From: an uncultured delta proteobacterium
Lineage (GTDB): Bacteria > Desulfobacterota > Desulfobacteria > Desulfobacterales > SG8-13
Direction of reading: 5' to 3'
Length of the DNA stretch: 64,000 bases
Assembly (NCBI GenBank): GCA_963848135.1
Contig: CAWKCK010000018.1
Span: 510,938 to 574,937 of the forward strand
The notes under the pieces: model-generated
The model's input: only the letters and a program-made list of their open reading frames with translations
Database searches by the model: none
What the model was told of the DNA's origin: nothing
Part shown: positions 1 to 64,000 of the stretch, one piece after another
Numbering within the stretch: position 1 is the stretch's first letter
Layout of the letters: the number at the start of each line of letters is the position of its first letter
Position numbers and translations under genes: made by a program

Positions 1-25
1 TTTTAGAGCACGCCTGCGTTGGAGT

Positions 26-2128
26 TTAACCCGTATTGCCTGGTGTCGTATCGAGAGTGTCCGGTTGGTTGCCACTGGATTCATCCTCCGATCCGGCAAC
101 CGGCCAAAAGACACTAAAGGCGGATCCCTTTCCCACCCGGCTTGTCACCGCTATTTCTCCGCCATATCCCTTGACAATACCGTGGATGATGGCCAATCCC
201 ATCCCGGTGCCGCCATCGTGTTTGCGGGTGGTGAAAAAGGGCTCGAATATGCGCTCCAGATGTTCGGCGGGTATACCGTGACCGGTATCGGCCACGGTCA
301 ATTTTACAAAGCCATTGGGGGCCACCAAATCGTCCCTCTCGACAGCTTTAGGTCCCTCCGTGGTGTTAGCCAATTTGACGGTCAGCGTTCCATTGCCGGA
401 AGGCATGGCACTGATGGCGTTCATGCATAGATTCGAAACCACCTGACTGACCGGTATTTCATCCGCCATGATCCGGGCGTCCGAGTCTACCGAAAGATGA
501 ATCTCAATGTTTTCCGGAGCCGTTGCGACGATTGTTTCCACGGCTTTCAAGACAACTTCCTTCAATTCTATCGGCTTCGGTTCCAACAGCTTCTGGCGGC
601 TGAAGACTTTTATCTGCACAACCAAATCTCTGGCCCGTTTGACTGTTTCACGGATTCCCACCAAGCAGGGCCTAATAGGCGATTCGACCGAGATCTCGTC
701 AAGGGCGGTATCGCTGTAAATCATTATCGCCTGAAGAAAATTGGTGAAGTCATGGGCGATAGCTCCGGACAGCCGACCCATAGCCTCCATTCTTTGGGCC
801 TGGACGAGTTGTTTTTCCAGACCCTTTCGCTCGGAAAGGTCCTGCCAGGTCTCAAGCGTTCCGAGGGAACGGCCGTTTTCGTCCCTGAACTGAACGATAG
901 CCGCCAGCAACCAACACCCATTATCTCCCAGTTGGGGGACAAATACTTCTACTTCCGAGGTCCCCGAAGAAATAACGCGGCGATGCGATCGAAGGTGAGT
1001 CGCCCCCTCCGCAGAATCATCTATGGAACAATCGCCGATCAATTTTAGAAGATAAGGGGTATCTTTATCTGCCGGGCTTGCGCTGTTCACCTCACGGCCG
1101 ACGGCATCGTTCGACAAGATGCCAGTCAGTTCTTCACAGGCCCGATTCCAAAAGAGTATTTTTCCGTTTCGATCCGCTACCAGAGTCGGGAAAGGCGTTC
1201 CCTGAACAATACGATTCAGAAGCACTTGGTTTTCCCGGAGGGCTTTGGTCCGGTGTATAACCAACCGATTCAAAGACCATATCCATACGCCCCCGAGAGC
1301 GAGAAGAAGGACCAGGGGCAAACCGAGCCATTTGGCGAGACTTACCAGCCTGTCCCTGAACTTGTTTTGTTCATAAACAGAAAACCATTTAAGGTATATG
1401 CGGTCGTACTCCCCACTATTCTGGACTAGGTAGAGGCCTTCATTGAGCAGAGCCAAAAGATCCGAATCCCCGGCCTTGACGGCAAATCCCATCTTCTGGG
1501 TTAACACCGGTGGTCCGATGGTTTTAAGGTTGCCGATCTTCTGGGACCGCATCAAGTCAAGTCCGTTCAGCCTGATGAGAACAGCACAGTCGTATTCTCC
1601 CTGGGATAACTTTCTCAATGCCTCTTCGGGGCGATCAACGGTTACAATTTTGGGTGTAAATTCATTCTGAAGCAGCCAATCGTGGGCATAAACACTTTTG
1701 ACCACAAGGATTTCCTTTCCTTTGAGATCCATGGGTGTTTTGATTGCAGAATCCTTGCGAACGAAAACAGCATAGGAAATAACAATGTGAGGGATCGAGA
1801 AGTCGTAAACTCTGTCCCGTTCCTGCGAATAGAGAACACCGGTCAATCCCTGGATTCGGCCGGTTTCGAGTTCATGCCTTATCGTGGCGAACGGGCCGAG
1901 ATCGATTTGTATTTTCAACCCCACTTGGCGGGCCACGGCTTTAATCAGGTCGATGTTGTAACCGTCCGGTTCATTCTCTTCATTGATAAACTCATAGGGG
2001 GAAAAGTCACTGTTGCCCCGGAAAATCTGCGTGCCGGCTTCTACAGTGTATCCGGGTATCATCAAACCGGGACAACAGGTCAGAAGCAGAAAAGCCAGGG
2101 TAGTCGTGATGGATGCTTTTTGATGCAT
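26..2128 (-). CDS. Sensor histidine kinase with periplasmic substrate-binding (PBPb) domain, TM, PAS, HisKA and HATPase domains
   Basis: Signal peptide, DFSPYEF PBPb motif, H-box GAIAHDFTN, N-box NLCMNA, DTGHG and GTGMGL boxes. Confidence 0.9.
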   Translation of the reverse strand: MHQKASITTTLAFLLLTCCPGLMIPGYTVEAGTQIFRGNSDFSPYEFINEENEPDGYNIDLIKAVARQVGLKIQIDLGPFATIRHELETGRIQGLTGVLYSQERDRVYDFSIPHIVISYAVFVRKDSAIKTPMDLKGKEILVVKSVYAHDWLLQNEFTPKIVTVDRPEEALRKLSQGEYDCAVLIRLNGLDLMRSQKIGNLKTIGPPVLTQKMGFAVKAGDSDLLALLNEGLYLVQNSGEYDRIYLKWFSVYEQNKFRDRLVSLAKWLGLPLVLLLALGGVWIWSLNRLVIHRTKALRENQVLLNRIVQGTPFPTLVADRNGKILFWNRACEELTGILSNDAVGREVNSASPADKDTPYLLKLIGDCSIDDSAEGATHLRSHRRVISSGTSEVEVFVPQLGDNGCWLLAAIVQFRDENGRSLGTLETWQDLSERKGLEKQLVQAQRMEAMGRLSGAIAHDFTNFLQAIMIYSDTALDEISVESPIRPCLVGIRETVKRARDLVVQIKVFSRQKLLEPKPIELKEVVLKAVETIVATAPENIEIHLSVDSDARIMADEIPVSQVVSNLCMNAISAMPSGNGTLTVKLANTTEGPKAVERDDLVAPNGFVKLTVADTGHGIPAEHLERIFEPFFTTRKHDGGTGMGLAIIHGIVKGYGGEIAVTSRVGKGSAFSVFWPVAGSEDESSGNQPDTLDTTPGNTG

Positions 2129-2129
2129 T

Positions 2130-2981
2130 TTAGGTATAGATCTGCCTCGTCGGCGATTCTTTGATCAGTGACGCCCGTTGCTGAATGAACGCGTGAATAG
2201 GTTTTAGATCGGCGGTAATGGCAGACTCCGGGCAAAGGCGAACGCAGTTGAAGCAATGGATACAAAGACCGGTCATATGCGGGGCATTTGCAAGGGTTAT
2301 CGCACCTACGGGGCAGTTATCCCTGCAAATGCCGCAAACAGTGCAAAGTGCGGCATCGACCTTTTTGGGGGGAAATCCTGCTTTGGCGGCTTCGAAACTT
2401 CTTTGGAGCATCTGTTGCCGAAGATCAGGGTCCTGGTAATCAAGGTCGCTCAGTGAAATACCGGAGGGGGCCGTTGTTTTCAATTTTTCGGTTACGAGCG
2501 CCACCAGGTCTTCGATCATGCGGTCATCGTCCTCATTCGGGTGATTGAGTCCCAGTGGGGTATCCTCGGCCCACATCATCGAGTGTCTGGCCGTCACTTT
2601 GGCCGCCCCCAGCACCGAATATCCCTTTTTTTCAAGCGCGGTCCCCATTTCGTAAAGGGCTACGCCGCTGGTGACGGCCCCCCAAGTGACAAACGGTACC
2701 GAAAACCCGTTTTGAATCTTAGGCAAACGCGAGATGAGCGCCATCACCGGCGGTACTGGATGGGCCGCGTATACGGGTGAGCCGATATACAGGCAGACCC
2801 TGGCATCTTCTTCAAGGAGTTGTCCAATTATCAAATCGATGCCCGCAGCGTCAGCCAGGTCGATCACGGTAACTGGGATGTCCATGGCTTCAATCTTGTG
2901 CGCCATGGTTCGGGCCACCCGCGCGGTACTGCCAGCTGGTGAACAGAAAACAACGAATGCGGAGCATTTTTTTAAGGACAT
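2130..2981 (-). CDS. EFR1-type flavodoxin/4Fe-4S dicluster protein
   Basis: N-terminal SPAGST flavodoxin loop; two CxxCxxCxxxCP motifs; start placed at MSLKK. Confidence 0.8.
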   Translation of the reverse strand: MSLKKCSAFVVFCSPAGSTARVARTMAHKIEAMDIPVTVIDLADAAGIDLIIGQLLEEDARVCLYIGSPVYAAHPVPPVMALISRLPKIQNGFSVPFVTWGAVTSGVALYEMGTALEKKGYSVLGAAKVTARHSMMWAEDTPLGLNHPNEDDDRMIEDLVALVTEKLKTTAPSGISLSDLDYQDPDLRQQMLQRSFEAAKAGFPPKKVDAALCTVCGICRDNCPVGAITLANAPHMTGLCIHCFNCVRLCPESAITADLKPIHAFIQQRASLIKESPTRQIYT

Positions 2982-3157
2982 CGGCTCTTCTCTCTCAGCA
3001 GTTTGTTGTGTCCATTGACTCTTCAAGGACGCAAAATACTATAAAAATATAACTAAATTACAGATGGATCCAAAATGGAATCTTCTCTGGTCGCTGATCG
3101 GCTTGCAACAATCTAACACCGGTTGAATGCGTCCGAGCATCGATACTTAGTGGAAAT

Positions 3158-3970
3158 TTATGGACTGGTCTCTTCGAAGTATGCATCGATGATCTGTTTG
3201 GTCTGCAGCAAACCCTCCACGTCCCTGATTTCCAACGTCCACCAGGAGCAGTCGGTCCGCTGGAGAATGTCCAGGCGACTAATGATGTCGTCAAGTCGTT
3301 TGGGTGGAAGATGGCCGACGCCCGGAATTTCGGTATCGTATACGTGCGCGTTGAAAACCCGGTTCGCGTGGGGGGTTACAAAATCCTCGGCATCGAACTG
3401 CTGACTGCGCACGGCCTCGCAGACCTGGGCATGGCCGATATCGAAAGTAACACCCGCGCCGGAGCGGCGAACCAATTTCTCGAAAAGGTTCGGCTTGCTG
3501 GTCCAACCCCAGGCGAGATTCTCCAGGCAGACCTTTACCCCCCTGTCCGCGCCATACTGCACCATGCGTCTCAAGTTTCTGATCGTGTCATTCCAGGAAA
3601 GGATTCTGGTCGTGTCGAGTTCCAGGCCAATATGCAATGTAAGGAACTTGCCGTTCGTCTTGGAGACGAGCTTCGTGATGCGTTGAAACAGGTCCACAGC
3701 CGCTTCGCCTCTGTCACGATCTTCATGCCCGATGTCAACCTTTGGAAAAGGGCAATGAAATCTAATTTCGAGCGGATCCAAAGCAGCCAGAAAATCGACC
3801 CAGCGGGATTCATCCGCCGGCCGCCTCGGAAGGTTCTCTATGTCAAAAGACCAGTCGATTCCGCCAAAGCCCTGATCCAATGCCATCCGTTTCAATCGGT
3901 CCAAGTCGGTAATGAAATTGCATATGGCCAGTTTGGGTTTTCCAGTGAATTTTCTTATAACCATGATCAC
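3158..3970 (-). CDS. Sugar-phosphate isomerase/epimerase (AP-endonuclease-2 TIM barrel) family protein
   Basis: CLENL, FDIGHA, AHVYD, HLPP and TLE metal-ligand motifs. Confidence 0.75.
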   Translation of the reverse strand: MIMVIRKFTGKPKLAICNFITDLDRLKRMALDQGFGGIDWSFDIENLPRRPADESRWVDFLAALDPLEIRFHCPFPKVDIGHEDRDRGEAAVDLFQRITKLVSKTNGKFLTLHIGLELDTTRILSWNDTIRNLRRMVQYGADRGVKVCLENLAWGWTSKPNLFEKLVRRSGAGVTFDIGHAQVCEAVRSQQFDAEDFVTPHANRVFNAHVYDTEIPGVGHLPPKRLDDIISRLDILQRTDCSWWTLEIRDVEGLLQTKQIIDAYFEETSP

Positions 3971-4016
3971 AGTGCTCCGGGTTGCATCCTCGAAGGGAAT
4001 TACGTATTATCTTAGC

Positions 4017-4161
4017 AGCAGGTTGTTGAAAAACGATTGCATTTGATAATACGGCGTTGTAATCCTCCCCAAACTGCTCATTTAGCACGCATAAACCCCG
4101 TTTTTCGTCGGATTTTGCCTTGTCTATCCTTCGCTCATGACGTTTTTCAACACCCTGTTAG
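4017..4161. mobile_element. MITE-like repeat, copy 1
   Basis: Terminal IRs AGCAGGTTGTTGAAAAACG / CGTTTTTCAACACCCTGTTA; internal sequence homologous (inverted) to 18797-18967. Confidence 0.75.
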
Positions 4162-4304
4162 TCTTCATCCGACGGTTAGAGATGTTAAATTGCATCAACG
4201 GCGCACCAGCATTACCTTTACTAACCCTATCTGCGATTGCAGATTTAGCATGGTTCCCCTGGGCAAGTCCAGGTTGAAATCGCCGGTTTGGAGTTCCTTA
4301 TATT

Positions 4305-5462
4305 ATGAAACCAATATATTTGGATTACAACGGTACCACGCCGCATGCACCGGAAGTCATAGAAGCCATGCGGCCTTATCTTGAAACCGAATTCGGCAAC
4401 CCCTCCAGTTCTCACTGGTATGGTGCCGGACCGAGGCGGGCAGTGGATACCGCCCGCAGGCAGGTAGCCCGGATACTCAATTGTCGACCGCAAGAAGTGA
4501 TCTTCACCAGTGGCGGTACGGAGTCGAACAACCATGCCATCCGGGGAGCTGCGCGCGCCTTGCGCGCTAAGGGCAATCACATCATCACCAGCGTTGTCGA
4601 GCACCCGGCAGTGCTGGAGGTCTGCCGCTATTTGGAAGGCGATGGATTCAAAACAACCTTTCTGCCAGTAGACGCCGAGGGTATCGTAGATCCTGCGGCC
4701 GTCGAAAGAGCAATCCGTCCTGAAACCATTTTGGTTACCATTATGCATGCCAACAATGAGGTCGGCACGATCCAACCCATTTCTGAAATATCGCGAATCG
4801 CCAAGAGCCGCGGTATCGCTGTGCACACCGATGCCGCCCAGTCAGTGGGCAAAATTTCGTCTGATGTTCAAGAGCTTGGCGTTGACCTTCTATCATTGGC
4901 CGGTCACAAAATCTATGCACCCAAAGGCATAGGGGCTCTCTATATTCGTTCGCCGTTGACGCCCGAGAAATTCTGCCATGGTGCCGGTCAGGAAATGGCA
5001 CGAAGAGCGGGTACGGAAAATGTGCTCGAAATTGTCGGATTGGGAAAAGCCTGTGACATTGCGGCCCAAAACCTGCGGACGAACATGGCTCAAATGCAGC
5101 AGCAGCGGGATCGCCTGCATAAGGGCCTGAACCGGGTAGTGGAAGATATACGCCTTAACGGTCACCCGCTGAAACGCTTGCCGAATACATTGAGCCTATC
5201 CTTCAAAGGACTCGCGGCCAATCGCCTTCTGGAGGAAATCGGAAGCGAAGTCGCGCTTTCAGCCGGCGCAGCTTGCCATTCGGATTCGGTATCGGTCTCG
5301 CATGTCCTCAGGGCCATGGCTGTCCCGCTTGAATGGGCCAAAGGGTGTTTGCGTTTCAGCCTCGGACGAATGACGACCCCCGAAGAAATCGACAGAACCA
5401 TTGCAGCGGTGGCTGCAGCCGTCAATAAGATGCGTTATGAAAACCCACCGACAATTTTTTAG
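4305..5462 (+). CDS. Group I NifS/IscS-family cysteine desulfurase (possibly Sec lyase-like)
   Basis: IYLDYNGTT, FTSGGTE, HTDAAQ, GHKIYAPKG, SAGAACH. Confidence 0.9.
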   Translation: MKPIYLDYNGTTPHAPEVIEAMRPYLETEFGNPSSSHWYGAGPRRAVDTARRQVARILNCRPQEVIFTSGGTESNNHAIRGAARALRAKGNHIITSVVEHPAVLEVCRYLEGDGFKTTFLPVDAEGIVDPAAVERAIRPETILVTIMHANNEVGTIQPISEISRIAKSRGIAVHTDAAQSVGKISSDVQELGVDLLSLAGHKIYAPKGIGALYIRSPLTPEKFCHGAGQEMARRAGTENVLEIVGLGKACDIAAQNLRTNMAQMQQQRDRLHKGLNRVVEDIRLNGHPLKRLPNTLSLSFKGLAANRLLEEIGSEVALSAGAACHSDSVSVSHVLRAMAVPLEWAKGCLRFSLGRMTTPEEIDRTIAAVAAAVNKMRYENPPTIF

Positions 5463-5576
5463 CCCGCGTTTTTCGTATAATTTTTTCAGCAGATCACAAT
5501 TCGGGCTGCCCCCATTTCTCTGGACAAGAATAATGCGGTATTCGCGTCCGTAAACTCTTTGCAGGCATTCCGTCAA

Positions 5577-6167
5577 TCAGATCTCGCTTTTGTGTATGAA
5601 TCTCAGCCTTTCAGAAATCTTCCACGACTTTAAAAGCACGGCAACGCTTCTTGGGACCGCATCTTCCCAGGAATGACCTTGAGCCATTTTCATTCGAATG
5701 TCGCTGCCGCTCAACCCTTTATCCTTAGGCTCAACCTCCCAAAGCACATACACATTCAGGCCGATGGATTCGAAATATTGCTTTTTCCGCCGCCCCCAGT
5801 CGTCGTATATGGAAAGGAAGTACACGGCATCGAGGGGAACATAGTGCCGATATCGATCCGGTCTACTAATGGGCAGGGGCACGATGCTAAACTCTTCCAT
5901 GGCCACACCGGATTCAACCAGTGCCGCGCGGATGATTTGATACCTTTCATAATAGGTTAGCGGGTTGGCAAGCGGCGTGCCACGGTTCGTATCTGCCGGT
6001 TCCTCTTCGATCAGGGCAGGGTCCGGATTGGTTATACCAACAACCAAATGGGTGCACAATTCTTTACCGGCCAGCAAATACCTGAGGTGATCATTGTGAA
6101 GGATCTGGAATCGTCCATGGATAACACCGGTATCGTATTGAAATATTTTGTCAGGTCGTGATGTCAT
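5577..6167 (-). CDS. Nucleotidyltransferase (NMN/nicotinate-nucleotide adenylyltransferase-like)
   Basis: HGRFQILHNDH (HxGH variant), VGITNPD, NPLTYYER, LSGSDIR; start placed at MTSRP. Confidence 0.8.
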   Translation of the reverse strand: MTSRPDKIFQYDTGVIHGRFQILHNDHLRYLLAGKELCTHLVVGITNPDPALIEEEPADTNRGTPLANPLTYYERYQIIRAALVESGVAMEEFSIVPLPISRPDRYRHYVPLDAVYFLSIYDDWGRRKKQYFESIGLNVYVLWEVEPKDKGLSGSDIRMKMAQGHSWEDAVPRSVAVLLKSWKISERLRFIHKSEI

Positions 6168-6383
6168 TACCACACACTTTCCTCCAGATACCAAAACGTC
6201 CAAGCAAGCCGCGGTATTTTCCCTCCGGGTGGTTGCGTCGATTGGCCGGTCGGTATTTCGGCGCTGTGTACCACATGTTCGCCTGCATAATCGTTTATTC
6301 GCTATTGCGTTCAGTCCGAACAATGCCGGTACGTATCGAATGGCAATATTCTAGAATGAATAAAACACCCTTCATGATCGACG

Positions 6384-6851
6384 TCAATCGTTTCGGCCAA
6401 TGGCGGCAATGCGGCAGTTCAACGCCATTGCAATGTCCTTCGGTGCTATTTTCAACATCACTCCCCTTTGTCCGCCATTGATCATTACAGTATCGAACTT
6501 GCGGATCGGTTCATCAAGAACCGTCGGAAGCGTCTGTTTTGTTCCGAACGGACTGATTCCCCCCACCAGGTATCCGGTCAAACGCTCGGCGGTAGCCGTA
6601 TCGGCCAGGGTTGCCCGTTTTACCCCAAACACTGCTGCCAGCAACTTGAAGTCCAGCCGGCAATTCCCCGTCGTCAAGGCCAGGCAATTCCTCCCGTCGT
6701 CCAAACCGGCAACCAGGGTTTTAACGGTCTGTTCGAGCGGAAATCCGGTCGATAGAGCGGCAAACTCGGCGCCTTTCTCGTCGTGAGGGTATCTGACAAC
6801 TTCAAAGCGAATCATTTTTCGTTTGAGAAATTGAATGGCGCGCGTGGCCAT
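6384..6851 (-). CDS. ybaK: YbaK/EbsC aminoacyl-tRNA deacylase
   Basis: KTLV, TGYLVGGISPFG, NGGQRG. Confidence 0.85.
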   Translation of the reverse strand: MATRAIQFLKRKMIRFEVVRYPHDEKGAEFAALSTGFPLEQTVKTLVAGLDDGRNCLALTTGNCRLDFKLLAAVFGVKRATLADTATAERLTGYLVGGISPFGTKQTLPTVLDEPIRKFDTVMINGGQRGVMLKIAPKDIAMALNCRIAAIGRND

Positions 6852-7231
6852 AAGGTACTCCTGCCGTTTTGCCCGGCATTCCCCCAGCATCAGAGAAGTA
6901 ATTACTGATAAAAGGTTGCCGTTGAGATGTCAATTTGAAAACAAATATTTTCGTGATGATTTGGATAGAATTTTTCTATACATACACCGGTCCGGGTAAG
7001 GATGAGCAATATTATAGGTCCTTTGCGCCTACGCATGCCACTTCGTTTGTACCCGAATACGGAATTCGTTTAATCCTATTCACTTTTTAGGGGTATTTTT
7101 CAACCCCATTTCCTCACGGAGCCTTATTTTATAGGCATTTAGATGTTGACTTTCCAGAGCAGTTATATTAAATTCGCTTATACATTGGGTTTACGGAGTA
7201 TAAACCTAAATACAAAAAAAGGGGGAATCAG

Positions 7232-7504
7232 ATGACAAAGGCAGATTTGATCGAAAAGATGGCAAAGGATGCAGACATTCCCAAGGTGAGCGCGGGCAAA
7301 GCGCTCGACTCATTCATGGCCAACATCGGCAAGGCGCTGAAGAAAAAAGACGGCAAGGTCACCCTGGTCGGCTTCGGCACTTTCATGAAAACCCGTCGCA
7401 AAGCCCGCAAAGGCCGTAATCCGCAAACCGGCGCCATGATCAAAATCAAGGCCAAGAACGTCGTAAAGTTCAAGCCCGGCAAAAAACTCAGAGACGCTGT
7501 GTAG
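7232..7504 (+). CDS. hup: HU family DNA-binding protein
   Basis: MTKADLI, LVGFGTF, GRNPQTG, KFKPGK. Confidence 0.95.
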   Translation: MTKADLIEKMAKDADIPKVSAGKALDSFMANIGKALKKKDGKVTLVGFGTFMKTRRKARKGRNPQTGAMIKIKAKNVVKFKPGKKLRDAV

Positions 7505-7530
7505 CCCGGACCAGGGACACTGACCCCAGG

Positions 7531-7575
7531 CAAAAAAGGCAGTCAATCCCATTCGAGGGGATTTGCTGCCTTTTT
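7531..7575. terminator. Bidirectional intrinsic terminator
   Basis: AAAAAAGGCAG..AATCCC / GGGATTTGCTGCCTTTTT between convergent genes. Confidence 0.75.
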
Positions 7576-7624
7576 CAATTCAAAGAGATCAGTTCACGTG
7601 GTGTGTCGCTGGTAACGAACTGAT

Positions 7625-8011
7625 CTATTCGTCCGTACCCTGCTGATAAGGTTTGCCGCACTCCTTGCAACGGCCGTTCGGTCCGATCACCCCGATACAG
7701 TTACCATCGCTGCATAAGACCCGGTTTTCCCAAACCGGATCATCCGTCTCATCTGCGGCTTCTGATTCCACCCCTTCGTCACCAGCGGCTTTTTCGTCAG
7801 GTTGGTCATTTGGCTGGATGTCAGGTTGCTCAGGGATGCCCTGTTGGGGTATCGGTACCTGACCGTCGTAAGGTTTACCACATTCCTTGCAACGGCCGTT
7901 CGGTCCGATCACTCCGATACAGTTGCCGTCGCTGCACAAAACGCGGTGTGACCAATCATCATCGTCGCCGGACGGGCTCTCTTCGAATTCTTCTGACCTT
8001 TCTTCGTTCAT
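7625..8011 (-). CDS. Acidic protein with two Cys4 (putative Zn-finger) repeats
   Basis: RVLCSDGNCIGVIGPNGRCKECGKPY occurs twice; GGAG RBS before ATG 8011. Confidence 0.7.
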   Translation of the reverse strand: MNEERSEEFEESPSGDDDDWSHRVLCSDGNCIGVIGPNGRCKECGKPYDGQVPIPQQGIPEQPDIQPNDQPDEKAAGDEGVESEAADETDDPVWENRVLCSDGNCIGVIGPNGRCKECGKPYQQGTDE

Positions 8012-8357
8012 TTGTAAATCTCCGAATTCAGGGTCGGCCGTCGCCGCCCTCGAATTATGGCTGATAGTTTTTAGTATTCCACCCTTCCGTATTTCAGAAT
8101 TTATTTTTGAAAAGCAGTATAATCCCTCTGAATATACTCCGCAAGGCCCTAATTTAGCATTTAGAGAACGCAAACTCAACATCATTATCGACCCAAAACC
8201 GGGGACAATGTCGATCCCCGATGATCAGAGATGCAGAAGCCAGTTTCGGGTCGTGTGTTGAATCCAGGGAAAAAACTCTTAAATTAGAAAGGAATTCGAC
8301 TTGTAAAATACGCACGGTAGATGGAATATTGGAAACATTAACAAGGGAGTATCACCA

Positions 8358-9227
8358 ATGCATTACGAAGGAAACATCATTCGGCCACCGAGTGAGGCCA
8401 ATAGCATTCTTCTTCAGGTTACCGTGGGATGTTCACACAACAAGTGCACATTCTGTGGTACCTATCGCGGGGAACGTTTCCGAATAAAGTCCGACGAAGT
8501 CATTTGGGAAGATATCGACTTTGCCGCCCGGCACTGCACGCATCAGCGCCGTGTGTTTCTCTGCGATGGCGATGCGCTGATAATCCCTCACCGCCGACTC
8601 ATGCGTATTGTGTTGGCAATAAAGGAAAAACTCCCCTGGGTGACACGCATCGGTCTATATGCCAACACCAAAAGCCTGAAAATGAAGAGCATTGAAGAGC
8701 TGAAGGAACTAAGGTCGCATGGCCTGGGGATTGCCTACATGGGTCTTGAAACCGGTGACGATGTGACCTTGAAAGCCATACACAAGGGATCGACGGCTAC
8801 AGAAATGATTGATATGGGCTGCAAGGCCAGGAAAGCCGGACTTAAGTTGTCGGTAACCGTTCTGCTCGGCATTGCTGGCCGCAACCGTTCCGCGATTCAT
8901 GCACGTGAAACCGGAAGGGTCCTATCCGCTATAGATCCGGAGTATGTCGGCGCCCTGAGCCTCATGCTTATTCCTGGAACACCTCTCTGCCAGGATTTCG
9001 AAGCGGACCGATTCGAAATGGTCGAACCGGTAGACATGCTGCAGGAATTGCGAACGATGATCGAATGCACTCACATGACTCGTGGAATGTTTCATGCCAA
9101 CCATGCTTCCAACTATTTACCGATAAAAGCCAGAATGCCCAAAGACAAGGAAACGACCCTCAAACTGATCGATTCTGCACTTTCGGGCAAAATCAGATTG
9201 AAGCCCGAGTTCATGAGAGCCCTTTAA
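8358..9227 (+). CDS. Radical SAM protein
   Basis: CSHNKCTFC motif; N-terminal RPPSEA. Confidence 0.9.
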   Translation: MHYEGNIIRPPSEANSILLQVTVGCSHNKCTFCGTYRGERFRIKSDEVIWEDIDFAARHCTHQRRVFLCDGDALIIPHRRLMRIVLAIKEKLPWVTRIGLYANTKSLKMKSIEELKELRSHGLGIAYMGLETGDDVTLKAIHKGSTATEMIDMGCKARKAGLKLSVTVLLGIAGRNRSAIHARETGRVLSAIDPEYVGALSLMLIPGTPLCQDFEADRFEMVEPVDMLQELRTMIECTHMTRGMFHANHASNYLPIKARMPKDKETTLKLIDSALSGKIRLKPEFMRAL

Positions 9228-9574
9228 CCGCCATTGACCCATCATTCATTTTCTCTCAAAGAGGGCACCCGATAGACCCCAAAGCGTAAACCATCGACGA
9301 ATGATGGCAGTATCCTCCCGGGCAACAAATCATACGTGAGAGAATATTCATCCCAGGGCGCAATACCGCGTAAAGGCCTTTGCCACGGCACGTGTCACCC
9401 AAAACGACCTCGCATTCGCAACTGTGAAAAAGGGAAGAAAATCGCCATGCCAGTCCCCGATATACAAACGATTATTTATGGATGAACCCTGACGATTAAA
9501 AGGCTTGCCTTCACTTAGCCATGAATGCTAATAGCCGGAGCGAACCGATGCAATTAAAGGAGGATTCCACCGCG

Positions 9575-11596
9575 ATGAATGACGTTCTGAAAAATGGTCA
9601 ACTCGACATCCACACGCTCTGTGTCAACACCGTCCGCACGCTTTCAATCGATGCCATCCAAAAAGCCAATTCCGGCCATCCCGGTGCGCCCATGGGACTT
9701 GCTCCGGCTGTTTATGTTCTTTTCACACGTATCTTGAAACACAACCCCAAAAATCCGGACTGGCTTGACCGCGACCGTTTTATTCTCTCCGGCGGTCATG
9801 CATCAATGCTTCTATACAGCATTCTGTATCTGACCGGTTACGATCTAAACCTCGATGACCTGAAAACATTCCGCCAGATGGACAGCCGAACGCCCGGGCA
9901 TCCGGAGTTCGGCCATACGCCCGGTGTAGAAACGACCACCGGCCCGCTGGGCCAGGGTTTTGCGAATGCCGTAGGTATGGCAATGGCCGAACGGCACCTG
10001 GCGTCTGTCTACAACCGAAATGGGAAGGAAATAATCGACCATTACACTTACGTCATGTGTGGTGACGGGGATATGATGGAAGGCATATCCTCCGAGGCCG
10101 CCTCATTGGCCGGCCATTTAAGGCTGTCGAAGTTGACCTGTATTTATGACGACAATAAGATCTCCATTGAAGGCAGCACAGACATTGCTTTCACCGAAGA
10201 TGTCGCCCAACGGTTCGCGGCGTACAACTGGCACGTCCTCACCGTCAACGATGGCAACGACCTGACCGCCATAAATGAGGCCCTCCAAAAAGCGCAGGCG
10301 GAAACCGAGCGACCGTCTCTGATCATCCTGCGTACCGAAATCGCCTTTGGAAGCCCGAATAAACAGGGCTCGGCCGACGCACACGGTGCGCCTTTGGGCG
10401 TGGAAGAAGTCTGTCTGACTAAAGAATGTCTGGGATGCCCATCGGATGTCGAATTCTGCGTCCCCGATGAGGTCCTCGCGCAATGCCGTCAAGTTGTGCA
10501 AAAGGGTCAACAGCTCGAAGCCGAGTGGCAAAAAAAATTCAATGTCTACAAAGAGGCCCATCCCGACCTGGCCGAAAGTTGGGTAAATGCCGTCAGCGGC
10601 TTTCTGCCTGAAAGTTGGGACGCCGCTCTACCGAATTTCACTCCGGCGGATGGCCCCTTGGCCACCCGAGCAGCATCCGGCCGGATTCTGAATGCCCTTG
10701 CCGCCACACTGCCGACACTTGTCGGTGGCTCCGCCGATTTGGCACCGTCAAATAAGACTTTTATCGATGGCGTTCCTGAATTTCAACGAGATTCACGGGC
10801 AGGCCGAAACGTGCGCTTTGGCGTCCGCGAGCACGCCATGGGCGGGATCATGAACGGCATGTTTCTCCACAACGGGATACGGCCTTACGGCGGGACATTT
10901 CTGGTCTTTGCCGATTACATGCGTCCGGCGATTCGTTTGGCCTGCTTGATGAACCTCTCGGTGATCTATGTTTTCACGCACGATAGCGTCGCTGTCGGCG
11001 AAGATGGCCCCACCCACCAACCGATCGAGCATCTGGCTTCCTTGCGGATCATTCCACGCTTAACGATAATCCGGCCGGCCGATGCCACAGAAACAGCCGA
11101 AGCCTGGCGTCTGGCGGTTCGCACCACCGGACCGGTCGCCTTAATTTTAAGCCGTCAAAAGCTCCCCATCCTGGACCGGGCAGGCTATCCTCCGGCGTCG
11201 GAACTGAAGAATGGTGCCTATATTCTGTCCGATTCGGATGGTCGGCCAGATTTGATCCTGATCGCATCCGGCTCAGAAGTACACCTGGCGCTGTCGACGC
11301 AGCAACGACTGGCTGACGAAAACATCAAAGCCCGCGTTGTGAGCATGCCCAGTTGGGAACTGTTTGAAAAGATGCCGGCCAGTTACAGAAATAGGGTCTT
11401 GCCTCCGGATATCTCCCGACGCATCGCCATCGAAGCTGGCCACCCCTTCGGTTGGGAACGCTACGTGGGCTGCAAGGGCGCAGTTATCGGCATTCAGAGT
11501 TTCGGAACTTCGGCTCCAGGAGCAGCTGTGATGGAAAAACTCGGTATGACGACTGAAAACATATATCAGAAAGCCCTGCAGTTGATGGCCAGATAG
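9575..11596 (+). CDS. tkt: Transketolase
   Basis: [48 protein letters not shown]. Confidence 0.97.
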
Positions 11597-11755
11597 CATA
11601 TTCCGGTCGGCATGATTTCGTATTCAAAAAAAATCCAAACGGCGTCAGTAGCGATGAGCGTTCGTTTACAATTACAATTATTCTGTGCACTCACTTGTCA
11701 AACATGGAATTGACCGGGTGTTGGCAAACAAAAGTGACTCGATCGGAGGAATTCG

Positions 11756-12043
11756 ATGGATTTTAAGATAATGTGGATGACATTCGGCATGGTCTTTCTG
11801 GCTGAACTGGGAGACAAAACCCAACTGGCGACTTTCTGCTTGTCCGCCGATTGCGATCCCAAGTTTTCGGTTTTCATCGGTTCGGCCGCTGCCCTCGTTC
11901 TCAGCGCCTTGATTGCCGTTTTTCTTGGAGGAACGATCAGCAAGTATGTTCCCCAGCAATACATTAAATTCGGCGCCGGCATTTTTTTCCTGGTAGCAGG
12001 CATCTGGACACTGGTGTCGGCATTTCGCGTCACAACCACTTGA
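11756..12043 (+). CDS. TMEM165/GDT1 (UPF0016) family single-domain membrane protein
   Basis: ELGDKTQ motif, three TM segments. Confidence 0.85.
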   Translation: MDFKIMWMTFGMVFLAELGDKTQLATFCLSADCDPKFSVFIGSAAALVLSALIAVFLGGTISKYVPQQYIKFGAGIFFLVAGIWTLVSAFRVTTT

Positions 12044-12125
12044 GAGCCCCGACGATATAGGCATGTTTTCCCGCACCTTGCCGCTGCACAGCGCCGGCTA
12101 CACATTCCCCGTTATTAGGCATACC

Positions 12126-13256
12126 ATGGAAAAGATACGGAAATACTTTCTGACCGTCACGCTTGTCTTCCTGGCAGGCGTCACGCAAGCAAATGAAATC
12201 GAGCTTTCACCTGTTCAAGAAACCATACCCTCTTTGATCTCGAGCATCCGGGTCCAACCACCACTCGACTTTTGCGGTGAACCGGTACCTTTAGACAATC
12301 AGGAGGTGCGCGAACGATTGGAGAAGGAACTGCTTCTCACTCTGGCAGACCGGCCCCAGGTCATCCTTTGGCTCAAACGTTCTCCACGTTACTTGCCGTT
12401 CATCGAAAAAGAACTGGCCGCCAACGGTATGCCGGACGACCTGAAATACGTGGCTTTTGCAGAGAGTGCACTGCGACCACACGCCGGCTCTCCGGCAGGC
12501 GCCATTGGCTTCTGGCAGTTTATCAAGCCCACCGGCCTTAAATACGGACTGGCGGTCAACGCCGATCTCGACGAGCGCCGCAGCATTTACACATCGACCC
12601 GGGCGGCGATAACCTACTTCAAAGATCTTCATGATGAATTTAACTCCTGGAGTTTGGCTGCTGCTGGATACAACATGGGCGAGGAAGGGCTTAGATCTGA
12701 AATTCTGCTTCAGGAGGTCAATGATTATTACCGGTTATATCTGCCACTGGAAACCCAACGCTACCTGTTTCGCATCATATCCGCCAAGCTGATACTGACA
12801 AACCCTGAGAAATATGGGTTCCATTTGACCGAAACCGATCTCTACCTGCCGTTTGAATTCGATGAAATCTCGGTGCAGTGCTATCGCAGAACGCCGATCC
12901 GAGTCATCGCTCAAGGGGCGGGAACCGATTTTAAGCGGATAAAAGATTTAAATCCGGGTATCCGGGGGCATTACCTGGCACCCGGGAAACATAATATTCT
13001 CGTTCCGAAAGGCACCGGCGCCGAATTCCAGGCGCGTTATGAAGAGGCCCTCGCTGCTTGGCAAGAAAAACCCGATGACCACGTCTATATCGTCAAAACC
13101 GGTGACAATCTCTCAAGCATCGCCGATATGTTTCAGGTGCCGCTGCCGGCATTGCTGATCTGGAACAATCTCAATCCCCGATATCACATCCACCCCGGAG
13201 ACCGCCTGATTATCTACAAACGGGTTGAGGCCAGCCCAGAAACGGATCAGGAGTAA
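12126..13256 (+). CDS. MltD-like lytic transglycosylase with C-terminal LysM
   Basis: AES, AIGFWQF, AGYNMGE, PLETQRY; LysM YIVKTGDNLSSIA. Confidence 0.88.
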   Translation: MEKIRKYFLTVTLVFLAGVTQANEIELSPVQETIPSLISSIRVQPPLDFCGEPVPLDNQEVRERLEKELLLTLADRPQVILWLKRSPRYLPFIEKELAANGMPDDLKYVAFAESALRPHAGSPAGAIGFWQFIKPTGLKYGLAVNADLDERRSIYTSTRAAITYFKDLHDEFNSWSLAAAGYNMGEEGLRSEILLQEVNDYYRLYLPLETQRYLFRIISAKLILTNPEKYGFHLTETDLYLPFEFDEISVQCYRRTPIRVIAQGAGTDFKRIKDLNPGIRGHYLAPGKHNILVPKGTGAEFQARYEEALAAWQEKPDDHVYIVKTGDNLSSIADMFQVPLPALLIWNNLNPRYHIHPGDRLIIYKRVEASPETDQE

Positions 13257-13267
13257 TCCTGATCCGT
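13242..13267. terminator. Hairpin overlapping the stop codon
   Basis: ACGGATCAGGA-GTAA-TCCTGATCCGT perfect stem, no clear U-tract. Confidence 0.4.
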
Positions 13268-13414
13268 CATATTAATCAGATTCCTCAATCGTTAAATAAA
13301 TTAAGATGCAACGATGGTATGGACAATTCCGCTTCATCCAGCCAGTGTGCAATGCCATGACGGCAAAGTGTTGGTCAACAACCGGTTGAGGACTCGCTTT
13401 TTGGGACGCTCGGT

Positions 13415-13723
13415 TTAAGATTTAGCTGGAAGTGAGATCAAACGCTTTGCGGGATCGGGGTGCGGTTTAAAAAAAATGGCAACATGGCCGATCTGGCCGA
13501 CCAGATCGGATTGCGTCTGCTGTTCAAGAGATTCGACGATGGCCTTTTTCTGTTCTCTTTCTTTATGCTCAACAAATTTCACTTTGATCAGCTCATGTTT
13601 TTTCAGTGCTTCAACCGCACTGAAAACCACCGTGTCTGTAAGCCCGTTCTGTCCGATTATAACCACCGGTTTTAATCGATGTGCCAGCCCCTTGAGATAT
13701 TTTTTCTGATAGCCTTTCAACAT
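13415..13723 (-). CDS. yhbY: YhbY/CRM RNA-binding protein
   Basis: AHRLKPVVIIGQNG, HELIKVK, QIGHVAIFF. Confidence 0.9.
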   Translation of the reverse strand: MLKGYQKKYLKGLAHRLKPVVIIGQNGLTDTVVFSAVEALKKHELIKVKFVEHKEREQKKAIVESLEQQTQSDLVGQIGHVAIFFKPHPDPAKRLISLPAKS

Positions 13724-14378
13724 TTCTTGGTCACGTTCCAGCCCGTTTACAGCACAAGTCACATCAGCGCAGCCTTTTAAGGCACCAGAGGCATGCGGTA
13801 ATCAACGATCCCCTTGACGGATTATCGGATCCAGCAAATGTGCGAATGCGGCTCAATTAAAGAATATGTATAGAGAACAAACCATAAATCATGATTTGTA
13901 AGGTAAGATCTTCAAAAATTTCGTCAAGCGCGCTGAACTCTTGCCGTCTGTGCTGTAAAACCTTCTAATAAAGGTGCTTGTCTTGAGAATCGGTTCGATT
14001 TGTTGCGGGTGGAGTGGGTTTCACGCTCTGGCTATTGTGAAAAAAACCAAATATCGTGGTAATAGCGGCGCGGACGCTTTTGGTGTGTTACACTGGGTCG
14101 TTGCATTGGCTGAAGATTGTGTTCTCTCCCTGAAGGGCGTTATCAAAAAAAAACAGTCCGGATGGCGCCTTGTTATCTGCTGTTCTCGGCGTTGTCCAAA
14201 CTGTTTATGGGGTATGTAAAATAGGGCTTCCGGAATGCCGTTGTTCTCGAACGATGCACAGCTGGGGTTGCTTTGGATGCCCGTCAGGAAGATGCACGCA
14301 CACTCGAGAAGCCAAAATTATCTTTGTTTCAAAGAACGCTTATCTGTGACGCATTTTCCAAATTTCGTTATTACTATA

Positions 14379-14516
14379 TACAACAAGCATGCCAAGTAAT
14401 ACAAAGTTATAAATACATATTAATTACGAATAGTTAAAAAAAATCATGCTCTGAGATCCATAAATATTCACGCAAAAACTGACAAAATTCGGCAATGATT
14501 CTGCCACAATTCGTCA
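14379..14516 (-). promoter_or_regulatory. Sigma54-type promoter with upstream paired palindromic activator sites
   Basis: Minus strand TTGGCAT-GCTTG-TTGT at 14395-14380; TGACAAAATTCGGCA 14480-94 and TGCCACAATTCGTCA 14502-16; AT-rich spacer between. Confidence 0.5.
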
Positions 14517-15102
14517 AGTCCTTGAAAAATCTCAGCATCTGGCGCCCCAAAATCATGCCTCCATTCTCGAAATAAATTATAAAAATATTTTAACTTATTG
14601 TTATTAATACTTAATTATGCATTTTGCATTTATCACGGAAAAACCCGGTCAACAGACTGTTGATCCCGCAGAGCCAGTGTGGAATAAGGCCTGAAATTCT
14701 TGTTCGCCCTTACTAAAACGCCAAAATGCGCGTATCTATTACGGGAATCAGCACAATCCGGAATATAGAATTTTCTATTTATTTCAGATTCTTATAATGT
14801 ATTTAATTATCTCGAAGGTCGGCACTCGAATTCGCGAGGGATAGGGTGACAATTTTTGTCAATCGATGCAAAAAAAGGGCATAGGATTTCAGGTTCGACC
14901 TTTGGAAGGCTGATATCATAACAGTTTTTCTCAAGACTCAATTTGACATATTACCCGAACGCAGGAATTAATATAGATAGGTAATCAACAGCACGTTTTT
15001 TTGACAACCTCTATAAATGCTTTGGCTGTGGAGCGCGCATGTAATGCGGACGGGGATGAGTGCGGTACAGGAAAATAGGATTTGGTGGCGACGGATAATG
15101 GG

Positions 15103-15705
15103 TTATTTCTTTTTATTTTTATAAGACCAGTAACGGATGGGGCCGACATCTATATGCACAAAATTTGAAGATGGGTTGTATCCGACACCACCACCCTTTG
15201 TCTCGAGGGCTGCGGTTCGTAAGGCGGACAATCGACAGTCAGGCAGACGGATGTCCGCCGCTTTGCCGGTAAGGTGATAGCTGTTGCGGGCCACCTTTCG
15301 GCCTTTTCGGCGCAGAAGTTCGTTTGTTTTGCGGCATCGATAACCGGAAATGACATGAAGTGGATTTTTATAATCGAGTTTTCTTTTAATTGAATACATC
15401 ACATTTAGCAGATCCCTATCAATCGGCTTGACCTCATTTGTCCGATGGTCTCGCATGATATGACTGATTTCTGCCAGTGCATCGGGGATGTAATGGCCAT
15501 TGATCCAGTAAACCGTCGATACGGCCTCACGGGTCGTCGGATCGTAAAGCGACAGCGACCTTTCCTGGGCGCTAAAGTCCGGAATGGAAGCAAGGCCCCT
15601 GATCGGGACCAGAAAAGTGAATCCGGCACAAAGGGTTAGTTTGAGCAACCTTCTACGAACATGATCGATCGGCTGCATCCTTTGCACCACGTATTGATTG
15701 GTCAT
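15103..15705 (-). CDS. YcbK/DUF882 peptidase M15 family protein with Tat-like leader
   Basis: RRRLLK leader, VISGYRC, SYHLTGKAAD, HIDVG. Confidence 0.88.
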   Translation of the reverse strand: MTNQYVVQRMQPIDHVRRRLLKLTLCAGFTFLVPIRGLASIPDFSAQERSLSLYDPTTREAVSTVYWINGHYIPDALAEISHIMRDHRTNEVKPIDRDLLNVMYSIKRKLDYKNPLHVISGYRCRKTNELLRRKGRKVARNSYHLTGKAADIRLPDCRLSALRTAALETKGGGVGYNPSSNFVHIDVGPIRYWSYKNKKK

Positions 15706-16032
15706 TATTCCTTCCCCGCTTTATGTCAACTCTCGCTGATTGATGAATCAAGAAAACGAATTGATATTTGCATTGGCGCAGGATTAGCGGCCCAAGGCAC
15801 AGCGGCCTCACCGCTTTAGCTGCCGGCCGATCTCTATATGGCCGCGGGAATACGCCTTAAGACGCTTTGATACCCCTCTTGATAACCGCTTGTTAGCTGG
15901 TGGGATAAACAATTTGTTGTAAACTACAGGGAGGCCAGACATGTCAAGCAATAATTTACCCCCGTAATTGAATCCTACAGCCGGTTTTGTGCAGAGCGGT
16001 ATGATAAAACCTGTCACGCCAAAACATTATCG

Positions 16033-16710
16033 CTATTGAAAATGAAGGTGGCCGAAGCAACGCGGCAGATGGAAATTCAACTCATCAACCGGAGCCCAGG
16101 CCGCCCAGTGGGGATGGGAGGACTCATCAGCGCACTTATAGAAATTTGCCCTCCAGGTTTGCCCAGCAACTGGTAAAGTGAGGCCCACATATTTTTCAAA
16201 CAGGGTAAATGGGATGTAGAACTCGACAAACCATAGTGTTTCGTCTGTTATTTCCGGATCGATCGCCTCGGGTAAGGAATGGAAAATTTGTAACTGCCTT
16301 GCGTCTTCTGGGCTTAAAGGAGTAAATTCTTTAAATCCGGATTTGACGCGGGTGGAATCAACAATGTAAGCGGCCAACAGGGTTCCACCGCAATTAAACT
16401 CGAAATTGAAATACCCTCGATCTGATTTGGGTTGTACGAAAAATTCAACACAGCTGTCTTTATAAACTGTGTCCTGGAATCGGTGGCGGATACAACGGAT
16501 ATATCTGTCTCGAACCATGAACAATCCGTGCAGCCCGTCGGACGAGTAAAGTAATTTGACAGTGGTGCAAGGCCGATGGCTGCTGCTTTCAACCCGGAAA
16601 TTTGAGACCCTTAAAGTCGGCACTTTCTGCCAAGCGGCCCCATCCCAGCACCCCTGCATCTCAGGCTGATGGCGGGCCATAGAGATATCGTAGGCGTAGC
16701 TTTTCTTCAT
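16033..16710 (-). CDS. Carbohydrate-binding family 9-like (DOMON-like) protein
   Basis: VYKDSCVEFF, YFNFEFNCGG, WRANFYKC, FHLP. Confidence 0.75.
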   Translation of the reverse strand: MKKSYAYDISMARHQPEMQGCWDGAAWQKVPTLRVSNFRVESSSHRPCTTVKLLYSSDGLHGLFMVRDRYIRCIRHRFQDTVYKDSCVEFFVQPKSDRGYFNFEFNCGGTLLAAYIVDSTRVKSGFKEFTPLSPEDARQLQIFHSLPEAIDPEITDETLWFVEFYIPFTLFEKYVGLTLPVAGQTWRANFYKCADESSHPHWAAWAPVDELNFHLPRCFGHLHFQ

Positions 16711-17192
16711 TCGTCTATCTTGCAGGTGAAAGCGATGTGATCGCAGAGGGTTTTAAATTCCGCTCTCACGACGTACCCCTTGACGCTCTTTACAGCGGCC
16801 TCTTTGGTGAAAAATGATTTTTGGAAATCGTTGAATTGAATCCGAATGACGATGCCGTCATCGACGTTGAAAGGCATTAATTCTTGGGTGGCAAACCTTA
16901 TACCCGACCGCGAAAGATCTTTGATAATAATTTTGTATTGTTCGGGCTTCCCGGCTTTTCTCTCGAAAATCACTGTCCCATCGATATCAAGGTAATTTCT
17001 TTTATATCGACGTGTCTCCAGGACAACGCCGAACAAATTTCCACATTTACAATTATATACAAATTTGCGTATATTGGATTTGTTGAAAATCTTTGATATA
17101 TTGATTATTTTTTGGAAGCCGCAACGGGGGCATTCAATCAAGGCCCGGTTATCTTTGGTCAACGAAGCGACGGTCAGATTCGATTCCATCAT
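16707..17192 (-). CDS. Zn-ribbon plus PilZ domain protein
   Basis: CPRC/CKC followed by RRYKR...DLSRSG PilZ motifs. Confidence 0.75.
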   Translation of the reverse strand: MMESNLTVASLTKDNRALIECPRCGFQKIINISKIFNKSNIRKFVYNCKCGNLFGVVLETRRYKRNYLDIDGTVIFERKAGKPEQYKIIIKDLSRSGIRFATQELMPFNVDDGIVIRIQFNDFQKSFFTKEAAVKSVKGYVVRAEFKTLCDHIAFTCKIDE

Positions 17193-17356
17193 CTAATAAT
17201 ATTTGCAATATGTGCTGCGTTTCTGTTTACAATCATTAAACATCACCTAAAAGTATCCTTAGAATAATTATCGGGAATATCCAACGATAAAATTCCCGAT
17301 TAAAAAAATATTCATCATTCAAGCCATATTATACTTTTAAATGCAGAGATAAAATA

Positions 17357-18418
17357 ATGGCGAATTCAGTGATTACGGCGACCGGCAGTTATTTGCCGCC
17401 CGCAACCATACCCAACCAACATTTTCTCAGCAATGAGTTTTATGGGGCGGATGGCAATAAACTCACCCGCCCAAACCCCGAAATAATAAAAAAGCTTTTC
17501 GAAATCACCGGGATCAGAGAACGGCGATACGTAACCAAAGAACATTCGACCTCAGACATCGCCTATTTAGCGGCAGTCAATGCACTCGAAGGGCTTGACA
17601 GAGAAAGCCTCGACTACATCATCGTTGCGCAGAATTTTGGAGATGTTGACGCCAAAAATATCCGCGTCGACATGGTCCCAACCATCGCTGCCCGGGTGAA
17701 ACACAAACTGGAAATACAGAACCCTTACACCGTTGCTTTTGATCTGCCCTTCGGGTGTCCAGGATGGCTGCAGGCAATAATTACGGCAGATTATTTCATC
17801 AGATCCGGCGATGCGAAACGCATCCTCGTCATCGGAGCCGAAATCCTTTCAAGAGTTTCTGATCCCCATGATATCGACAGCATGATATACGGTGATGGCG
17901 CCGGAGCCGCATTGCTCGAAGCCATCGACCAAGAAGCGGGGATTCTATCGCATGTCACCCGATCGGACACACTTGATGAAGCCTATCTCCTCTGGGCCGG
18001 TAAATCGTACAATAGAAACCACCATGGCAATGAGCTGTTTATTAAAATGCACGGACATGAGATATACAAATATGCGGTGCGAAAGGTTCCCGAAGTCGTT
18101 AAGAAAAGCCTCGAAAAAGCCGGGTTTGATATCGACGATGTCAAAAAGGTGCTTATCCACCAGGCAAATGAGAAAATGGACGAGGCCATCATAAAACGGC
18201 TGTTCAAGCTGTACAACAAGTCGGAAATTCCATCTGATATCATGCCGATGATGATCTCATGGGCTGGAAACAGCTCGGTTGCCACGTTGCCGACATTGTT
18301 TGATCTGGTAAAGAGAGGTCAACTGGATAATCACCGGCTGAGCGCAGGAGATATTATCGTTTTCGCCTCGGTCGGAGCCGGAATGAATATAAACTCAATG
18401 GTCTACCGAATGCCATAA
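17357..18418 (+). CDS. fabH: 3-oxoacyl-ACP synthase III family
   Basis: TGIRERR, FGCPG catalytic Cys, GDGAGA, HQAN, GNSS, GAG. Confidence 0.88.
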   Translation: MANSVITATGSYLPPATIPNQHFLSNEFYGADGNKLTRPNPEIIKKLFEITGIRERRYVTKEHSTSDIAYLAAVNALEGLDRESLDYIIVAQNFGDVDAKNIRVDMVPTIAARVKHKLEIQNPYTVAFDLPFGCPGWLQAIITADYFIRSGDAKRILVIGAEILSRVSDPHDIDSMIYGDGAGAALLEAIDQEAGILSHVTRSDTLDEAYLLWAGKSYNRNHHGNELFIKMHGHEIYKYAVRKVPEVVKKSLEKAGFDIDDVKKVLIHQANEKMDEAIIKRLFKLYNKSEIPSDIMPMMISWAGNSSVATLPTLFDLVKRGQLDNHRLSAGDIIVFASVGAGMNINSMVYRMP

Positions 18419-18420
18419 AA

Positions 18421-18738
18421 ATGACAAACTCAATCAATACCCCAAGCTTGAAGAAACTACTGATCAGTCCTTTTGTTCCGATCCTTCTCGATGTCCGCAG
18501 AAAAGCCGATTATATGGTATCTCCGAAAAAGATCAGCAGCGCTGTTTGGCGGGATCCGGAATTGATAAATGACTGGAGTACGGAACTATCCGTCGGGCGA
18601 AAAATCGTCGCTTACTGCGCCAAGGGCTGGTCCGTAAGTCAATCGGTTGTTGAGCGCCTCGCCCGGGAAGGTCACGATGTCGCCTATCTCGAAGGCGGCA
18701 TCAAGGCCTGGGTGGATTCCGGAGAACCGGTCGAATAG
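18421..18738 (+). CDS. Rhodanese-like protein (ChrE-like)
   Basis: LLDVR, AYCAKG, YLEGGIKAW. Confidence 0.75.
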   Translation: MTNSINTPSLKKLLISPFVPILLDVRRKADYMVSPKKISSAVWRDPELINDWSTELSVGRKIVAYCAKGWSVSQSVVERLAREGHDVAYLEGGIKAWVDSGEPVE

Positions 18739-18796
18739 ATAACGGCGTCCCGCGTGGCAGATACGGCCCGTAATTATTTTCATGAAGTATAGCGGC

Positions 18797-18967
18797 TAAC
18801 AGGGTGTTGACAAACGTCATGAGCACCGGCAAGACAAGGCAAAATCCGACGAAAAAGCGGAGTTTATTTGTGATCAATGAGCATTTTCGCTGAAACGGGG
18901 GTAGGGCCCCGCGGTTCAGCCATTAACGCCATATTGTCAAGCGCAATATTTTTTCAACAGCCTGTTA
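18797..18967. mobile_element. MITE-like repeat, copy 2
   Basis: TAACAGGGTGTTGACAAA / TTTTTCAACAGCCTGTTA IRs; shares AGACAAGGCAAAATCCGACGAAAAA with copy 1. Confidence 0.75.
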
Positions 18968-20830
18968 ATGCCTTTGCACCTTCTTTCGTTCTTTTCTTAT
19001 CTTTGCCTCCTCGTTTGCGTATCGCCTGTCGATTGTCTCGGAATTCTTCGCCTTCAAGCAATCCAACGTGTCGGCAAGGCTATAGGCTAGATAGAATTTA
19101 TTGATATTGCTGACGTACCGCACGGTTTCCTGCCCGATCAATTTAAGCGCTCCGATCTCTCCGTGGAGGAACCACCGGTTGGGATCGTATCCCATTTCCG
19201 CCGCCAGAGCCCGCGCTCTTTGAATGTTGGCCGGTCCGGCATTATAGGCTGCGAGCGCATAGCGGAGGCGATCGATCGGTTCCATTCCAGAGTCATTAAA
19301 ATATGTGTCGCGGAGTAGTGCGAGGTATTTCGCCCCCGCTTGTATGTTATTCTCTATTTGGCGAAATTCGACAATGTTTATGCGTGGATCCATAGCCGTA
19401 GACGGCATAATCTGCATGATACCGACGGCCCCCTTTGGTGATCGACGATTATGCTCCAGTCGTGATTCCTGGTAGCCCAGTGCAGAGAGGAGCATCCAAT
19501 CGATGTTGTATTCGGCACCATACTTCTTAAACAGCGATGCATATCGAAAAGAATTATCTCTTGCGTTCGTATCGAGAGGATTAGAGATCCATTTTGTATC
19601 TTTGAAGTAACGATTGAAATAGATGTTTCCCAGGAGCGTTCCTTTTTTGTGATCCTTGACGAACTCGTCCAGACTGTCTTTTAGCAACGGATTAGTCTTG
19701 CGAACCATCCACGCCAGATTCGCTCCCTGGCGCAGTGGCAATTGATCATGTAGTTTCAAGTTCGGTAATATATCCGACCACAGTTCAGCCAAATGACTTT
19801 CAATGATACTCAGCTCGATGATCCCGGCGTTGAGCATCTCCAAGATATCTTCACTGGTCACATTATCGTCGGCCTTTATAATTCTGACCGGCGCCAATCC
19901 CAGAGAGTTCAATTGGCCATTCAATCGCCCAAGACTTTCATAGTAACTGCTGATCGGACGGACATATATTTGCTTGCCGGCAACATCTCGCAGGCTTCGA
20001 ATCGGATCGACGTCCCGGCTGCTCACAAGCACTTCACTGACGTCGGTAAGATAGGGATCAGAGAATTCGAAACCTGGATGCTTTCCATCCGTGACAACCA
20101 ATCCGGCAGCCACAATGTCTCCCAGCCCTTTCTCCAGGCTGGGCACGAGAAGTTCTTCCGGGACAGGAATAAACTCGACAACTGTTTTCAGGTCGTGCCG
20201 CGTATTGTGTCGGTTTATAAAACGCTCGTACTCTTTAAGCAGGCTGTACTCGAAACCATAAATCCGACCACTCGAGACAAAAAAGTTCGTCAGGGAAGTT
20301 GTTATCAAAACCCGAATCGTTTTTCGCTCCATTAATCCTGGCAAGTCATCGGTATATGTGTCGGAAAACCGGGCGAGATTGGAGAGCAATTCTTCAATGG
20401 CATCCCTATTATACGTCGATCTTAACCTGCAGTAAATTTCACTGACAGATAAAACGACCTCCTCGGGCATTCGCAAGGCATTTAACAGGACTTTTTGATC
20501 GACGGCGGTACCCGGTGTTTCGCTGGTCGGCAGTGCACTGTAGCTTGCGTCATTTACCCATACCCTCACCGGGTGCGAAGGTGTTGTTTCCTGACCAAAT
20601 GCCGTCCTGGTTGCCATCAACGACATGAGCACAAAAAAAAGGATACCTAATGATTTCTGAAAATTGATCGTTGTCCGTTCGAGAAACCGGGGGGATTTAA
20701 GACTATAAAACTTTGTCTGTTTGATGCGGCGGTGCCACTGGGCATCTATGACCATTATGGTACGAGGCTTTCGTATGACGATACAGGCGGTCATGTCCGG
20801 GCTCCAGCTATAGGATTGGACGCTGATCAT
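18965..20830 (-). CDS. mltF: MltF-like lytic transglycosylase (SBP + SLT domains); true start probably downstream of the ORF start
   Basis: YGFEY, YQESRL, GAVGIMQI, AAYNAGP, ETVRYV. Confidence 0.8.
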   Translation of the reverse strand: MISVQSYSWSPDMTACIVIRKPRTIMVIDAQWHRRIKQTKFYSLKSPRFLERTTINFQKSLGILFFVLMSLMATRTAFGQETTPSHPVRVWVNDASYSALPTSETPGTAVDQKVLLNALRMPEEVVLSVSEIYCRLRSTYNRDAIEELLSNLARFSDTYTDDLPGLMERKTIRVLITTSLTNFFVSSGRIYGFEYSLLKEYERFINRHNTRHDLKTVVEFIPVPEELLVPSLEKGLGDIVAAGLVVTDGKHPGFEFSDPYLTDVSEVLVSSRDVDPIRSLRDVAGKQIYVRPISSYYESLGRLNGQLNSLGLAPVRIIKADDNVTSEDILEMLNAGIIELSIIESHLAELWSDILPNLKLHDQLPLRQGANLAWMVRKTNPLLKDSLDEFVKDHKKGTLLGNIYFNRYFKDTKWISNPLDTNARDNSFRYASLFKKYGAEYNIDWMLLSALGYQESRLEHNRRSPKGAVGIMQIMPSTAMDPRINIVEFRQIENNIQAGAKYLALLRDTYFNDSGMEPIDRLRYALAAYNAGPANIQRARALAAEMGYDPNRWFLHGEIGALKLIGQETVRYVSNINKFYLAYSLADTLDCLKAKNSETIDRRYANEEAKIRKERKKVQRH

Positions 20831-21185
20831 TCAAGAAGGTGCGACATCCGTTTATGTGCCGGGTGGCAGATGAAGATGCGTTGCGGCCAGGATAAGATCG
20901 CGTGTCTGATTAGTATCTATTCAAAAGATCATAAGCAAGAAATTGTGCGGGGTCAAGCGGACAGCATAAGGTGGATTGTTTGAAAGAGGTCTGTCTCAAT
21001 TTTTCAGCACTCCAGGAGCCCTATACATCGCCGGAATCGCCGTTGCCGCCATATGGGCAGAATTTCTGGGGCCGTTTTTTTCTTAATAATCGATCGACGC
21101 CCCCTTGACAATATGTAACAGTTGATACATAGCTTGAATAACAGCTGAACAATAGTTCTTGCCGGAATCAAAAAGGAAAACCCAA

Positions 21186-21623
21186 ATGAAATGGATAACC
21201 CGATCGCATGTGCACGTTGACCGCGTGGCCTGCCCGTGGCTAATCACCCGGTTCATAGACTCGAATGCCGAGTTCCTATTTGTGCCAAAGAGTAAAGTCT
21301 TGGAAATTGCCGAAATGACTGGTGCAATTCCCTTTGATACTCCGGGTGCCGAGCTGCACCATCGAGACGATTTGTGCACCTTCGATGTAATCATCAAAGA
21401 ATACGCGTTAACCGACAAAGCGCTCCTGCGCATGGCCAAAATCATCAACGCTGCAGACACCGGCCGGTTGGACGCTGATCCACTGGCCGCCGGCTTCGAG
21501 GCGATTGCTGTGGGCTATAGCCTTCGTTACCCAGACGATTTGGAAAATATCGACAAGCAGATGGCGGTCTACGATGCTTTGTATGGCTGGTGCCGTTTGG
21601 ATGTTGCTCGGAGCGAAACGTGA
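21186..21623 (+). CDS. Chromate-resistance ChrB C-terminal domain protein
   Basis: MKWITR..HVDRVACPWLI.RFID..AEF. Confidence 0.85.
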   Translation: MKWITRSHVHVDRVACPWLITRFIDSNAEFLFVPKSKVLEIAEMTGAIPFDTPGAELHHRDDLCTFDVIIKEYALTDKALLRMAKIINAADTGRLDADPLAAGFEAIAVGYSLRYPDDLENIDKQMAVYDALYGWCRLDVARSET

Positions 21624-22900
21624 AGCAAAAGCGCATTGAGCCCCAAGGAATCGTAACAAACCGCATGGCCCGGTTCGCCGATTTTCTGGCACTGCAGCGC
21701 AGCACCGTCGGTGTGCTGGCCATGGTTGTACTGGTCGGCATGGGTGAACGGATGGCCGAGCGTTTTCTGCCCATTTACATACTGGCCCTTGGCGGCGGTG
21801 TTTTGGCCATTGGTCTACTACAGGCCATGGATAACCTGCTCTCGGCCCTCTATTCGTTTCCAGGGGGCTATCTGTCCGACCGTATCGGTACGAAACGCTC
21901 TCTGTTGGTCTTCAATCTGGTGGCCATGGCCGGTTTCCTACTGGTTATTTTGATCCCCGCCTGGCAGGCAGTCCTCTTCGGGGCTGCGCTGTTCATCTCA
22001 TGGTCGGCCATATCGCTGCCGGCCACCATGAGCTTGATCTACAAAGTGCTCCCCCAAAACAAACGCACCATGGGGGTGAGCATGCAAGCCCTTGTGCGGC
22101 GCATCCCCATGGCACTCGGCCCTTTAATCGGAGGGATATTCATCGGCGTGTGGGGTGAGCGTGACGGCGTTCGCCTGGCATTCGGTGCCGCCCTTGTTAT
22201 GGCAGCAGTGGCGTTGCTGCTACAGCAACGAATGATCGCAGACGACGCACCGGACGTGGTTTCCACAACCAACGCCTACGATCTCAGGCCGGAAAAAAAC
22301 CCGCTGAAATTGCTGCGCTTGATGAACCCGGCCATGAAAGGGCTTCTGGTCACCGATATTCTGATCCGCTTCTGCGAACAAATCCCTTACGCCTTTGTCG
22401 TGGTCTGGTGCATGAAGGTGATCTCAGCACCGGTGACAGCCATCCAGTTCGGCCTTCTGACCACCATTGAAATGACCACGGCAGTGCTGGTTTACATCCC
22501 AGTGGCCTATCTGGCAGACCGCAGTACCAAAAAGCCTTTTGTGCTCGCCACATTCGTCTTCTTCACCCTCTTCCCCTTAATGCTTCTCTACAGCCGCTCC
22601 ATGGAATGGTTGATTGCGGCTTTCATTCTCCGAGGATTGAAAGAGTTCGGTGAGCCCACCCGCAAGGCCCTGATCATGGATTTGTCACCGGACAGCTGCA
22701 AGGCGGGCATGTTCGGCCTCTACTATCTTATCCGGGACGTTTTCGTCGCTTTTGCCGCCTTGGGCGGGGCGTTTCTATGGCAAATCAGCCCGGAAACGAA
22801 TCTTGTCACGGCCTTCGTTTTCGGGATCATCGGTAGCGTGGGTTTTGCGATTTTCGGCCGCGACATGCCGGTCCTGGAACCTCAACGGCGATCAGAATGA
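21620..22900 (+). CDS. MFS transporter
   Basis: About 12 TM segments, GYLSDRIGTKR motif A; GTG overlaps the chrB stop. Confidence 0.85.
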   Translation: MKQKRIEPQGIVTNRMARFADFLALQRSTVGVLAMVVLVGMGERMAERFLPIYILALGGGVLAIGLLQAMDNLLSALYSFPGGYLSDRIGTKRSLLVFNLVAMAGFLLVILIPAWQAVLFGAALFISWSAISLPATMSLIYKVLPQNKRTMGVSMQALVRRIPMALGPLIGGIFIGVWGERDGVRLAFGAALVMAAVALLLQQRMIADDAPDVVSTTNAYDLRPEKNPLKLLRLMNPAMKGLLVTDILIRFCEQIPYAFVVVWCMKVISAPVTAIQFGLLTTIEMTTAVLVYIPVAYLADRSTKKPFVLATFVFFTLFPLMLLYSRSMEWLIAAFILRGLKEFGEPTRKALIMDLSPDSCKAGMFGLYYLIRDVFVAFAALGGAFLWQISPETNLVTAFVFGIIGSVGFAIFGRDMPVLEPQRRSE

Positions 22901-23072
22901 ATACAGCTTTTCAAAAAGGCGGCATCGAGCGGCTGCGCATGGCCGGTATTTCTGAGAATGATATTGCCCTCTATTATCGATGCGGTTTTTCATGAAAATC
23001 CCCCCCGGACAGCAGACCAAGAAAGCGCTTCATTCTTGATGAGGGGCTTTTGGGGTCATTCATTATTCGTGC

Positions 23073-23216
23073 GGCGTCTTTACCCCGATTACACTCACCA
23101 TTCTCGGCGTCATCATGTCCTTGCGGCTGGGCCACGTCGCGGGCCAGGCGGGGGTCCTGCCTGCGATGTTGATCATACTGGGCTCTTTGCCGCCAAAAGC
23201 GGACTCATATAAATAA
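23073..23216 (+). pseudogene. N-terminal fragment of a cation-chloride cotransporter/APC permease
   Basis: Frame reads GVFTPITLTILGVIMSLRLGHVAGQAG and then stops. Confidence 0.55.
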
Positions 23217-23267
23217 AGGAGTTGGGGTAGAATATGGCTATCACCAGCCCACGCAAGAATATAAGAC

Positions 23268-23286
23268 TTTTGTTAGATAGCAGATA
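23268..23286. repeat. Repeated site A (partial copy of the recombinase-associated motif)
   Basis: TTTTGTTAGATAGCAGATA, identical to 31977-31995. Confidence 0.6.
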
Positions 23287-23330
23287 AATTGAGTTTTGTT
23301 TATAGAACGCCTATGAGAGGAATCAAAATA

Positions 23331-23358
23331 AAAAGCAGGACCCGAAAAGGTCCTGCCT
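23331..23358 (-). terminator. Intrinsic terminator of the PEP-CTERM-type gene
   Basis: GCAGGACC..GGTCCTGC stem followed by a T-tract on the minus strand. Confidence 0.65.
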
Positions 23359-23378
23359 AATACATCTATGATATGTTT

Positions 23379-24062
23379 CTATTTTTTATATTTTCTCCTA
23401 ATTCCTGCTATTCCTAAAATACCTGTACCCAACAAGATGATTGCGGGTGGCACTGGAACAGCTGACGGCGCTTTTTCATAATATAATGTTGCTTCAACTG
23501 TTGATCCATATATTTGGCCATAGTCCAAATTGAGCCAGTGGCCATCTAGATCTTTGAGAACATCTCGATTAAACGGCAATGTGGGAAGCAAGGATATACT
23601 AAACATACCGCTATCGCCAACGCCAAATGTGAAATTAGCCGAAGGACCCCAGGTCACTCGTCCCTCATCATTTATGTCGGGAAACGTAACTCCATAAAAT
23701 GTTGATTCTTCGGCATAACCTACTGTTTGGCCGGTAATTGTGCCTGTAGTTACTAAGTTTGAAAACGAAAACTCGACACTTATATCTCTCGGAATATTAT
23801 CTTCCCCGAGAGCTACATCACTTTCGGTAGTCCAAATATCAAATATGGAGAAAGGAGCTGATGTTTGTTCAGGTGATAGATCTATGATAATCGGAGATGA
23901 AAGGTATGGGGAGGAGTCCGTTGCAATATCAAGACCGGGTCCACCTGACCAAGAAGTAATAGAGAGACTATCTAAAATGAATTGATAAGCATTAGCGTGA
24001 GGTACAACGCCGCACATGAGCAGAGTCGCAAAGACAATTGACAGAATCCCATTCTTGATCAT
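23379..24062 (-). CDS. Secreted PEP-CTERM/VPLPA-CTERM sorting-signal protein
   Basis: Signal peptide; C-terminal VPVPPAIILLGTGILGIAGIRRK. Confidence 0.85.
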   Translation of the reverse strand: MIKNGILSIVFATLLMCGVVPHANAYQFILDSLSITSWSGGPGLDIATDSSPYLSSPIIIDLSPEQTSAPFSIFDIWTTESDVALGEDNIPRDISVEFSFSNLVTTGTITGQTVGYAEESTFYGVTFPDINDEGRVTWGPSANFTFGVGDSGMFSISLLPTLPFNRDVLKDLDGHWLNLDYGQIYGSTVEATLYYEKAPSAVPVPPAIILLGTGILGIAGIRRKYKK

Positions 24063-24364
24063 GGTGCCGCCCTCCTTTTTGCCCTATCTATTAGAGACTT
24101 TTTATTGTTTCGATTGTCGATGCAATAATCATGCAATATCGACTCGTTACAACGAACATAAATTAGTTAAAATAACAACAGCTTACCGAGTATACCACGG
24201 TGTGGCATAATGAAATTGTGGAGGTTAATTTACAAACATGTGTATTTCATTTCATAGTTATAACTTGATAATCATCTAAAAGGCACCTCCCGTTCGCAAA
24301 GGACACTGCGATTCGTTATAAAGGGTTGATCCCAACCATAACCCTATAACGCAGGAGGTGCCCT

Positions 24365-25384
24365 ATGGAACTGTATGCCGGTCTGGATCTTCATTCAAGA
24401 AATACTTACATCGGTATCATGGACGATGCATTCAACCGTGTCTGTAAGAGACGTGTATCCAATGACCTTGACCAGATCCTTCAAGTTTTAAAGCCCTTCA
24501 AAAAACGATTAAAGGGATTCGTTGTAGAGTCCACCTACAACTGGTACTGGCTCGTAGATGGCCTTATGGATGCGGGCTATGGCACTGCACACTTGGCCAA
24601 CCCGTCGGCCATCAAACAATACGAAGGGCTAAAGTACAGTGACGATCAGCATGATGCCTTTTTTCTGGCCAAACTTCTCATACTCGGTATTTTGCCCGAA
24701 GGCTACATTTACCCAAAGGAACATCGCCCGATGCGGGACCTGGCCCGCAAACGGATGTTTTTAGTCCGGCACAAGACCGCGAACATCTTGAGCCTGCAAT
24801 CGCTCATTCAAAGATGCTGTGCAGTAAAAATAAGCACCAGTGACATCCGAAAGATAAACGTCGAAGCATTGGAAAGGTGGCTAAAAGAAGAGTACCTGAT
24901 TTTCTCTGCTCAAACCAGTTTGGATACAATCAACTTTCTGAAGGAGAAAATTAAACACATAGAGAAGGCAATCATACAGAGAGTCAAACTCAATAAAGGG
25001 TTCCGGCAATTGCTGACAATACCCGGTATCGGTAACATCCTGGCAATGACTATCATGCTGGAAGTGGGTGACATCAAGCGTTTTCCAAAGGTCGGCAATT
25101 TTGCTTCCTACTGTCGGTGTGTACCATCGAAGCGGTTATCCGACGGTAAAAGTAAAGGGCACGGTAACCGTAAAAATGGCAATCGCTACCTGAGTTGGGC
25201 GCTCACTGAAGCCGCTCAATTGGGCCGTCGGTATAATGAACCGTTCAGACGATACTATGACCGCAAGGCCGCTCAGGCCAATACAAGCCTTGCGACCAAA
25301 GCGCTGGGCAACAAACTGGCCCGCATCTGCTACTATATCATGAGAGATCAAGTCCCCTTTCGTGAGGAGCTTATTGCGCACTAG
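24365..25384 (+). CDS. IS110 family transposase/recombinase
   Basis: GLDLH, VVESTYNW, KYSDDQHDA, TIPGIG, SDGK, GNRYL. Confidence 0.95.
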   Translation: MELYAGLDLHSRNTYIGIMDDAFNRVCKRRVSNDLDQILQVLKPFKKRLKGFVVESTYNWYWLVDGLMDAGYGTAHLANPSAIKQYEGLKYSDDQHDAFFLAKLLILGILPEGYIYPKEHRPMRDLARKRMFLVRHKTANILSLQSLIQRCCAVKISTSDIRKINVEALERWLKEEYLIFSAQTSLDTINFLKEKIKHIEKAIIQRVKLNKGFRQLLTIPGIGNILAMTIMLEVGDIKRFPKVGNFASYCRCVPSKRLSDGKSKGHGNRKNGNRYLSWALTEAAQLGRRYNEPFRRYYDRKAAQANTSLATKALGNKLARICYYIMRDQVPFREELIAH

Positions 25385-25387
25385 TTT

Positions 25388-25690
25388 GGGACTGCAGCGG
25401 TGATCCCTACATATTGGTGGTTAAAATCCCTATTGCTTGGTTGGCCACCGCTGCACTCCCTACAAAATAAATTCAGGCGGGTGTCCGCTTTTTCGATCTG
25501 CCCTTGTCATAAGCTCGCAATGGCTGGCCCGAAAGGAGCCCTATCTCTTGTAACAACCCAATTGGCTTTGACAAGGTACCGATATTTTCTGGGGTCTGGT
25601 TTCGGACCAGGGGCTTTAGATATTCTCTCTTTGGCCTTGATCCTGATGGGTGCCTGTTAGCAGATTAAGTGACGCTGCACAGCAAACAAA
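25388..25690 (+). ncRNA. Candidate bridge/seek RNA
   Basis: Stems GGGACTGCAGCGGTG/CACCGCTGCACTCCC and CCTTGTCA/TGACAAGG; loops match the target and donor junctions. Confidence 0.55.
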
Positions 25691-25814
25691 AAGAAATTTC
25701 GGGAGCAGGTAAAAAAATAGGACGTACGCCGGACTGAATTTTTTTCCTGCAAAAAAATGTACCCCTTTTGCGATGGCGTGGTGTTTTTTGTTGACTGGAG
25801 CCTTTTAATGGGTG

Positions 25815-25913
25815 CCAATAGACCAACTATCGAAATTAGCATCAATCACGAAGATACGATCCGGCTATCTCAAGCAAATCGGCCTGGTGATAGTTCAACG
25901 ATCATAGCAGATA
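25815..25913. repeat. Repeated site B (left part CTTG at 24264-67, split by the IS)
   Basis: CTTG|CCA-N7-AACTATC..GATA-N6-GGCTAT..GATAG-N10-ATAGCAGATA. Confidence 0.75.
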
Positions 25914-25959
25914 CCTTATGTGTGCGAATTGACGAGACCAAGCGATGAAATTCCAAATT

Positions 25960-25991
25960 AAAAGGCAGTGTCATGGCTGACCCTGCCTTTT
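25960..25991. terminator. Intrinsic terminator
   Basis: AAAAGGCAG..CTGCCTTTT. Confidence 0.65.
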
Positions 25992-26026
25992 AAAAAGATC
26001 ATTTCATTAACATTATATAAGTTAAA

Positions 26027-26923
26027 TCAATTACAAATTCCAGCACCTGTCTTAATAGGATCGCCACCATTTAAACTGAATAACGCTCCAGGTTCCAAGT
26101 CAATGTCTTCAGCGAATTGAGCACAATCCGCTGTATCGTCTTGGTCTAAATCAATCTCTACAGTGTAAGATTGACTTGGTACGAGCCAGAATATGTTAAA
26201 TTCTGTTGGATTTGGATTAGATGATTTCGGAACTTCAACCCGCGTATATACTTCCTGATTACTTTCTGCAAATACAATTATGGTTGCATTATCGGAGTCA
26301 CCAAATGATATATTATTAATACTACCGTTGATGGTGGCTGCCTTTAATGGGTGGTCAAAGAGGTGCATGACGGGTTTAAGCTTATATGTTGGATTTGAGG
26401 CGGGTCCAGAGACCACGAGAGACATGCTCAAATCAAAATGGATAATGAGATCGATAGCGGAATCGGAACCTACATCAACAATAAAATTTTTATCCGTCTT
26501 CAAATTATCGGAAGGAATTTCAACAGGCCAGTCATCCGTATTACCGTTGCTATTCAAAAGTCTTATAGTTGCTCTATCTACTACAAATCGTACTTGAGTA
26601 TATTTTCCAGAATTAAGTTTTGTCGGCGGAACAAGTTCAGTGGTTTTGCCACTGTGAAATTGTAACAAATCAATGGTATATGGAGATTCAACTAAAGGTA
26701 ATTGTTTCCATCCTTCTCCGGGTTTATGAATCCAAACCTCTGAAAACTCGACAAAAAAATTTGTAGCATTTTCAGGCAACAATGGCTTGGCATCTGTGAC
26801 AGACATCGTTACGATGCCGGAGCCAGCAGGGATTGAAGAACTTCCGCCGCCACCGCCACATGCAAACAAAACAAGTGTTGAGAACAATGAACCCATAATC
26901 CAAAATATATTCTTTACTCGCAC
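26027..26923 (-). CDS. DUF4382-domain lipoprotein
   Basis: Lipobox LFAC-GGGG, SVTDA, IDLL, GKYTQVRF, FDL, YKLKPV. Confidence 0.8.
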   Translation of the reverse strand: MRVKNIFWIMGSLFSTLVLFACGGGGGSSSIPAGSGIVTMSVTDAKPLLPENATNFFVEFSEVWIHKPGEGWKQLPLVESPYTIDLLQFHSGKTTELVPPTKLNSGKYTQVRFVVDRATIRLLNSNGNTDDWPVEIPSDNLKTDKNFIVDVGSDSAIDLIIHFDLSMSLVVSGPASNPTYKLKPVMHLFDHPLKAATINGSINNISFGDSDNATIIVFAESNQEVYTRVEVPKSSNPNPTEFNIFWLVPSQSYTVEIDLDQDDTADCAQFAEDIDLEPGALFSLNGGDPIKTGAGICN

Positions 26924-27408
26924 TATTTCCCCCTTTTCAATTTTCAGTCTTTATGTAGAAATTATATATTGGTAAATTGAAAAAATAGCTGCAAATAATA
27001 TGCAAGGATTATTTTGAATTTCTTAATATATAATATAATTATATAGTTGCGGCAGTATTTTTTTCTGATTTTGATATTTTTCCTGTTAATCTGTATGTAG
27101 ATTCCTTCGGTTTGTAGATAATTATTTACCGGATAGGTACAAAGTGTCCGAAAAAATATAGTTTATTAGGTATGAAATTTCATACAGGTCAGACTCAATC
27201 GGACATTAAATATCAGAATGTCTAAATAAGAGGCTGGAATTTTATTGATATTTCGTATTGATGAGCGTTTTGTTTTTCACACGTATGAAAACGACTTTAT
27301 TTTTCGGAGATCCGTTAAAATAAAATCCAGTATAAACACCGCTTAGTAGTAACCAACTATACACTTACCTTGATAACCGCAACGCACTAAAATCAAATCG
27401 AGTATGAC

Positions 27409-27424
27409 GATATGGTCTGGCTAT
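27409..27424. repeat. Repeated site C (partial)
   Basis: GATA-TGGTCT-GGCTAT, close to the copy at 35391. Confidence 0.45.
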
Positions 27425-27481
27425 AGCCAGAAATTCCACCAATATCACCAATTAGCAATCGATCAGTACGTTTGACTCTTA

Positions 27482-28831
27482 TCAATATGCTAAATTTTCA
27501 AATCTTGTATATGCTTTTAAAAAGGCCAATTTGACTTTATCAACAGGACCGTTTCTATGTTTGGCGATAATGATTTCGGCTTTGCCTTCTTCAGTGGATG
27601 ATTCCCCTTTCTTTCTAAATACCTCCGCTCGATGGATAAACGCAACAAGATCTGCATCCTGTTCAATGGCTCCGGATTCTCTGAGATCCGATAACCTGGG
27701 GCGCTTATCGTCCCTCTTTTCCAGTTGGCGATTCAGTTGGGAAAGGGCGACAACCGGGATATTCAATTCCTTTGCAAGCCCCTTTAAAGATCGGGATATT
27801 TCCGATATATCCAGATCCCGCCGTTCCGATTGCCGGTGAGCATTCATCAGCTGAAGGTAATCGATGATTATTAAGTTCAGCCCTTTATCCATTTTTAACC
27901 GCCGTGCTTTCGTTCTCAGATTCAAAACCGTGGTACCGGCCGTATCATCTATGTATAAAGGCGCTGTTCTCAGCCGGTTTCCCGCCTCTTGAATTCTTCT
28001 CCAAGCATCATCTGAAATAAAACCATCTCTGAATCGATTCGAGTTTACCCTGGATTCAGCAGCGAGAAGGCGCAGGGCCAGTTGTTCCTTTGACATTTCC
28101 AACGAAAACACGGCAACAGGAATATTGTTGTCGACCGCTACGTTGCGAGCGATATTCAAAGCGAAAGCCGTTTTCCCCATGCTTGGTCTTGCAGCGATAA
28201 TAATCAGGTCTGCATTCTGGAACCCGGAGGTCAGAGTGTCGAGTTCTTTAAAGCCAGTGGGGACCCCTGAAACACACCCTCTATTTTCACGCCTTTCTTT
28301 AATCGTATCGAAACTGCCGTCAATCAAATCTCTCACCCGATGAAATGAGGGGTTAATCTTTCTTTCAGAGATTTCAAAGATACCTCTTTCGGCCACATCG
28401 ATCATCTCTTGAACATCACATCGCACTTCTAAACAGCTACGGACAATATCATTACCCTTTTCAAGCAGAGCCCTCAGCGTACCGTTGTCATGCACAATCC
28501 TGGCATAGTGGCGGACATTGATTGCAAATGGGGCCCTCTCCATAATTTTTGATAGGTAGACCGGCCCGCCGACCTTGTCCAAATCACCTCTGACTTTCAA
28601 TTTGTTGTTGAGGGTCACAAGATCGACCGGTTCATCATCCTTGTATAAGTCGACGATGGCAGAGAAAATTCTTTGATGAGCCGATCTGTAGAAGTCACCC
28701 GGGGACAATATTTCTATAATATCATTCAAGGTGCGGTTATCTATCAAAACTGAACTAATCAAAGACTCTTCGGCTTCGATGTTATGCGGCGGCAGTTTGT
28801 TTAGAAGAGGATCTTCGCAGTACGGCATCAC
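27482..28831 (-). CDS. dnaB: DnaB-family replicative helicase (accessory copy)
   Basis: PPHNIEAE, AARPSMGKT, SLEMS, IDYLQL, LSQLNR, LRESGAIEQDAD, KHRNGP. Confidence 0.93.
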   Translation of the reverse strand: MMPYCEDPLLNKLPPHNIEAEESLISSVLIDNRTLNDIIEILSPGDFYRSAHQRIFSAIVDLYKDDEPVDLVTLNNKLKVRGDLDKVGGPVYLSKIMERAPFAINVRHYARIVHDNGTLRALLEKGNDIVRSCLEVRCDVQEMIDVAERGIFEISERKINPSFHRVRDLIDGSFDTIKERRENRGCVSGVPTGFKELDTLTSGFQNADLIIIAARPSMGKTAFALNIARNVAVDNNIPVAVFSLEMSKEQLALRLLAAESRVNSNRFRDGFISDDAWRRIQEAGNRLRTAPLYIDDTAGTTVLNLRTKARRLKMDKGLNLIIIDYLQLMNAHRQSERRDLDISEISRSLKGLAKELNIPVVALSQLNRQLEKRDDKRPRLSDLRESGAIEQDADLVAFIHRAEVFRKKGESSTEEGKAEIIIAKHRNGPVDKVKLAFLKAYTRFENLAY

Positions 28832-29124
28832 CTTTTTCCCCTAACCCGCATTTTTCACTAATCGCATTCGTTCATTTACAAGGCATTCAGGGGAGCAGCT
28901 GTAATCTGGTACCGCAAGCCTCTGATAACGCAGTAAATGGGCGAATGCGGTTGGCCCCGCGGGTGAATATTTTTTAGCATTTTTTTTCAGATCGTTGGGG
29001 GTACAAAATGAATATTACAATTTAGCGGCAGAATAAGGTTTAACTCACTGGTATTATGTATATTTTAAAGGTGCGCTGAAAAATATTCATGAAATATGCG
29101 GGCTAAATGATCCGCGACGACTCA

Positions 29125-29153
29125 TATATTGTTCGATATAATCGAACAATATA
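29125..29153. promoter_or_regulatory. Perfect 13-bp inverted repeat, candidate operator upstream of dnaB
   Basis: TATATTGTTCGAT-ATA-ATCGAACAATATA. Confidence 0.65.
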
Positions 29154-29181
29154 GCCAAAATTTTTTGGCGCTTATAAAATG

Positions 29182-29877
29182 TTATGTAGCGTATTGCCTG
29201 CTACCCCACCCAACTTTCGCGGTGGTCTCATTGATAATCAGGCCCAGTTCCTGAAGCCGTATAATCAACGCCTGTTTTGATACGTTCAGAAAACCACCAG
29301 CGTTTTGTACAGCCTGGGCAATGAAAGGCCAATTGCTGACACAAGGTTCGATGTAAATAGAGCTGTCTATCACGCTTTTTTCATTATAAAATTTGATTGG
29401 CTGGCTTCCGACCGATTTCTCGAAGGCTGACCGCACCCACTTTTCGGGCAGTAACATACAAGCTGCAAAATAATCTGCCTGCCATTCGATGGGCTTTTTT
29501 GCATCTTTTTTCCGGCAAAGGATAGCCGTTCTGTCTGCGCGTGGACCTCCATCATCATTAATATATTTTCTATGCAATACCCAGTGACCGACCTCATGGG
29601 CAAACGTGAATACGAGTCGTCCTTCATTGCAGTCGCTAAGCAAATGGGTATTGGCACATATCAATCCCTTTTTTACATAGGTAGCGCCAAGGACACCCTG
29701 CATACCGTAATTCTTTTCAAAATCTACGAAACCAATTTTCAAATCAAAATATCTTTCGATGATGTCTTCTACTGGAATGGGTGGCCTAACCACGCAACCT
29801 AGCTTCGATTCGTATCCCGCGATGATATCTTCGGCAATGAGTTGGATACCATTTTTCGGAAGCCACGGAACCTTCAT
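29182..29877 (-). CDS. ImmA/IrrE family metallo-endopeptidase
   Basis: PIPVEDI, FTFAHEVGH (HExxH), EWQADYFAA, NVSKQA..IRL. Confidence 0.88.
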   Translation of the reverse strand: MKVPWLPKNGIQLIAEDIIAGYESKLGCVVRPPIPVEDIIERYFDLKIGFVDFEKNYGMQGVLGATYVKKGLICANTHLLSDCNEGRLVFTFAHEVGHWVLHRKYINDDGGPRADRTAILCRKKDAKKPIEWQADYFAACMLLPEKWVRSAFEKSVGSQPIKFYNEKSVIDSSIYIEPCVSNWPFIAQAVQNAGGFLNVSKQALIIRLQELGLIINETTAKVGWGSRQYAT

Positions 29878-30251
29878 TTTTTTACGTCCTCCCTCTTTCC
29901 AAGTTTTGACAATCGGGCCAATTGGGTCAGGCGATCCCAGTCGTCACCACTATATTCTTGGTCTTTCGCCATTCTGAGAAAATCCGCAACCTGTGGTTGA
30001 TCGGCAACATATTCACTGAGTTCCGGATCGACTTTTTTCGCTTTGTTCAACAGGACCTTTTTATCGACGCTTAATGCCCTGGAAATATTGACGATGGTTT
30101 CCTCGGAGGGCGGGGGCACATTATCCAGTTCCACATCGCTGATATATCCTGGTGACTTTCCAATGAGGCGAGCCAATTCTCTTAAGCCTACACCGGCAGA
30201 ATTTCTGAGGGATCGAAGTAGTTGCCCAAATGTTTCTTTACTTTTTTTCAT
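29874..30251 (-). CDS. XRE-family HTH regulator
   Basis: FGQLLRSLR..GLRELARLIGKSPGYISDVE; ATGA overlap with the peptidase gene. Confidence 0.88.
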   Translation of the reverse strand: MKKSKETFGQLLRSLRNSAGVGLRELARLIGKSPGYISDVELDNVPPPSEETIVNISRALSVDKKVLLNKAKKVDPELSEYVADQPQVADFLRMAKDQEYSGDDWDRLTQLARLSKLGKREDVKK

Positions 30252-30254
30252 CAA

Positions 30255-30288
30255 TGTTCTATTAGACCGAACACTGGTGTACTGTCAA
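30255..30288 (-). promoter_or_regulatory. Sigma70-type promoter with overlapping operator for the XRE gene
   Basis: TTGACA (30288-83); TGTTC-N9-GAACA at 30255-73 directly before the start codon. Confidence 0.55.
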
Positions 30289-30482
30289 GTTGTTTTTATT
30301 AAACGAGGACTAAAGTTTTCAGATACCGCCCCATCATATAGCCTCACACTGAAGGTTTTCAAAAAACGCCGATCTGGAAATAAGAGAAATGGAAGTGGAA
30401 CGGTGAATGGCGTAGTCGGGCGTGATTACTGCAAAAGCGATAAAGCCACGAGGGGTTCACCCCTTTGTTGTTTTCTCGGGTA

Positions 30483-30540
30483 GGACTATACTCGCGCCCT
30501 TGGCGTGACAGACCACGATCCCGCCTCTATCGGGATTAAC
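30483..30540 (-). pseudogene. Degenerate tRNA-Asp(GTC)-like relic preceded by a small hairpin
   Basis: Minus strand CTGTCACGCC-AAG-GGCGCGAGT resembles the tRNA-Asp anticodon arm and T-stem start; no intact T loop or acceptor stem. Confidence 0.35.
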
Positions 30541-30796
30541 GTCCATCTCTTAAACCCTTGGGAAAGCGGCTGATGCCGCGCTTTTTGATTTTGCGCTCAA
30601 GCATCGTTGCTTCAGAGCCGGTAGAAACCTGTTGGGACCAAAACAGAATCCAGGGGCCACGAAAGCGTTTGGTGGTTTTTGATAAGTCATTGTCAGGATT
30701 GTTGTGCTGGGAGAGTCTGACTGGCAGGTCTGTGGTTTGCCCGCAATAGTAGCGGCAGGTAGATTGGCTTTGGAGGATGTATACCCAGTGCTCCAT
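30536..30796 (-). CDS. Small GIY-YIG nuclease
   Basis: WVYILQS..YYCGQT..RL..HN, GPW, ERKIK. Confidence 0.85.
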   Translation of the reverse strand: MEHWVYILQSQSTCRYYCGQTTDLPVRLSQHNNPDNDLSKTTKRFRGPWILFWSQQVSTGSEATMLERKIKKRGISRFPKGLRDGR

Positions 30797-31222
30797 CATA
30801 AAAAAGGCCGGTGAAACCGGCCATAATTATCGTGGCTCACCGAGGGCTACGAATGTGAGAACATAAAAACCAAAATCATTTTGAGGGGTTATGAAGGTAA
30901 GGCTATATTAGGACCGCCAAGCCCTCACGTGAAAGATTCCATCGCTATCCACACCTAATCATCTATGACAATAACCCGAGTGTGGGTGTCGCTAAGCAGC
31001 TCGGTCCCCTACCCTGCAAACGAACTGATGAGGTGCAATAACCAAGACTCAATCTGTCACTTTTAAAATCAAGACATAATTTGACCTGACAAAACGCAGA
31101 GTTGTGATAAATTTACAGTATATGAATTTTTCAGGAGGCTAATTTTATACAAATGGACGGTAGATATATAAAACGGCAAGCCCCAAGAAGCCCTGCCGTT
31201 GAATGTCGAGTATCCAAAACAC

Positions 31223-31624
31223 CTACTTTTCTTTAACCTTATAATTGACGTTTGGACTCTCGCCTTTAAATGGATACTCTTTATCATTAGGGTCGTAATG
31301 CAGCTGAATGCCAGTATCGTAGCAAGCATCGAATTTTACAATATCAGAGGTGATTGTGACGTTACGCTCACAGTCCATGTTCATAGCAGCAGTACGGATT
31401 TTTACCACTACATTTTCTCCACGTTCTTCAAAAATCCAATCGCTTACCCCACTACTATTCCCACGCCATTCTACCAACCACCCATTGGGTCGAAGTAGCA
31501 GAGCCTTTATTTTGCCTGCGCCGCCTGTTGCAGTGTCCCCTCCGGCAATAGCATAATCGAGTGTACTTAGACTGAAAACCAAAACAATTGCTAACGTCAA
31601 GGCGGAGATTCGAGAACAAGACAT
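31223..31624 (-). CDS. Hypothetical secreted protein
   Basis: Signal peptide, GGGGG RBS, downstream hairpin 31172-31201. Confidence 0.6.
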   Translation of the reverse strand: MSCSRISALTLAIVLVFSLSTLDYAIAGGDTATGGAGKIKALLLRPNGWLVEWRGNSSGVSDWIFEERGENVVVKIRTAAMNMDCERNVTITSDIVKFDACYDTGIQLHYDPNDKEYPFKGESPNVNYKVKEK

Positions 31625-31976
31625 GGCTTACCCCCTTTCACAAGTTCACGACGTTAAACAGCGTTAAGATTGTTTTGACATCACCTCCTTACAACACCGA
31701 ATTTCGTAACCAGCCAGACAGTTATGGCAGACACAAATTGTAATGTTTAAATTGGGGAGAAAGGTAAGCGAGTATTGGCGGTGGATGTGGATGAGGTAGC
31801 TGGATATCCCTCAGAAGTCAGTATAAGTTTAAATCTTCCCTAATACTGCATATCCAGATATCAATTCAAATGTCAATGCCACAACGTATCAGTTTGCTAA
31901 AATTGTCACTATCTGCAAAATTACAAAAGTTCAGATATGTAAGATGATATATGTAGTTTATCAGATGATATCGGAG

Positions 31977-31995
31977 TTTTGTTAGATAGCAGATA
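31977..31995. repeat. Repeated site D (partial)
   Basis: 19-bp identity with 23268-23286. Confidence 0.6.
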
Positions 31996-32074
31996 CATTT
32001 AGCGTCTGGTTTGTTGGCTGGAAGCTCTTGTTAGTGACAAACAATAAGTCCGGCGGGTTTCTTTTTAACGGTGC

Positions 32075-32548
32075 TCACCCAAGTGCAACTGCGACCGCCA
32101 TACCCACTCCGAAGAACAAGTGATTGGCCAGACTAGAAAGAGGGCTTTTGATCCCTTCGGGAGACCGCCGGCCAAACATGCCAAACCCCATCGAAGGGTA
32201 TACAAAAAACAGGGAGGCTACCGTTGTCGCGACTCCATAAATAAATGCCCATACTGGCGACACAGGCCCTCCAACCAAGAGATTCCAACCGAGGATGAAT
32301 GGGATCGCGAACCCTACTCCGATGACGTAATGCGTGAAATAGCCATAAACCATCTCGTTTGGGACGCACTCCATTTCGTCTGGGTGGTTATACCGGAAGC
32401 GCCCTTGTGTCCATCCCACGGCCATCCTACCAATAATCCTCACGTCGATCTTCGAGATCACCCCAATCCGGGCGAAGAGATGATTCAAAGAATCCATCAT
32501 CAACGTCCCCAACACTCCGGCTATGACTCCTTTTACGATGAGATCCAT
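32075..32548 (-). CDS. DUF2938-like membrane protein
   Basis: GVLGTLMMD, IGR, HYVIG, PSMGFG, NHLFFGVG. Confidence 0.75.
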   Translation of the reverse strand: MDLIVKGVIAGVLGTLMMDSLNHLFARIGVISKIDVRIIGRMAVGWTQGRFRYNHPDEMECVPNEMVYGYFTHYVIGVGFAIPFILGWNLLVGGPVSPVWAFIYGVATTVASLFFVYPSMGFGMFGRRSPEGIKSPLSSLANHLFFGVGMAVAVALG

Positions 32549-32692
32549 CACCTCTCCAGTGACCGAACACGAGATAGCAGACTACTTGTCAGTGCGTGGA
32601 TTTTCAGTTTCCAAGGATTTTCTAATTGACACTTTCAAACATATCAGCAGTAATCGTGAGTCCGAACTTTTCGACCGAAACTATAGCATTCA

Positions 32693-32780
32693 TACTTTTG
32701 GGGAGCGCAATTTATATCAGATTACCATATGATATTCACAGTTTTAAGCCATTTTACATTCATAGCCGACATTTACAACT
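32693..32780. repeat. Diverged copy of the region downstream of the recombinase (41624-41711)
   Basis: Shared 25-mer CAGATTACCATATGATATTCACAGT at 32718 and 41649. Confidence 0.75.
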
Positions 32781-32959
32781 TTACAGATTGGTGGATATCA
32801 CAATATGTAAGATACACTCCAAGTAGAACTTTTATTCAATAATATGAGTGCACCCAAAATTGCTACAAAAATTTTACTGGAATTGTTTTTTTAAGGATAT
32901 CATCTTATCTCTCTCGTTTTCTTGGTAATGACAACCAACATGGATACCATCGTTTCTGC

Positions 32960-34861
32960 CTATTTCGTTTTATTTTGTTCCGCTTCGACCTGCTTCGCGG
33001 CGACAGCCGCTGCGGCACCGGCCTGAACAGCCTTTTTATTACGTTCAACGGCTTCCTCATCCGACGGCATGTAGACTGTTACATTGCGATGGGCGAATTC
33101 GATGCCATTATCCCTGAAAGCCTCTTGCATCATCCGGAATACCTCTCGCCGAATGACAAACTGCTCGCCCGGTATGGTTTTAAACTTCACTCGCATAATC
33201 ATGGCCGAATCATCCAATTCTCTGACCCCCTGGGATTTAACCTTACCTAGCATTACTGGGCCCATCTCTTTATCTTTCTTGATTTTTTTATTGATCTTCT
33301 TAATAATTTTTCTGACCCTATCGACGTCCGTGTCGTAACGCACGCGAAAATCAAGTTTGGAAATGATGTAGTCCCGGCTGTTATTGGTCACCGTGTCCAT
33401 GCTGCCGAAGGGGATCGTATGAACAGGGCCCCGAGGACTGCGCAGTCTCAACGAGCGCAGGGATATATGTTCTACCGTACCCTTCATGCCGCTAGTTTCG
33501 ATGTAGTCGCCGACCCGGAAAGCATCATCGATGAGGAAGAAGACGCCTGCGATAATATCTTTTACCAGGGTCTGGGCACCGAACCCAATGGCCAAGCCGA
33601 TCACGCCGGCACCTGCCAGAAGCGGAGCAATGTTTATCCCCATTGAGGAGAGCAGAAGCAGGATTACGATGGTGAACATCACGACCACCATCGTTTTGCG
33701 CAGCAAGAGGAGCAAGGTTTCACTCCGGGAGCCGCCGGCACCGCCTTCTTCCGCCTGACTATCTTGTTCCGGTAGGTCTTCCTCTATGTTTTTTTGGATG
33801 TGGGATTTCACAAACTCCCATAAAATTAAACCGACCAAAAAGAGTATGAAAATCCGCTGCAGGGTATTTTCGAGGAATATGAGCACCGATCCGGTAATAT
33901 TGATATGCTCGTCAAGAATATACTTTATCAGACTGACCATCAGCACGGTAAAAAGGATAACCAAAAGCCATCCGGTAGTTTTCTTTCCTGAAGAAAGCTC
34001 GGCAGTCCTTCGATACCACCACCGGACAAGCAGCCGAACAACCAGCAAGACAACAAGGGGCAGAACAGCCAGTGCGCACCACTGCCATAGAGTCTGATCA
34101 AGGTACGTCGCATTTGACCAGGCTGGCAGCCATTGGCTCCACTTGGGCGGCAACAGTCGGCCGGGATTGGTTACATAAAAATCAAAAAATTCACTGCTGA
34201 TGAGCGCATTCTGCTTGTAGGGATAGTCTTTTACTTTACCGTAGAATTCTTCAAGTCGAACGACCGTCTCAGGGGTAAAGAGAAACTCCCCTTCGCGGGG
34301 ACCTTCCTCAACCCGGTCAATGATAATATCAGTATTGGGGATTCGCCAGCGAATCAATTCCGCTATTTTCTCCATTTCTTCCTCAGCTTCGATGGCTTCG
34401 GCGTCTGGGATCTTTTCAAATGGGGGAAGGTCGATCCGGTCGAAAACCTCTTTGAGCATGATGGCGCCCTCGTAACCTGTATTCTTCTTCAGATTCGTCG
34501 GAACCTGGCTTAAATTCAAGCATTCGACGCCGCTTTCGAAAAATTCCTCTGCTTGTTTTACCATCTGCCGGACCGATTCTGAGGGAAAGTATCCGGGCGT
34601 TTTCAAGTTTTTTCGATGGGCCTTCATCAACATACTGTAAGCAAGGTTCATATTTTCGATAAAGCTTCTCAGCGTCTCCCGTGGACTGACCGTATTGGGT
34701 GGCTTGAGCAAAGCATTAGCGCTTCCAGAAGAATCATCATCCTCTGGGCGTGTTGATGTGGATTCTACCGAAGCGGCTTCTTGCGCAATTGCGATAGTCA
34801 CAACAAACGCCGCGATGAATAAAATTGTCGTGAATCGAAATATTGATTGGCTCAATTTCAT
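32960..34861 (-). CDS. Large MscS-family mechanosensitive channel
   Basis: LLAGAGVIGLAIGFGAQTLVKD, FRVGDYI, GTVEHI; signal peptide at MKLSQ. Confidence 0.88.
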   Translation of the reverse strand: MKLSQSIFRFTTILFIAAFVVTIAIAQEAASVESTSTRPEDDDSSGSANALLKPPNTVSPRETLRSFIENMNLAYSMLMKAHRKNLKTPGYFPSESVRQMVKQAEEFFESGVECLNLSQVPTNLKKNTGYEGAIMLKEVFDRIDLPPFEKIPDAEAIEAEEEMEKIAELIRWRIPNTDIIIDRVEEGPREGEFLFTPETVVRLEEFYGKVKDYPYKQNALISSEFFDFYVTNPGRLLPPKWSQWLPAWSNATYLDQTLWQWCALAVLPLVVLLVVRLLVRWWYRRTAELSSGKKTTGWLLVILFTVLMVSLIKYILDEHINITGSVLIFLENTLQRIFILFLVGLILWEFVKSHIQKNIEEDLPEQDSQAEEGGAGGSRSETLLLLLRKTMVVVMFTIVILLLLSSMGINIAPLLAGAGVIGLAIGFGAQTLVKDIIAGVFFLIDDAFRVGDYIETSGMKGTVEHISLRSLRLRSPRGPVHTIPFGSMDTVTNNSRDYIISKLDFRVRYDTDVDRVRKIIKKINKKIKKDKEMGPVMLGKVKSQGVRELDDSAMIMRVKFKTIPGEQFVIRREVFRMMQEAFRDNGIEFAHRNVTVYMPSDEEAVERNKKAVQAGAAAAVAAKQVEAEQNKTK

Positions 34862-35348
34862 AATATTAGTTCCTTTGAATCCTTCACACGATATGATCCG
34901 CCTATCTGATCTGACTTGGTCGGTACAAATATATTGCCAGAATTGATTATCTGTTACCCCAATTTCCTGCGTAATTTGTATTTTAGCCAACCCAAAACTC
35001 AAGGGATTAATGAAAGATTGATTCGCACTTTTTTGTGTTTACGGCAATTTTAGTGGCGACGAATAGATTATGGAAAAATTATATATAATGACTGAAGTTA
35101 TCAATCTTGTGAGAAATAAGATTAAGGTATTATAAATTGAGTTGAAAGACAAATACATCATTCGTGTATTTCAGATTCACAAATATACAGAATTTTACTT
35201 CATGAAAAACTGTGGGTTTCGTACCTGCTTCGAATCTTTAGGTGGACCCGAATAACTCAAGATTGGCGGATGTAATATTCATTTTGGGGAAATTGCAGAT
35301 TTGGGCATGATCGGGAGGACTTTCGGGGTCACACACAACCTATTGTTT

Positions 35349-35448
35349 CTTGCCACAGGTCAAACTATCCGTAATTACGCCAAATATCACGATATCGTCT
35401 GGCTATATTCAGGAAATCCGCCGAGTGATAGATGTTGGACCATAGCAG
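35349..35448. repeat. Repeated site F (complete, uninterrupted)
   Basis: CTTGCCA-N7-AACTATC..GATA-N6-GGCTAT..GATAG-N10-ATAGCAG. Confidence 0.75.
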
Positions 35449-35480
35449 CAGATTTGAGTTCTCACATTCGTTTGATACGG

Positions 35481-37707
35481 GTAAGTAGCGCGGAGAAGTC
35501 TCACCCCCACGCCCTCCAAGAACCGTACGTGACAGTCTCCCGTCATACGGCTCCTACTGTCCAGCCGACGGCCGATAGCCAAATTCCCAGGAAGCAATTA
35601 ATCTGGGGTCTCGGCGTGCAATGCAACCCAACCAATGGGTCGCTTTGAGCCAATGGCCTCTCAACCTCTTGTATTTCCGCATCGCCCAACGAACCAAGGC
35701 ATACTGAAGCTGGCGAAGGATGGGACGCATTGCTGATTTGTAGTATCTGCCATAGTAATTCAACCAACCCCTTATAACAGGATTGATTCGCCTGGCAACA
35801 TCCTCTAATGACGAGGAACTCCATAATTGCAGTTTCCAGCTCCTTATCGTAGCACTCATCGCCTTTAGCGCCGATTTGCTCACCGCTGGGTTAAAACCCA
35901 CCAAATAGTTTCGCCCTCTACAGTCATGGGGCCGAAAGCTATAGCCGAGAAAATTAAAACTCTCATGCTCATGGCTTCCAGGGCGTTTTGCATCCTTACA
36001 ATATACAATCTTCGTCTTCTCCGGATGCAATTGCAGCTTGCAGCGTGCCAGACGTCTCTCAATGACTCTCAGCATAACCCGCGCCTGAGCTTCCGTGTGA
36101 CAGTGGACAATAATATCATCCGCATATCTTGCAAATGGTGTACTCGGATGATTTACTCTCATCCACTCATCAAATGCGTGGTGAAGAAAAATGTTGGCCA
36201 GCAGAGGGCTGATAACACCCCCTTGCGGCGTGCCCTCCAACGTCTTGAACCATTTGTCGCCCTCCAGGACCCCGGCTCGCAGCCACTGCTTTATTAGCCG
36301 CAGTATTCGTGGGTCGGCAATCCTGCGTGCAACCATCCGCAGAAGCCACTCGTGGTCAACCGAGTCGAAAAATCTACGAACGTCTGCGTCGAGCACCCAG
36401 TTTATTTTGCGTTTAATTAGCGCTGCATTAAGCGACTGCAAAGCATGATGCGGGCTTCGCCCCGGCCTAAAACCATACGAAAAACCGAGAAAGTCAACCT
36501 CATAAATTGCGCTCAGAACCTCTGATACCGCTCCCTGGACAATCTTGTCTTCCAGTACCGGTATACCAATCGGTCGCAGAGCTCCATCTGCTTTGGGCAC
36601 ATAAGCCCTTCGCACTGGCCGAGGTCGGTAGCTTCCCGAATGGACCCGGTCGCATAACCTTTTAAGATTAGCTTCCAGATTTTCGCCGTACGCTTCCACC
36701 GTAACGCCATCGGCCCCGGCACTCGCATTCCGCCTTTGCCGGTTGTAGACTCTTCTAAGAGCCTCCACGTCGATGTGATGCATCAATGCTGTAAACCGGG
36801 TCTTGCGCGATTTCCTCGCCGCCTCGTTCACTCTGGCAAGATTGGCTGGCAAGGCTGCCCGACCCTGTGTTCGGACCTTCGCCTTCCTACCAGAGTTCCC
36901 CTCAGGCCAGGGCCTTCCCTCCGTACACCGCGTACTATTTTCCTTCGTTGACATCATCAGTACTACACCCCAGTCCGCCACCCCGCCTCAGCTCAGATCA
37001 AGGCTCCGGTCATCCCTTGCCCTGATCCCCCTACAGTGACCATCTATAGGACCCGACGGGGCTTCCTGGGTTCCTATGCCATCCTTTCGTACGTGATGTG
37101 GTCTCAGACCCCGATGGAGCAACATCGTCTCGCGTTAACGACGATGCATATGCTGCCTTCGACGCGTGGGACGGTCTCGGCCTCCACAATTAGTGTATTT
37201 CGTGGCTCAATAGCACACCCCGCACAAATGCTGTCTACGCTTCGAACGCCCTGTTACCAGTACGCTCGCAAGACTCGCTCCCGGCCCGCTCGCTAAGCTT
37301 TAGCCGGACGGGACTTTCACCCGCAAGATGTCACAAACTTCTCCCAGCGCACCCCACGTTCCGCACAAAAGCCTGGGCCAAGTTCATGCCATCTCTATGC
37401 CGGACGCCGCCCAGACAATAAACAGGCTCTCTCTGGGCTTATCCTGCAGGCCTCCAAGTACCCACAGTTTTGACGCCATCTCAGATATTTCGACACCTCA
37501 TCAATGGTTCGCTTGCACTCATCTCCTTGATCCGTACCGGACACGGTCTTTGGCCATGCCTTTCCCTTAACGCTCACCACAACGGCTCTTTACCGATGCA
37601 GCTTAAGGTGGTTTGAAGCCTGCTCCTGCAAGCCGACTCCGAGGGACCCTCCCTCATCTTCTGTGCAGTTACGCACACTTTATATTAAAAGTGCGCTCGT
37701 GGCGCAC
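35481..37707 (-). mobile_element. Group II intron locus with two nested 5' ends and one 3' end
   Basis: GTGCG starts at 37707 and 37352; domain V GAGCCGTATGAC.GGGAGAC.GTCACGTACGGTTC; domain VI ends GCTACTTAC near 35481. Confidence 0.88.
35554..36981 (-). CDS. ltrA: Group II intron reverse transcriptase/maturase, no endonuclease domain; start uncertain
   Basis: RPIGIP, SYGFRPGR, DADV..FFD, GTPQG, RYADD, FLG, domain X RGWLNYY. Confidence 0.92.
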   Translation of the reverse strand: MADWGVVLMMSTKENSTRCTEGRPWPEGNSGRKAKVRTQGRAALPANLARVNEAARKSRKTRFTALMHHIDVEALRRVYNRQRRNASAGADGVTVEAYGENLEANLKRLCDRVHSGSYRPRPVRRAYVPKADGALRPIGIPVLEDKIVQGAVSEVLSAIYEVDFLGFSYGFRPGRSPHHALQSLNAALIKRKINWVLDADVRRFFDSVDHEWLLRMVARRIADPRILRLIKQWLRAGVLEGDKWFKTLEGTPQGGVISPLLANIFLHHAFDEWMRVNHPSTPFARYADDIIVHCHTEAQARVMLRVIERRLARCKLQLHPEKTKIVYCKDAKRPGSHEHESFNFLGYSFRPHDCRGRNYLVGFNPAVSKSALKAMSATIRSWKLQLWSSSSLEDVARRINPVIRGWLNYYGRYYKSAMRPILRQLQYALVRWAMRKYKRLRGHWLKATHWLGCIARRDPRLIASWEFGYRPSAGQ

Positions 37708-37717
37708 TTGGAGACAT

Positions 37718-37776
37718 CAGTAACGCTTAGCATAAGTCGTGGCGGCATTTTGCCGTCGCCTCTAATGCTGTTGATT
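37718..37776 (-). other. Degenerate attC-like site (59 bp)
   Basis: Minus strand AATCAAC-AGCATTA..GGCGACGGCA-AAA-TGCCGCC..TTATGCT-AAGC-GTTACTG, just downstream of a small gene. Confidence 0.5.
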
Positions 37777-37800
37777 ATAATGAATTTCTATGACAGATTT

Positions 37801-38259
37801 CTATATTTTGATCAGATTCATAATGTCTTCATTCAAGGGAATATCCGCCATCGAATGTCCGTAATGCACATACCGAAGCATTCCAGACTTATCAATCAGC
37901 ATCTGGGCTGGCATTCTGCCCAACTTGAACAAATTGACCTCCTGCCCGTATAATTTTAAAATTTTATGTTTCGGATCAGGTAATCCGATAAATGGCAGGT
38001 CTTCCTTTTTCCAGTACTTCTGAAAAGATTCGGCATCCTCAGGTCCAATTACGACTATTTCTGTATCCAGTTTAAAAAAGCGCTGATAATCTTGACGCAA
38101 CTGCGCCATATGCTTGCGGCAGAATGGTCAGACAAATCCACGATTAAAAACTACCAGCACATTTTTCTGTCCGGCAAAATCTGAAGGTGAAACGTTGCTT
38201 CCATTAAAATCGGGTAAGGTAAACTCAGGAGCATGGGTATTTAGCTCAACTTTGGCCAT
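37801..38259 (-). CDS. Peroxiredoxin-like (AhpC/TSA) selenoprotein with UxxC
   Basis: MAKVELNTHAPEFTLPDFNG...NRGFV-TGA(38130-28)-PFCRKH is in frame with the 102-aa ORF; GGAG RBS; downstream hairpin. Confidence 0.85.
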
Positions 38260-38494
38260 GATTGGCTCCTTACTCTTAAATTTCTAATGTACCTTGGAAA
38301 ACCTGATTGGTGAAGATTCCTCTTTGGGTAAAATGCCTGTCGACTACAGATACATTGAGAGTAATTGAAAATCGTAGGATGGGTCAATAATCAAACCTGC
38401 TTGCCACTGTACGACATAAAAAGGTAATTGACTGAAAGTGTTACAGAGGTCATTATCTGCCTGTTTTTTCTGCTAAAAACGAAAGGAGGCAGTG

Positions 38495-39580
38495 ATGAAC
38501 CTCGAACACGTTTCCGCAGAAATCCAGACCGATCAACTCAAAAGGCATCGGTCCGGCAAGGACAAATCAATTCGTTCGTCCTCGGTCCGTTCCAATTTCG
38601 ATCGAAATCCCTTCACTTTCAATCCTCTTATTGACCGAATCCTACGCAAAATCACCGTGCAGGATCTCTTGGCTGCGGAGCATGTCGAGGCATATTTGCG
38701 CGATCAGCATCGACGCAATTGCCGACACAACACGATCCGATCCAACGGCGCCAACATTACCGGTTTTTTACGTTTTCTCAAAGACAGCGGCATCGATCAA
38801 CTGCAAGCCATCAACCGCGAGCACATCGCCGAATTCGTTGAACATGAGCAAGGCCGCGGGCTTTCACCCAATACGGTCAGCACTCAGTTGCGCTGCCTGT
38901 ATGCCTTTATCAACTTTTTGATCGATCGCGATGTGCTTCACCCGGATCTGCTCAAGCGCAAACTGCGCATTAAAGTTCCCGATGCCCTGCCGCGGGCCAT
39001 TGATCCGGATCATATCAAGCAGCTGTTGGCCGTAGTCAAAAAACCGCGTGATCGCGCCCTGGTATTGACATTGTTGCGAACCGGGATGCGCATCGGCGAG
39101 CTGCTCGGCACCAAAGTGGAAGATCTCAACCTGCGGGAAAATATTATACAAATCATAGAAGCACAAAAGAACCGGGTCGGACGCGTTGTCTATTTGAGCG
39201 ATGATGCCCGAAGCGCTCTAATAAAATGGCTGAACACCAGGAGAAGACAAAGCGGGTTCATCTTCTACGGCAACTGCGGGCGAGCCCTGGGTTATGCGGC
39301 TGCCCGCCTAATCTTCAACGCCTATCTGCAAAAATCCGGACTGGCCCACAAGGGATATACCCTGCACTGCCTGCGGCACACCTTCGCCACAGAGCTGCTC
39401 AACGCCGGTATGCCGCTGCAGTGTTTGCAGGAGCTTCTCGGGCACAGCTGCATCGAAATGACCCGCCGCTATGCCCGGCTGACCGACAACACGCGCCGGG
39501 AACAATACTACAAAGCCATGGCCATCGTCGAAAAGGGAGAACTCCATGGACATTACCAACTCGATTATCAACTACCGTAG
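38495..39580 (+). CDS. Tyrosine recombinase A (intact)
   Basis: TGMRIGE, HCLRHTFAT, LLGH, RRY. Confidence 0.93.
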   Translation: MNLEHVSAEIQTDQLKRHRSGKDKSIRSSSVRSNFDRNPFTFNPLIDRILRKITVQDLLAAEHVEAYLRDQHRRNCRHNTIRSNGANITGFLRFLKDSGIDQLQAINREHIAEFVEHEQGRGLSPNTVSTQLRCLYAFINFLIDRDVLHPDLLKRKLRIKVPDALPRAIDPDHIKQLLAVVKKPRDRALVLTLLRTGMRIGELLGTKVEDLNLRENIIQIIEAQKNRVGRVVYLSDDARSALIKWLNTRRRQSGFIFYGNCGRALGYAAARLIFNAYLQKSGLAHKGYTLHCLRHTFATELLNAGMPLQCLQELLGHSCIEMTRRYARLTDNTRREQYYKAMAIVEKGELHGHYQLDYQLP

Positions 39581-40483
39581 GTTCTTAAAGCGACGCAATT
39601 ACTCCGCCCATACGCTGCGAACCTATATGAGCACCCTGAAGCAGTTTGTCGTCTGGCTGGATATGCCCGTGGAGGCTGTCACCCACAAGAAACTATTGGG
39701 CTTCATCGATTATCTGCGCAGCAAGCGTTTGAAACCCAAGACCGTCAATTGCTACCTGGACAGCATCCGCGGCTTTTATGATTACCTGATCAACGAAGAG
39801 GAGGTTGTAATGAGCAATCCGGTCAAGCGCGGGTATACCTTAAGGCTCTCCAGGCCACTGCCGCGCTACCTGCGGGATGAAGAGATCTCTGCGCTCTTTG
39901 CGGTCATCGACAATCCCAGAGACCGGGCCATCTTCAAGCTGATGCTGCGCTGCGGACTCCGGGTCGAAGAGGTAACCAATCTCACTCTGAGTGCCTTGGA
40001 CCTGCCGCGGTATCAAGTGTTTGTCTACCAGGGCAAGGGGCTAAAAGACCGTGTGGTCTATCTGAGCAAGGACGCATACACCGCACTTGGCTGCTTACCT
40101 TAAAGCCAGACCCCACTCGCGGGTCAAAAAGCTCTTCCTGGTGGAAAAGGGCCGCTTTAGAGGCAAACCGCTCAAGGCCCGCGGCATCCAGCACCGCATG
40201 CAGCTCTATGCCAAGCAAAGCAGGGCTGAGAGTCTGTTGCCATCAACTTCGCCATACGATGGCCACGCAGATGCTCAACGCCGATGCCGACCTGGTTACC
40301 ATCCAGGATCTGCTCGGCCACACGCGCATAAAAACCACGCAGCGGTATTGTCGGGTCTCCAACCCGAAGGTTCGACGTGATTACTATAGCGCCATGAACA
40401 AGGTGCTTCAACGCCACACCGGTGACGGTGAAAAAACTCTTGACAAAGAGCAAAAACCAATACATTTAATGGGCTATAACTAA
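39546..40483 (+). pseudogene. Tyrosine recombinase B with two +1 frameshifts (near 40088 and 40217)
   Basis: CGLRVEE in frame 1, AAYLKARP in frame 2, HQLRHTMAT/LLGH/QRY in frame 3. Confidence 0.85.
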
Positions 40484-40639
40484 CCATTATTAATAGAAAT
40501 AATAGGTTTTATGTCGTACAGCTTGCCAGTCTCGTAACTATCGAAAATAGCGTTGAAACTGAATATACTTTCTGAGTATCATTGGTTTACCTCGGGATTT
40601 CCCCGATTGTCAAACATCAATAACCAAAGGAGGTAAACC

Positions 40640-41477
40640 ATGAAAGTGGCCAAAGCCGCGAGAATCTGGATCGATTGCCACAAAGCCCACTCGGAAAAAA
40701 AATACCGTACGGTCATACTGGTCAGTTATTGACCGATTCTGCCAGGAGTTCGGTGATGCAGGGATTGAACAGGTTACACCGGATGATGTCCTTTCCTTTC
40801 TGAACAGCTTTACCAACGGTAACAAGCCCTAGACAAAGCGAGTCCGTTATTCCCACCTGTCCGCCTTTTTCAATTTTTTCCGCAATAACGTCGACCCCGA
40901 CATAGGCAATCCGTGTGACACACCCATGATCCGAAAGCTTTATCGGGAAAGGGTGGTATCAAGATGGAAAATCATCGAAAAAGAGACCGTTGACGAGATC
41001 ATTTTCCGGACTACCAAAATTCGCAATCGATTGATGCTTGAACTGATGGCCCGTGGGGGGATGAGGGTTGGTGAGGTGCTGAAACTCAGATTGAATGACA
41101 TTCAGGATCGAAAGCTGATCCTGCGAGAACCGAAGAGCGGGAAAGAACATATGATTTTTTTTATTCCACAAAAGGTGGCTGATAGACTCCGTGACTACGC
41201 CTCTCAGACTTGTAATAGACCAGATGACCGCATTTTTCCGATTACCTATGCAGCAGCCAGGCTGGTTGTAATAAAAGCGGGAAAGACGGTTGGGATCCAT
41301 TTGAGACCCCATGACCTGCGGCGGCATTCGGCTACTTATGCCTCTCGATCCGGAGCGCCAATCGAAATCGTGAGCAAGGTCATTCTCCGTCACGCAAATC
41401 TTGCAACCACTCAGCGGTATCTTGGAACAATCAGTGATACAGAGGCGATGAGGTGGATTGAAAACCTATATTGCTAA
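40640..41477 (+). pseudogene. Tyrosine recombinase C; frame change at the A8 run (40695-702) and in-frame TAG (40830)
   Basis: GGAGG RBS, MKVAKAARIW.., then NTVRSYW..NKP*TKR..; GMRVGE, HDLRRH, LRH, QRY. Confidence 0.85.
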
Positions 41478-41482
41478 ACGAA

Positions 41483-41513
41483 AGGGGTGAATCCCTTGGT
41501 TGGCTTCACCCCT
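41483..41513 (+). terminator. Hairpin after recombinase C
   Basis: AGGGGTGAA..TTCACCCCT. Confidence 0.55.
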
Positions 41514-41523
41514 CTATTCGTTA

Positions 41524-41584
41524 GATACCGGTTGGCTATCTCAAGCAAACCGGCCAGATGATAGCTCAAAGGTCATAGCAGATA
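41524..41584. repeat. Repeated site G, right half (left half at 40522-40542)
   Basis: GATA-N6-GGCTATCTCAAGCAAA.CGGCC..GATAG-N10-ATAGCAGATA, nearly identical to 25853-25913. Confidence 0.8.
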
Positions 41585-41874
41585 TTATTTTTTCAACCTT
41601 TTCAACCGAACCGACGATATCTGTACTTTTGAGGCGAGCAATTTATGCCAGATTACCATATGATATTCACAGTAATTGGCCATTGAACGTTAATAGCCGA
41701 AATCTACAATTGTTATTGATTGTGTATTATACAGGCTAATAAAATACCGAACCCAATCCATTGATTTTATAGCCTTCACGCCGTGGCGTCACCGGCACGA
41801 TCAGAATCGCCTGTCTTCCCGTTCAGTGTTAGATATTCGATGTTGGGGGCTGACGGTATTATAGTACATAGAAT

Positions 41875-42645
41875 TTAGAGTCGAAACTTGACCCCGATAA
41901 ACGGGCCGTGCAGGGTCAGATCTTCGAACGCGTTGCTGTCATCAAAATTCCATTCCATGTAACGATAGGCCAGGATGAGATCGAGCCACTTGAACCGGTA
42001 GCCAATGCCCCCGAATAACTGCCAGGTAATATTCGAACTTCCGGTACCGATATCTGCATAGTAGGGCAGATACCAGTTCTTGTTGAGATTGACTTGCCCT
42101 CTGATGCCGACAATGCCGTCCCATATGGAGTCTGATACGGTGTCGCGTTTTTGAATGGGGGGAAGAGGAGCACTAAAATTGAACTTCGCATCGGTCTTAA
42201 GATAGAGATAGCGGGCGCCGGCCAAAACATCCAAATAGATCCTTTCTGTCTTGAAAAGATTGTAGCCGACTGACGGCGTGAAGACCCAGGCTGTCAACTC
42301 CAACGAGCCATTGATATCGAGAAGAAGCTCATCGACGGGTATCGTGACGCTTCCTGTGCCTTTTACGTCCATGTAGATCGCATCCAGCATCAGAGACCAT
42401 TTGCCCTTGCGCACCCCGACCGCACCCATGAAGGCCATTTCAAGATTGCTGAGAAGATCGTCGAAACTGATGTCTATATCACCTCCGGTGCCCGTCTTGC
42501 CACCGATCGAAGCGCCCCATAGGTAAATTGCGGCATCGAACTCCCATTTTTCGGATTGAGCCGTTTCCTCGGCTGCCGCGATTCCGTAAAAACTGGCGGC
42601 AAGAGCAATAAGCAGAAGGACTAACAGGACTTTTCTTTTCATCAT
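41875..42645 (-). CDS. Outer-membrane beta-barrel protein
   Basis: Signal peptide, amphipathic strands, C-terminal GPFIGVKFRL. Confidence 0.75.
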   Translation of the reverse strand: MMKRKVLLVLLLIALAASFYGIAAAEETAQSEKWEFDAAIYLWGASIGGKTGTGGDIDISFDDLLSNLEMAFMGAVGVRKGKWSLMLDAIYMDVKGTGSVTIPVDELLLDINGSLELTAWVFTPSVGYNLFKTERIYLDVLAGARYLYLKTDAKFNFSAPLPPIQKRDTVSDSIWDGIVGIRGQVNLNKNWYLPYYADIGTGSSNITWQLFGGIGYRFKWLDLILAYRYMEWNFDDSNAFEDLTLHGPFIGVKFRL

Positions 42646-42685
42646 TTCAATCTCTCCTTCTTAGTGATTGTATCCAGAGGTACAG

Positions 42686-44032
42686 TTATTTGACCCGTCC
42701 ATTGGTGCGTTTCAAAAAAGCCTGAAATTCGGGCGACCCGCGCAGCACTTCACCGGCAGCCTTAATGAGCAGGTCCACCGCATCGTCATCGAGATCGAAA
42801 TTCGTGCCGATGTCGTTGAGTGCTTGACGCTGATCCACGTCGTCAATCACATTGAAGCTTACCTCGACGAAATCGAAGGTGACCGGGCGCTGAGGGGTCG
42901 AAGCCTTCTTGGTCCAATATTCAAAGGAGTAACGCACGATATCGATCGTATCGTAGTTGTACCGGCCGATCTGATCCGAGCTGATCGCGCCGATCGTCTC
43001 CGCGAGCCCCGGGGCGGCTCTTTCGAGAGGCCAATTCTCCTTCTTGTGCGCAAACGAGTTGACCGAGATGATCAGAACGTGCCGCACGTCGGAGTGACCG
43101 AGCTCGCGAAACGTCTGCCGGGGGTCACCCTCGAGGCTAAAGGTCGTGTAATAGGCCCTCAAGCCCAGGTTGTCGGCAATGCCGCCGTCCACCAGGTGGA
43201 TCCACGGCCGCTTTTTATCGTCCATATAACTGATCAGGCCGCGCGCCTCGGCTTTGCGAGTGGACACCCTCTCATCCTTCTCGGCTTCGTGCAACCACGC
43301 CGGCAGTTCAAACCCGCAGGTCCCGGCATAGCTTTTGACAGTGATGGGGGTGAAGAGAACCGGCACGGCCGAGGAAGCCGTCACCGCCCGCGACAGGGGG
43401 TATTGATTAAGGTCGGCGCAAATAAGATCGAAGTACGCCGGGGTGAATGCGAAACGCATCCCGGTGGCCAGGTCGGTGGCGTTGATCACCACCGCCGGAG
43501 CTCCCGGCCGCTTGAGGTCCGCAATGGTCGCTCCGTCAAAGATATGCTTGCCGTAGTACTCGGCCGCCACATCGCCCCGGCCGTAAATACTGCTCATCTG
43601 CGGTATCCAATTGGCCGGGCTGAGCACCTGGCCGATCAGGGCGCCTTCGACATTTTTACGCAGAAAACGCTCTTCGAACTCCTCGAAGATTTTGTCGCCC
43701 CTTAGCCCGTAATAGGCCGAGGTGAAGCTGCCGCCGGAAACCGAAGAAATGGCGTCCACCTCGTGCAGCAACGATCGTTGACCTTTATCGGTCATCACTT
43801 CGGTGGCGGCGAGCGTTTTGAGAACGCCGTAGGCGAAAGCGGCCGCGCGGGTGCCCCCGCCCGAGAAGCCCACGAGCACGAGCAGGTCGTTCGAGCGCTG
43901 ACTTACAATCTGGCCGGCACCGTGCGGTGTCACTTTGGATATGGGCTTGTCGACCGCAGAAAAATTGGCACAGGCCGTTAACGTCAGCACCAGGCATAGA
44001 AAAGCCAGGGCCTTATCCAATCGTTTCAACAT
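42686..44032 (-). CDS. Patatin-like phospholipase lipoprotein
   Basis: LTAC lipobox, SGGGTRAA, SVSGG, DGGIADNLG. Confidence 0.88.
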   Translation of the reverse strand: MLKRLDKALAFLCLVLTLTACANFSAVDKPISKVTPHGAGQIVSQRSNDLLVLVGFSGGGTRAAAFAYGVLKTLAATEVMTDKGQRSLLHEVDAISSVSGGSFTSAYYGLRGDKIFEEFEERFLRKNVEGALIGQVLSPANWIPQMSSIYGRGDVAAEYYGKHIFDGATIADLKRPGAPAVVINATDLATGMRFAFTPAYFDLICADLNQYPLSRAVTASSAVPVLFTPITVKSYAGTCGFELPAWLHEAEKDERVSTRKAEARGLISYMDDKKRPWIHLVDGGIADNLGLRAYYTTFSLEGDPRQTFRELGHSDVRHVLIISVNSFAHKKENWPLERAAPGLAETIGAISSDQIGRYNYDTIDIVRYSFEYWTKKASTPQRPVTFDFVEVSFNVIDDVDQRQALNDIGTNFDLDDDAVDLLIKAAGEVLRGSPEFQAFLKRTNGRVK

Positions 44033-44083
44033 GGCGACCTCCTTTCCTTTGCTTCATTTGTAATTGTTCATGAAATTTTCGGG

Positions 44084-45550
44084 TTAGAAAGTGAAACGAG
44101 TAGTAAACTGGGTGCGAAAGTCGGTTCCGTCCGCACCGTCCTTGTCCTCCCGTTTGCCCCAAAGTCCCTCCACACCGAGTAGCCAGCGAGAGTTCGGCAC
44201 CCAAACCAGGTTTCCGCTGACGTACTGCGTCTTTTTAAAGGAATCCGGCGGCTGTACAGTCCGGTTGTTCGCCTTGAGGGCGCCGTAGACAAAGACCGAG
44301 TAAAATTGCCGGCTCCACCAGTGCTCATAACTTGCGAAGTAACCGAAAACCGGGATAGCCTCGAGCCTTGTACCGGCGCTGTCGAAGACGGCGTCAGGCG
44401 GTGAATCATTAAAACCACTTCCAATGCCTTCGCCGTATGTGGCGGAGAAGGTCATAAAGTCCTTTTCCGCTATAAATGGCATCCCCACTTTGCCGGAGAC
44501 ACTGCCCCCCCAGGCGAAGGCTGTTTCCGTCGGCCCGTTGTCAAGGCTGGCGCGCAGGTCACGCGCCAGGAATGCGCCCATCAGGTGGACGGGGGCTTGG
44601 TCCCAGACCAGGGAGAGCACACCATCCGGCCAGGCGGTGAGCGCGTCCGCCCCCTGGATGGTGTGGTTGTCGGGCGTTTCCGCGGCCACCATGAGTTTGA
44701 GACCGTCGGTGATCCCCCGGGTCCAGCGCACCAGCGGTTGGCGGGTACCGAAAAAGCTGTTAGGTCCCTGAAAGTCGAGGGTGTCTGGAAACGCTTCGAG
44801 ATCGGAAAACGTCGACCAGGCTTGGCCGGCCAGCAGATCGCCGCCGAAGAGAATGTTGGTTACTTCACCATAGGCTTGACGCAAACGCGGGTCAGGTGTT
44901 GTGCTGGTTGAATCACCAAAAAAATCCATGGACAGGAAAGTGGTCAGCTTATGTTGGTCGATTGGTGTTCGCGTTTCGACATAGAGCCGGCTAGGATTGA
45001 CGCTGAAATGGGTTTGACCGTCGGCACCCTCAACTTTGGTTGCATCCCTGGTCACAATGGCCGAAGTAACAAACTCGCCCGGCGTGCCGATGGCATCGCT
45101 ATCGTGGATCACGTCAAGCTCGGCAAAGCCGCCGATCTTGAAGCGGGTATTCAGACCTTCCACCCCGAAGGACCCTTGCCATTCGTCGTGCGGGTGCTCT
45201 TTATCCCTTCTGGCGGTCTGGGTTTCCGTGCGCCTGCTGGTAACACCCCCAGGCGGTACTGTCGTGGTTTGTTCCACGACGGGCGTCTGGGACGTTTCCT
45301 GGTCTTCGGCCAGCGCTTGCACCTGCCGGCGGAGATCCTGGAGCTGTTTCTGTTGCGCTTCGAGTTGCTCCTGCTGCGTATCCAATTGCTTTTGTTGCAC
45401 GTCAATGATCCGCTGAAGGTTCTGCACCTTTGCAGCATTATCTTTGGGGCCCGAAACGGAATGGTCCACGGCATCCTGTGCGAAAACAGGCGTCGGTAAG
45501 CGAATAGCCAGAACTGAGGCAATTAATAATAAGGGTATCGTGCACCTCAT
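44084..45550 (-). CDS. DcaP-like outer-membrane porin
   Basis: N-terminal coiled coil, PRLRQAY, AGQAWSTF, terminal Phe. Confidence 0.8.
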   Translation of the reverse strand: MRCTIPLLLIASVLAIRLPTPVFAQDAVDHSVSGPKDNAAKVQNLQRIIDVQQKQLDTQQEQLEAQQKQLQDLRRQVQALAEDQETSQTPVVEQTTTVPPGGVTSRRTETQTARRDKEHPHDEWQGSFGVEGLNTRFKIGGFAELDVIHDSDAIGTPGEFVTSAIVTRDATKVEGADGQTHFSVNPSRLYVETRTPIDQHKLTTFLSMDFFGDSTSTTPDPRLRQAYGEVTNILFGGDLLAGQAWSTFSDLEAFPDTLDFQGPNSFFGTRQPLVRWTRGITDGLKLMVAAETPDNHTIQGADALTAWPDGVLSLVWDQAPVHLMGAFLARDLRASLDNGPTETAFAWGGSVSGKVGMPFIAEKDFMTFSATYGEGIGSGFNDSPPDAVFDSAGTRLEAIPVFGYFASYEHWWSRQFYSVFVYGALKANNRTVQPPDSFKKTQYVSGNLVWVPNSRWLLGVEGLWGKREDKDGADGTDFRTQFTTRFTF

Positions 45551-45632
45551 GGCAATACATTCCTTTTTAGTTTGAGAAAGCTACGGACTAAAAAAAGCTT
45601 TCAACGAAATTTAATTCGTTGTGAGTTCAGGA

Positions 45633-46604
45633 TCACTCGAGCCATCCCCGGGTTCTAAAATAAAGATACATGCCGACGGCTATCAGAGCCATAACGACCA
45701 GCGCCACCGGATAGCTGTATGGAAAATGCAGCTCCGGCATCTTGTCGAAATTCATGCCATAGATTCCAGCGATAAATGTTAGCGGCATGAAGATTGCCGA
45801 CAGGATAGTTAGAATCGCCAAGCGGTGGTTGGTTTTTTCCTGCTGGTTCATATCGAAGCGCTGTCGGATGTCTGCAATCGTTTTCTCGAGCCGGTCCACA
45901 TTCTGATTCGCCTCTCGAACATTGCTGGGAGCGAATTGGAATTGCGTCGCCAGTGCCTTCAGATCCAGAATCGGTCGATTGAGACTTCCAATAAGTTCAA
46001 AGCAGCTGAGCTGGGTACCGACAACCGTATCGAGGACGCGTAGCGACCGTTTCTGATCGAGAATCTCATCTGCATCGACACTGTCCGGATCATCGTCCAT
46101 GCGTTCGTCCAGATCAAAAATCGCTTTCTTCAGACCTTCGGATATCTTGAGACTCTTGGCCGATTCCACAAGCAACAGCAAACAAACCAGAGCGGAAATG
46201 GCTGAGTGCGAGTGCGTAAGGGTCAGTTCGGAAGTCAGCCCTTTGATAGTACCATCGAGGCTATCCAGGGGAGCAGAATGAAGGGTAATGACAAGGTTTT
46301 TTACGCAGAGAAAAGACAGGTGAGCGGGTTCCGAATCCACGTCTTGCGGACAAACCGGAAACTTGAAGAACACCTCTTCATGCAACGGGAGATAGCGCGT
46401 CGTCTGACCAGTCTCAAGACAGCATTTCATGGCCAGGTCAGTCAAATTGAAATTGTTTAACCATGCTTCGAGTTGATCGGTATCGAATGCGTGGATGTCG
46501 ACCCAGTAACTTTCCTCACCAAGCCGCCATTGTTCCAAAACAGCATCGGATTCATCCAGAGGGACAAGAGAATCAGCAGAAATGCGATAAGAGGTGATTA
46601 TCAT
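45633..46604 (-). CDS. corA: CorA-family divalent cation transporter
   Basis: PLTFIAGIYGMNF..MPEL. Confidence 0.88.
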   Translation of the reverse strand: MIITSYRISADSLVPLDESDAVLEQWRLGEESYWVDIHAFDTDQLEAWLNNFNLTDLAMKCCLETGQTTRYLPLHEEVFFKFPVCPQDVDSEPAHLSFLCVKNLVITLHSAPLDSLDGTIKGLTSELTLTHSHSAISALVCLLLLVESAKSLKISEGLKKAIFDLDERMDDDPDSVDADEILDQKRSLRVLDTVVGTQLSCFELIGSLNRPILDLKALATQFQFAPSNVREANQNVDRLEKTIADIRQRFDMNQQEKTNHRLAILTILSAIFMPLTFIAGIYGMNFDKMPELHFPYSYPVALVVMALIAVGMYLYFRTRGWLE

Positions 46605-46690
46605 CGATGTTTTCCCTTCCAACGATCGATGTTTCTCCAGCCCTTCGTTTCCTGCCTTGCGGCAGGATTGAAAGTTGACCATTCATCTTA

Positions 46691-47548
46691 TTAACGCCCC
46701 AAACCCTCTCCCAAGTGCACATCCAGTTGGGGAAAGGCAATTACGATACCCGCGTCTTTGAGGCCCCACCAGATCGCCTCGTTGAGGCTTGATTTAAAGA
46801 CTCCCGCAATCCATGGATTTTCAATCCAGACACTGACCTTGTAATTTACCGATGAGGCGCCAAAATCGGTCAAGAGAACTTCAGGGGCGTGCTGGTCGGA
46901 CTGGCCAACCATTTGCGCGCATACCTTTTCAAGAATATTGCGGACTTGATTCAGGTCCGAGGAATAGGAGACCCCGACCGTGGTCCAGACACGGCACACC
47001 GAGTCCCGATAGGTGAAATTGGCGACCCGGGTCTGGACAAGTTGCGAGTTGGGAATCAACAGATCTTTTTCGTCCTTGGTCCTGACAATCGTGGCACGCA
47101 GCCCGATTTGCTTCACCCGGACCATGGCGCCATCGGTCTCAAGAACATCACCGGGGGAAATGGCGCGCTCGAACCGGAGCATCATGCCCGAAATCAGATT
47201 TTCAGAAATATTTTTCATGGCAAACGCCAGGGCCACGGCAAACAAGCCACTGGTGGTAAAAACGGACGACAGGTTGACACCCATCAGGTGAATGGCCAGG
47301 AAAATGGCCGGCACCATTACAACGAAGCGAACCACGCTCTTGTATGTGCGGATGGCACCATCATCACTCGTGTTTTGGTTTCTGAGACGACGATCCACAC
47401 CTCGCTGCAACAGCCGAGTGATCCAAAGAGCCGCCAGGAGGACTATGATTACATGGATCCCCTTAATCCCTATTGTTTCCAGGCGACCCCCATCGATCTG
47501 GCCGATGAATGTTGAGAACCATTCTGATAATGCGTTCATTTCAATCAT
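46691..47548 (-). CDS. MscS-family channel
   Basis: NLISG, GDVLE, IGLRAT, IPNSQL, IAFPQ. Confidence 0.88.
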   Translation of the reverse strand: MIEMNALSEWFSTFIGQIDGGRLETIGIKGIHVIIVLLAALWITRLLQRGVDRRLRNQNTSDDGAIRTYKSVVRFVVMVPAIFLAIHLMGVNLSSVFTTSGLFAVALAFAMKNISENLISGMMLRFERAISPGDVLETDGAMVRVKQIGLRATIVRTKDEKDLLIPNSQLVQTRVANFTYRDSVCRVWTTVGVSYSSDLNQVRNILEKVCAQMVGQSDQHAPEVLLTDFGASSVNYKVSVWIENPWIAGVFKSSLNEAIWWGLKDAGIVIAFPQLDVHLGEGLGR

Positions 47549-47599
47549 TACCCCCGATATCGTTAAGCAGGCGTTGACCGCAACAATCACAATTCCCGA

Positions 47600-48839
47600 T
47601 CACAGGGATGTCTTCGGCCGAATGATCGTGTTGCCGACAAGCAAGCCCGCCGCGATCGTAAACGCGACCACGAACATCTGGACGAACTGCTGCTCACCTG
47701 TGGCGGTCTGACCCGCAGGAAATAGCCGCCAACCCGCGGAATCCGATGCTGCCGCTCACCAGCAAAACAATGGCGGGCAGCAGGACGATGGAAGTGGGGC
47801 GATCGGTTACTTTTCCCCAGATGTTCGCGAAGACGACCGCGATAATGGTGCCGAACAAATTCCCAAGGTTGCCGCCGGCGATCGCGCTGCCGACCAGTAT
47901 CCCGCCGTAGGCGATGCCACAGCCAAGCACCGCCCAGAAAAAATCTTTCGGTGCGGTCTGAAACACCACACACAGGCCGATGATCAGCAGGGGCATAAAC
48001 AACCAGAGCCACTGGGATGCCACCGACGAACCGGCGGTGGTTGGAATCGACCAGAAGAGGTGCACCAGCCTTACACCGAGCCAGGCGCCGGCAAACTGCT
48101 TGACCAGGTAGACCAGCCCGTTCATCAGATTGACCGTGCCGGACACCACCCGCTGGCTCACCAGCTCGATAATCCCGACGCTGATGGAAAACCCCGGGAT
48201 CAGGATGAGAATCGCCGCCAGCGTGACAAGGACGACATTCAATTCCGGCAGCAGGATCTTGGCCAAAGAAGCCAAAACGCCCGCCACAAAGGCACTCGAC
48301 AGCGGCAGCCACTCGGCCGTCCGCACCCCGAAACGACCGGACAACGCCACCATGCCGTAAACCACCAGGCTGAACAGCGCAGAGAGCAGGACATCCCACC
48401 ACCCGCCGGACAGGAGTACGGCAAAACCGGACCCGCAGAATGCATAGCTGGCGGCGTTGGCCAAAACACCCCACGACTGGGGTTGTTTGCCGATTTCGTC
48501 CAGGCGGGCCATCGCCTCCGAAACAGAGACCTGCCCGGCCACAACCGCATCGACAAGCGTGCCGACTTCGGGCAGCTTGGCCAGGTCCAAACCGGTGCCG
48601 GGCATCGTGGCAATATGGTGCCTCTGCCAGGCGCCCTCTTTTTTTGCGAGTGTAAAAACCATTTCCGTAGGCGTGGATCGGAACACGCCGTGGTAACCCA
48701 GTGCAGACGTCAGGCGCGAAAGGTAGGATTCGAGCCGCACCGCATTGGGTCCGTAGCCATGCGCCATCGCGCCCAGCTTAATAATGAACCGGCAGGCCTC
48801 ATCGAAGTCTTTGTCATTGGTTTGGTTTTCAGAAGACAT
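47600..48839 (-). CDS. ThrE-family threonine/serine exporter with a +1 frameshift near 47720
   Basis: ThrE N-terminus and LIPG motif; alternative frame supplies AGQTATGEQQFVQMFVVAFTIAAGLLVGN. Confidence 0.8.
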
Positions 48840-49011
48840 GATTTTCTTTAAATTTTAGAAGTCATTTGTTTATGGGTGGCGATGGCGGGTGGGCATGTCG
48901 TTGATATGTTGTGGCATATGCACCCATTTCCCAATCGTCCATTGCGCCAGCACGCGAATCCACCATCGCCACCGTTCACCGCACCCGGAACAAAGACCCC
49001 GCGAAGCCCCC

Positions 49012-50355
49012 TTATAGTGTGTTTTTGAATACTTTTCCGTCTTTGACGATGAGCTTCAGGTTGTTCTCGAAGTCCTCACAGATGCCGACGTCTTTCAATG
49101 GGTCCTTGTCGTAGACCAGCACGTCGGCCATGGCGCCTCCTTCGATCACGCCCAGCTTCCCGTAGGGATTCCGCTGCCCGCATAGGGCCACAAGGTCGCC
49201 ACTGTTGCCGGTGGCCTGGATCATGATCTCGGCGGAGGTGTACCAGGGCTTCCGGAGAGCGAGGTCTTTGAGCTGGCCTTTTCTGCCCTCGTAGTCGAAC
49301 AGCAAATCGGTTCCGAAAGTCACCGTCACGTTGTATTTCTTTGCCAGCGTGAACATGTTGTCCATACCGGTCAGGGCCAGTTCGAGCTTGGCCTTGCGGA
49401 CCGGATCGGTGTAGATCGGCTTGAGCATGGTCATGACGTAGACCTGGGTGGCGAGGTACGCACCCTTCTCCGCCATCAATTCCATGGCTTCTTCGTCGAT
49501 GAGATGACCGTGCTCGATGGTCTTCGCCCCGGCGTTGATGGATCGCTTGATGCCGACGGGATTGAACACATGCACACAGACATAGGTCCCGTAGTCCTCG
49601 GCGACCTGGACCACCGCTTCGATCTCGTCTTGTGTGTACTCGTTGACGTAAAGGGGGTCTGTATAAGACGAAACGCCCCCGCCGGTGGCAATCTTGATCT
49701 GGGTCGCTCCCAGGTAGAGCTGGTGGCGAGCGACGGCCATCAACTGGTCCCTGCCGTTCGCAAGCGCCCCGAAGTTGAGCTCCGGCAACTCCAAAACTCC
49801 GTTCGGCCCGCCCCATTCTTTGGGTAGGTAGTTGGGATTCCTGAAATCGGTGTGTCCCGAGTACTGTCCGATACAGGCGCCGGAGGGGTAGATCCTGGGG
49901 CCGGGAAGCAGCCCACGGTCGATCGCCATCTTCAGACCGAAGGTGTTGCCGCCGACATCACGAACGGTCGTCACCCCGCGCATGAGCATCTCATCCATTT
50001 CATGGACCATCATGCAGTGCACGTATTGCGACGGCCCGTTCATCATCTCGCCCAACGAGACGCCGGCAATGGCGTGGTAGTGCGTATCGATCAGACCCGG
50101 CGTCAAATACCCCCCCTTGCCGTCGATGACGTGGCCGTAGGCGGCCTCGTCGCTTCCTGCCGGGATGATCTTCTCGATCGAATTGTCCATTAAGACCACA
50201 TCCTGCCCCGTGATCAGGGTGTCCGTGGTTCCGTTGAAAATGCTGACGTTTTTGATCAGCGTCTTGTGGTCCGTGTCGGGGGCGGTGTGTGGACCTTTGT
50301 GAATCGATACATGCTTACGATCATCTTCTGAATGGATGTAATGTGTTGGACTCAT
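49012..50355 (-). CDS. Metal-dependent amidohydrolase (prolidase/ochratoxinase-like)
   Basis: PGLIDTHYH, GVTTVRD, QIK..TGGG, IEHG, FGTD. Confidence 0.88.
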   Translation of the reverse strand: MSPTHYIHSEDDRKHVSIHKGPHTAPDTDHKTLIKNVSIFNGTTDTLITGQDVVLMDNSIEKIIPAGSDEAAYGHVIDGKGGYLTPGLIDTHYHAIAGVSLGEMMNGPSQYVHCMMVHEMDEMLMRGVTTVRDVGGNTFGLKMAIDRGLLPGPRIYPSGACIGQYSGHTDFRNPNYLPKEWGGPNGVLELPELNFGALANGRDQLMAVARHQLYLGATQIKIATGGGVSSYTDPLYVNEYTQDEIEAVVQVAEDYGTYVCVHVFNPVGIKRSINAGAKTIEHGHLIDEEAMELMAEKGAYLATQVYVMTMLKPIYTDPVRKAKLELALTGMDNMFTLAKKYNVTVTFGTDLLFDYEGRKGQLKDLALRKPWYTSAEIMIQATGNSGDLVALCGQRNPYGKLGVIEGGAMADVLVYDKDPLKDVGICEDFENNLKLIVKDGKVFKNTL

Positions 50356-50391
50356 TCTCCATTCCTCCTTGTCTTTTTATTTTCAGGTTAA

Positions 50392-51678
50392 TTACAGCGT
50401 GTTCTTGTATACCTTGCCGTCCTTCATGATCAGCTTGAAGTTGTTCTCGTAGTCCAGCATCAGCATGATGTCCTCGATCGGATTGCCGTCCACGATCAGC
50501 AGGTCGGCATAGGCGCCCGCTTCGACAACACCCAGCTTGGCACCGGGGTATGGGTGCTTCAGGTTCGACAGGGCGAGGAGCTCGCCGTTGGCGCTGGTGA
50601 CCTGCTTGAGCTGTTCCGCGTTCGAGTAGTACTCGGCACGGGTTTTGAACTCGAGATTGGTATTGTCGTAAGCCAAGCGCATGCCGAACATGTCGGTGCC
50701 CCAGGCGACCTTGGCGCCGTATTGCTTCGCCCATTTAAAGCAGTTGACTGATCCGTCCATTGCCTGGACCATCTTTGCACTCTGGATCGGATCGGCGAAC
50801 ACCGGGTTGCCGTCGTTGGCCTCCTTGGAGACGATGTACGACTGGGGAACGATCCAGGCGCCCTTGTCGACCAGCTTTTTCACGGTGTCCTCCTTGATCA
50901 GCAGGCCGTGCTCAATGGTCTTGACGCCGCAATCCAGGGCAACATTGATCCCCTCGTCGGTGTGAACATGGGCCGCGACGTAGGTCCCGTAGCGCGTGGC
51001 CTCGTCAACGGCCACCGCGACCTCTTCTGGCGTGTACTGGACGGAATAGAGCGGGTCGGTCAGGCTGGTGACGCCGCCGCCCGTGCAGATCTTGATCTGC
51101 GATACCTGCGAAGCCAATGCTTCACGGCAGGCCTTTTGCACCTCGGCGACACCATCGGCCAGGACGAAATACCCCAGATCCGTCAACCTGAAATGTTCGC
51201 CGACGAAGTACTTCGAATAGGCATTCGGGTTGCGCATATCCCCGTGGCCCGCAGTCTGGGCCAACCCCATGCCGCTGGAAAAAATCCTCGGTCCCGTGGC
51301 CATCCCTTCGTCAATGGCCTGTTTCAACCCGAGCGTCGGGCCGCCGACATCGCGTACCGTTGTGAAGCCACGCATTAGGTATCTTTCCGCTTCGTTGGTC
51401 ATTACCGCGCCGATGTAATCCCATCTGCGGATGTTCACCAGCTCCGCCGGAGGTCTGCACAGGGCCAGGTGAGTGTGTACGTCGCTGAGGCCCGGCATCA
51501 GCGTTCCCCCGCCGCCGTCGATCACGGCATCGTATGGCGCTTCGTTGCTGCCCGAGGCTACGAGTTCCTTGATTTTGTTGCCTTCCAGAACGACATCCTG
51601 GCCGGCAATCAACTTGTCGGACGTTCCATTGAAGATGCTGACATTCTTGATCAAGGTAGTTATTTCTTTTGCCGCCAT
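50392..51678 (-). CDS. Metal-dependent amidohydrolase (prolidase-like)
   Basis: PGLSDVHTH, GFTTVRD, IEHG, WGTD; start placed at MAAKE. Confidence 0.88.
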   Translation of the reverse strand: MAAKEITTLIKNVSIFNGTSDKLIAGQDVVLEGNKIKELVASGSNEAPYDAVIDGGGGTLMPGLSDVHTHLALCRPPAELVNIRRWDYIGAVMTNEAERYLMRGFTTVRDVGGPTLGLKQAIDEGMATGPRIFSSGMGLAQTAGHGDMRNPNAYSKYFVGEHFRLTDLGYFVLADGVAEVQKACREALASQVSQIKICTGGGVTSLTDPLYSVQYTPEEVAVAVDEATRYGTYVAAHVHTDEGINVALDCGVKTIEHGLLIKEDTVKKLVDKGAWIVPQSYIVSKEANDGNPVFADPIQSAKMVQAMDGSVNCFKWAKQYGAKVAWGTDMFGMRLAYDNTNLEFKTRAEYYSNAEQLKQVTSANGELLALSNLKHPYPGAKLGVVEAGAYADLLIVDGNPIEDIMLMLDYENNFKLIMKDGKVYKNTL

Positions 51679-51870
51679 TTTTCCTTCTCCTGTTTTGGTG
51701 TTGTGGTTTTTCGAGTGCCGTGGGGTTTTCCATGGCACCCATATATTTTCATGCTTATCGGTAAGTTAAGCTATTTATGCGGTTTTATATTGAAGGTATC
51801 CTTTGCAGACAGGCGGCACATCCCCCAAAAAGGATTAAAAATGGGTGAATTTTTCCCGATTGGCTTTAAT

Positions 51871-52182
51871 CTAAACCGGAAAGGCACGCTTGGGCGCATC
51901 GTCGTGCAGATTCGCGGCATCGGCCCCGGCAAGATGATTCACATCGGGTAGCCCCGAGATAACCGATCGCATGCGCTCCACCCGTTTGCGGCCGATATTT
52001 GTTTCGCCCAACAGGATATAGGAGACAATACCCAGCACCGGAAGGGCCAGGATCACAATGATCCAGGCAACCCGGGAGGATGCCGCCCTGTTTGGTCTCA
52101 GCAGCACCCTGATAATCTCCAGGATGTAAACGGATAGAGAAAATATCGAGAATAGTCCGGCGAGTGATAGATGTTGATCCAT
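51871..52182 (-). pseudogene. Truncated cardiolipin synthase (N-terminal PLDc_N region only)
   Basis: SSRVAWIIVILALPVLGIVSYILLGE; no HKD domain follows. Confidence 0.7.
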
Positions 52183-52195
52183 CAGTGCGCTCTTA

Positions 52196-53257
52196 TTATA
52201 GATTGATAATGGGTTTATTTATGACTAATTCGGGTGCGATTTTGCGTGCTAACCTGAGGATTGGCGATTCTGAATCATCCCCTTTTCCAATACAGGCATC
52301 AAAATTTTGTTGTAAATCCTTTTCATTTATTCCGTCTTTACTACCAATAAGCACAATTTCAGATCTGGGTTCCTTCCCATCCCATAGACCACCCTGCATA
52401 ATGACGAGTCGTTTTCCAACCATCTGGATGATGTAGCGGTACATGGTGAGCTCTTCAATATAGATGAACCCTTTACATCGATAAATTGAATCAGGTAGCA
52501 TATCAAGCGCAGCGCGTAACTTGTATAGCGACAAGGCTCTGGTGCTTTTCCAATTCCAGCTTGTAAAAATGTGATCGGAAGTTGAATGGTGGTGGCCCTT
52601 AGTTTGACTATTAACGTTGCTGGATGCGCCAGTTGTTCGGAAGTTATCTCCAAAAACCAAATTAAAGGGGACCCTTCCATGTTTTACTTCAATGATCCTG
52701 GATGTTGGACTTACCTGATGAACGAGTCTATTTACCTCATCCAGTTGTTCCTGATCTACAAGGTCAATTTTATTGACTACAACTATATCGGCATATTCAA
52801 TCTGGCTTTTTGCTAAAGTGAGAACCTCCCCTTCCAATTCCGGGAGTTTTTCGGCATCTACCACCGAAAGCACAGTGTTCACTGAAAAGAATGATAATAA
52901 ATCAGGTTCATAAAATGTTTCTATTACCGGTTCCGGATCAGAAATCCCGCTCATTTCTATGAGTAAATGATCGAGGCCGGACTCACTCTTTAATAAACCA
53001 TAACAAGCTTCTATTAGGTCTCCCCTAATGCTACAGCAAATACAGCCATTTGACATTTCAACTCTTTCACCTTCTACACCAACTACCAGCTTGGCATCGA
53101 TGTTGATGGCTCCAAAATCATTCACCAAAACCGCTGCCTTCACCCCATGATCTTCGGTAAGTACATGGTTGAGCAAAGTGGTTTTTCCAGCACCGAGAAA
53201 CCCGCCAATGATAGTGACCGGTATCGGTGCTGGAAAATTACTTTTGTTATTGTTCAT
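52196..53257 (-). CDS. COG0523/CobW-family metallochaperone GTPase
   Basis: GFLGAGKTT, NDFG, GCICC, EMSG, NKID, RCKG. Confidence 0.92.
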   Translation of the reverse strand: MNNNKSNFPAPIPVTIIGGFLGAGKTTLLNHVLTEDHGVKAAVLVNDFGAINIDAKLVVGVEGERVEMSNGCICCSIRGDLIEACYGLLKSESGLDHLLIEMSGISDPEPVIETFYEPDLLSFFSVNTVLSVVDAEKLPELEGEVLTLAKSQIEYADIVVVNKIDLVDQEQLDEVNRLVHQVSPTSRIIEVKHGRVPFNLVFGDNFRTTGASSNVNSQTKGHHHSTSDHIFTSWNWKSTRALSLYKLRAALDMLPDSIYRCKGFIYIEELTMYRYIIQMVGKRLVIMQGGLWDGKEPRSEIVLIGSKDGINEKDLQQNFDACIGKGDDSESPILRLARKIAPELVINKPIINL

Positions 53258-54768
53258 TAAGATTCCTTTTGCGAACCATAAATTGGTTGTCCGGCAAACA
53301 CATCTAATACTTCGGAGTCTTTTACGACTACTTTGCCGTTTACCACAACGTAAGGAATACCCGTTGAAGGAAGTCCACCATCCTTCATGGTAGAATTATC
53401 TGTGACTGTATTGGGGTCGAACAGGGTGATGTCTGCATCCTTTCCTTCCTGAATACGTCCCTTATTGGTCATTTGAGGTGCGCCATTGTCTCCTAAAAAC
53501 TTAGCGATCATATAGGTCATTTTCGATATGGCCGACATCAAAGGGATATCAATTTTTTTGTCCCTGGACAGTGCCAGCAATCTGGCATGTGCACCGGCAC
53601 CACGAGGATGTCCATTTACAGTAGCCGGATCAACATCAAAATCCAAGGCTGTTTTACCCGTTTCACGAATGGTAAACGGAAATGCATCGCTGCCGAGTAC
53701 AGTATTCGGATTGGCCAATCCATTGTAAACCGTTTCTTCTGTTGCATTGTAGAACATGATAGAAGTCGCAGGATTGGTTTTCATCAGTTCTTCATACTTT
53801 TCTTTTGTTAATGGTTTCATGTCAGAAGTTACGATAATATCACTGTAATCGCGCCCCATGTTTGGTCCATAATTATCCGGCTTCAAGTAGTCGGCACCGA
53901 CAATGGAGCCACCAAAATTATATGGATATATTTCTGCGAGAACAGGTATTCCCTTCGCCTGGGCGGCATCCACCAAGGCCAAAGCAGCAGGTGTATCGTT
54001 CAATGCCTGTGCCGTCATATGCTGAAGCACGAGGCCGCCACCATACACCTCCTGTGGGGCCATCATTTCCAGGAAACCCAGGATACCACTGGCCGGAGGC
54101 ATTTGACTGGAATAACGGCCATGAAGGAATACAGCCTGTCCATATTTTCCGGCTAATTTTTGTGCAATTAGAGATTCTGATTGCGAACAACCCCCAACCA
54201 TATAACCCACTGCATGTCCTACACCGATAGCACCATCCTTAATACCTTGCTCTAAATACTCCTCAAACTTCTTGATTTGTTCAGTGCTAGATACAACAGT
54301 ACTCCATTGCATGCTGACATGAGTTTGTTTGGGAGCCCCGATCAGATCATACACAAAATCACCTGCAAATTTTGTTTGATAAGCAGGATTAAAGACATGT
54401 TCGCGAACACCAAGTGTTCCTGATGATGCTCCGTAATTGGCCCTGCATTTTCCTTCAAGTTTATCGTACCATTGCTTTACAGGGTATACTCCGGCTTCGA
54501 GTTCCATGGGCGTTGTGCAGCCATCACGCAAAAGCAGTTTCTCTCCAAAAGGCACACCGGTATTGTGGCTGTGCATATCGATAAAGCCAGGAGCAACAAC
54601 AAGTCCCTTTGCATCGATCATCTCTTTCCCCTGGATGGGATCCTGCGTGATGATGTCGATCTTGCCGCCCGTGATACCGACATTGCGAACGGCGTCCAAA
54701 TCGGTTTCCGGATCCATAACCCGACCGCCGATGATTACCAGGTCGTATGATTCGTTTTGATTTGTCAT
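53257..54768 (-). CDS. N-acyl-D-amino-acid deacylase-like amidohydrolase
   Basis: GGRVMDPE, PGFIDMHSH, GSDA, HPRGAG, DADITLFDP. Confidence 0.85.
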   Translation of the reverse strand: MTNQNESYDLVIIGGRVMDPETDLDAVRNVGITGGKIDIITQDPIQGKEMIDAKGLVVAPGFIDMHSHNTGVPFGEKLLLRDGCTTPMELEAGVYPVKQWYDKLEGKCRANYGASSGTLGVREHVFNPAYQTKFAGDFVYDLIGAPKQTHVSMQWSTVVSSTEQIKKFEEYLEQGIKDGAIGVGHAVGYMVGGCSQSESLIAQKLAGKYGQAVFLHGRYSSQMPPASGILGFLEMMAPQEVYGGGLVLQHMTAQALNDTPAALALVDAAQAKGIPVLAEIYPYNFGGSIVGADYLKPDNYGPNMGRDYSDIIVTSDMKPLTKEKYEELMKTNPATSIMFYNATEETVYNGLANPNTVLGSDAFPFTIRETGKTALDFDVDPATVNGHPRGAGAHARLLALSRDKKIDIPLMSAISKMTYMIAKFLGDNGAPQMTNKGRIQEGKDADITLFDPNTVTDNSTMKDGGLPSTGIPYVVVNGKVVVKDSEVLDVFAGQPIYGSQKES

Positions 54769-54880
54769 TGGAAATCTCCTTCGTTTGATGAAAGGTTCAA
54801 CGTTCAGCGGTTCAATGGTCCAGGGCTTGCCCGCCTCAGGCGGGTTCAGGGTTTAAGAAAAAGTTTCTATCCGTCAACCC

Positions 54881-55124
54881 TGATGAACTCGTAAAAAGTC
54901 GCATTTCAGACGGTTTTTTAAAAAGCCCGAGATCAAGGCTTGCGGGCCGCGATAGCGAGTATAAGCGAGCGAACAGCAAATCGATCATCATCATTACGGC
55001 GAACATTTATGTTCCATCCCGAGAATACCGCTATCGCGGGTGCCGTAGGCAGCGTACTTATCGTACTCCGCAGTGACGAAGGATGAAGCGTAACGAAGAT
55101 ATCGGACTTTTTACGAAGCCGTCA
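54881..55124. mobile_element. MITE-like element containing a nested IR element
   Basis: IR TGATGAACTCGTAAAAAGTC / GACTTTTTACGAAGCCGTCA flanked by ACCC; inner IR CCGCGATAGCG at 54947 and 55039. Confidence 0.75.
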
Positions 55125-55169
55125 ACCCTGAACGGGGAACTTTGAACCGGTAACCTCCGATTATCACCA

Positions 55170-55805
55170 TCACGCTGTCTTCGTCTGCGTGGTCAACCAT
55201 TCGGGAACGGATAGCTGCCAGTGGATAGCGGCCGCGCGAATTCCGAAAATGAACAGGCAGCATCCTACTGCACTGATGAACCGATATTCCGGAAGGATGT
55301 ACAGCAGAACAACATAAAGGGTGCATCCGAGCATTACCGGGGTGGCATAGAGTTCGCGTGACATCAGAAGGGTCTGGCGTCCTGCCAGCACATCGCGGAT
55401 GAGGCCGCCGCCGATCGCCGTAACGATGCCCAGGATAATCGGGGCAAGCGGCAGCCCGAATTCCAGTCCCCAGACCTTGTCCACCGCCTGAATCCCAAAC
55501 ATCGCCACGCCAAAACCATCGACATACAGCATCAGGCTGTAGATCTCTTTGCGGGTGAATAACGAATGGGCTGAAAATGCTGCTATACTTGCCCCCAGCG
55601 CGACCCATATGTAATTCAGATCGGTTGACCAGAAAACCGGTACATCCAGGATCAGGTCTCTGACGGTACCACCGCCAATCGCCGTAATGATGCCCATCAC
55701 GCAGGCACCGAACAGGTCAATGCCCCGAGGTGCCAAGGCAAGTACTGCCGTGACCGCGAAGGCCACGGTTCCGGCCATACCGATCCAATAACTCAAGGTT
55801 TCCAT
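55170..55805 (-). CDS. TRIC/YadS (UPF0126) membrane protein
   Basis: TAIGGG..RD occurs twice. Confidence 0.88.
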   Translation of the reverse strand: METLSYWIGMAGTVAFAVTAVLALAPRGIDLFGACVMGIITAIGGGTVRDLILDVPVFWSTDLNYIWVALGASIAAFSAHSLFTRKEIYSLMLYVDGFGVAMFGIQAVDKVWGLEFGLPLAPIILGIVTAIGGGLIRDVLAGRQTLLMSRELYATPVMLGCTLYVVLLYILPEYRFISAVGCCLFIFGIRAAAIHWQLSVPEWLTTQTKTA

Positions 55806-55807
55806 AT

Positions 55808-56860
55808 TTAGTTTCCTCCACGGGTATCCGTTGCGAGTAGGCGGGTCAGACGGAGTATCGGCGATTGCGATTCGTCACCAGTGCCGATGCAGCCGTCAAA
55901 AATACGCTGCAATGTGTCATTGTCTATTCCAGCCTGCGAAGCAATCATGACGATTTCTGACCGTGGCGGCAGCGCCCCCCATGGTTCGGTGTCGCCGATG
56001 TTGTAGCGTTTGCCCACCATCTGCAGAACAACCTGGTGCGAGGGCAATTCTTCGAGATATACGATACCCTTCGCCCGATAGATGGTATCCGGCAGCGCTT
56101 CAATGGCTGACCGCAGCTTAGGAAGTGACAGGGGCATGGTCGCTTGTCCAGTGCCAGGTGGCAAACGGGTGGCTCGTTCAGGTGACCGATATGATCGTGC
56201 GGAGCATCCTCAGGCCGACCACTGGCCACGTGAATCCCGCTGCCCATACATGAGATTGAGCGGCACGTGCCCGTGCGTGGCTTCGAGAATCCGCAGCCTT
56301 GGGGCCACATCGCGGATCTGCGCCTTCACCGTTGCCAACTCTTGGCTATCGACCAGGTCCACCTTGTTCAGCACCACCATATCGGCGTCCCGAACCTGCA
56401 TGCGCGCCAGGGGCGCCATTTCACCCCGCATGAGTCCGGGGAACTGCTCCGCATCAACCACTGTGATGACGTTATCAAGCGCCATGATGTGCTCGATTTC
56501 CGGCTGCATGAAGGTATTGGCCACCTGAAAAGGCTCGGAAACGCCGCTCGTTTCGACGATCAACAGCTCCGGCGGGTTATCACGCTGCACCAGCGCCATA
56601 CAGGCCGGAATCAGGTCATCGCGAATGCTGCAGCACACGCATCCGTTGGCGAGACTGACCGTGTCGCCATCAACGCCGACCACCAGCTTGGCATCGATGT
56701 TGATGGCGCCGAAATCGTTGACCAGCACACCGGCCCGCACGCCATGATTTTCGCTCAGGATGTAATTGAGCAGCGTGGTCTTGCCGGCACCCAAAAAACC
56801 GCCGATAACGATAACGGGGATCGGTTTCCTGCTTCTGATTTGGTTGTCTGTCTTCTTCAT
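55808..56860 (-). CDS. Second COG0523 GTPase, with about three +1 insertions between 56130 and 56245
   Basis: GFLGAGKTT, GCVCC; C-terminal YRAKG..GDESQSPILRL matches the 52196 paralog. Confidence 0.8.
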
Positions 56861-57134
56861 GGGAATCACTATGTCACGTCAACCACCTCGGCTAAAGCAG
56901 AAGGCTTAAGGGCTTCAAGGATCCAAGGGCGGTCGAAGCGGTGCCATAGTGTACAGGTTGCTCATCTCCCTGCTCTGGGCACATGGAACAACATACTACT
57001 TGCACGATACGCTCAGCGATCTGGTGGCTGTATCACTCGAATCCTTGAATCCCTTTAACCGCACATTGTTAAGACTAGAGGTTTTAACGTCTCCAAAAGA
57101 TTTGGGATTTTCTCCAATGTCCCCAAATGGGACA

Positions 57135-58615
57135 TTAACCATTCCCACCCTTAATGGCGCGGTCCCGGATAGACTTTCAGCACCTCTGAGTCCTTCACAA
57201 CGATGGTCCCATTGACAATCACATAGAGGAATACCTGTTGAAGGCAACGCAAATTTTCCTGTTTCAGCTACTGCATTGTCCGTAACGGTATCCGGATTGA
57301 AAATGGTAATATCTGCATTGGCTCCGGGTTTCAGTCTTCCCAACTGCTTCATGGCCGGCACAAAGTCTTCAAGCCACTTTGCGGTTAGATAGGTCATCTT
57401 TGAGATGGCGGTCATGAGTGGCATATAGTTTCTTTCACGAACCAGGCGTAAGGTCTTCGCGAAAGTCCCGGCACCGCGCGGATGGGCAACACCTGTTTCC
57501 GGTGCAGCGTCCCATTCAAGAGTCTTTCCGTTCACATCGGCAAACCCCATCGCATCTGAACCAACAATGACGCCTTCGTGCTGCATGGCGGCATCCACAT
57601 CCTCCATCCGCATATGGTGCATCATCATAAATCCACCCGGATCTTCTTTTCGGTACTTGGCCAGGAGTTCTTTGGTCATTCTCTCACCGGTCTTGATGTA
57701 CAGGATATCCGAGTAATCCATCAGCAAGGTTTCCTGAAATCCTTCACCTAAATAGTCGGCCCCGATAACCGAGGATCCAAAATCATAAGGATAGGCTTCG
57801 GCGAATACGTTCAGCCCCCTCTTTTGTGCAGCATCTACAAGCCCAAGTGCCTCTTTGGTGCGGTGCAGGGAAGTACTGTGAATATGTTGAATAAGAAGGG
57901 GCACATCATAGGCATAGGAAAGTGCGATGACTTCCAAAATCCCCATGATACCGCTGGGCTGTATATTTGACATATACCGCACATGGGTGGCAATAAAGGT
58001 GTTGTAACGTTTTGCCAAAGCAAATACGGCTTCCAACTCAGCACTGGTGCATTTATTGTAATATCCAACAGGAACACCTATTCCACATGCACCATCTTTC
58101 AGACCCTCTTCGATATTGGCCATGATTTTTTCAATGTCCTTTGGATCATCCGTGTTTTTTTCGTGCCACTGGGACCCGTCGGCCACACAGGCATTCATTG
58201 CTCCGGTATACATACCAAGGCCCTTAGGGTCTATACCGTCTAGTGCAGCCATACGTGCCCAAACATGCCCTATGGATACTGCATGGTTGGCCTGGGCCTT
58301 GCCCTCTCTTTCCTTGTAAAAAATATCCACAGGATAGGCTCCCGCCTCAATCTCCAGCGGAGAAGTTACGCCGTCACGCAATTTTGTCTTAATATCGAAG
58401 GGACTCTGTCCATGGCAATGGAGGTCGATAAATCCCGGTGCCACCACATGACCGGCAGCGTCTATCGTCTCCTTGCCCTGAATAGGCTGCTCGGTGATGA
58501 TGTCAATTTTGCCGCCCTTGACGCCGACATTGCGAACGGCGTCCAGGCCGCTTTCGGGATCCATGACCCTGCCATTTAAAATCACTAGATCGTGTTGTTC
58601 GTTCTTGTTTGTCAT
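57135..58615 (-). CDS. N-acyl-D-amino-acid deacylase-like amidohydrolase, C-terminal frameshifts
   Basis: PGFIDLHCH, HPRGAG; alternative frame gives YVIVNGTIVVKDSEVLKVYPG. Confidence 0.82.
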
Positions 58616-58739
58616 TGTTTGGTATCCTTTTATTTTTTTTGAGGTTAAAAGTTCAACGTTCTGTCGGTTCACCGGTGAGTTGAATGTTTCGTTTTTCATT
58701 CTTCAACCTTTGAACTCTGAACCGGGAACCCAGAACCCC

Positions 58740-60167
58740 TTACAGCGTGTTCTTGTAAACCTTCCCGTCCTTCATGATGAGCTTCAGGTTGTTTTCAGCG
58801 TCTTCGATAATCGATACATCCTCCATGAAGTTTTTGCTCAAGACGATGATGTCGGCCATGGCCCCCTCCTCGATGACACCCACCTTTCCATAAGGGTTTC
58901 GTTTGCCGGTCAAATTCCACAGCGCTTCACCGCCGTTGCCGGTGGCCTGGATCATGATCTCAGGATCTGTGAACCACTTCTTTCTGACCGTGAGTTCCTT
59001 GGCTTGAACAGCCCGTGCTTCATCCGAGAAGATCATGTCCGTCCCGAACAACACTTTGGTTTTGTATTTCTTGGCCAGTTTCATTGCGGTATCGGTGGCG
59101 TCCAATGCTTGCTTGGCTTTGCCCGCCATCAGCTTATCGGGACTATCCAGCAACGACACGGCAACCTCGACCGTCGGGGTAAAGTATGCACCCTTTTCTA
59201 CCAGCATTTTCATACCTTCATCGTCGATGAGCATCCCGTGCTCGATCGTCTTGACGCCCGCCTTGAGGGAGCGGATGATGGACCGTGGATTGAAACAATG
59301 CACTTGCACGTATGTACCAAAATCCTCACAGGCTTCAACGGCCGCTTCGATTTCTTTCTGTGTAAATTCGCTTACATAGAGCGGGTCTGCAACCCCGGAT
59401 ACCGATCCGCTGGTGAGCAGCTTGATCTGGGTCGCCCCCTGGTAGAGGTTGTGTCGGGTGGCAATTCTCACTTCATCGGCCGTGTTGCACAGGTAAGCCG
59501 CGCCAATCTGCTCGATCGGATCCAACGGACCGCCCCACTGTTTAATAGGGTAGTTCTGGTTCCGAAAATCAGCGTGCCCGGAGTAAATACCGATCGCTGC
59601 CTGCGAGGGATACATGCGCGGGCCAGGTATCAAACCCTGATCAATGGCTTTTTGCACACCGACAACATTTCCCGCGGCGTCGCGACAGGTGGTGAAACCG
59701 CGCATGAGATAAGCCTCGGCATCCCTGGCAATCAAGCCCTGATCAATGGCTTTTTGAACACCGACAACATTTCCCGCGGCATCACGACAGGTGGTGAAAC
59801 CGCGCATGAGATAAGCCTCGGCATCCCTGGCAATCAAGAAAGAGGCATATTGGACCGGTATGGCTGCCAGGTCTTCAAAAAATACGAAAAAGGCCATGTG
59901 CCAGTGCATGTCGATCAGGCCCGGGCTCAGGTAGCCGCCCTTGCCGTCGATTATCTTGTCATACGCTTTTTCCTCGCCACCGGCAGGTACGAATTTGTAA
60001 ATTTTGTTGCCAGCCAAAACAACGTCCTTACCGGTAATTAACGTTTCAGAAGTTCCGTTGAAGATGCTGACGTTTTTGATCAGCGTCTGGTGCTCGGGAT
60101 GGGGCGCCGAGTGAGGCCCCCTGATTTCTGCGCTTCCTGTTTCTTTTTTCTCGTCACTTAAACACAT
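58740..60167 (-). CDS. Metal-dependent amidohydrolase (prolidase-like) with a 34-aa tandem duplication
   Basis: PGLIDMHWH, IEHG, FGTD. Confidence 0.85.
   Translation of the reverse strand: MCLSDEKKETGSAEIRGPHSAPHPEHQTLIKNVSIFNGTSETLITGKDVVLAGNKIYKFVPAGGEEKAYDKIIDGKGGYLSPGLIDMHWHMAFFVFFEDLAAIPVQYASFLIARDAEAYLMRGFTTCRDAAGNVVGVQKAIDQGLIARDAEAYLMRGFTTCRDAAGNVVGVQKAIDQGLIPGPRMYPSQAAIGIYSGHADFRNQNYPIKQWGGPLDPIEQIGAAYLCNTADEVRIATRHNLYQGATQIKLLTSGSVSGVADPLYVSEFTQKEIEAAVEACEDFGTYVQVHCFNPRSIIRSLKAGVKTIEHGMLIDDEGMKMLVEKGAYFTPTVEVAVSLLDSPDKLMAGKAKQALDATDTAMKLAKKYKTKVLFGTDMIFSDEARAVQAKELTVRKKWFTDPEIMIQATGNGGEALWNLTGKRNPYGKVGVIEEGAMADIIVLSKNFMEDVSIIEDAENNLKLIMKDGKVYKNTL
59635..59838. repeat. 102-bp in-frame tandem duplication
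   Basis: Two copies differing at three positions. Confidence 0.92.
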
Positions 60168-60188
60168 GATTTTTTCTCCTTTTCCATT

Positions 60189-61709
60189 TCAGCCCTTGGT
60201 GACCGGAGCCCGTACGGCTTGGCCCGGGTAGACGCCCTTCTGCACTTCACTTTCCTTGACCACGATGGTGCCGTTGACCACTACGTAAGGGATGCCCGTT
60301 GTCGGTGCGGCGTTCTTCCCTTTGTCCAGGGACGAGTTGTCCTGCACGGTCTCCGGATCGAAGACCGTGATGTCGGCATCCGCGCCCACCTTGATGCGAC
60401 CCTTGTCGGCCATTTGGGCAACGCCGTTGTCCTCCAGGAACTTCGCATACTGGTAGCTCATCTTGCTGATGGCTGTCATGAGCGGCATCAGCTTCTTTTC
60501 GCGGGTCAACCGCAGGACACGGCCATGGGTACCGACGGTGCGGGGGTGCGTATTGACCTTGTCCCACGGTGTATCCCAGGCGGACACGAAATTGCCCTCG
60601 GCATCGACGAACGGAAAGGAGTCGCTGCCGATCAGCACGCTTGGGTGAGCCACGGCCTTGAGCATGTCTTCCTCTGTGGCGTTGTAGAACATTACTGACG
60701 AATAGGGGTCGCTCTTGAGCAATTCGTCGTAGCGCTCCTTTGTCAGTCTCTCGCCGGTGGCCGCGACCATGATATCGCTGTAGGTCCTGCCCATGTTCTT
60801 CTGGTAGTTGTCGGGCTTGAGATAATCGGCGGAAATGCCATTGCCCGCTTCGCCATAGTTGTAGGGATAGACCTCGAGGACAACGGGCACACCGACGGCG
60901 CGCAGATCTTCGATGTACTGGATCGCCGTTTCGGTCAGGTTGAGGGCCTGAGCGGTGAAATGCGCGATGACAAGCCCGCCGCCATAGGCGCCAGCCGAGG
61001 CAATCGCTTCCTGGAAGCCCAGAATGGCCGATGTGGGAACCGTTTGACTCGAGAACCGCCCATGAAGGTGAGAGAACCGCCCGAATTTTCCCGCCAGCTT
61101 CTGGACGCCGATCATCTCCTGCGAGGTCATGCCGTCGACCATATATCCGGGGCAGATCCCAACCCCGAGGCCGCCTTCCTGCAGGCCCTGTTCGACGAGT
61201 TTCAAGATGTGGGCGATCCCCTCGTCGGAAGGAATGCGCGCCCAGGTATCGGCCGTGACGTTGGCATCTTTCTTGGACATCATGTCGTACACGATGTTCG
61301 CGGATACGGTCTTCTTCAGGTAGCCCTTGTCGAAAGTCGCAGTCCGTGCGCCGCCGGACGAGGCCGATGCGCCATAGTTGGTCTGCGACTTCCCTTCCAG
61401 ATCGTCGTACCACCGGCCCACCGGCATGGCGCCAGCCTCAAGATCAAGAGCGGTCGTCACGCCATCTCGGAGCGCCGCTTTTTGAGCCAGGGGAATGTCG
61501 ACCGTGTGCATGTGACCATCGATAAAGCCGGGTGCCACCACATGGCCGGCGGCGTCGATGGTTTCCTTTCCTTGGATAGACTGCTCTGTAATGATGTCGA
61601 TCTTGCCGCCCGTGATACCGACGTTGCGCACGGCATCCAGTCCGGTTTCCGGGTCCATTACACGACCACCGGTAATTGCCAGATCGTATTTTTCGTTTGC
61701 TATAGCCAT
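60189..61709 (-). CDS. N-acyl-D-amino-acid deacylase-like amidohydrolase
   Basis: PGFIDGHMH, GSDS, HPRTVG, DADITVFDP. Confidence 0.85.
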   Translation of the reverse strand: MAIANEKYDLAITGGRVMDPETGLDAVRNVGITGGKIDIITEQSIQGKETIDAAGHVVAPGFIDGHMHTVDIPLAQKAALRDGVTTALDLEAGAMPVGRWYDDLEGKSQTNYGASASSGGARTATFDKGYLKKTVSANIVYDMMSKKDANVTADTWARIPSDEGIAHILKLVEQGLQEGGLGVGICPGYMVDGMTSQEMIGVQKLAGKFGRFSHLHGRFSSQTVPTSAILGFQEAIASAGAYGGGLVIAHFTAQALNLTETAIQYIEDLRAVGVPVVLEVYPYNYGEAGNGISADYLKPDNYQKNMGRTYSDIMVAATGERLTKERYDELLKSDPYSSVMFYNATEEDMLKAVAHPSVLIGSDSFPFVDAEGNFVSAWDTPWDKVNTHPRTVGTHGRVLRLTREKKLMPLMTAISKMSYQYAKFLEDNGVAQMADKGRIKVGADADITVFDPETVQDNSSLDKGKNAAPTTGIPYVVVNGTIVVKESEVQKGVYPGQAVRAPVTKG

Positions 61710-62175
61710 CTGTAACCTCCTCTTGTGTGGACGTCGTCATCTGCCGGCGGACCCGCAGACAAAATATTGATGGACTCGTTCCCTGATTGCTGAAAGCCGG
61801 ATCAGCGTTTTATCTCTTTCCCGGGATGGTCTGGATCCAGTTGTCCTTCTTGCCCTTGGGTGTTTCCGGGGCAAAATAGATGTCGAACGAACCATACCAA
61901 CACCGGGCTTGAGGATGATTGGATGTTGATTCAAAATATCTCTAATCGATAGGTGGCGCATCCCCCAAAAAGGGTCAAAAGCGGGTGATTCTTTTCCCCA
62001 TTGGCCTTAAACGAGGCAGGAAAAGTGCATTTGGGGGACGGTTGTCGGGTGATGAAAAGACGAATGGTAATTATCTGCGCGTGATGATGCCGAGACGCTA
62101 AGCGTAAAGGATTTAAAACCGATTCTGTTATTCTTCGAACCTCTGAACCTTTCAACTCTGAACGATGAACCTCAT

Positions 62176-63648
62176 TTATTTCACCAACACCGGTCTTGGC
62201 ATCTTGTATGAGCCGTCGACGAGTGACATCCTGGGCCCGTAGAAACGTGCCGCGAACCGGAAACTGCCTTCCGGCGCCGGCAGCCAGTTTTTCAACTGGT
62301 TCGGGTCACTGGGCTTGTCTTTCTGCAAGTAGATCACCAGTTTGCCGTCTGCAACGTAGAGCTGCTTCTGGTCGATCATGAAGCTGTTGATGGTGTAGCG
62401 ATCGATCGGGTTGCGAACAAAGTAGCCGTCCTTGTTGTAGATCGGGATGGACCAGAACTGGGTGACCGGCGGCAGATCGTTCATGTCGAAGGTCATGGTG
62501 TACTTGTTCTTGCCATCGAGCGGCTTGTCGTCGTTGTCGGTAAACAGAAACGCCGCACCATGAGAGACGTTTTTGTCGGGTCCCGCCCATCCGGCATCCG
62601 CCATGACCGACCGGCTCAGGTAGTCGGTTTCAAACCCTCCGACATTCTGCACCACCATCCAGCCGTTCATGGACAGCAGACTGGACTTGAAGGTTTTCTT
62701 GACGGTGTCGTAACCCTTTTTAAACCCTTGCTCCATGGCCGTCTGTGTGCCCTTATCCAGATCGGACCATTTAAAATTCTTGCCGGGGCCGATATTGAGG
62801 GTTGCGAGCTGAGTCAGCATGTCAGCCTCTTTTTTGGAGTCCTTCATCAAGGTCATGCTGGGGTCGTTCAGAATCATGTTGAGGATTGAGAAAAAGTCCT
62901 CCGCAGTCTGCTTGTCCACCTGTCCCTTGGCGATTTTTGGCATGCGCGAGTATTGTTTGAATGTACCGGGGACTACGCTGACCTTGGACTGGGGAACGCC
63001 CTTTTTGCCGTTAGCTAACCACTTGCTTAAGGGCGTGATGCTGATCTTATCCTGATAGGCGTTGATCTGGCTGATGTCTTTATCCGATCCCGTCAGCACC
63101 GCGATCCGCGTCAATACATAACTTGTCTTGCTCGGCGCATGAATCACTTCGGTGGTGGCGAACTCGGCCGGTAGTTTGCCTTTATAGTCGTCAGGAACGA
63201 TGATGTAAGAACGTGCGGCGGTGCCATTGAACTGATTGCCCGCCATCAGGTAGAAGATGCCGTACTGGTCCATGATTTGCAGACTGAAATAGCGGTCCGT
63301 GATCGCGGGCATCTCGATGATCACCGGCTCTTTCTGCAAATCAAGGAAGCCGGTGCCATACAAAGTTGTGGCATTTGGCGTGACGACCGGAAAATCAGGC
63401 GTTATTTTTTCCCTAACGTTGTAAAACCGGTTAACGCCTACATAGGATTGGTTGTCCTTGCTGTCATCCTGGGTATAGATATAACGCTGCCCAAAAAAGA
63501 TGACCTGCTGCAAACCATACGTATAGGCTTTTTCAGCAATCTGTTGAGCCTCGGCAGGGGTGACTTCTGCTGAGGCTGTGGAAGCTGCAAAGAACAGTAA
63601 CGCAGCCACGAGGGCCAATATCCCCTTGTTAATTTTATACGTTTTCAT
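62176..63648 (-). CDS. Secreted DUF1254/DUF1214 protein
   Basis: Signal peptide, VTPNATTLY, PPVTQFWS, NWLPAP, RFYGP. Confidence 0.85.
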   Translation of the reverse strand: MKTYKINKGILALVAALLFFAASTASAEVTPAEAQQIAEKAYTYGLQQVIFFGQRYIYTQDDSKDNQSYVGVNRFYNVREKITPDFPVVTPNATTLYGTGFLDLQKEPVIIEMPAITDRYFSLQIMDQYGIFYLMAGNQFNGTAARSYIIVPDDYKGKLPAEFATTEVIHAPSKTSYVLTRIAVLTGSDKDISQINAYQDKISITPLSKWLANGKKGVPQSKVSVVPGTFKQYSRMPKIAKGQVDKQTAEDFFSILNMILNDPSMTLMKDSKKEADMLTQLATLNIGPGKNFKWSDLDKGTQTAMEQGFKKGYDTVKKTFKSSLLSMNGWMVVQNVGGFETDYLSRSVMADAGWAGPDKNVSHGAAFLFTDNDDKPLDGKNKYTMTFDMNDLPPVTQFWSIPIYNKDGYFVRNPIDRYTINSFMIDQKQLYVADGKLVIYLQKDKPSDPNQLKNWLPAPEGSFRFAARFYGPRMSLVDGSYKMPRPVLVK

Positions 63649-63665
63649 TTCCGTTCTCCTTGAAT

Positions 63666-64000
63666 TTATTTAACTGGCTGAGCCGCAGGAAACGTCCAGC
63701 TGCCATCAATAATTTCCTTGCGCGGCTGATAGAGTCGGACCAGATAGTTCCAGCCCTCCATGATCGGCAGAAAGTTGGGCTGCTTGGGATCGCCGCCGAA
63801 ATGGATGGTCATGCTGCCGTCCTTGTTTTTCTTACCGGTGACATTGTTCACTGAGTAGGCGTTGTACTGGTTCTTTTGAAAATAGCCTTCCTCGTTATAC
63901 AGGCTGATCGACCAGAATCCGTCCACCGGCACATCTTTCACATTGAGCGTGTAAGCGGTCTTGCCATCATTATTTTCAGGAGTGACGCCCGCATACATGG
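63666..64000 (-). CDS. DUF1214-domain protein, C-terminal part (runs off the window)
   Basis: [23 protein letters not shown]. Confidence 0.8.

Follow-up and report, generated by a model that had tools for sequence, protein, structure and literature searches.

The window, a stretch of 64,000 nucleotides from a genome of the sulfate-reducer type, raised the question of why a motif with spacers of constant length recurred between unrelated genes, all on the minus strand, and around a tyrosine recombinase gene (recombinase C). The reading preferred here, with a probability of about 0.58, is that these genes are mobile cassettes, each delimited by two successive CTTGCCA boxes and moved by site-specific recombination, with recombinase C as the most likely enzyme. 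No published description of such a system was found.

Organization of the locus

The features of the region were as follows (positions in the window, strand, identity):
23190..23290, +, leftmost site of the array, of a divergent subtype (degenerate CTTGCCA, then GGCTATCA .. TAGATAGCAG), aligned along its length with seven other copies in the genome
23379..24062, -, cargo gene for a PEP-CTERM/VPDSG-CTERM protein (weak Pfam matches, under the curated cut-offs)
24268..25812, +, IS110-family element at the TG of the CTTGCCA of site B (Pfam DEDD_Tnp_IS110, Transposase_20)
25813..25913, +, site B, a full copy with its first box interrupted by the IS (nhmmer 25813-25908, E 6.7e-23, model positions 1-96)
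26027..26923, -, cargo gene for a DUF4382 protein (Pfam; no DNA match in five related genomes)
27375..27441, +, partial site adjoining the dnaB stop codon (nhmmer E 2.6e-10, model positions 7-73), also found in the relative G006
27482..31624, -, dnaB module: DnaB, M78 peptidase, HTH and GIY-YIG proteins and two unknown ORFs (Pfam)
31968..32002, +, right-end fragment of a site (..GTTAGATAGCAGATAC..), 86% alike to 23259-23293
32075..32551, -, cargo gene for a DUF2938 protein (Pfam; no DNA match in five relatives)
32574..32640, +, junction remnant: ATAGCAG box, four bases, CTTGTCA and the left arm of the divergent subtype (sequence, compared with the copy at C1:247983); metagenome contigs have CTTGCCA joined to 32597
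32960..35002, -, cargo gene for an MscS-type mechanosensitive channel (Pfam)
35349..35451, +, site F, a full copy at the head of a duplicated peroxiredoxin cassette (nhmmer 35351-35446, E 1.1e-21), 99% identical to C17:1233937-1233804
35480..37707, -, group II intron with RT/maturase, 28 nt past site F (Rfam RF00029, RF02005, RF01999; NCBIfam TIGR04416)
37801..38259, -, cargo gene for a selenocysteine peroxiredoxin, U44 in FVUPFC (translated with TGA as U, one TGA; Pfam AhpC-TSA)
38400..38406, +, CTTGCCA that closes the peroxiredoxin cassette on the right and serves as the left direct repeat flanking the A/B element
38407..40521, +, A/B element with perfect 15-bp inverted ends CTGTACGACATAAAA; gene A 38492-39580, gene B 39546-40483 (broken here)
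40522..41584, +, site G with a nested C unit: left half 40522-40581, C gene 40641-41477, right half 41513-41584
41596..41706, +, flank following site G, 72-77% related to 32646-32773 and also seen behind sites of relatives

The minus strand of the cargo genes and the Pfam identities PEP-CTERM, DUF4382, DnaB, DUF2938 and MscS agreed with the preliminary description of the locus.

A family of 100-bp sites

A full site of about 100 bp consisted of CTTGCCA-N7-AACTATC, GATAC-N6-GGCTATC and GATAG-N10-ATAGCAG, in that order. The motif proved to be real: with up to two mismatches allowed, CTTGCCA-N7-AACTATC had three occurrences in the window (25811, 35349 and 40522) vs. 0.38 expected, a number attained in none of 100 shuffles. 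A profile built by iterated nhmmer and scanned over the window and the genome recovered sites B and F, the two halves of site G (40524-40581, positions 1-58, E 1e-7; 41513-41579, positions 30-96, E 3.5e-15) and the partial site at 27409, and gave 76 matches in the genome as a whole (80 with a covariance model); the repeat is a true family well beyond chance. The other proposed partial copies, at 23268, 31977 and 32574, fell below significance (best E 2.6), though they had the right-end box ATAGCAG in common with the family.

The boxes were conserved in sequence rather than in structure, copies were 60-90% alike, and the two ends formed imperfect inverted repeats (CTTGCCA vs. CTGCTAT). The inverted arms around CTTGCCA were weakly conserved, which is unusual for a tyrosine-recombinase core. 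No target-site duplication flanking the repeat was visible by eye in 33 aligned full copies. The site also kept its status as an unrecognised type, being neither an attC site nor a match to any Rfam family.

Arrays and their cargo

The sites of the genome fell into 23 clusters, 11 of them with at least two sites (the largest held 17, 11 and 9) and 12 with a single copy, and the region would be one of about eleven cassette arrays in this genome. The nearest ORF to the right of the site was on the opposite strand for 63 of the 76 sites, and the median distance from its stop codon to a full site was 127 nt. Orientation was also constant along the arrays: among neighbouring sites of five genomes, 126 pairs had the same orientation and 9 switched strand. 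The cargo was diverse, 33 of 76 array ORFs having no Pfam match, and the repeat was confined to variable arrays. Recombinase genes were located inside or between sites in mid-array, and a single attI/Pc platform was lacking.

Not everything between two sites can be taken for a cassette, because the dnaB module occupied the same place in the relative G007 without any site. This module, which was syntenic in two relatives (G006:C13 and G007:C12), is for that reason more resident than the cassettes.

Breakpoints and movement of cassettes

The clearest moved unit was the peroxiredoxin cassette. Positions 35346-35479 plus 37708-38407 of the window matched C17:1233937-1233104 at 99% over 834 bp; this duplicate consisted of the site and the selenoperoxiredoxin gene, had CTTGCCA at its start and at its end, and was unrelated to its counterpart in the flanks beyond. 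Four blocks shared between genomes likewise had the left ends of two successive sites as their boundaries:
C17:1210700-1213081 vs. G005
C17:1216948-1218372 vs. G003
G003 L072 vs. G006 L037
G003 L066 vs. G005 L073

In the array regions of five genomes, 123 blocks of at least 400 bp were found, and 126 of their 466 ends lay between -25 and +125 of a site vs. 16.6 expected; once the 56 blocks representing IS110, intron or C had been taken out, this range still held 52 of 252 ends vs. 9.1 expected, figures that overstate independence, since the loci of the relatives were picked around site matches and the genomes are kin. The sites thus coincided with synteny breakpoints, in agreement with the proposal that the motif represents recombination-associated sites delimiting unrelated co-oriented genes. 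Shuffling of cargo at the motif did occur, but mainly at the outer CTTGCCA (30 of the 52 breakpoints, at -11 to +16) and not at the GATA-N6-GGCTAT spacer in the core (6 of 52); another 12 of the 52 lay at the right end of the site. Judged by these boundaries, units of gene plus repeat appear to have moved between arrays exactly at the first seven bases of the repeat, CTTGCCA. Neither circles nor excised forms were observed, the metagenome data being contigs, which cannot reveal circles.

The recombinase C unit

The C unit (1.06 kb) was nested at the inner GATAC-N6-GGCTATC core of the repeat and spanned CTTGCCA to ATAGCAG, having both ends in common with the short site. The motif had been described as bracketing recombinase C, and nesting of C was indeed repeated, although the unit carried the two half-sites as one block: copies in other contexts kept 83-94% identity between the CTTGCCA and ATAGCAG ends, blocks ran from -1..-11 to +98..+103 with unrelated flanks and differing cargo alongside, and C units stood alone in at least four other places. 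Such copying also fits a small self-moving element.

The preliminary description regarded C as a gene in need of repair. The window copy does have a TAG stop (40830-40832) after an A-run (40695-40702); the frameshift itself, however, was a conserved feature of the A-run and not simply decay. In most copies full-length reading requires a slip on a nine-A run. The residues R, K, HxxR, H and Y were retained in the aligned homologs (by eye), the nearest solved structures were XerA and XerD, and C looks functional from its sequence. Among the possible enzymes for moving the cassettes, C is the best candidate.

Other elements at the site

Genes A and B were not one unit with C. They formed a separate element of 2,115 bp, with two overlapping genes for Xer-like tyrosine recombinases and no other cargo, inserted into a CTTGCCA box that was duplicated. 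All three complete copies in the genome had perfect inverted ends and CTTGCCA on both sides, which suggests that CTTGCCA is used by tyrosine recombinases. Gene B was intact (311 aa) in the C17 copy.

Removal of the IS restored site B as proposed: the junctions ..CTTG|IS|TGCCA.. were present in five of five IS110 copies of the genome (in site B, CTTG at 24264-24267 and TGCCA from 25813), and one IS-less metagenome contig bridged 24264 to 25813. Both G007:C3 and this genome's C17 precisely lacked the group II intron. The A/B element, the IS110 element and the group II intron of the window all target the site as well.

Distribution in related genomes

The site was present in 13 of 15 other genomes of the genus vs. 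4 of 25 outside it. The expected co-occurrence with C was partial: all eight genus genomes with a C match (of 15) had the site, and the two without the site had no C match either, but G007 (94% complete) had 48 sites and neither a C match at E 1e-20 nor an A match, and four further site-bearing genomes of the genus were without a C match. No homolog of A was found in the 15 other genomes. As far as these matches indicate, no recombinase strictly co-occurs with the site.

Of 71 loci with C homologs from other genera (59-85% identity), 30 had an exact CTTGCCA at 159-283 nt upstream (reverse-strand control, 1), and ATAGCAG-like ends lay downstream in 33 of 75. Homologs with both ends were widespread in Desulfobacterales, including cultured Desulfosarcina.

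Proposed mechanism and alternatives

Under the preferred reading, a cassette would extend from one CTTGCCA to the next and comprise the conserved, double-stranded site of about 100 bp and usually one opposite-strand gene at its right, with the stop codon facing the site. Site-specific recombination would join cassettes, remove them and duplicate them. Crossover would fall at the asymmetric 7-bp CTTGCCA and, more rarely, at the inner core or the ATAGCAG end; as CTTGCCA is asymmetric, new cassettes would stack in one orientation. We infer that the junctions are the work of a recombinase. The most likely one is C, a small tyrosine recombinase of the Xer type encoded inside some site copies, and the 100-bp sites would be C-less versions of its unit, served in trans.

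The 100-bp repeats might instead be miniature, non-autonomous copies of the C unit, which would then be a small insertion element with a tyrosine recombinase as its driver. They would insert alone between the genes of hypervariable islands, the cargo not being mobilised and the arrays reflecting a preference for insertion near existing copies. The two ends common to C unit and short repeat, their imperfect inverted-repeat character, the C blocks copied with unrelated flanks, the breakpoints at both ends of the repeat and the single copies (12 of 23 clusters) would all suit such an element, yet the 834-bp duplicate and the four inter-genome blocks included cargo and stopped at the next CTTGCCA. 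The strong orientation bias to the neighbouring gene (63 of 76), the lack of a visible target-site duplication and the divergence among copies, unlike a recent burst, also stand against it, and we consider it unlikely. Less probable again is a host-maintained intergenic element of 3' regions (a binding platform or REP-like) on which IS110, A/B, C and introns merely land, with shuffling as a by-product of those insertions. Four different mobile elements do target the repeat, G007 maintains 48 copies with no C or A match, and an A/B element sits precisely where this genome's recent duplicate stops; but the repeat occurs only in variable arrays and almost only in one genus, CTTGCCA-bounded cassettes are common to genomes with no detected A homolog, and no predicted fold suits an RNA or terminator role.

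Two further readings have a very low probability. A true integron or CALIN with unusual attC sites would account for the co-oriented single-gene units, each with a site at its 3' end, and attC sites are known targets of IS110-family elements and of group II introns. The attC site is an imperfect inverted repeat that acts as a single-strand hairpin, conserved in structure over sequence. Folded as DNA, both strands of sites B and F did no better than shuffles (z -0.60 to +1.51), RNAalifold gave 0 pairs on 25 full copies, and a six-frame search of the whole genome found no IntI (TIGR02249 or NF011946) over the cut-off (best 93.5 bits vs. 265; A, B and C gave 33-78 bits), so that this reading was refuted on two defining features, IntI and the attC hairpin. 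A recombinase-in-trio (RIT) element with the motif as terminal repeat was suggested by the three tyrosine recombinase genes in a row on one strand, A and B overlapping. PMC8138268 gives RitA two core-binding domains and RitC an extra C-terminal helix. Here ritA-ritB-ritC within one pair of inverted repeats was not found: the boundaries of the A/B element, that is its inverted ends and the CTTGCCA duplication, exclude C and refute this reading; moreover, C units occur alone, in two of three A/B copies the site that comes next lacks C, and A was found in 0 but C in 8 of the 15 other genus genomes.

Comparison with known systems

Several systems resemble the mobile cassettes proposed here in part. 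SE elements, which have two tyrosine recombinases, are a possible lead for the A/B element. In REPIN-RAYT and MITE/autonomous pairs a short repeat has the same ends as a longer enzyme-coding unit, as was found here; unlike them, the enzyme is a tyrosine recombinase and not HUH or DDE, the repeats are arrayed, and cargo appears to move along. The pdif sites of Acinetobacter plasmids are XerC/XerD sites of 28 bp (11-6-11) in alternating orientation, and their gene modules are likewise bounded by short Xer-type sites in varied contexts; the sites here were about 100 bp, co-oriented and with a recombinase gene of their own, and 28-bp XerC-6-XerD sites in alternation were not observed.

Tandem accretion at one attachment site is known from tRNA/tmRNA islands and from the tycheposons of Prochlorococcus. 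There too, repeated integration beside an earlier element gives co-oriented arrays with many units lacking an integrase, but the core here is no tRNA/tmRNA end (among 52 genes found by Aragorn, CTTGCCA occurred only in the anticodon loop of a tRNA-Gly on C4, far from the arrays; seven such genes lay within 8 kb of a site), and the units are single genes with a conserved head of 100 bp.

Integrons, especially sedentary chromosomal integrons and CALINs, are similar in layout. In both systems mostly single, unrelated genes are lined up in one orientation, each with a recombination site at its 3' end. Gene and site move (here, putatively) as a unit whose junction is at the site's far end, and both systems involve a tyrosine recombinase and have their sites parasitised by IS110-family elements and group II introns. 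The comparison with an integron- or pdif-like array made in the preliminary description stands for the cassette layout, but not for IntI, the hairpin or the pdif sites: here conserved sequence boxes take the place of the hairpin, recombinase genes lie in mid-array and not as an intI at the head of a single attI/Pc platform, and the candidate recombinase gene lies inside site copies, several per genome, with many arrays per genome. It is quite possible, as a generalization, that Desulfobacterales have an independent integron-like capture system with no parts in common with integrons. In it a small Xer-like recombinase, encoded within the site and with its synthesis gated by slippage on nine A, would excise single-gene cassettes bounded by CTTGCCA and stack them. 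If so, the system would be widespread, including in cultured Desulfosarcina, and directly testable there, and the layout would be an integron-like one built from other parts than those of an integron.

The repeated site and its arrays

The composite motif proposed in the preliminary description (CTTGCCA-N7-AACTATC .. GATAC-N6-GGCTATC .. GATAG-N10-ATAGCAG, a repeat of about 100 bp, hereafter the site) was present in the window where that description had placed it. CTTGCCA-N7-AACTATC was found at 25811 (2 mismatches), 35349 and 40522 (0.38 occurrences expected; three were reached in 0 of 100 shuffles), and the right part of the motif was repeated at 25852-25913, 35390-35451 and 41523-41584. A site profile, built with nhmmer and iterated on the whole genome, gave the following copies.

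Site copies in the window detected with the nhmmer profile
25813-25908: site B, full copy (E 6.7e-23)
35351-35446: site F, full copy (E 1.1e-21)
40524-40581: site G, left half (model positions 1-58)
41513-41579: site G, right half (model positions 30-96)
27375-27441: partial site (model positions 7-73)

Three further partial copies had been proposed at 23268, 31977 and 32574; only their ATAGCAG end was shared with the main family. The segment 23190-23290 was a member of a divergent site subtype, with seven further copies.

Seventy-six site copies were detected by the profile in the 6.03-Mb assembly, and 80 by a sequence-only covariance model trained on 25 full copies. Of the 23 clusters into which the genome's sites fell, 11 contained at least two sites (17, 11 and 9 in the largest). 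For 63 of 76 sites, the next ORF on the right was encoded on the opposite strand; measured from full sites, the median distance to its stop codon was 127 nt. A 35-kb array on contig C17 showed the same gene/site layout, gene by gene. A sequence of about 130 nt lay just after sites at 32646-32773 and 41596-41706; it recurred after sites in two relatives, G003 and G007 (95-96% identity to the 32646-32773 copy), and in one metagenome contig as well as in G007 it stood directly after a left half-site. Two other repeats were seen in the window: one of about 170 bp (18797-18969), unrelated to the cassette site, with dozens of copies in each of the five relatives searched (72-97% identity), and one of about 265 bp (28841-29105), between dnaB and an M78 peptidase gene, with many copies in G006 and G007.

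Cargo and its exchange

The cargo of the arrays was mixed: methyltransferases, OYE and flavin reductases, MFS, Ni-SOD, MscS, PIN and GNAT proteins and many DUFs, with no Pfam match for 33 of the 76 array ORFs. The window's own cargo genes were those listed in the preliminary description (PEP-CTERM protein, DUF4382, dnaB module, DUF2938, MscS and selenoperoxiredoxin). In five relatives, the syntenic place lacked the PEP-CTERM, DUF4382, DUF2938 and MscS cassettes (a cassette running from one CTTGCCA to the next); two of the five had the dnaB module there, in G007 with no site beside it. The window peroxiredoxin, read through one TGA, contained the motif FVUPFC. This selenocysteine peroxiredoxin (UPFC motif) was encoded twice in the genome (window 37801-38259 and C17:1233402-1233710), in 99% identical cassettes.

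The clearest case of exchange was this peroxiredoxin unit, made up of site F and the peroxiredoxin gene. Leaving out a group II intron (window 35480-37707), window 35346-35479 plus 37708-38407 matched C17:1233937-1233104 at 99% over 834 bp; the identity ran from CTTGCCA to the next CTTGCCA, with unrelated sequence beyond both ends. The intron was precisely missing from this second copy of the cassette and from G007, where the peroxiredoxin cassette lay between two full sites and high identity extended from the core of the left site to the next CTTGCCA.

Array regions of this genome (G000) and of G003, G005, G006 and G007 were compared (855 kb in total), the relatives' loci being picked around the listed site hits, and 123 inter-genome blocks of at least 400 bp at 85% identity or more were obtained. 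Block ends that were not at a locus edge fell within -25 to +125 of a site start in 126 of 466 cases (16.6 expected from coverage), and in 52 of 252 cases (9.1 expected) without the 56 blocks of IS110, intron or recombinase C unit, figures which overstate independence because the compared genomes are kin. Thirty of these 52 ends were at -11 to +16 (the CTTGCCA box), 12 at +90 to +125 (the ATAGCAG end), 6 at +35 to +66 (the core) and 4 elsewhere. In four inter-genome blocks, the shared segment started at the left end of a site and stopped at the left end of the following one. The cargo shuffling at the motif anticipated from the window alone was thus borne out by the 834-bp duplicate and by the enrichment of block ends at sites; the inner GATA-N6-GGCTAT, in which the gene for recombinase C is nested and which accounted for a minority of breakpoints (6 of 52), was not the main junction.

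The CTTGCCA of the duplicated cassette was flanked by short inverted repeats (AAACCTG CTTGCCA CAGGTCA), and that of the A/B element described below by perfect 15-bp inverted repeats. Judged from its sequence, CTTGCCA with inverted flanks is of the form of a tyrosine-recombinase core.

Elements inserted at the site

The three tyrosine recombinase genes of the window (A, B and C) belonged to two separate elements, A/B and C. The A/B element (window 38407-40521, 2,115 bp) started with CTGTACGACATAAAA and ended with its exact reverse complement, and had CTTGCCA on both sides, a structure kept in all three complete copies of the genome. Its own inverted ends and the CTTGCCA on each side in all three copies indicate an element whose integration target was the CTTGCCA box of site G. 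No A homolog was detected in the 15 other genomes of the genus (E 1e-40), suggesting that A/B is a recent guest and ruling it out as a general cassette recombinase. Gene B (39546-40483) was split into two ORFs in the window copy and intact (311 aa) in the C17 copy; metagenome contigs had one base fewer than the window at 40085 and at 40213.

An IS110-family element was inserted at the TG of CTTGCCA in five of five copies, and one metagenome contig spanned its insertion point as an IS-less joint. Nineteen public sequencing runs from 12 studies contained 19-37% of the words of window 32000-41900; four runs were aligned, yielding only this joint and mosaic sites, as contigs, which cannot reveal circles or excision; regions lacking coverage were not counted as absences. 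Two more group II intron copies (C18:452911-453943 and C18:591051-592900) were 98% identical to one in G007. Both started at about position +90 of a site, so that the right end of the repeat is a recurrent intron position.

The recombinase C unit

Block copies of the C unit (window 40522-41584), bounded by its CTTGCCA and ATAGCAG ends, were seen in at least four other locations (83-94% identity) with unrelated flanks. The unit's left part corresponded to site positions 1-58 and its right part to 30-96, placing the GATAC-N6-GGCTATC core on both sides of the gene. Among 202 sites from five genomes, “left-only” copies ended at 57-82 and “right-only” copies started at 17-43.

The N-terminal leader of C was readable in 67 of 89 C homolog copies (loci L019-L156 plus window 40695-40702), and was out of frame with the gene body in 51 of these. 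Thirty-five of the 51 out-of-frame copies had nine consecutive A in a single, specific frame, and 12 of the 16 in-frame copies were without the A run. The window copy had G plus eight A (40695-40702) and a TAG at 40830; two other copies in the genome were without an internal stop, and the C gene at C5:34536-35303 was naturally intact. From the reading frames, this pattern looks like programmed slippage (transcriptional or ribosomal) controlling a recombinase, rather than decay.

Distribution of the site and of recombinase C

The site model matched 17 of 41 genomes (this genome and 40 relatives), including 13 of the genus's 15 other members, which had 1 to 65 copies each. C homologs (E 1e-20) were found in 15 of the 41, among them 8 of the genus's 15 other members. 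The co-occurrence expected from the window held in one direction: the site was present in all 8 of these C-bearing genomes, but five site-bearing genomes of the genus had no C match, including G007, which has 48 sites. Outside the genus, four genomes had C and no match to the genus-level site model.

Among species-representative genomes, at least 382 stretches encoded C relatives, mostly in Desulfobacterales MAGs, and C relatives also occurred in two complete genomes, those of Desulfosarcina widdelii PP31 and D. variabilis Montpellier. From 80 loci kept, an exact CTTGCCA preceded the aligned C start by 159-283 nt in 30 of 71 loci (reverse-strand control, 1), and an ATAGCAG-like word downstream of C in 33 of 75. 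The genus-level site model gave any match at 8 of the 80 loci, a count to be read with the model's missing of sites around C homologs beyond about 68% identity, where only the end words were traceable. The left end of the D. widdelii C unit (85 nt) had a second copy 2 kb upstream (85% identity). C homologs with 73-85% identity also occurred in MAGs labelled Acidobacteriota, Draconibacterium, Chloroflexota and Anaerolineaceae (L080, L091, L112, L116), reflecting either cross-phylum transfer or binning error.

Interpretation and comparison with known systems

These observations are best fitted by cassette arrays assembled through site-specific recombination at an asymmetric word of 7 bp. The 100-bp site would be the head of each cassette, and recombinase C is the likely candidate for the enzyme joining them. 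That the repeat is a miniature element and the cargo is not mobilised is a less likely reading, considering exchanged segments that carry cargo from one CTTGCCA to the next; to some extent the repeat may also move by itself. If the cassette reading is true, it would account for some of the accessory gene content of sulfate reducers abundant in sediments (redox and stress genes such as those for selenoperoxiredoxin, Ni-SOD, OYE reductase and MscS were among the cargo found), and the compact recombinase and site pair would be usable as a tool.

Several known systems were ruled out: a RIT element by the element boundaries (the A/B ends exclude C), a pdif array by sites which here are about 100 bp and co-oriented, and a known RNA family by an Rfam gathering search of the whole window, in which only the group II intron matched. 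The RIT and Xer recombinase classes follow PMC8138268. A tRNA-derived attachment core, or a tRNA-anchored island stack, was ruled out by a survey of the genome's tRNA/tmRNA genes. The anticodon arm of tRNA-Gly(GCC) (C4:277311-277385; CGACC TTGCCAA GGTCG) resembled the cassette junction ACCTG CTTGCCA CAGGT, which may be chance or may reflect a core descended from an anticodon-loop attachment site. Seven tRNA/tmRNA genes were less than 8 kb from a site (arrays on C17, C18, C5 and C2); for example, a tRNA-Lys stood 672 nt past the end of the largest array, and a distance of 7.5 kb separated the tmRNA from the C18:445-456 kb array. It may be that the arrays belong to islands located at classical integration hot spots. 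A full-text search of the published literature, at the level of titles and abstract openings, returned no description of such a cassette system.

To our knowledge, among systems that use site-specific recombination to build arrays of single promoter-poor genes, only integrons are well understood. The arrays described here share their layout and logic with integrons, but lack the two defining features tested, IntI and a folding attC. When sites B and F were folded as single-stranded DNA, neither strand exceeded shuffled sequence in stability (z -0.60 to +1.51), RNAalifold predicted no pair in 25 aligned copies, and the conserved part of the site was a series of sequence boxes. None of recombinases A, B and C was near the IntI cut-off, and in a six-frame whole-genome search for IntI (TIGR02249) nothing exceeded it (best 93.5 vs. 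265 bits). The attC/integron reading was ruled out by the site folds, the alignment fold and the IntI searches. Integron-finding software is blind to such arrays because it depends on IntI and attC folds. If the cassette reading is true, these arrays would represent a second capture system, with another enzyme clade and an unstructured double-stranded site, and gene-cassette capture would have evolved more than once.

Follow-up and report, generated by a model that had tools for sequence, protein, structure and literature searches.

The heptamer CTTGCCA is probably the core, and most likely the strand-exchange overlap, of a non-integron cassette junction site on which two unrelated mobile elements have specialized in different ways. 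Both elements were found in a 64,000-nt stretch of DNA from an uncultured delta proteobacterium (hereafter the window; GCA_963848135.1 CAWKCK010000018.1:510938-574937). One is an insertion sequence (IS) with a DEDD transposase of the IS110/IS1111 type and the other carries two Xer-like tyrosine recombinases, which bears out the view, taken in a preliminary description of the window, that the two are unrelated. What is new here is the target common to both elements and the RNA guide; an IS that targets cassette sites is of an already known kind. The features concerned are as follows.

24264..24267, + strand: left part CTTG of the site B heptamer; junction alike in 8/8 full IS copies
24266..25812, + strand: IS1111-family IS of 1547 bp, with the TG core counted once (NF033542, 193 bits, cut-off 140)
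24365..25384, + strand: DEDD transposase gene, 339 aa
25392..25455, + strand: predicted seekRNA target-binding hairpin, from guide/flank covariation
25636..25654, + strand: second conserved non-coding motif, CUUGAU-CCUG-AUGGGUGCC
25813..25913, + strand: right part TGCCA of the heptamer and site B body
35349..35451, + strand: site F, intact heptamer (35349-35355) and body; left border of the AhpC-like cassette
35480..37707, - strand: group II intron inside the AhpC-like cassette; the contig 17 paralogue of this cassette lacks it
37801..38259, - strand: cassette gene, AhpC/TSA-like, containing an in-frame TGA
38400..38406, + strand: heptamer that borders the AhpC-like cassette on the right and is also the left direct repeat of the dual-recombinase element
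38407..40521, + strand: dual tyrosine-recombinase element of 2115 bp; terminal inverted repeats perfect over 15 bp
38492-39580: first recombinase of the dual-recombinase element
39546-40483: second recombinase of the dual-recombinase element; two extra bases break this copy
40522..40528, + strand: heptamer that is both the left edge of site G and the right direct repeat of the dual-recombinase element
40522..41584, + strand: site G with nested recombinase (left half 40522-40568, right half 41523-41584)
40640-41477: nested Xer-like recombinase pseudogene, inside site G

Two elements at one heptamer

At site B the IS splits the heptamer as CT-TG-CCA, in agreement with the preliminary description. 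CTTG (24264-24267) adjoins the IS left end, and directly after the right end, ...AATGGG (25810-12), come TG-CCA (25813-17), seven nucleotides and AACTATC (25825-31). The transposase, whose 339 aa fall within the length of about 330-350 aa typical of the family, contains domains PF01548 and PF02371, and the inverted repeats are subterminal (TAAAAGGC near the left end, GCCTTTTA near the right end); both are features of the IS1111 family. The repeat is 8 bp long if perfect, or about 12 bp with one indel, and is thus shorter than the 11-13 bp quoted for IS1111 inverted repeats (PMC11187229). Non-coding stretches of about 430 nt and 100 nt lie downstream and upstream of the transposase gene, respectively. 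Identical CTTG...TGCCA junctions were found at all eight full IS copies in the genome, and they also flank four copies in three sister genomes and two copies of about 75% protein identity in another family. The three sister genomes with the IS, among the 15 compared, are the three richest in sites. When 401 genomes were searched with a 13-mer from the right end of the IS, the matches were mostly due to chance, since a reversed control gave matches of a similar order, and only loci with full end context were retained.

Similarly, the reported duplication of CTTGCCA by the second element at site G was confirmed. The copies at 38400-38406 and 40522-40528 bracket perfect 15-bp inverted ends (38407-38421 and 40507-40521), and two Xer-like recombinases are encoded between them. 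Site F, described earlier as an empty copy, indeed reads CTTGCCA-N7-AACTATC without interruption at 35349-35369. Two families of such elements occur in this genome, and CTTGCCA flanks every copy (3/3 of family 1 and 2/2 of family 2). Intact copies of the recombinase pair are present on contigs 17 and 5. The heptamer thus stands on both sides of the element and once at empty sites, a heptamer-specific behaviour like that of TnPZ. Relatives of the same build elsewhere behave as self-contained 2.1-kb units, of which heptamer repeats with inverted ends were seen at 41 of the 65 loci examined; 13 different heptamers are in use at these 41 loci, and CTTGCCA is at none of them. Among the 20 genomes of the taxonomic family that were searched, none of the other 19 contained the element at E<=1e-60. 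In a tree of the second recombinase (RecB), family 1 falls within a clade (support 100/99) together with a lineage that uses CTCCAAC. Family 2 is placed elsewhere and is not sister to family 1, on a long branch in a midpoint-rooted tree. The element is probably a small tyrosine-recombinase transposon. Joining of its ends would create a 15-7-15 site in which CTTGCCA is the 7-bp overlap. Integration would then occur wherever the chromosome has the same overlap, and would leave the heptamer on either side.

The expectation that the flanks of such copies would be enriched in CTTGCCA-N7-AACTATC held in part. In this genome the site body was found at the correct spacing (N7-AACTATC, at most one mismatch) at five of the eight full IS copies and at the heptamers of all three family-1 copies. 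Against all heptamers the binomial P is 5e-6 for the IS and 4e-5 for family 1; with heptamers outside long ORFs as the background it is 4e-3 and 3e-3, respectively. A sixth full IS copy is in a variant site whose left half differs. The expectation failed at the remaining two full IS copies, at one IS fragment and at both family-2 copies, all of which are at CTTGCCA words with no recognizable site body, and at most metagenomic IS relatives: among the best 80 of at least 588 matches, 11 relatives had a CCA flank, and the body was clear in one of these and possible in two more.

Predicted guides of the insertion sequence

The IS would be a seekRNA-guided member of the IS1111 family, with the predicted hairpin directly after the transposase gene. 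Within this hairpin are a top-strand guide, ACAUAUUGG-UG (25409-25419), and a bottom-strand guide, CUAUUGCU-UG (25430-25439), which together read CT-TG-CCAR. The first would pair with the top strand of TG-CCAR and a further 3-5 nt. The partner of the second would be (N)CT-TG on the bottom strand, and the IS would therefore recombine at the TG inside the heptamer, in a single orientation. Both guides pair with the TG core by wobble only. The top-strand match lies 5' of the bottom-strand match and the two overlap at the insertion point, as judged from sequence; this is the order published for IS1111 guides, in which the overlap is at the core (PMC11187229). The second conserved motif, CUUGAU-CCUG-AUGGGUGCC, has the sequence of the IS right end followed by the TG core and the adjoining 2 nt of right flank.

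Relatives that share the ends of this IS have different flanking sequences, and these match their own guides. With a heuristic parse that handled 49 of 96 records and left one evident mis-parse in the counts, the guides of 49 copies showed 3.53 Watson-Crick matches out of six to their own right flank (positions 4-9), compared with 1.95 after shuffling (a value as high as that observed was reached in 0 of 5000 shuffles). The CCA class alone gave 3.58 versus 2.26 (n=24; 0/5000), and the left flank gave 4.52 versus 2.45 (n=33; 0/5000). Folding of the whole non-coding region of the IS was no better than that of shuffled sequences (z = -0.94), and the hairpin was accepted through covariation, not energy. 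We infer that the predicted seekRNA is made.

The repeat and its cassettes

The heptamer forms the left edge of a repeat of about 105 nt, of which a profile search based on sites B and F found 63 copies in the genome at E<0.01, in same-orientation arrays. Forty-nine copies include the left edge; it reads CTTGCCA in 31 of them and GG-TGCCA, the IS junction, in four. CTTGCCA lies exactly 7 nt upstream of 14 of the 457 AACTATC words in the genome, while about 0.03 such cases would be expected (our own arithmetic, from 911 heptamers in a 6.03-Mb genome). The heptamer alone was not enriched in the window, with 13 copies found and 9.3 expected. The site motif is present in 13 of 15 sister genomes, in up to 31 copies each. 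CTTGCCA is the best conserved of the several sequence blocks that make up a site: among 76 one-mismatch matches to the motif in the 13 sister genomes, a hand count placed the mismatch within AACTATC in 58 and within the heptamer in 18.

Two pairs of paralogous cassettes place the borders of the cassette at this block. The AhpC-like cassette of the window (35349-35479 and 37708-38407) is 99-100% identical to an uninterrupted segment of contig 17. Homology starts exactly at the first base of one CTTGCCA and stops exactly at the last base of the following one, and the neighbours are unlike on both sides. In the second pair (C17:44651 and C5:43059), homology begins inside the heptamer. When the AhpC-like cassette was sought in two sister genomes (G006 and G007), only the common site body was found and the gene was absent. 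Together with one orthologous site, these two pairs suggest that crossover takes place within the heptamer.

No consensus fold was obtained with RNAalifold for either strand of 32 sites, no match to Rfam was found at the sites and no inverted binding arms could be defined in them. Similarly, GTTRRRY, the core motif of attC, was not seen by eye as a conserved element of the sites. The recombinase nested in site G scores 59 bits against the integron integrase model TIGR02249 (cut-off 265), to the N-terminal half of the model only. An integron was thus rejected, since this recombinase fails the IntI models and the sites lack a consensus fold. The nested gene is disrupted both in the window and in many of the sister genomes, and it was not found at E<=1e-60 in G007, which has 25 sites. 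Contig 17 has an intact copy at about 1225.2-1226.2 kb, its reading frame being that obtained by loss of one A in the A-run. Cassette exchange, with its crossover in the heptamer, would presumably be the work of this recombinase.

Competing readings and known systems

There is good support for the proposal that both elements parasitize the recombination site of a third one: both occur repeatedly at the cassette-border heptamer. The part that was less than fully supported is the extent of the target, as the heptamer and a few neighbouring bases are needed and not the whole of CTTGCCA-N7-AACTATC. IS insertion had also been taken as an independent sign that the motif is functional. This does not follow, because the same IS family also targets REP repeats, so that the choice of a word by an IS is no proof of function. 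That the motif is functional is suggested, from sequence comparison, by the cassette borders and by its use as a recombinase overlap.

The flanking letters are common to all IS copies and alone cannot tell a terminus from a target. CTTG and TGCCA could on that ground be IS termini and the heptamers part of the dual-recombinase element, with the match to the repeat due to chance, but such a coincidence or annotation artefact is hardly credible. The IS junctions keep their register with both the site body and the upstream arm (TGCCA-N7-AACTATC and GGTCAATA-N10-CTTG). CTTGCCA is also what is read at C17:44651, the IS-free paralogue of the IS-occupied cassette at C5:43059, and at a relative's site (G003:C10:151924) 95% identical to the site B body. 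Further, the same-ended IS relatives have different flanks that match their own guides, and the AhpC-like cassette on contig 17, which lacks the dual-recombinase element, has an identical left arm and just one heptamer. By these comparisons, the split heptamer is derived from the target and is not an IS terminus. A different role for the second element, as the engine of the array, with cassettes moved by its recombinases and the sites serving as its chromosomal partners, would account for the 7-bp core common to element and sites and for the likeness of the element's right-end arm (..GTACAG) to the left arm of some sites. We consider it very improbable, as the element is present in one of 20 genomes of the taxonomic family while the site motif is in 13 of 15 sister genomes, and its relatives elsewhere are self-contained units with other heptamers.

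CTTGCCA might also be simply a frequent, harmless and conserved intergenic word that offers a safe harbour, with array exchange taking place in another part of the site or through homologous recombination of one site body with another. The IS family's use of REP repeats and transposon ends as targets (PMC11187229), the occupation of heptamers without a site body by the IS and family 2, and the lack of a detectable conserved fold or definable inverted arms would all fit this explanation. Nevertheless, it is unlikely, given that the limits of the paralogous cassettes fall exactly at the heptamer and do not vary within the body of about 100 nt, that the heptamer is better conserved than the adjacent block and that it appears to be the overlap of a tyrosine-recombinase element, the usual place of strand exchange. 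A wider proposal, offered tentatively and with slightly more doubt than belief, is that CTTGCCA is the strand-exchange core of an undescribed, integron-independent platform of sulfate-reducer-like bacteria. This platform would have gained its own site-specific parasites by separate routes, namely a core-guided IS, two lineages of two-recombinase transposons that each switched their 7-bp overlap to the host core, and possibly a group II intron.

The comparison drawn earlier with IS1111 members at integron attC sites is apt (PMC11187229). ISKpn4, ISPst6 and ISPa25 share with the present IS a DEDD transposase, subterminal inverted repeats, and a long downstream non-coding region; they too insert site-specifically, with a fixed orientation, where a cassette system has its recombination sites (PMC11187229; PMC13604230). 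The target here differs in being the 7-bp core of a non-integron site and not attC; its conserved part is short (about 8 nt and a few variable positions). IS1202-family elements (relatives of ISAjo2) beside Acinetobacter pdif sites are likewise specialized on Xer-type module junctions (PMC10132070), although their family and mechanism are not those of the IS described here.

For the dual-recombinase element, Helicobacter TnPZ with XerT offers a likeness, being a tyrosine-recombinase element with fixed heptamer direct repeats that occur once at empty sites (PMC2731543). However, TnPZ is large and conjugative and has one recombinase, whereas the present element is 2.1 kb long with two recombinases and perfect 15-bp inverted ends. 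In addition, the heptamer of the dual-recombinase elements varies between lineages. Tn554 contains a third gene and is not known to have inverted ends. Transposons of its type also have two adjacent tyrosine-recombinase genes, both of which are required in Tn554 (PMC3414803). Identity with the "bipartite module" (BIM) was rejected, as a BIM consists of one recombinase and a protein of unknown function (PMC3414803). A full-text literature search for such two-recombinase units returned only unrelated papers on eukaryotic transposons.

The array itself resembles integrons, CALINs and the dif modules of Acinetobacter in its mostly single-gene units of one orientation, its repeated site and the presence of a tyrosine recombinase gene. 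It differs from integrons in the score of that recombinase (59 bits, cut-off 265) and in a site without an attC-like consensus fold, from dif modules in its multi-block sites of about 105 nt in place of 28-bp XerC/D sites, and from both in having its recombinase gene within one of the sites. The recombinases are Xer-like but score below all equivalog cut-offs.

Mobile elements specialized on one word may independently indicate the place at which a recombination system acts. In this uncharacterized cassette system they single out seven bases within a 105-nt site, and thus provide a precise experimental target. The IS would be a natural case of a predicted seekRNA directed at another element's recombination site, and a single IS clade supplies many natural guide/target pairs. 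In the dual-recombinase elements, target choice appears to be set by a 7-bp overlap that varies between lineages, with an apparent double convergence on the host core. If the platform proposal is true, it would parallel the parasites of integron attC sites, and the overlap of a small transposon would be an evolvable address.

Group IIC-attC introns insert into the bottom strand of attC (PMC3001079). The window intron is not inserted in this manner: it is oriented as the cassette gene, lies about 28 nt outside the site F body and starts with GUGCG. Its likeness to these introns is one of location, as three of the four copies in the genome are in or beside junction sites.

The cassette site and the elements at its left edge

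A profile built from sites B and F detected 63 site copies (E<0.01) across the 6.03 Mb of the genome; contigs 1, 5, 17 and 18 carry them in arrays in which the copies, 1-3 kb apart, share one orientation. The alignment of 32 full copies revealed the conserved blocks CTTGCCA, AAC(TATC), GAAAT, ACGATAC, TCTGGCTATCT, AAATC, GATAG and CATAGCAG, and an upstream arm, GGTCAATA-N10, is also present in many copies. Among the 49 copies that include the left edge, this edge reads CTTGCCA in 31 and is the IS junction in four. The word CTTGCCA occurs 911 times in the whole genome; the heptamer stands exactly 7 nt upstream of 14 of the 457 genomic AACTATC words, where about 0.03 are expected. The motif (at most one mismatch) was also found in 13 of 15 sister genomes, with counts of 31, 25, 10, 9 and 9 in the richest and 0-3 in reversed controls. 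By hand count, the mismatch in 76 one-mismatch hits fell in AACTATC in 58 and in the heptamer in 18. Identity of the site with an integron attC was considered and rejected: the 32-copy alignment gave no consensus fold on either strand, and the Xer-like recombinase nested in some of the sites scored 59 bits against the integron-integrase model, below its cut-off of 265.

The following features of the window carry the heptamer or interrupt it:

24264-24267, CTTG, end of the left flank of the IS1111-family insertion sequence (IS)
24266-25812, IS, one copy of the TG core included
25813-25817, TG-CCA after the right IS end ...AATGGG, followed by seven bases
25825-25831, AACTATC in site B
35349, site F, with unbroken CTTGCCA-N7-AACTATC
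38400 and 40522, CTTGCCA copies bracketing the dual-recombinase element
38407-40521, dual-recombinase element, with two tyrosine recombinases and perfect 15-bp inverted repeats at its ends

These positions bear out every detail of the preliminary description, which had the IS splitting CT-TG-CCA in site B, CTTGCCA duplicated around the dual-recombinase element at site G, and site F as an empty copy. Its proposal that both elements parasitise the recombination site of a third element is largely right, while the functional role that it assigned to the motif is something we infer rather than observe.

Flanks and predicted RNA guides of the IS

The genome contains eight full copies of the IS and three fragments (92-94% identity). 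All eight full copies read ...CTTG / IS / TGCCA... in one orientation, and the right flank of five carries N7-AACTATC (at most one mismatch). Another full copy lies at a variant site whose left half differs; the other two, and one fragment, are in other sequence than sites. The preliminary description had called for a survey of these flanks for heptamer-N7-AACTATC, and in this genome the five of eight copies give P = 5e-6 relative to all heptamers and P = 4e-3 relative to the 208 heptamers outside long ORFs. Identical junctions were found for four copies in three sister genomes, these being the three richest in sites, and, in a different family of the order, for two copies that are about 75% identical in protein.

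The IS shares the build outlined for IS1111 elements (PMC11187229): it has a 339-aa protein, inverted repeats in subterminal position and, downstream, a long non-coding region. Two non-coding features are relevant to target choice:

25392-25455, predicted guide hairpin directly after the stop codon, with a 10-bp stem and a loop with two guides
25636-25654, second non-coding motif, identical in sequence to the right end of the IS plus the core plus two bases of the flank

The guide ACAUAUUGG-UG is predicted to pair with the top strand of TG-CCAATA, and the guide CUAUUGCU-UG repeats the top-strand sequence of ..CT-TG. Relatives of the IS with flanks AGTC-TG-ACCCCA have the guides UGGGGU-UG and AGUC-UG, and those with GGCC-TG/CG-ACCCCG have UUGGGGU-UG and GGCC-UG. 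Guides and flanks were compared over 96 records (8 copies from this genome, 8 genome loci and 80 metagenomic loci among the matches listed), of which 49 could be parsed and underlie the statistics. Positions 4-9 of the right flank matched their own guide at 3.53 of 6 bases, compared with 1.95 in shuffled pairs (n=49); the values were 3.58 and 2.26 for the class whose right flank begins with CCA (n=24), and 4.52 and 2.45 for the left flank (n=33). None of 5000 shuffles reached the observed value in any of the three comparisons. The order of the guides and their overlap at the core agree with seekRNAs, the guide RNAs of IS1111 elements, as described in PMC11187229. In the second motif, the two flank bases change from CC to AC in the three lineages whose flank starts with ACC. 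The predicted guides would thus address CT-TG-CCAR together with a few bases from the N7 spacer, which would account both for the preference that the IS shows for sites and for the occasional cases in which it has landed at other heptamers.

In four of 14 IS relatives with at least 70% identity and a readable left flank (metagenome loci L177, L184, L190 and L195), that flank ends with CAGATACCT immediately before the TG core. The same sequence ends the body of site B (25901-25914), and the heptamer may directly follow the site body in these organisms. In the IS copy on contig 40 of sister genome G007 (L003/L159), part of the right end (47 nt) is duplicated in tandem, and the left flank is an orthologue of the one beside the copy at C17:1253875 (contig 17) in the studied genome.

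The dual-recombinase element and its lineage-specific heptamers

Two extra bases disrupt the second recombinase gene of the window copy; contigs 17 and 5 carry intact copies (362 aa plus 311 or 306 aa). This family (family 1) comprises three full copies of 97-100% identity and one fragment, all flanked by CTTGCCA, and each full copy abuts a site body of the ..TC(G/A)TAACTATC subclass. The flank survey in this genome, suggested earlier for this element too, again pointed to the sites, with three of three copies (P = 4e-5 relative to all heptamers, P = 3e-3 relative to non-ORF heptamers). A second family, which is 70% identical in DNA and 61% identical in the second recombinase and has other inverted ends, comprises two copies, both with CTTGCCA flanks and no adjoining site body.

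Of 80 listed loci in public genomes, 65 were examined and 15 were dropped as partial matches or contig ends. In 41 of the 65 the unit was built alike, with a length of about 2.1 kb, inverted ends of 14 bp and a direct repeat of 7 bp. These 41 use 13 different heptamers, for example GTAGGTG (11), CTTCCTG (8), CTCCAAC (5) and CAAATAC (5), and CTTGCCA is the heptamer of none of them. A tree of the second recombinase (35 rows, with three near-duplicate loci omitted and five with internal stops skipped) united family 1 and the CTCCAAC lineage, which have their inverted ends in common, in a clade with 100/99 support; family 2 grouped with the CGTGCCT lineage at 92/79 on a long branch. The simplest reading is that the heptamer would be the overlap of a 15-7-15 recombination site made by the joined element ends, that this overlap could change in evolution, and that it would have become CTTGCCA twice, in a host where CTTGCCA is the cassette core. 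A search of the 19 other genomes of the taxonomic family did not detect the element, which is therefore not the builder of the arrays.

Relatives with a common heptamer also share sequence beyond it, e.g. ..AAAGTTGCGAT.. before CTCCAAC (loci L070-L074, L076/L091, L109/L110 and others). It therefore seems that every lineage has a repeated host site of its own as target.

Parasites of cassette sites are already known, since IS1111 members at integron attC sites (PMC11187229), IS1202-family elements beside pdif sites (PMC10132070) and group IIC introns in attC (PMC3001079) have been described. Similarly, Helicobacter TnPZ is described as a heptamer-flanked tyrosine-recombinase transposon (PMC2731543). 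What is new is that the target is the core of a non-integron site, that natural guide/target pairs are readable straight from sequence, and that the same seven bases are singled out by two mechanisms that are unrelated to each other, one of them in two lineages.

Cassette borders, introns and the nested recombinase

35480-37707, minus strand, group II intron (Rfam RF02005, RF01999, RF00029), with limits taken from the intron-free contig 17 paralogue
37801-38259, minus strand, AhpC/TSA-like cassette gene with an in-frame TGA at 38130-38128 (codon 44)
40640-41477, Xer-like recombinase gene inside site G, with an extra TAG

Positions 35349-35479 (100% identity) and 37708-38407 (99% identity) correspond to one contiguous stretch of contig 17. 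When the query was extended by 300 nt of flank, the match began exactly at the first base of the left CTTGCCA and stopped one base beyond the right CTTGCCA, and the neighbours are unlike on both sides. The contig 17 paralogue lacks the dual-recombinase element and has the left arm and just one heptamer. In a second cassette pair (C17:44651 and C5:43059), homology starts inside the heptamer. These two pairs give good, if thin, support to cassette exchange at the heptamer.

The AhpC-like cassette is interrupted by this intron at a point about 28 nt away from the body of site F. Three other copies, at C18:452912, C18:591054 and C1:222808, form a second subfamily (78% identity), and two of these three sit inside site bodies. 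The introns have the same orientation as the cassette genes. The TGA of the AhpC/TSA-like gene lies in the context ..GFV-TGA-PFC.., resembling a U-x-x-C redox motif, and this gene may encode a selenoprotein.

Further copies of the nested recombinase are at C17:1226211, C5:35490, C17:1237878, C17:37543, C18:882145 and C5:657236. In all seven genomic copies, reading through the gene requires a change of frame in a stretch of 8-9 A soon after the start, and this conserved shift looks programmed rather than a result of decay. Several of the other copies also contain extra stops, and relatives, often broken, were found in 7 of 15 sister genomes.

A 144-nt block follows the ..ATAGCAGA end of two sites (32635-32778 and 41566-41709, 72% identical), and sister genomes G007 and G003 contain pieces of it at 95-96% identity. 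The block in G003 lies directly beside a match to 35270-35345, which makes the MscS gene that stands between the two look like cargo. An intergenic repeat of about 270 nt (28833-29107) separates the DnaB-like gene from the M78-peptidase gene; contigs 12, 1, 18 and 4 have further copies (77-88% identity), and sister genomes have many.

Follow-up and report, generated by a model that had tools for sequence, protein, structure and literature searches.

A hybrid group II intron in a Desulfobacterales genome, probably left by the collapse of a class E-type intron nested in a class D-type intron

A 2228-nt unit on the minus strand (37707 to 35480) of the window, the 64,000-nt stretch of DNA analyzed here (contig CAWKCK010000018.1 of assembly GCA_963848135.1, from an uncultured delta proteobacterium of the Desulfobacterales), is a deletion derivative of a twintron, in which pieces of two group II introns of different classes are joined. 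In the history that we favor, with a probability of roughly 85%, a class E-type intron was nested in a class D-type intron, and a later deletion of ~1.53 kb, which joined the two RT genes at their GTPQG codons, left the hybrid. Three parts make up the unit: (i) 355 nt from the 5' end of a class D-type group II intron, (ii) a piece of class E type that starts at its own 5' end (37352) and comprises DI to DIII and RT codons 1 to 249, and (iii) a class D-type 3' piece with the last 226 RT codons, DV, and DVI.

The outer boundaries of the element follow from a paralogous site in its own genome that is empty and joins both flanks between C17:1233803 and C17:1233804. The flanks match this site at 99.0% over 700 nt and 99.3% over 134 nt (95% and 100% in a first comparison). 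The AhpC/TSA ORF beside the element covers positions 45 to 124 only of the Pfam AhpC-TSA profile. An earlier note on this DNA had read two intron 5' ends here, with one ORF and one DV/DVI, and each of these claims holds. GTGCGCCACG runs from 37707 and GTGCGCTGGG from 37352, the latter directly behind ...CGGAACGTGGG, and both 5' ends read GTGCG, in agreement with the group II consensus GUGYG. Two distinct domain I models of Rfam are matched, RF01999 (D1D4-2) at 37655 to 37536 and RF02005 (D1D4-6) at 37317 to 37099, along with one long ORF with RVT_1 and GIIM domains and a single RF00029 match. The latter folds as a group II DV/DVI, with GAGCC...GGTTC and CTAC, and has the AGC triad and 2-nt bulge expected of DV as well as the bulged A of DVI close to the 3' end. 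Its 76-nt geometry and GAGA DV loop are those of class D-type copies, whereas class E-type copies have 70 to 73 nt and a GAAA loop. What the element holds is one DV/DVI and one ORF, not the two sets of a full twintron. The features are collected in Table 1.

Table 1. Positions of the parts of the hybrid element and of its flanks in the window
Feature	Position	Strand	Evidence or remark
Outer class D-type 5' remnant, 355 nt (5' end GTGCG and most of domain I)	37353..37707	-	RF01999, 114.8 bits
Putative outer EBS1, TTGGAGG	37457-37451	-	Complementary to 5' flank TCTCCAA (37714-37708) and to G006 flank CCTCCAA
Inner class E-type 5' RNA (5' end GTGCGCTGGG, DI-DIII)	36982..37352	-	RF02005, 173.6 bits
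Putative inner EBS1, CCCACG	37170-37165	-	Faces IBS1 CGTGGG at 37358-37353 in outer DI
Hybrid RT/maturase gene, open, 475 aa	35554..36981	-	Pfam, NCBIfam
Crossover interval AGGGCACGCCGCAAGGGG, coding for (E)GTPQG(G), RT motif 4	36219..36236	-	Three-sequence comparison
Outer class D-type DV and DVI, 3' end ...CTACTTACC	35480..35555	-	RF00029, 57.1 bits
5' flank (target site), 3' of truncated AhpC/TSA ORF (38109-37801)	37708..37800	-	Contiguous with 3' flank in empty paralogue C17:1233711-1233883
3' flank, 134 nt common to empty paralogous site	35346..35479	-	99.3% identity to C17:1233804-1233937

The protein shows the same division as the RNA. The hybrid RT, encoded in domain IV, is of inner-intron origin in residues 1 to 249 and of outer-intron origin in residues 250 to 475 (GTPQGG..., YADD, domain X, and a class D-like tail). 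The ORF is matched by RVT_1 (2.4e-42) and GIIM (3.3e-17) of Pfam and by TIGR04416 of NCBIfam (392.5 bits, cutoff 300); it stops 25 residues past the GIIM match with no further Pfam domain, and an En domain is absent. Among the matches listed from a search of 5.8 billion proteins, there were 119 nonself relatives. Thirty-one of the 119 resemble the N-half only (84 to 96% identity, with 28 to 41% in the C-half), 86 resemble the C-half only (75 to 96%, with 32 to 39% in the N-half), two (P0055 and P0101) are intermediate, and none reaches 70% in both halves. This split is far beyond chance. The N-half is 96% identical to P0003, and the C-half is 99% identical to the outer RT of a sister species in the same genus (G006). 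Separate phylogenies of the two halves, called for beforehand, place the N-half as sister to P0003 inside the inner (E-type) clade and the C-half as sister to the G006 outer RT inside the outer (D-type) clade; the branch that parts the two types has an SH-aLRT value of 100 in both trees, from which two truncated translations (L035 and L104) were omitted. From G006, the C-half differs by five synonymous and two nonsynonymous codon changes, which are too few for a dS/dN comparison, and changes that predate the fusion cannot be told apart from later ones.

G006 carries the outer intron in uninterrupted form, 1856 nt long and with GGAACGTGGG and AACCTGTCG contiguous. It matches the element at 99% over H1-355 (element coordinates; nt 1 to 354 of the G006 intron) and at 98% over H1472-2228, with 745 nt of its own between these blocks. 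The class D-type copies in the element's own genome match it over the same two regions only, at 82% and 79%, respectively. The intact nested form is found at a MAG locus (L075), with two RT genes and two DV/DVI. Its inner intron is inserted at the same nucleotide as in the element, its outer intron resumes with AACCTGTCG, and H1-1520 of the element aligns to its positions 2276 to 3794 at 88.6%. Another such twintron (L117 and L118) has the same insertion point in a different outer intron. The RNA parts of the element are as well kept as those of its intact relatives, with RF02005 scores of 173.6 bits vs 175.0 in L075 and RF00029 scores of 57.1 bits vs 50.5 in G006. Since one relative has the uninterrupted outer intron and another the intact twintron, we take ~1.53 kb to have been lost from a twintron. 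Together with the separate trees of the RT halves, these two loci bear out the collapsed twintron that had been proposed from the letters of the window.

The comparison also left one loose end. In the last ~47 nt (the 3' strand of DV, plus DVI), there are 10 differences from G006 and, by eye-count, about three from the resident A copies, and at least one further exchange or local divergence must therefore be added. In support of the collapse, searches by tblastn and blastn of the element's own 6.03-Mb assembly found neither an inner-type C-half nor the middle segment of the outer parent. In a search for the inner-type parent among 61 relatives, blastn matched the middle part of the element weakly only (67% in G013; 83% over 53 nt in G010), and a junction probe gave no spanning match in 401 genomes of the class.

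The class labels given in the earlier note, E-like for the N-half and D-like for the C-half and 3' RNA, receive indirect support from introns of Sinorhizobium. A disrupted class E intron, S.me.I4, is described from S. meliloti pRmeGR4b (PMC5894124), and the pRmeGR4b ORF that we compared is presumably S.me.I4, to judge from the plasmid name and the disrupted state. P0003, of the inner type, is 62% identical to this disrupted RT over residues 2 to 472; with the pRmeGR4b fragment, the N-half of the element has 69% identity and forms one clade, in a tree limited to the D and E types. The Rfam model D1D4-6 (RF02005) is common to the inner part and the pRmeGR4b intron. In the element, the class E type is confined to the 5' RNA and RT codons 1 to 249.

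Class D, as described in PMC4615759 and PMC5894124, includes RmInt1, RmInt2, and Sr.md.I1 of Sinorhizobium, which are IIB3 introns with an En-minus, 419-aa IEP; the C-terminal motif of the class is given as LX3AX3PXLF[V/A]HW (PMC4615759). The tail of the element, LGCIARRDPRLIASW, has L, A, P, L, A, and W in place, that is, 6 of the 8 specified positions, and departs from the motif by F>I and H>S. LFAHW is present in the relatives L075 (outer intron) and P0101. The model D1D4-2 (RF01999) is common to the outer parts and to the intron of a 419-aa S. meliloti IEP, which from its host, copy number, and length is probably RmInt1 or RmInt2. The C-half of the element is 54% identical to this IEP and lies in the same clade, again in a tree limited to the D and E types, and the element has no En domain either. 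Of a class D-type intron, it retains no more than 355 nt from the 5' end and 757 nt from the 3' end.

The switch between the halves had been placed at GTPQG, and it does map to an 18-nt crossover (36236 to 36219) that codes for this motif. Inner-specific bases end at 36237 and outer-specific bases begin at 36218: up to 36237 the element matches the inner-intron relatives, and from 36236 on it matches the outer parent-like copy. The element has 10 of these nucleotides (CCGCAAGGGG) in common with both the outer intron of G006 and the inner intron of L075. The resulting microhomology of 10 to 18 nt is gauged against the L075 inner intron, the closest inner DNA (88.6%), rather than against the true parent. 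The earlier note had inferred a recombination between the two RT genes that deleted the middle. The loss of the middle stands, but the mechanism needs revision: because the shared sequence at the junction is only 10 to 18 nt, slippage or RT template switching is more likely than classical homologous (RecA-type) recombination.

Between the parents present in relatives and the mosaic observed here, with both of its junctions and its outer ends, we infer the following order of events. A class E-type intron would have retrohomed into a conserved site in class D-type domain I, after ...GGAACGTGGG, to give a twintron. The ~1.53 kb would then have dropped out between the two copies of the RT motif 4 coding sequence. 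On the inner side, the loss would have taken the 3' half of the intron (RT C-half, DV, and DVI) and, on the outer side, the rest of DI, DII, DIII, DIVa, and the RT N-half. The fusion product would be in frame, since the deletion begins and ends at the same codons of two homologous genes. The outcome would be, in RNA, a 355-nt outer 5' remnant followed by a complete E-type DI-DIII and a D-type DV/DVI and, in protein, an RT with E-type fingers/palm (RT0 to RT4) and D-type RT5 to RT7, thumb/X, and C-tail. The deletion was probably microhomology mediated, either in situ at the DNA level (slippage or illegitimate recombination) or through an RT template jump.

That the same product was made by such a jump in retrohoming is possible, at odds that we would place below even. 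RT copying the twintron RNA from the outer 3' end would have jumped from the outer GTPQG codons to their homologous counterparts in the still unspliced inner intron, which lie ~1.5 kb upstream on that RNA, and finished at the outer 5' end, and the collapsed form would have been inserted straight into its present site. Junctions with short homology are typical of copy-choice RT jumps, and the 10 to 18 nt found here would suit this route. The site that the element occupies also agrees with the EBS1 of the outer intron, and the insertion is recent, since the paralogue is empty and 99% identical. The genome has neither a full twintron nor any further copy of the inner type or of this outer subtype, so nothing suggests that the locus ever contained a full twintron. 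However, no donor twintron is seen in the genome either, the sequence cannot tell a cDNA jump from a DNA deletion, and in situ deletion requires no added assumption; we regard deletion at the DNA level as marginally more likely. Copy-choice recombinants of retroviruses and retroelements likewise carry an in-frame hybrid polymerase gene joined at short homology, but those arise from two templates, whereas here both would lie on one RNA, and a DNA deletion explains the product equally well.

The element at this locus is most likely a recent, non-propagating relic. The outer ribozyme is without J2/3, DII, and DIII, and if the element were active, it could use no 5' splice site but the inner one (37352), which would act together with the D-type DV/DVI and the 3' splice site at 35480. 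A working element, which splices from 37352 to 35480 with the aid of the chimeric RT and is able to retrohome into class D-type introns, seems unlikely to us. The open ORF with YADD and all Pfam and NCBIfam domains speaks for it, as do the presence of every RNA domain for one ribozyme, with scores like those of intact relatives, and a last intron base (C) and CUAC-type DVI that are alike in both classes. On the other hand, the element is present as a single copy, and no junction-spanning match turned up in the 401 class genomes, in the 61 relatives, or among the protein matches listed. The class D DI target of the inner intron is ...TTGTGCGGAACGTGGG/AACCTG... (the slash marks the insertion point), and three resident class D-type copies with the near-cognate target TTGTATGGAACGTGGG/AACCTG are uninterrupted. 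Moreover, the E-type DI is faced with a GAGA loop in DV in place of its usual GAAA, and the 3' exon starts with C, whereas the native base of the inner intron is A.

Other mosaics also speak for a working element. In P0101/L115, P0055, P0298, and P0126, the N-half is from one lineage and the C-half is class D-like. The switch of P0101 and P0055 is at GTPQG, as in the element, and both halves of P0101, P0055, and P0298 have relatives of their own at 84 to 91%. The L115 mosaic spans from the E-type 5' boundary to the D-type 3' end without outer remnants. Yet these mosaics come from short metagenome contigs, in which an assembler join at a conserved motif would look alike, and they could be assembly chimeras. 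L115 and L116 were considered as two independent insertions, and this was rejected, as they are one identical 4872-nt sequence. Tentatively, and with a modest chance of being right, nested-intron collapse at RT motif 4 codons can be proposed as a recurrent class-to-class module exchange, some products of which are viable mobile hybrids. The modules exchanged may be DI-DIII with RT fingers/palm from one class and RT thumb/C-tail with DV/DVI from another, and the element in the window may then be a fresh example with the outer remnant still attached.

It is very improbable that the junction is an artifact, with a full twintron in the genome and an assembler that skipped 1.5 kb between similar motifs. 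The junction does lie within the most conserved stretch of both genes, and it rests on one assembly. Among sequencing runs, the best contains 0.41 of the sampled words, and no contig in four environmental runs bridges 36236 with at least 31 letters on each side. The environmental contigs at this position continue into the inner intron's own C-half, or end there from the outer side, which fits a singleton and gives no independent support. Against an artifact, the shared stretch of at most 18 nt is below usual assembly k-mers and far below long reads, and there is no orphan contig with the missing parts. Three 1.86-kb intron copies (99.9 to 100% identity) and 1.3-kb repeats are kept within contigs of up to 1.4 Mb, which points to a long-read assembly. 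Finally, an RT of a single lineage intermediate between classes D and E, suggested by their report as sister clades in RT-domain trees (PMC3552965) and by P0055 and P0101, which at first looked intermediate, has next to no probability, given that the 96% kin of the N-half have C-halves at 28 to 31%, that the 99% kin of the C-half has an N-half at 32%, and that P0055 and P0101 are themselves mosaics, each half with its own relatives at 88 to 91%.

As to the neighborhood, a tyrosine recombinase (38492-39580) and the repeated flanks had prompted the idea of an attC-targeting class C intron in an integron. This was rejected because the recombinase, Xer-like in look, scores far below the NCBIfam integron-integrase cutoffs (77.7 vs 265 and 48.4 vs 435), and because the intron RNA and the IEP fit the D type.

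A hybrid, chimeric, mosaic, or recombinant group II intron of this kind did not appear in the titles and abstract openings of the literature searched, with subscription journals outside the scope. In reconstructions of intron history, as set out in PMC4424553, RT classes are taken to have coevolved each with one ribozyme class and to have exchanged nothing. Here, a natural element joins two classes both in protein, between RT4 and RT5, and in RNA, DI-DIII vs DV/DVI, with parents identifiable at 96 to 99% and an intact precursor form in a relative. It offers a ready test of RT-ribozyme modularity: can an E-type DI-DIII work with a D-type DV/DVI, and can the chimeric RT act as a maturase? It also provides a concrete route for twintron decay or innovation. 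If such hybrids work, class phylogenies based on a single domain would be blurred and chimeric designs for targetron-type tools could be suggested; if they do not, what the element provides is a dated record of a twintron in decay. Should the recurrence proposed above be true, the strict rule of ribozyme-IEP coevolution would be breached.

Twintrons of group II introns are known from bacteria and archaea, namely from Thermosynechococcus elongatus, with TeI3 in TeI4, and from the nested introns of Methanosarcina acetivorans (PMC2882425, PMC4424553). As these sources describe them, they likewise arise by homing of one mobile group II intron into a conserved position within another, and their sites are intergenic and without cost to the host, which is also the case here. 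The element differs from them in that its two introns belong to different classes and in that a deletion has taken place between two different RT genes, at 10 to 18 nt of motif homology. Rather than restoring a single parental intron, this deletion has left one open hybrid gene and a composite ribozyme.

Element H occupies 37707-35480 on the minus strand of the window and is numbered along that strand, from H1 (37707) to H2228 (35480). The earlier note's picture of two intron 5' ends with only one ORF and one DV/DVI was borne out by the sequence and by Rfam and ORF/domain searches, and a permissive Rfam scan of 33500-39500 yielded no extra intron domains. In the source assembly (18 contigs, 6.03 Mb; the window is C18:510938-574937), an empty paralogous site is present, at which the matches to H's two flanks, C17:1233711-1233803 and C17:1233804-1233883, are contiguous; when the flanks are extended to 700 nt on the upstream side of H and 134 nt on the downstream side, they are 99% identical to C17:1233104-1233937. 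Because the flanks are contiguous on C17 and 99% identical, the unit has, on this comparison, inserted into one member of a recently duplicated pair.

Features of element H and resident class D-type introns of the same genome (positions without a contig prefix are those of the window)
Feature	Position	Strand	Remarks
First intron 5' end	H1, 37707	-	sequence starts GTGCGCCACG
Second intron 5' end, GTGCGCTGGG	H356, 37352	-	immediately 3' of ...CGGAACGTGGG
Domain I, RF01999 (D1D4-2)	37655-37536	-	Rfam, 114.8 bits
Domain I, RF02005 (D1D4-6)	37317-37099	-	Rfam, 173.6 bits
Single ORF, 475 aa	36981-35554	-	RVT_1 + GIIM; passes NCBIfam group II RT/maturase model
DV/DVI, RF00029, single copy	35555-35480	-	Rfam, 57.1 bits
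Resident class D-type intron	C18:591054-592912	-	outside the window
Resident class D-type intron	C18:452912-454339	-	outside the window; 431-nt internal deletion removing RT N-terminus
Resident class D-type intron	C1:220952-222811	+	outside the window

The neighborhood of H (37708-39707 and 35346-35479) is a patchwork of repeats. One 1.3-kb segment, which contains the gene for a Xer-like tyrosine recombinase (38492-39580), recurs at 98.6% identity on C17 and C5. The 834 bp that surround the insertion site, duplicated on C17 at 99% without the intron, include a 5'-truncated AhpC/TSA ORF (38109-37801), followed by a GC-rich, hairpin-like sequence (GGCGACGGCAAAATGCCGCC, 37745-37764), which stands 37 nt upstream of the site where the intron is inserted.

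Comparison with relatives points to a mosaic of two introns, an outer (class D-type) and an inner (class E-type) once nested within it. The three resident introns, each preceded by a conserved ~33-nt sequence (...ATAAGGTCTGACCGGCTCACGCTTGCTGCTA/) and 99.9-100% identical to one another, are ~80% identical to the outer parts of H and align with it at H1-355 (82%) and H1472-2228 (79%) only; in place of their own 745 nt, H has 1116 nt present nowhere else in the genome, where no other copies of either parent intron were found. The congeneric genome G006 has, at a different locus, an uninterrupted 1856-nt outer-type intron that agrees with H1-355 at 99% and with H1472-2228 at 98%; nothing separates GGAACGTGGG from AACCTGTCG there. 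L075, a MAG locus, is an intact twintron 88.6% identical to H1-1520, comprising, in order, the outer 5' end, RF01999, the inner intron at the same nucleotide as in H, RF02005, a 472-aa-type RT, the inner DV/DVI, the outer intron resuming with AACCTGTCG, a 418-aa RT, and the outer DV/DVI. Two other loci (L117 and L118) share the inner-intron insertion site, in another outer intron.

The stretch 35480-35526 (H2182-2221; DV 3' strand and DVI) has 10 differences from the G006 intron, elsewhere 98-99% identical, and ~3 by eye-count from the resident copies of its own genome; a small gene-conversion patch is possible, as is local divergence in G006.

For half-by-half comparison, the RT was split at GTPQGG (residue 250). 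A search of 5.8 billion clustered proteins, with the 8000 candidates sharing most words scored, listed 119 non-self matches. Eighty-six of these had 75-96% identity in the C-half and 32-39% in the N-half, 31 had 84-96% in the N-half and 28-41% in the C-half, and two (P0055 and P0101) were intermediate; none of the 119 listed matches reached at least 70% in both. Separate maximum-likelihood trees of the halves, for which the earlier note had called (31 of 33 rows, L035 and L104 being left out for truncated translations; a "quick" method with SH-aLRT support only), placed them in different clades, with the N-half sister to P0003 within the inner type and the C-half sister to the G006 outer RT within the outer type. 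The branch parting the two types had an SH-aLRT of 100 in both trees.

The proposed labels, E-like for the N-half and D-like for the C-half and 3' RNA, are supported by comparison with S. meliloti references, not an all-class tree. Over residues 2-472, P0003 shares 62% identity with a disrupted RT of the S. meliloti GR4 plasmid pRmeGR4b, at a locus where RF02005 is also present; this plasmid is described as carrying the disrupted class E intron S.me.I4 (PMC5894124). The outer type has ~60% identity to IEPs of 419 aa that occur in multiple copies on S. meliloti plasmids, with RF01999 likewise present at the S. meliloti IEP locus, and RmInt1, RmInt2, and Sr.md.I1 are given as class D, with 419 aa (PMC4615759). 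The H tail, LGCIARRDPRLIASW, agrees at 6 of the 8 specified positions with the class D motif in that source, LX3AX3PXLF[V/A]HW.

Junction 1 (37353/37352) is an ordinary intron insertion. The suggested switch at GTPQG was confirmed by comparison with G006 and L075: junction 2 lies within AGGGCACGCCGCAAGGGG (36236-36219), H being inner-type up to 36237 and, starting at 36236, the same as the G006 outer intron, and CCGCAAGGGG is shared there by H, G006, and the L075 inner intron. Judged by parent-like copies, the missing sequence amounts to ~745 + 787 = 1.53 kb, and the frame is open because this gap starts and ends at the same codons (GTPQG, RT motif 4). At 10-18 nt, the homology falls short of what ordinary homologous recombination needs. 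Junction 2 fits replication slippage, or illegitimate recombination, from one copy of the motif to the other, and it also fits an RT template jump during copying of unspliced twintron RNA; these routes would give exactly the same product and are inseparable by sequence. The site of H fits the outer intron's putative EBS1, TTGGAGG (37457-37451), the flank being TCTCCAA; the G006 intron, at its different locus, has CCTCCAA.

Other mosaic proteins (P0101 and P0055, the two intermediate matches above, as well as P0298 and P0126) point to a wider pattern, as leads rather than proof. Each half of P0101, P0055, and P0298 goes with its own relatives at 84-91%; the switch was placed at GTPQG for P0101 and P0055 only. 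For P0101, identity to D-type proteins of 415 aa is 86-90% in the C-half and 36-38% in the N-half, and P0055 is 88% identical to a 522-aa family in its N-half and 91% to a 419-aa family in its C-half; P0298 and P0126 seem to be of the same kind, pairing a class D-like C-half with other N-half donors. The P0101 locus (L115) shares 89% identity over 1183 nt with the E-like intron L167 and, from the motif on, 87% over 763 nt with the D-type intron L120; it lacks both a D-type 5' remnant upstream and an E-type C-half downstream. A set of 80 loci retrieved with P0101 comprised 59 plain D-type, 11 plain E-like, two P0101 hybrids (L115 and L116, one same sequence and so a single case), two E-in-D twintrons, and six with a D-type intron within an E-like RT gene (metagenome contigs L186-L189, L122, and L124), the reverse of the nesting in H's precursor. 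In these the host N-half lies upstream and the C-half downstream of the intron, which, judged by L186, is ~60 nt downstream of the GTPQG codons; many "plain" D-type loci (e.g., L134, L135, and L177) are, by eye, likewise flanked by N- and C-half pieces of a different RT gene. In either nesting the E-type motif lies upstream of the D-type motif, which would explain the class D-like C-half in all mosaics seen. All these mosaics come from short metagenome contigs, and they could be assembly chimeras joining two co-occurring introns at the conserved motif, which would give the same picture, including the "clean" boundaries of L115.

Several loci had further features. In L123, L127, L147, and L156, the D-type intron has an RF02001-type domain I upstream of it. 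In the E-like sub-lineage of L115 (L115 at 1468; 5' boundaries of L167, L186, L154, L155, and L163), a conserved block starts (G)GGGNC...CGAAAGCGCCGGGATAAACCGG, with no canonical GUGYG visible at the boundary and unrelated upstream flanks. L095 (Inquilinus limosus) has tandem RF02005 domain I matches 78 nt apart (2365-2582 and 2660-2879), and L114 (S. meliloti plasmid pMl3) carries a head-to-tail pair of complete class D-type introns, flanked on both sides by RT fragments; these loci are two more cases of nested group II introns.

For H itself, collapse of a full twintron during assembly is very improbable: the two motif copies have no more than 18 nt in common, the assembly has no orphan inner C-half or outer middle piece, H's two flanks belong together, and the three resident 1.86-kb introns, despite 99.9-100% identity, and the 1.3-kb repeats are resolved inside long contigs, which suggests long reads. 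In four environmental runs, no contig bridged junction 2; at 36206, intact inner introns there carry on with the C-half that belongs to them, an outer-type contig ends exactly at 36236, and an uninterrupted outer-type DI is found at 37353.

It seems unlikely that H splices or is mobile. The ORF is open, with YADD, the scores of the E-type DI-DIII and D-type DV/DVI are on a par with those of intact relatives, and class D and E introns both end in C, with similar DVI. However, the DV loop is GAGA (D-type), whereas E-type copies have GAAA, and the 3' exon begins with C, the inner intron's native base being A. Only the inner 5' splice site could act, because the outer ribozyme has lost DII, DIII, and J2/3. 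H is also a singleton among 61 relatives and 401 genomes of the class, and the near-cognate site TTGTATGGAACGTGGG/AACCTG is empty at the three resident D-type copies.

Our full-text literature search, read by titles and abstract openings and covering journals outside subscription, found no description of a natural inter-class hybrid of RT and ribozyme. Twintrons, homing of introns into introns, and recombinational loss of nested copies are among the processes already described (PMC4424553 and PMC2882425); beside these, H is of interest mainly as an experiment of nature on how modular the RT-ribozyme partnership is, and it may also shed light on exchange between intron classes.
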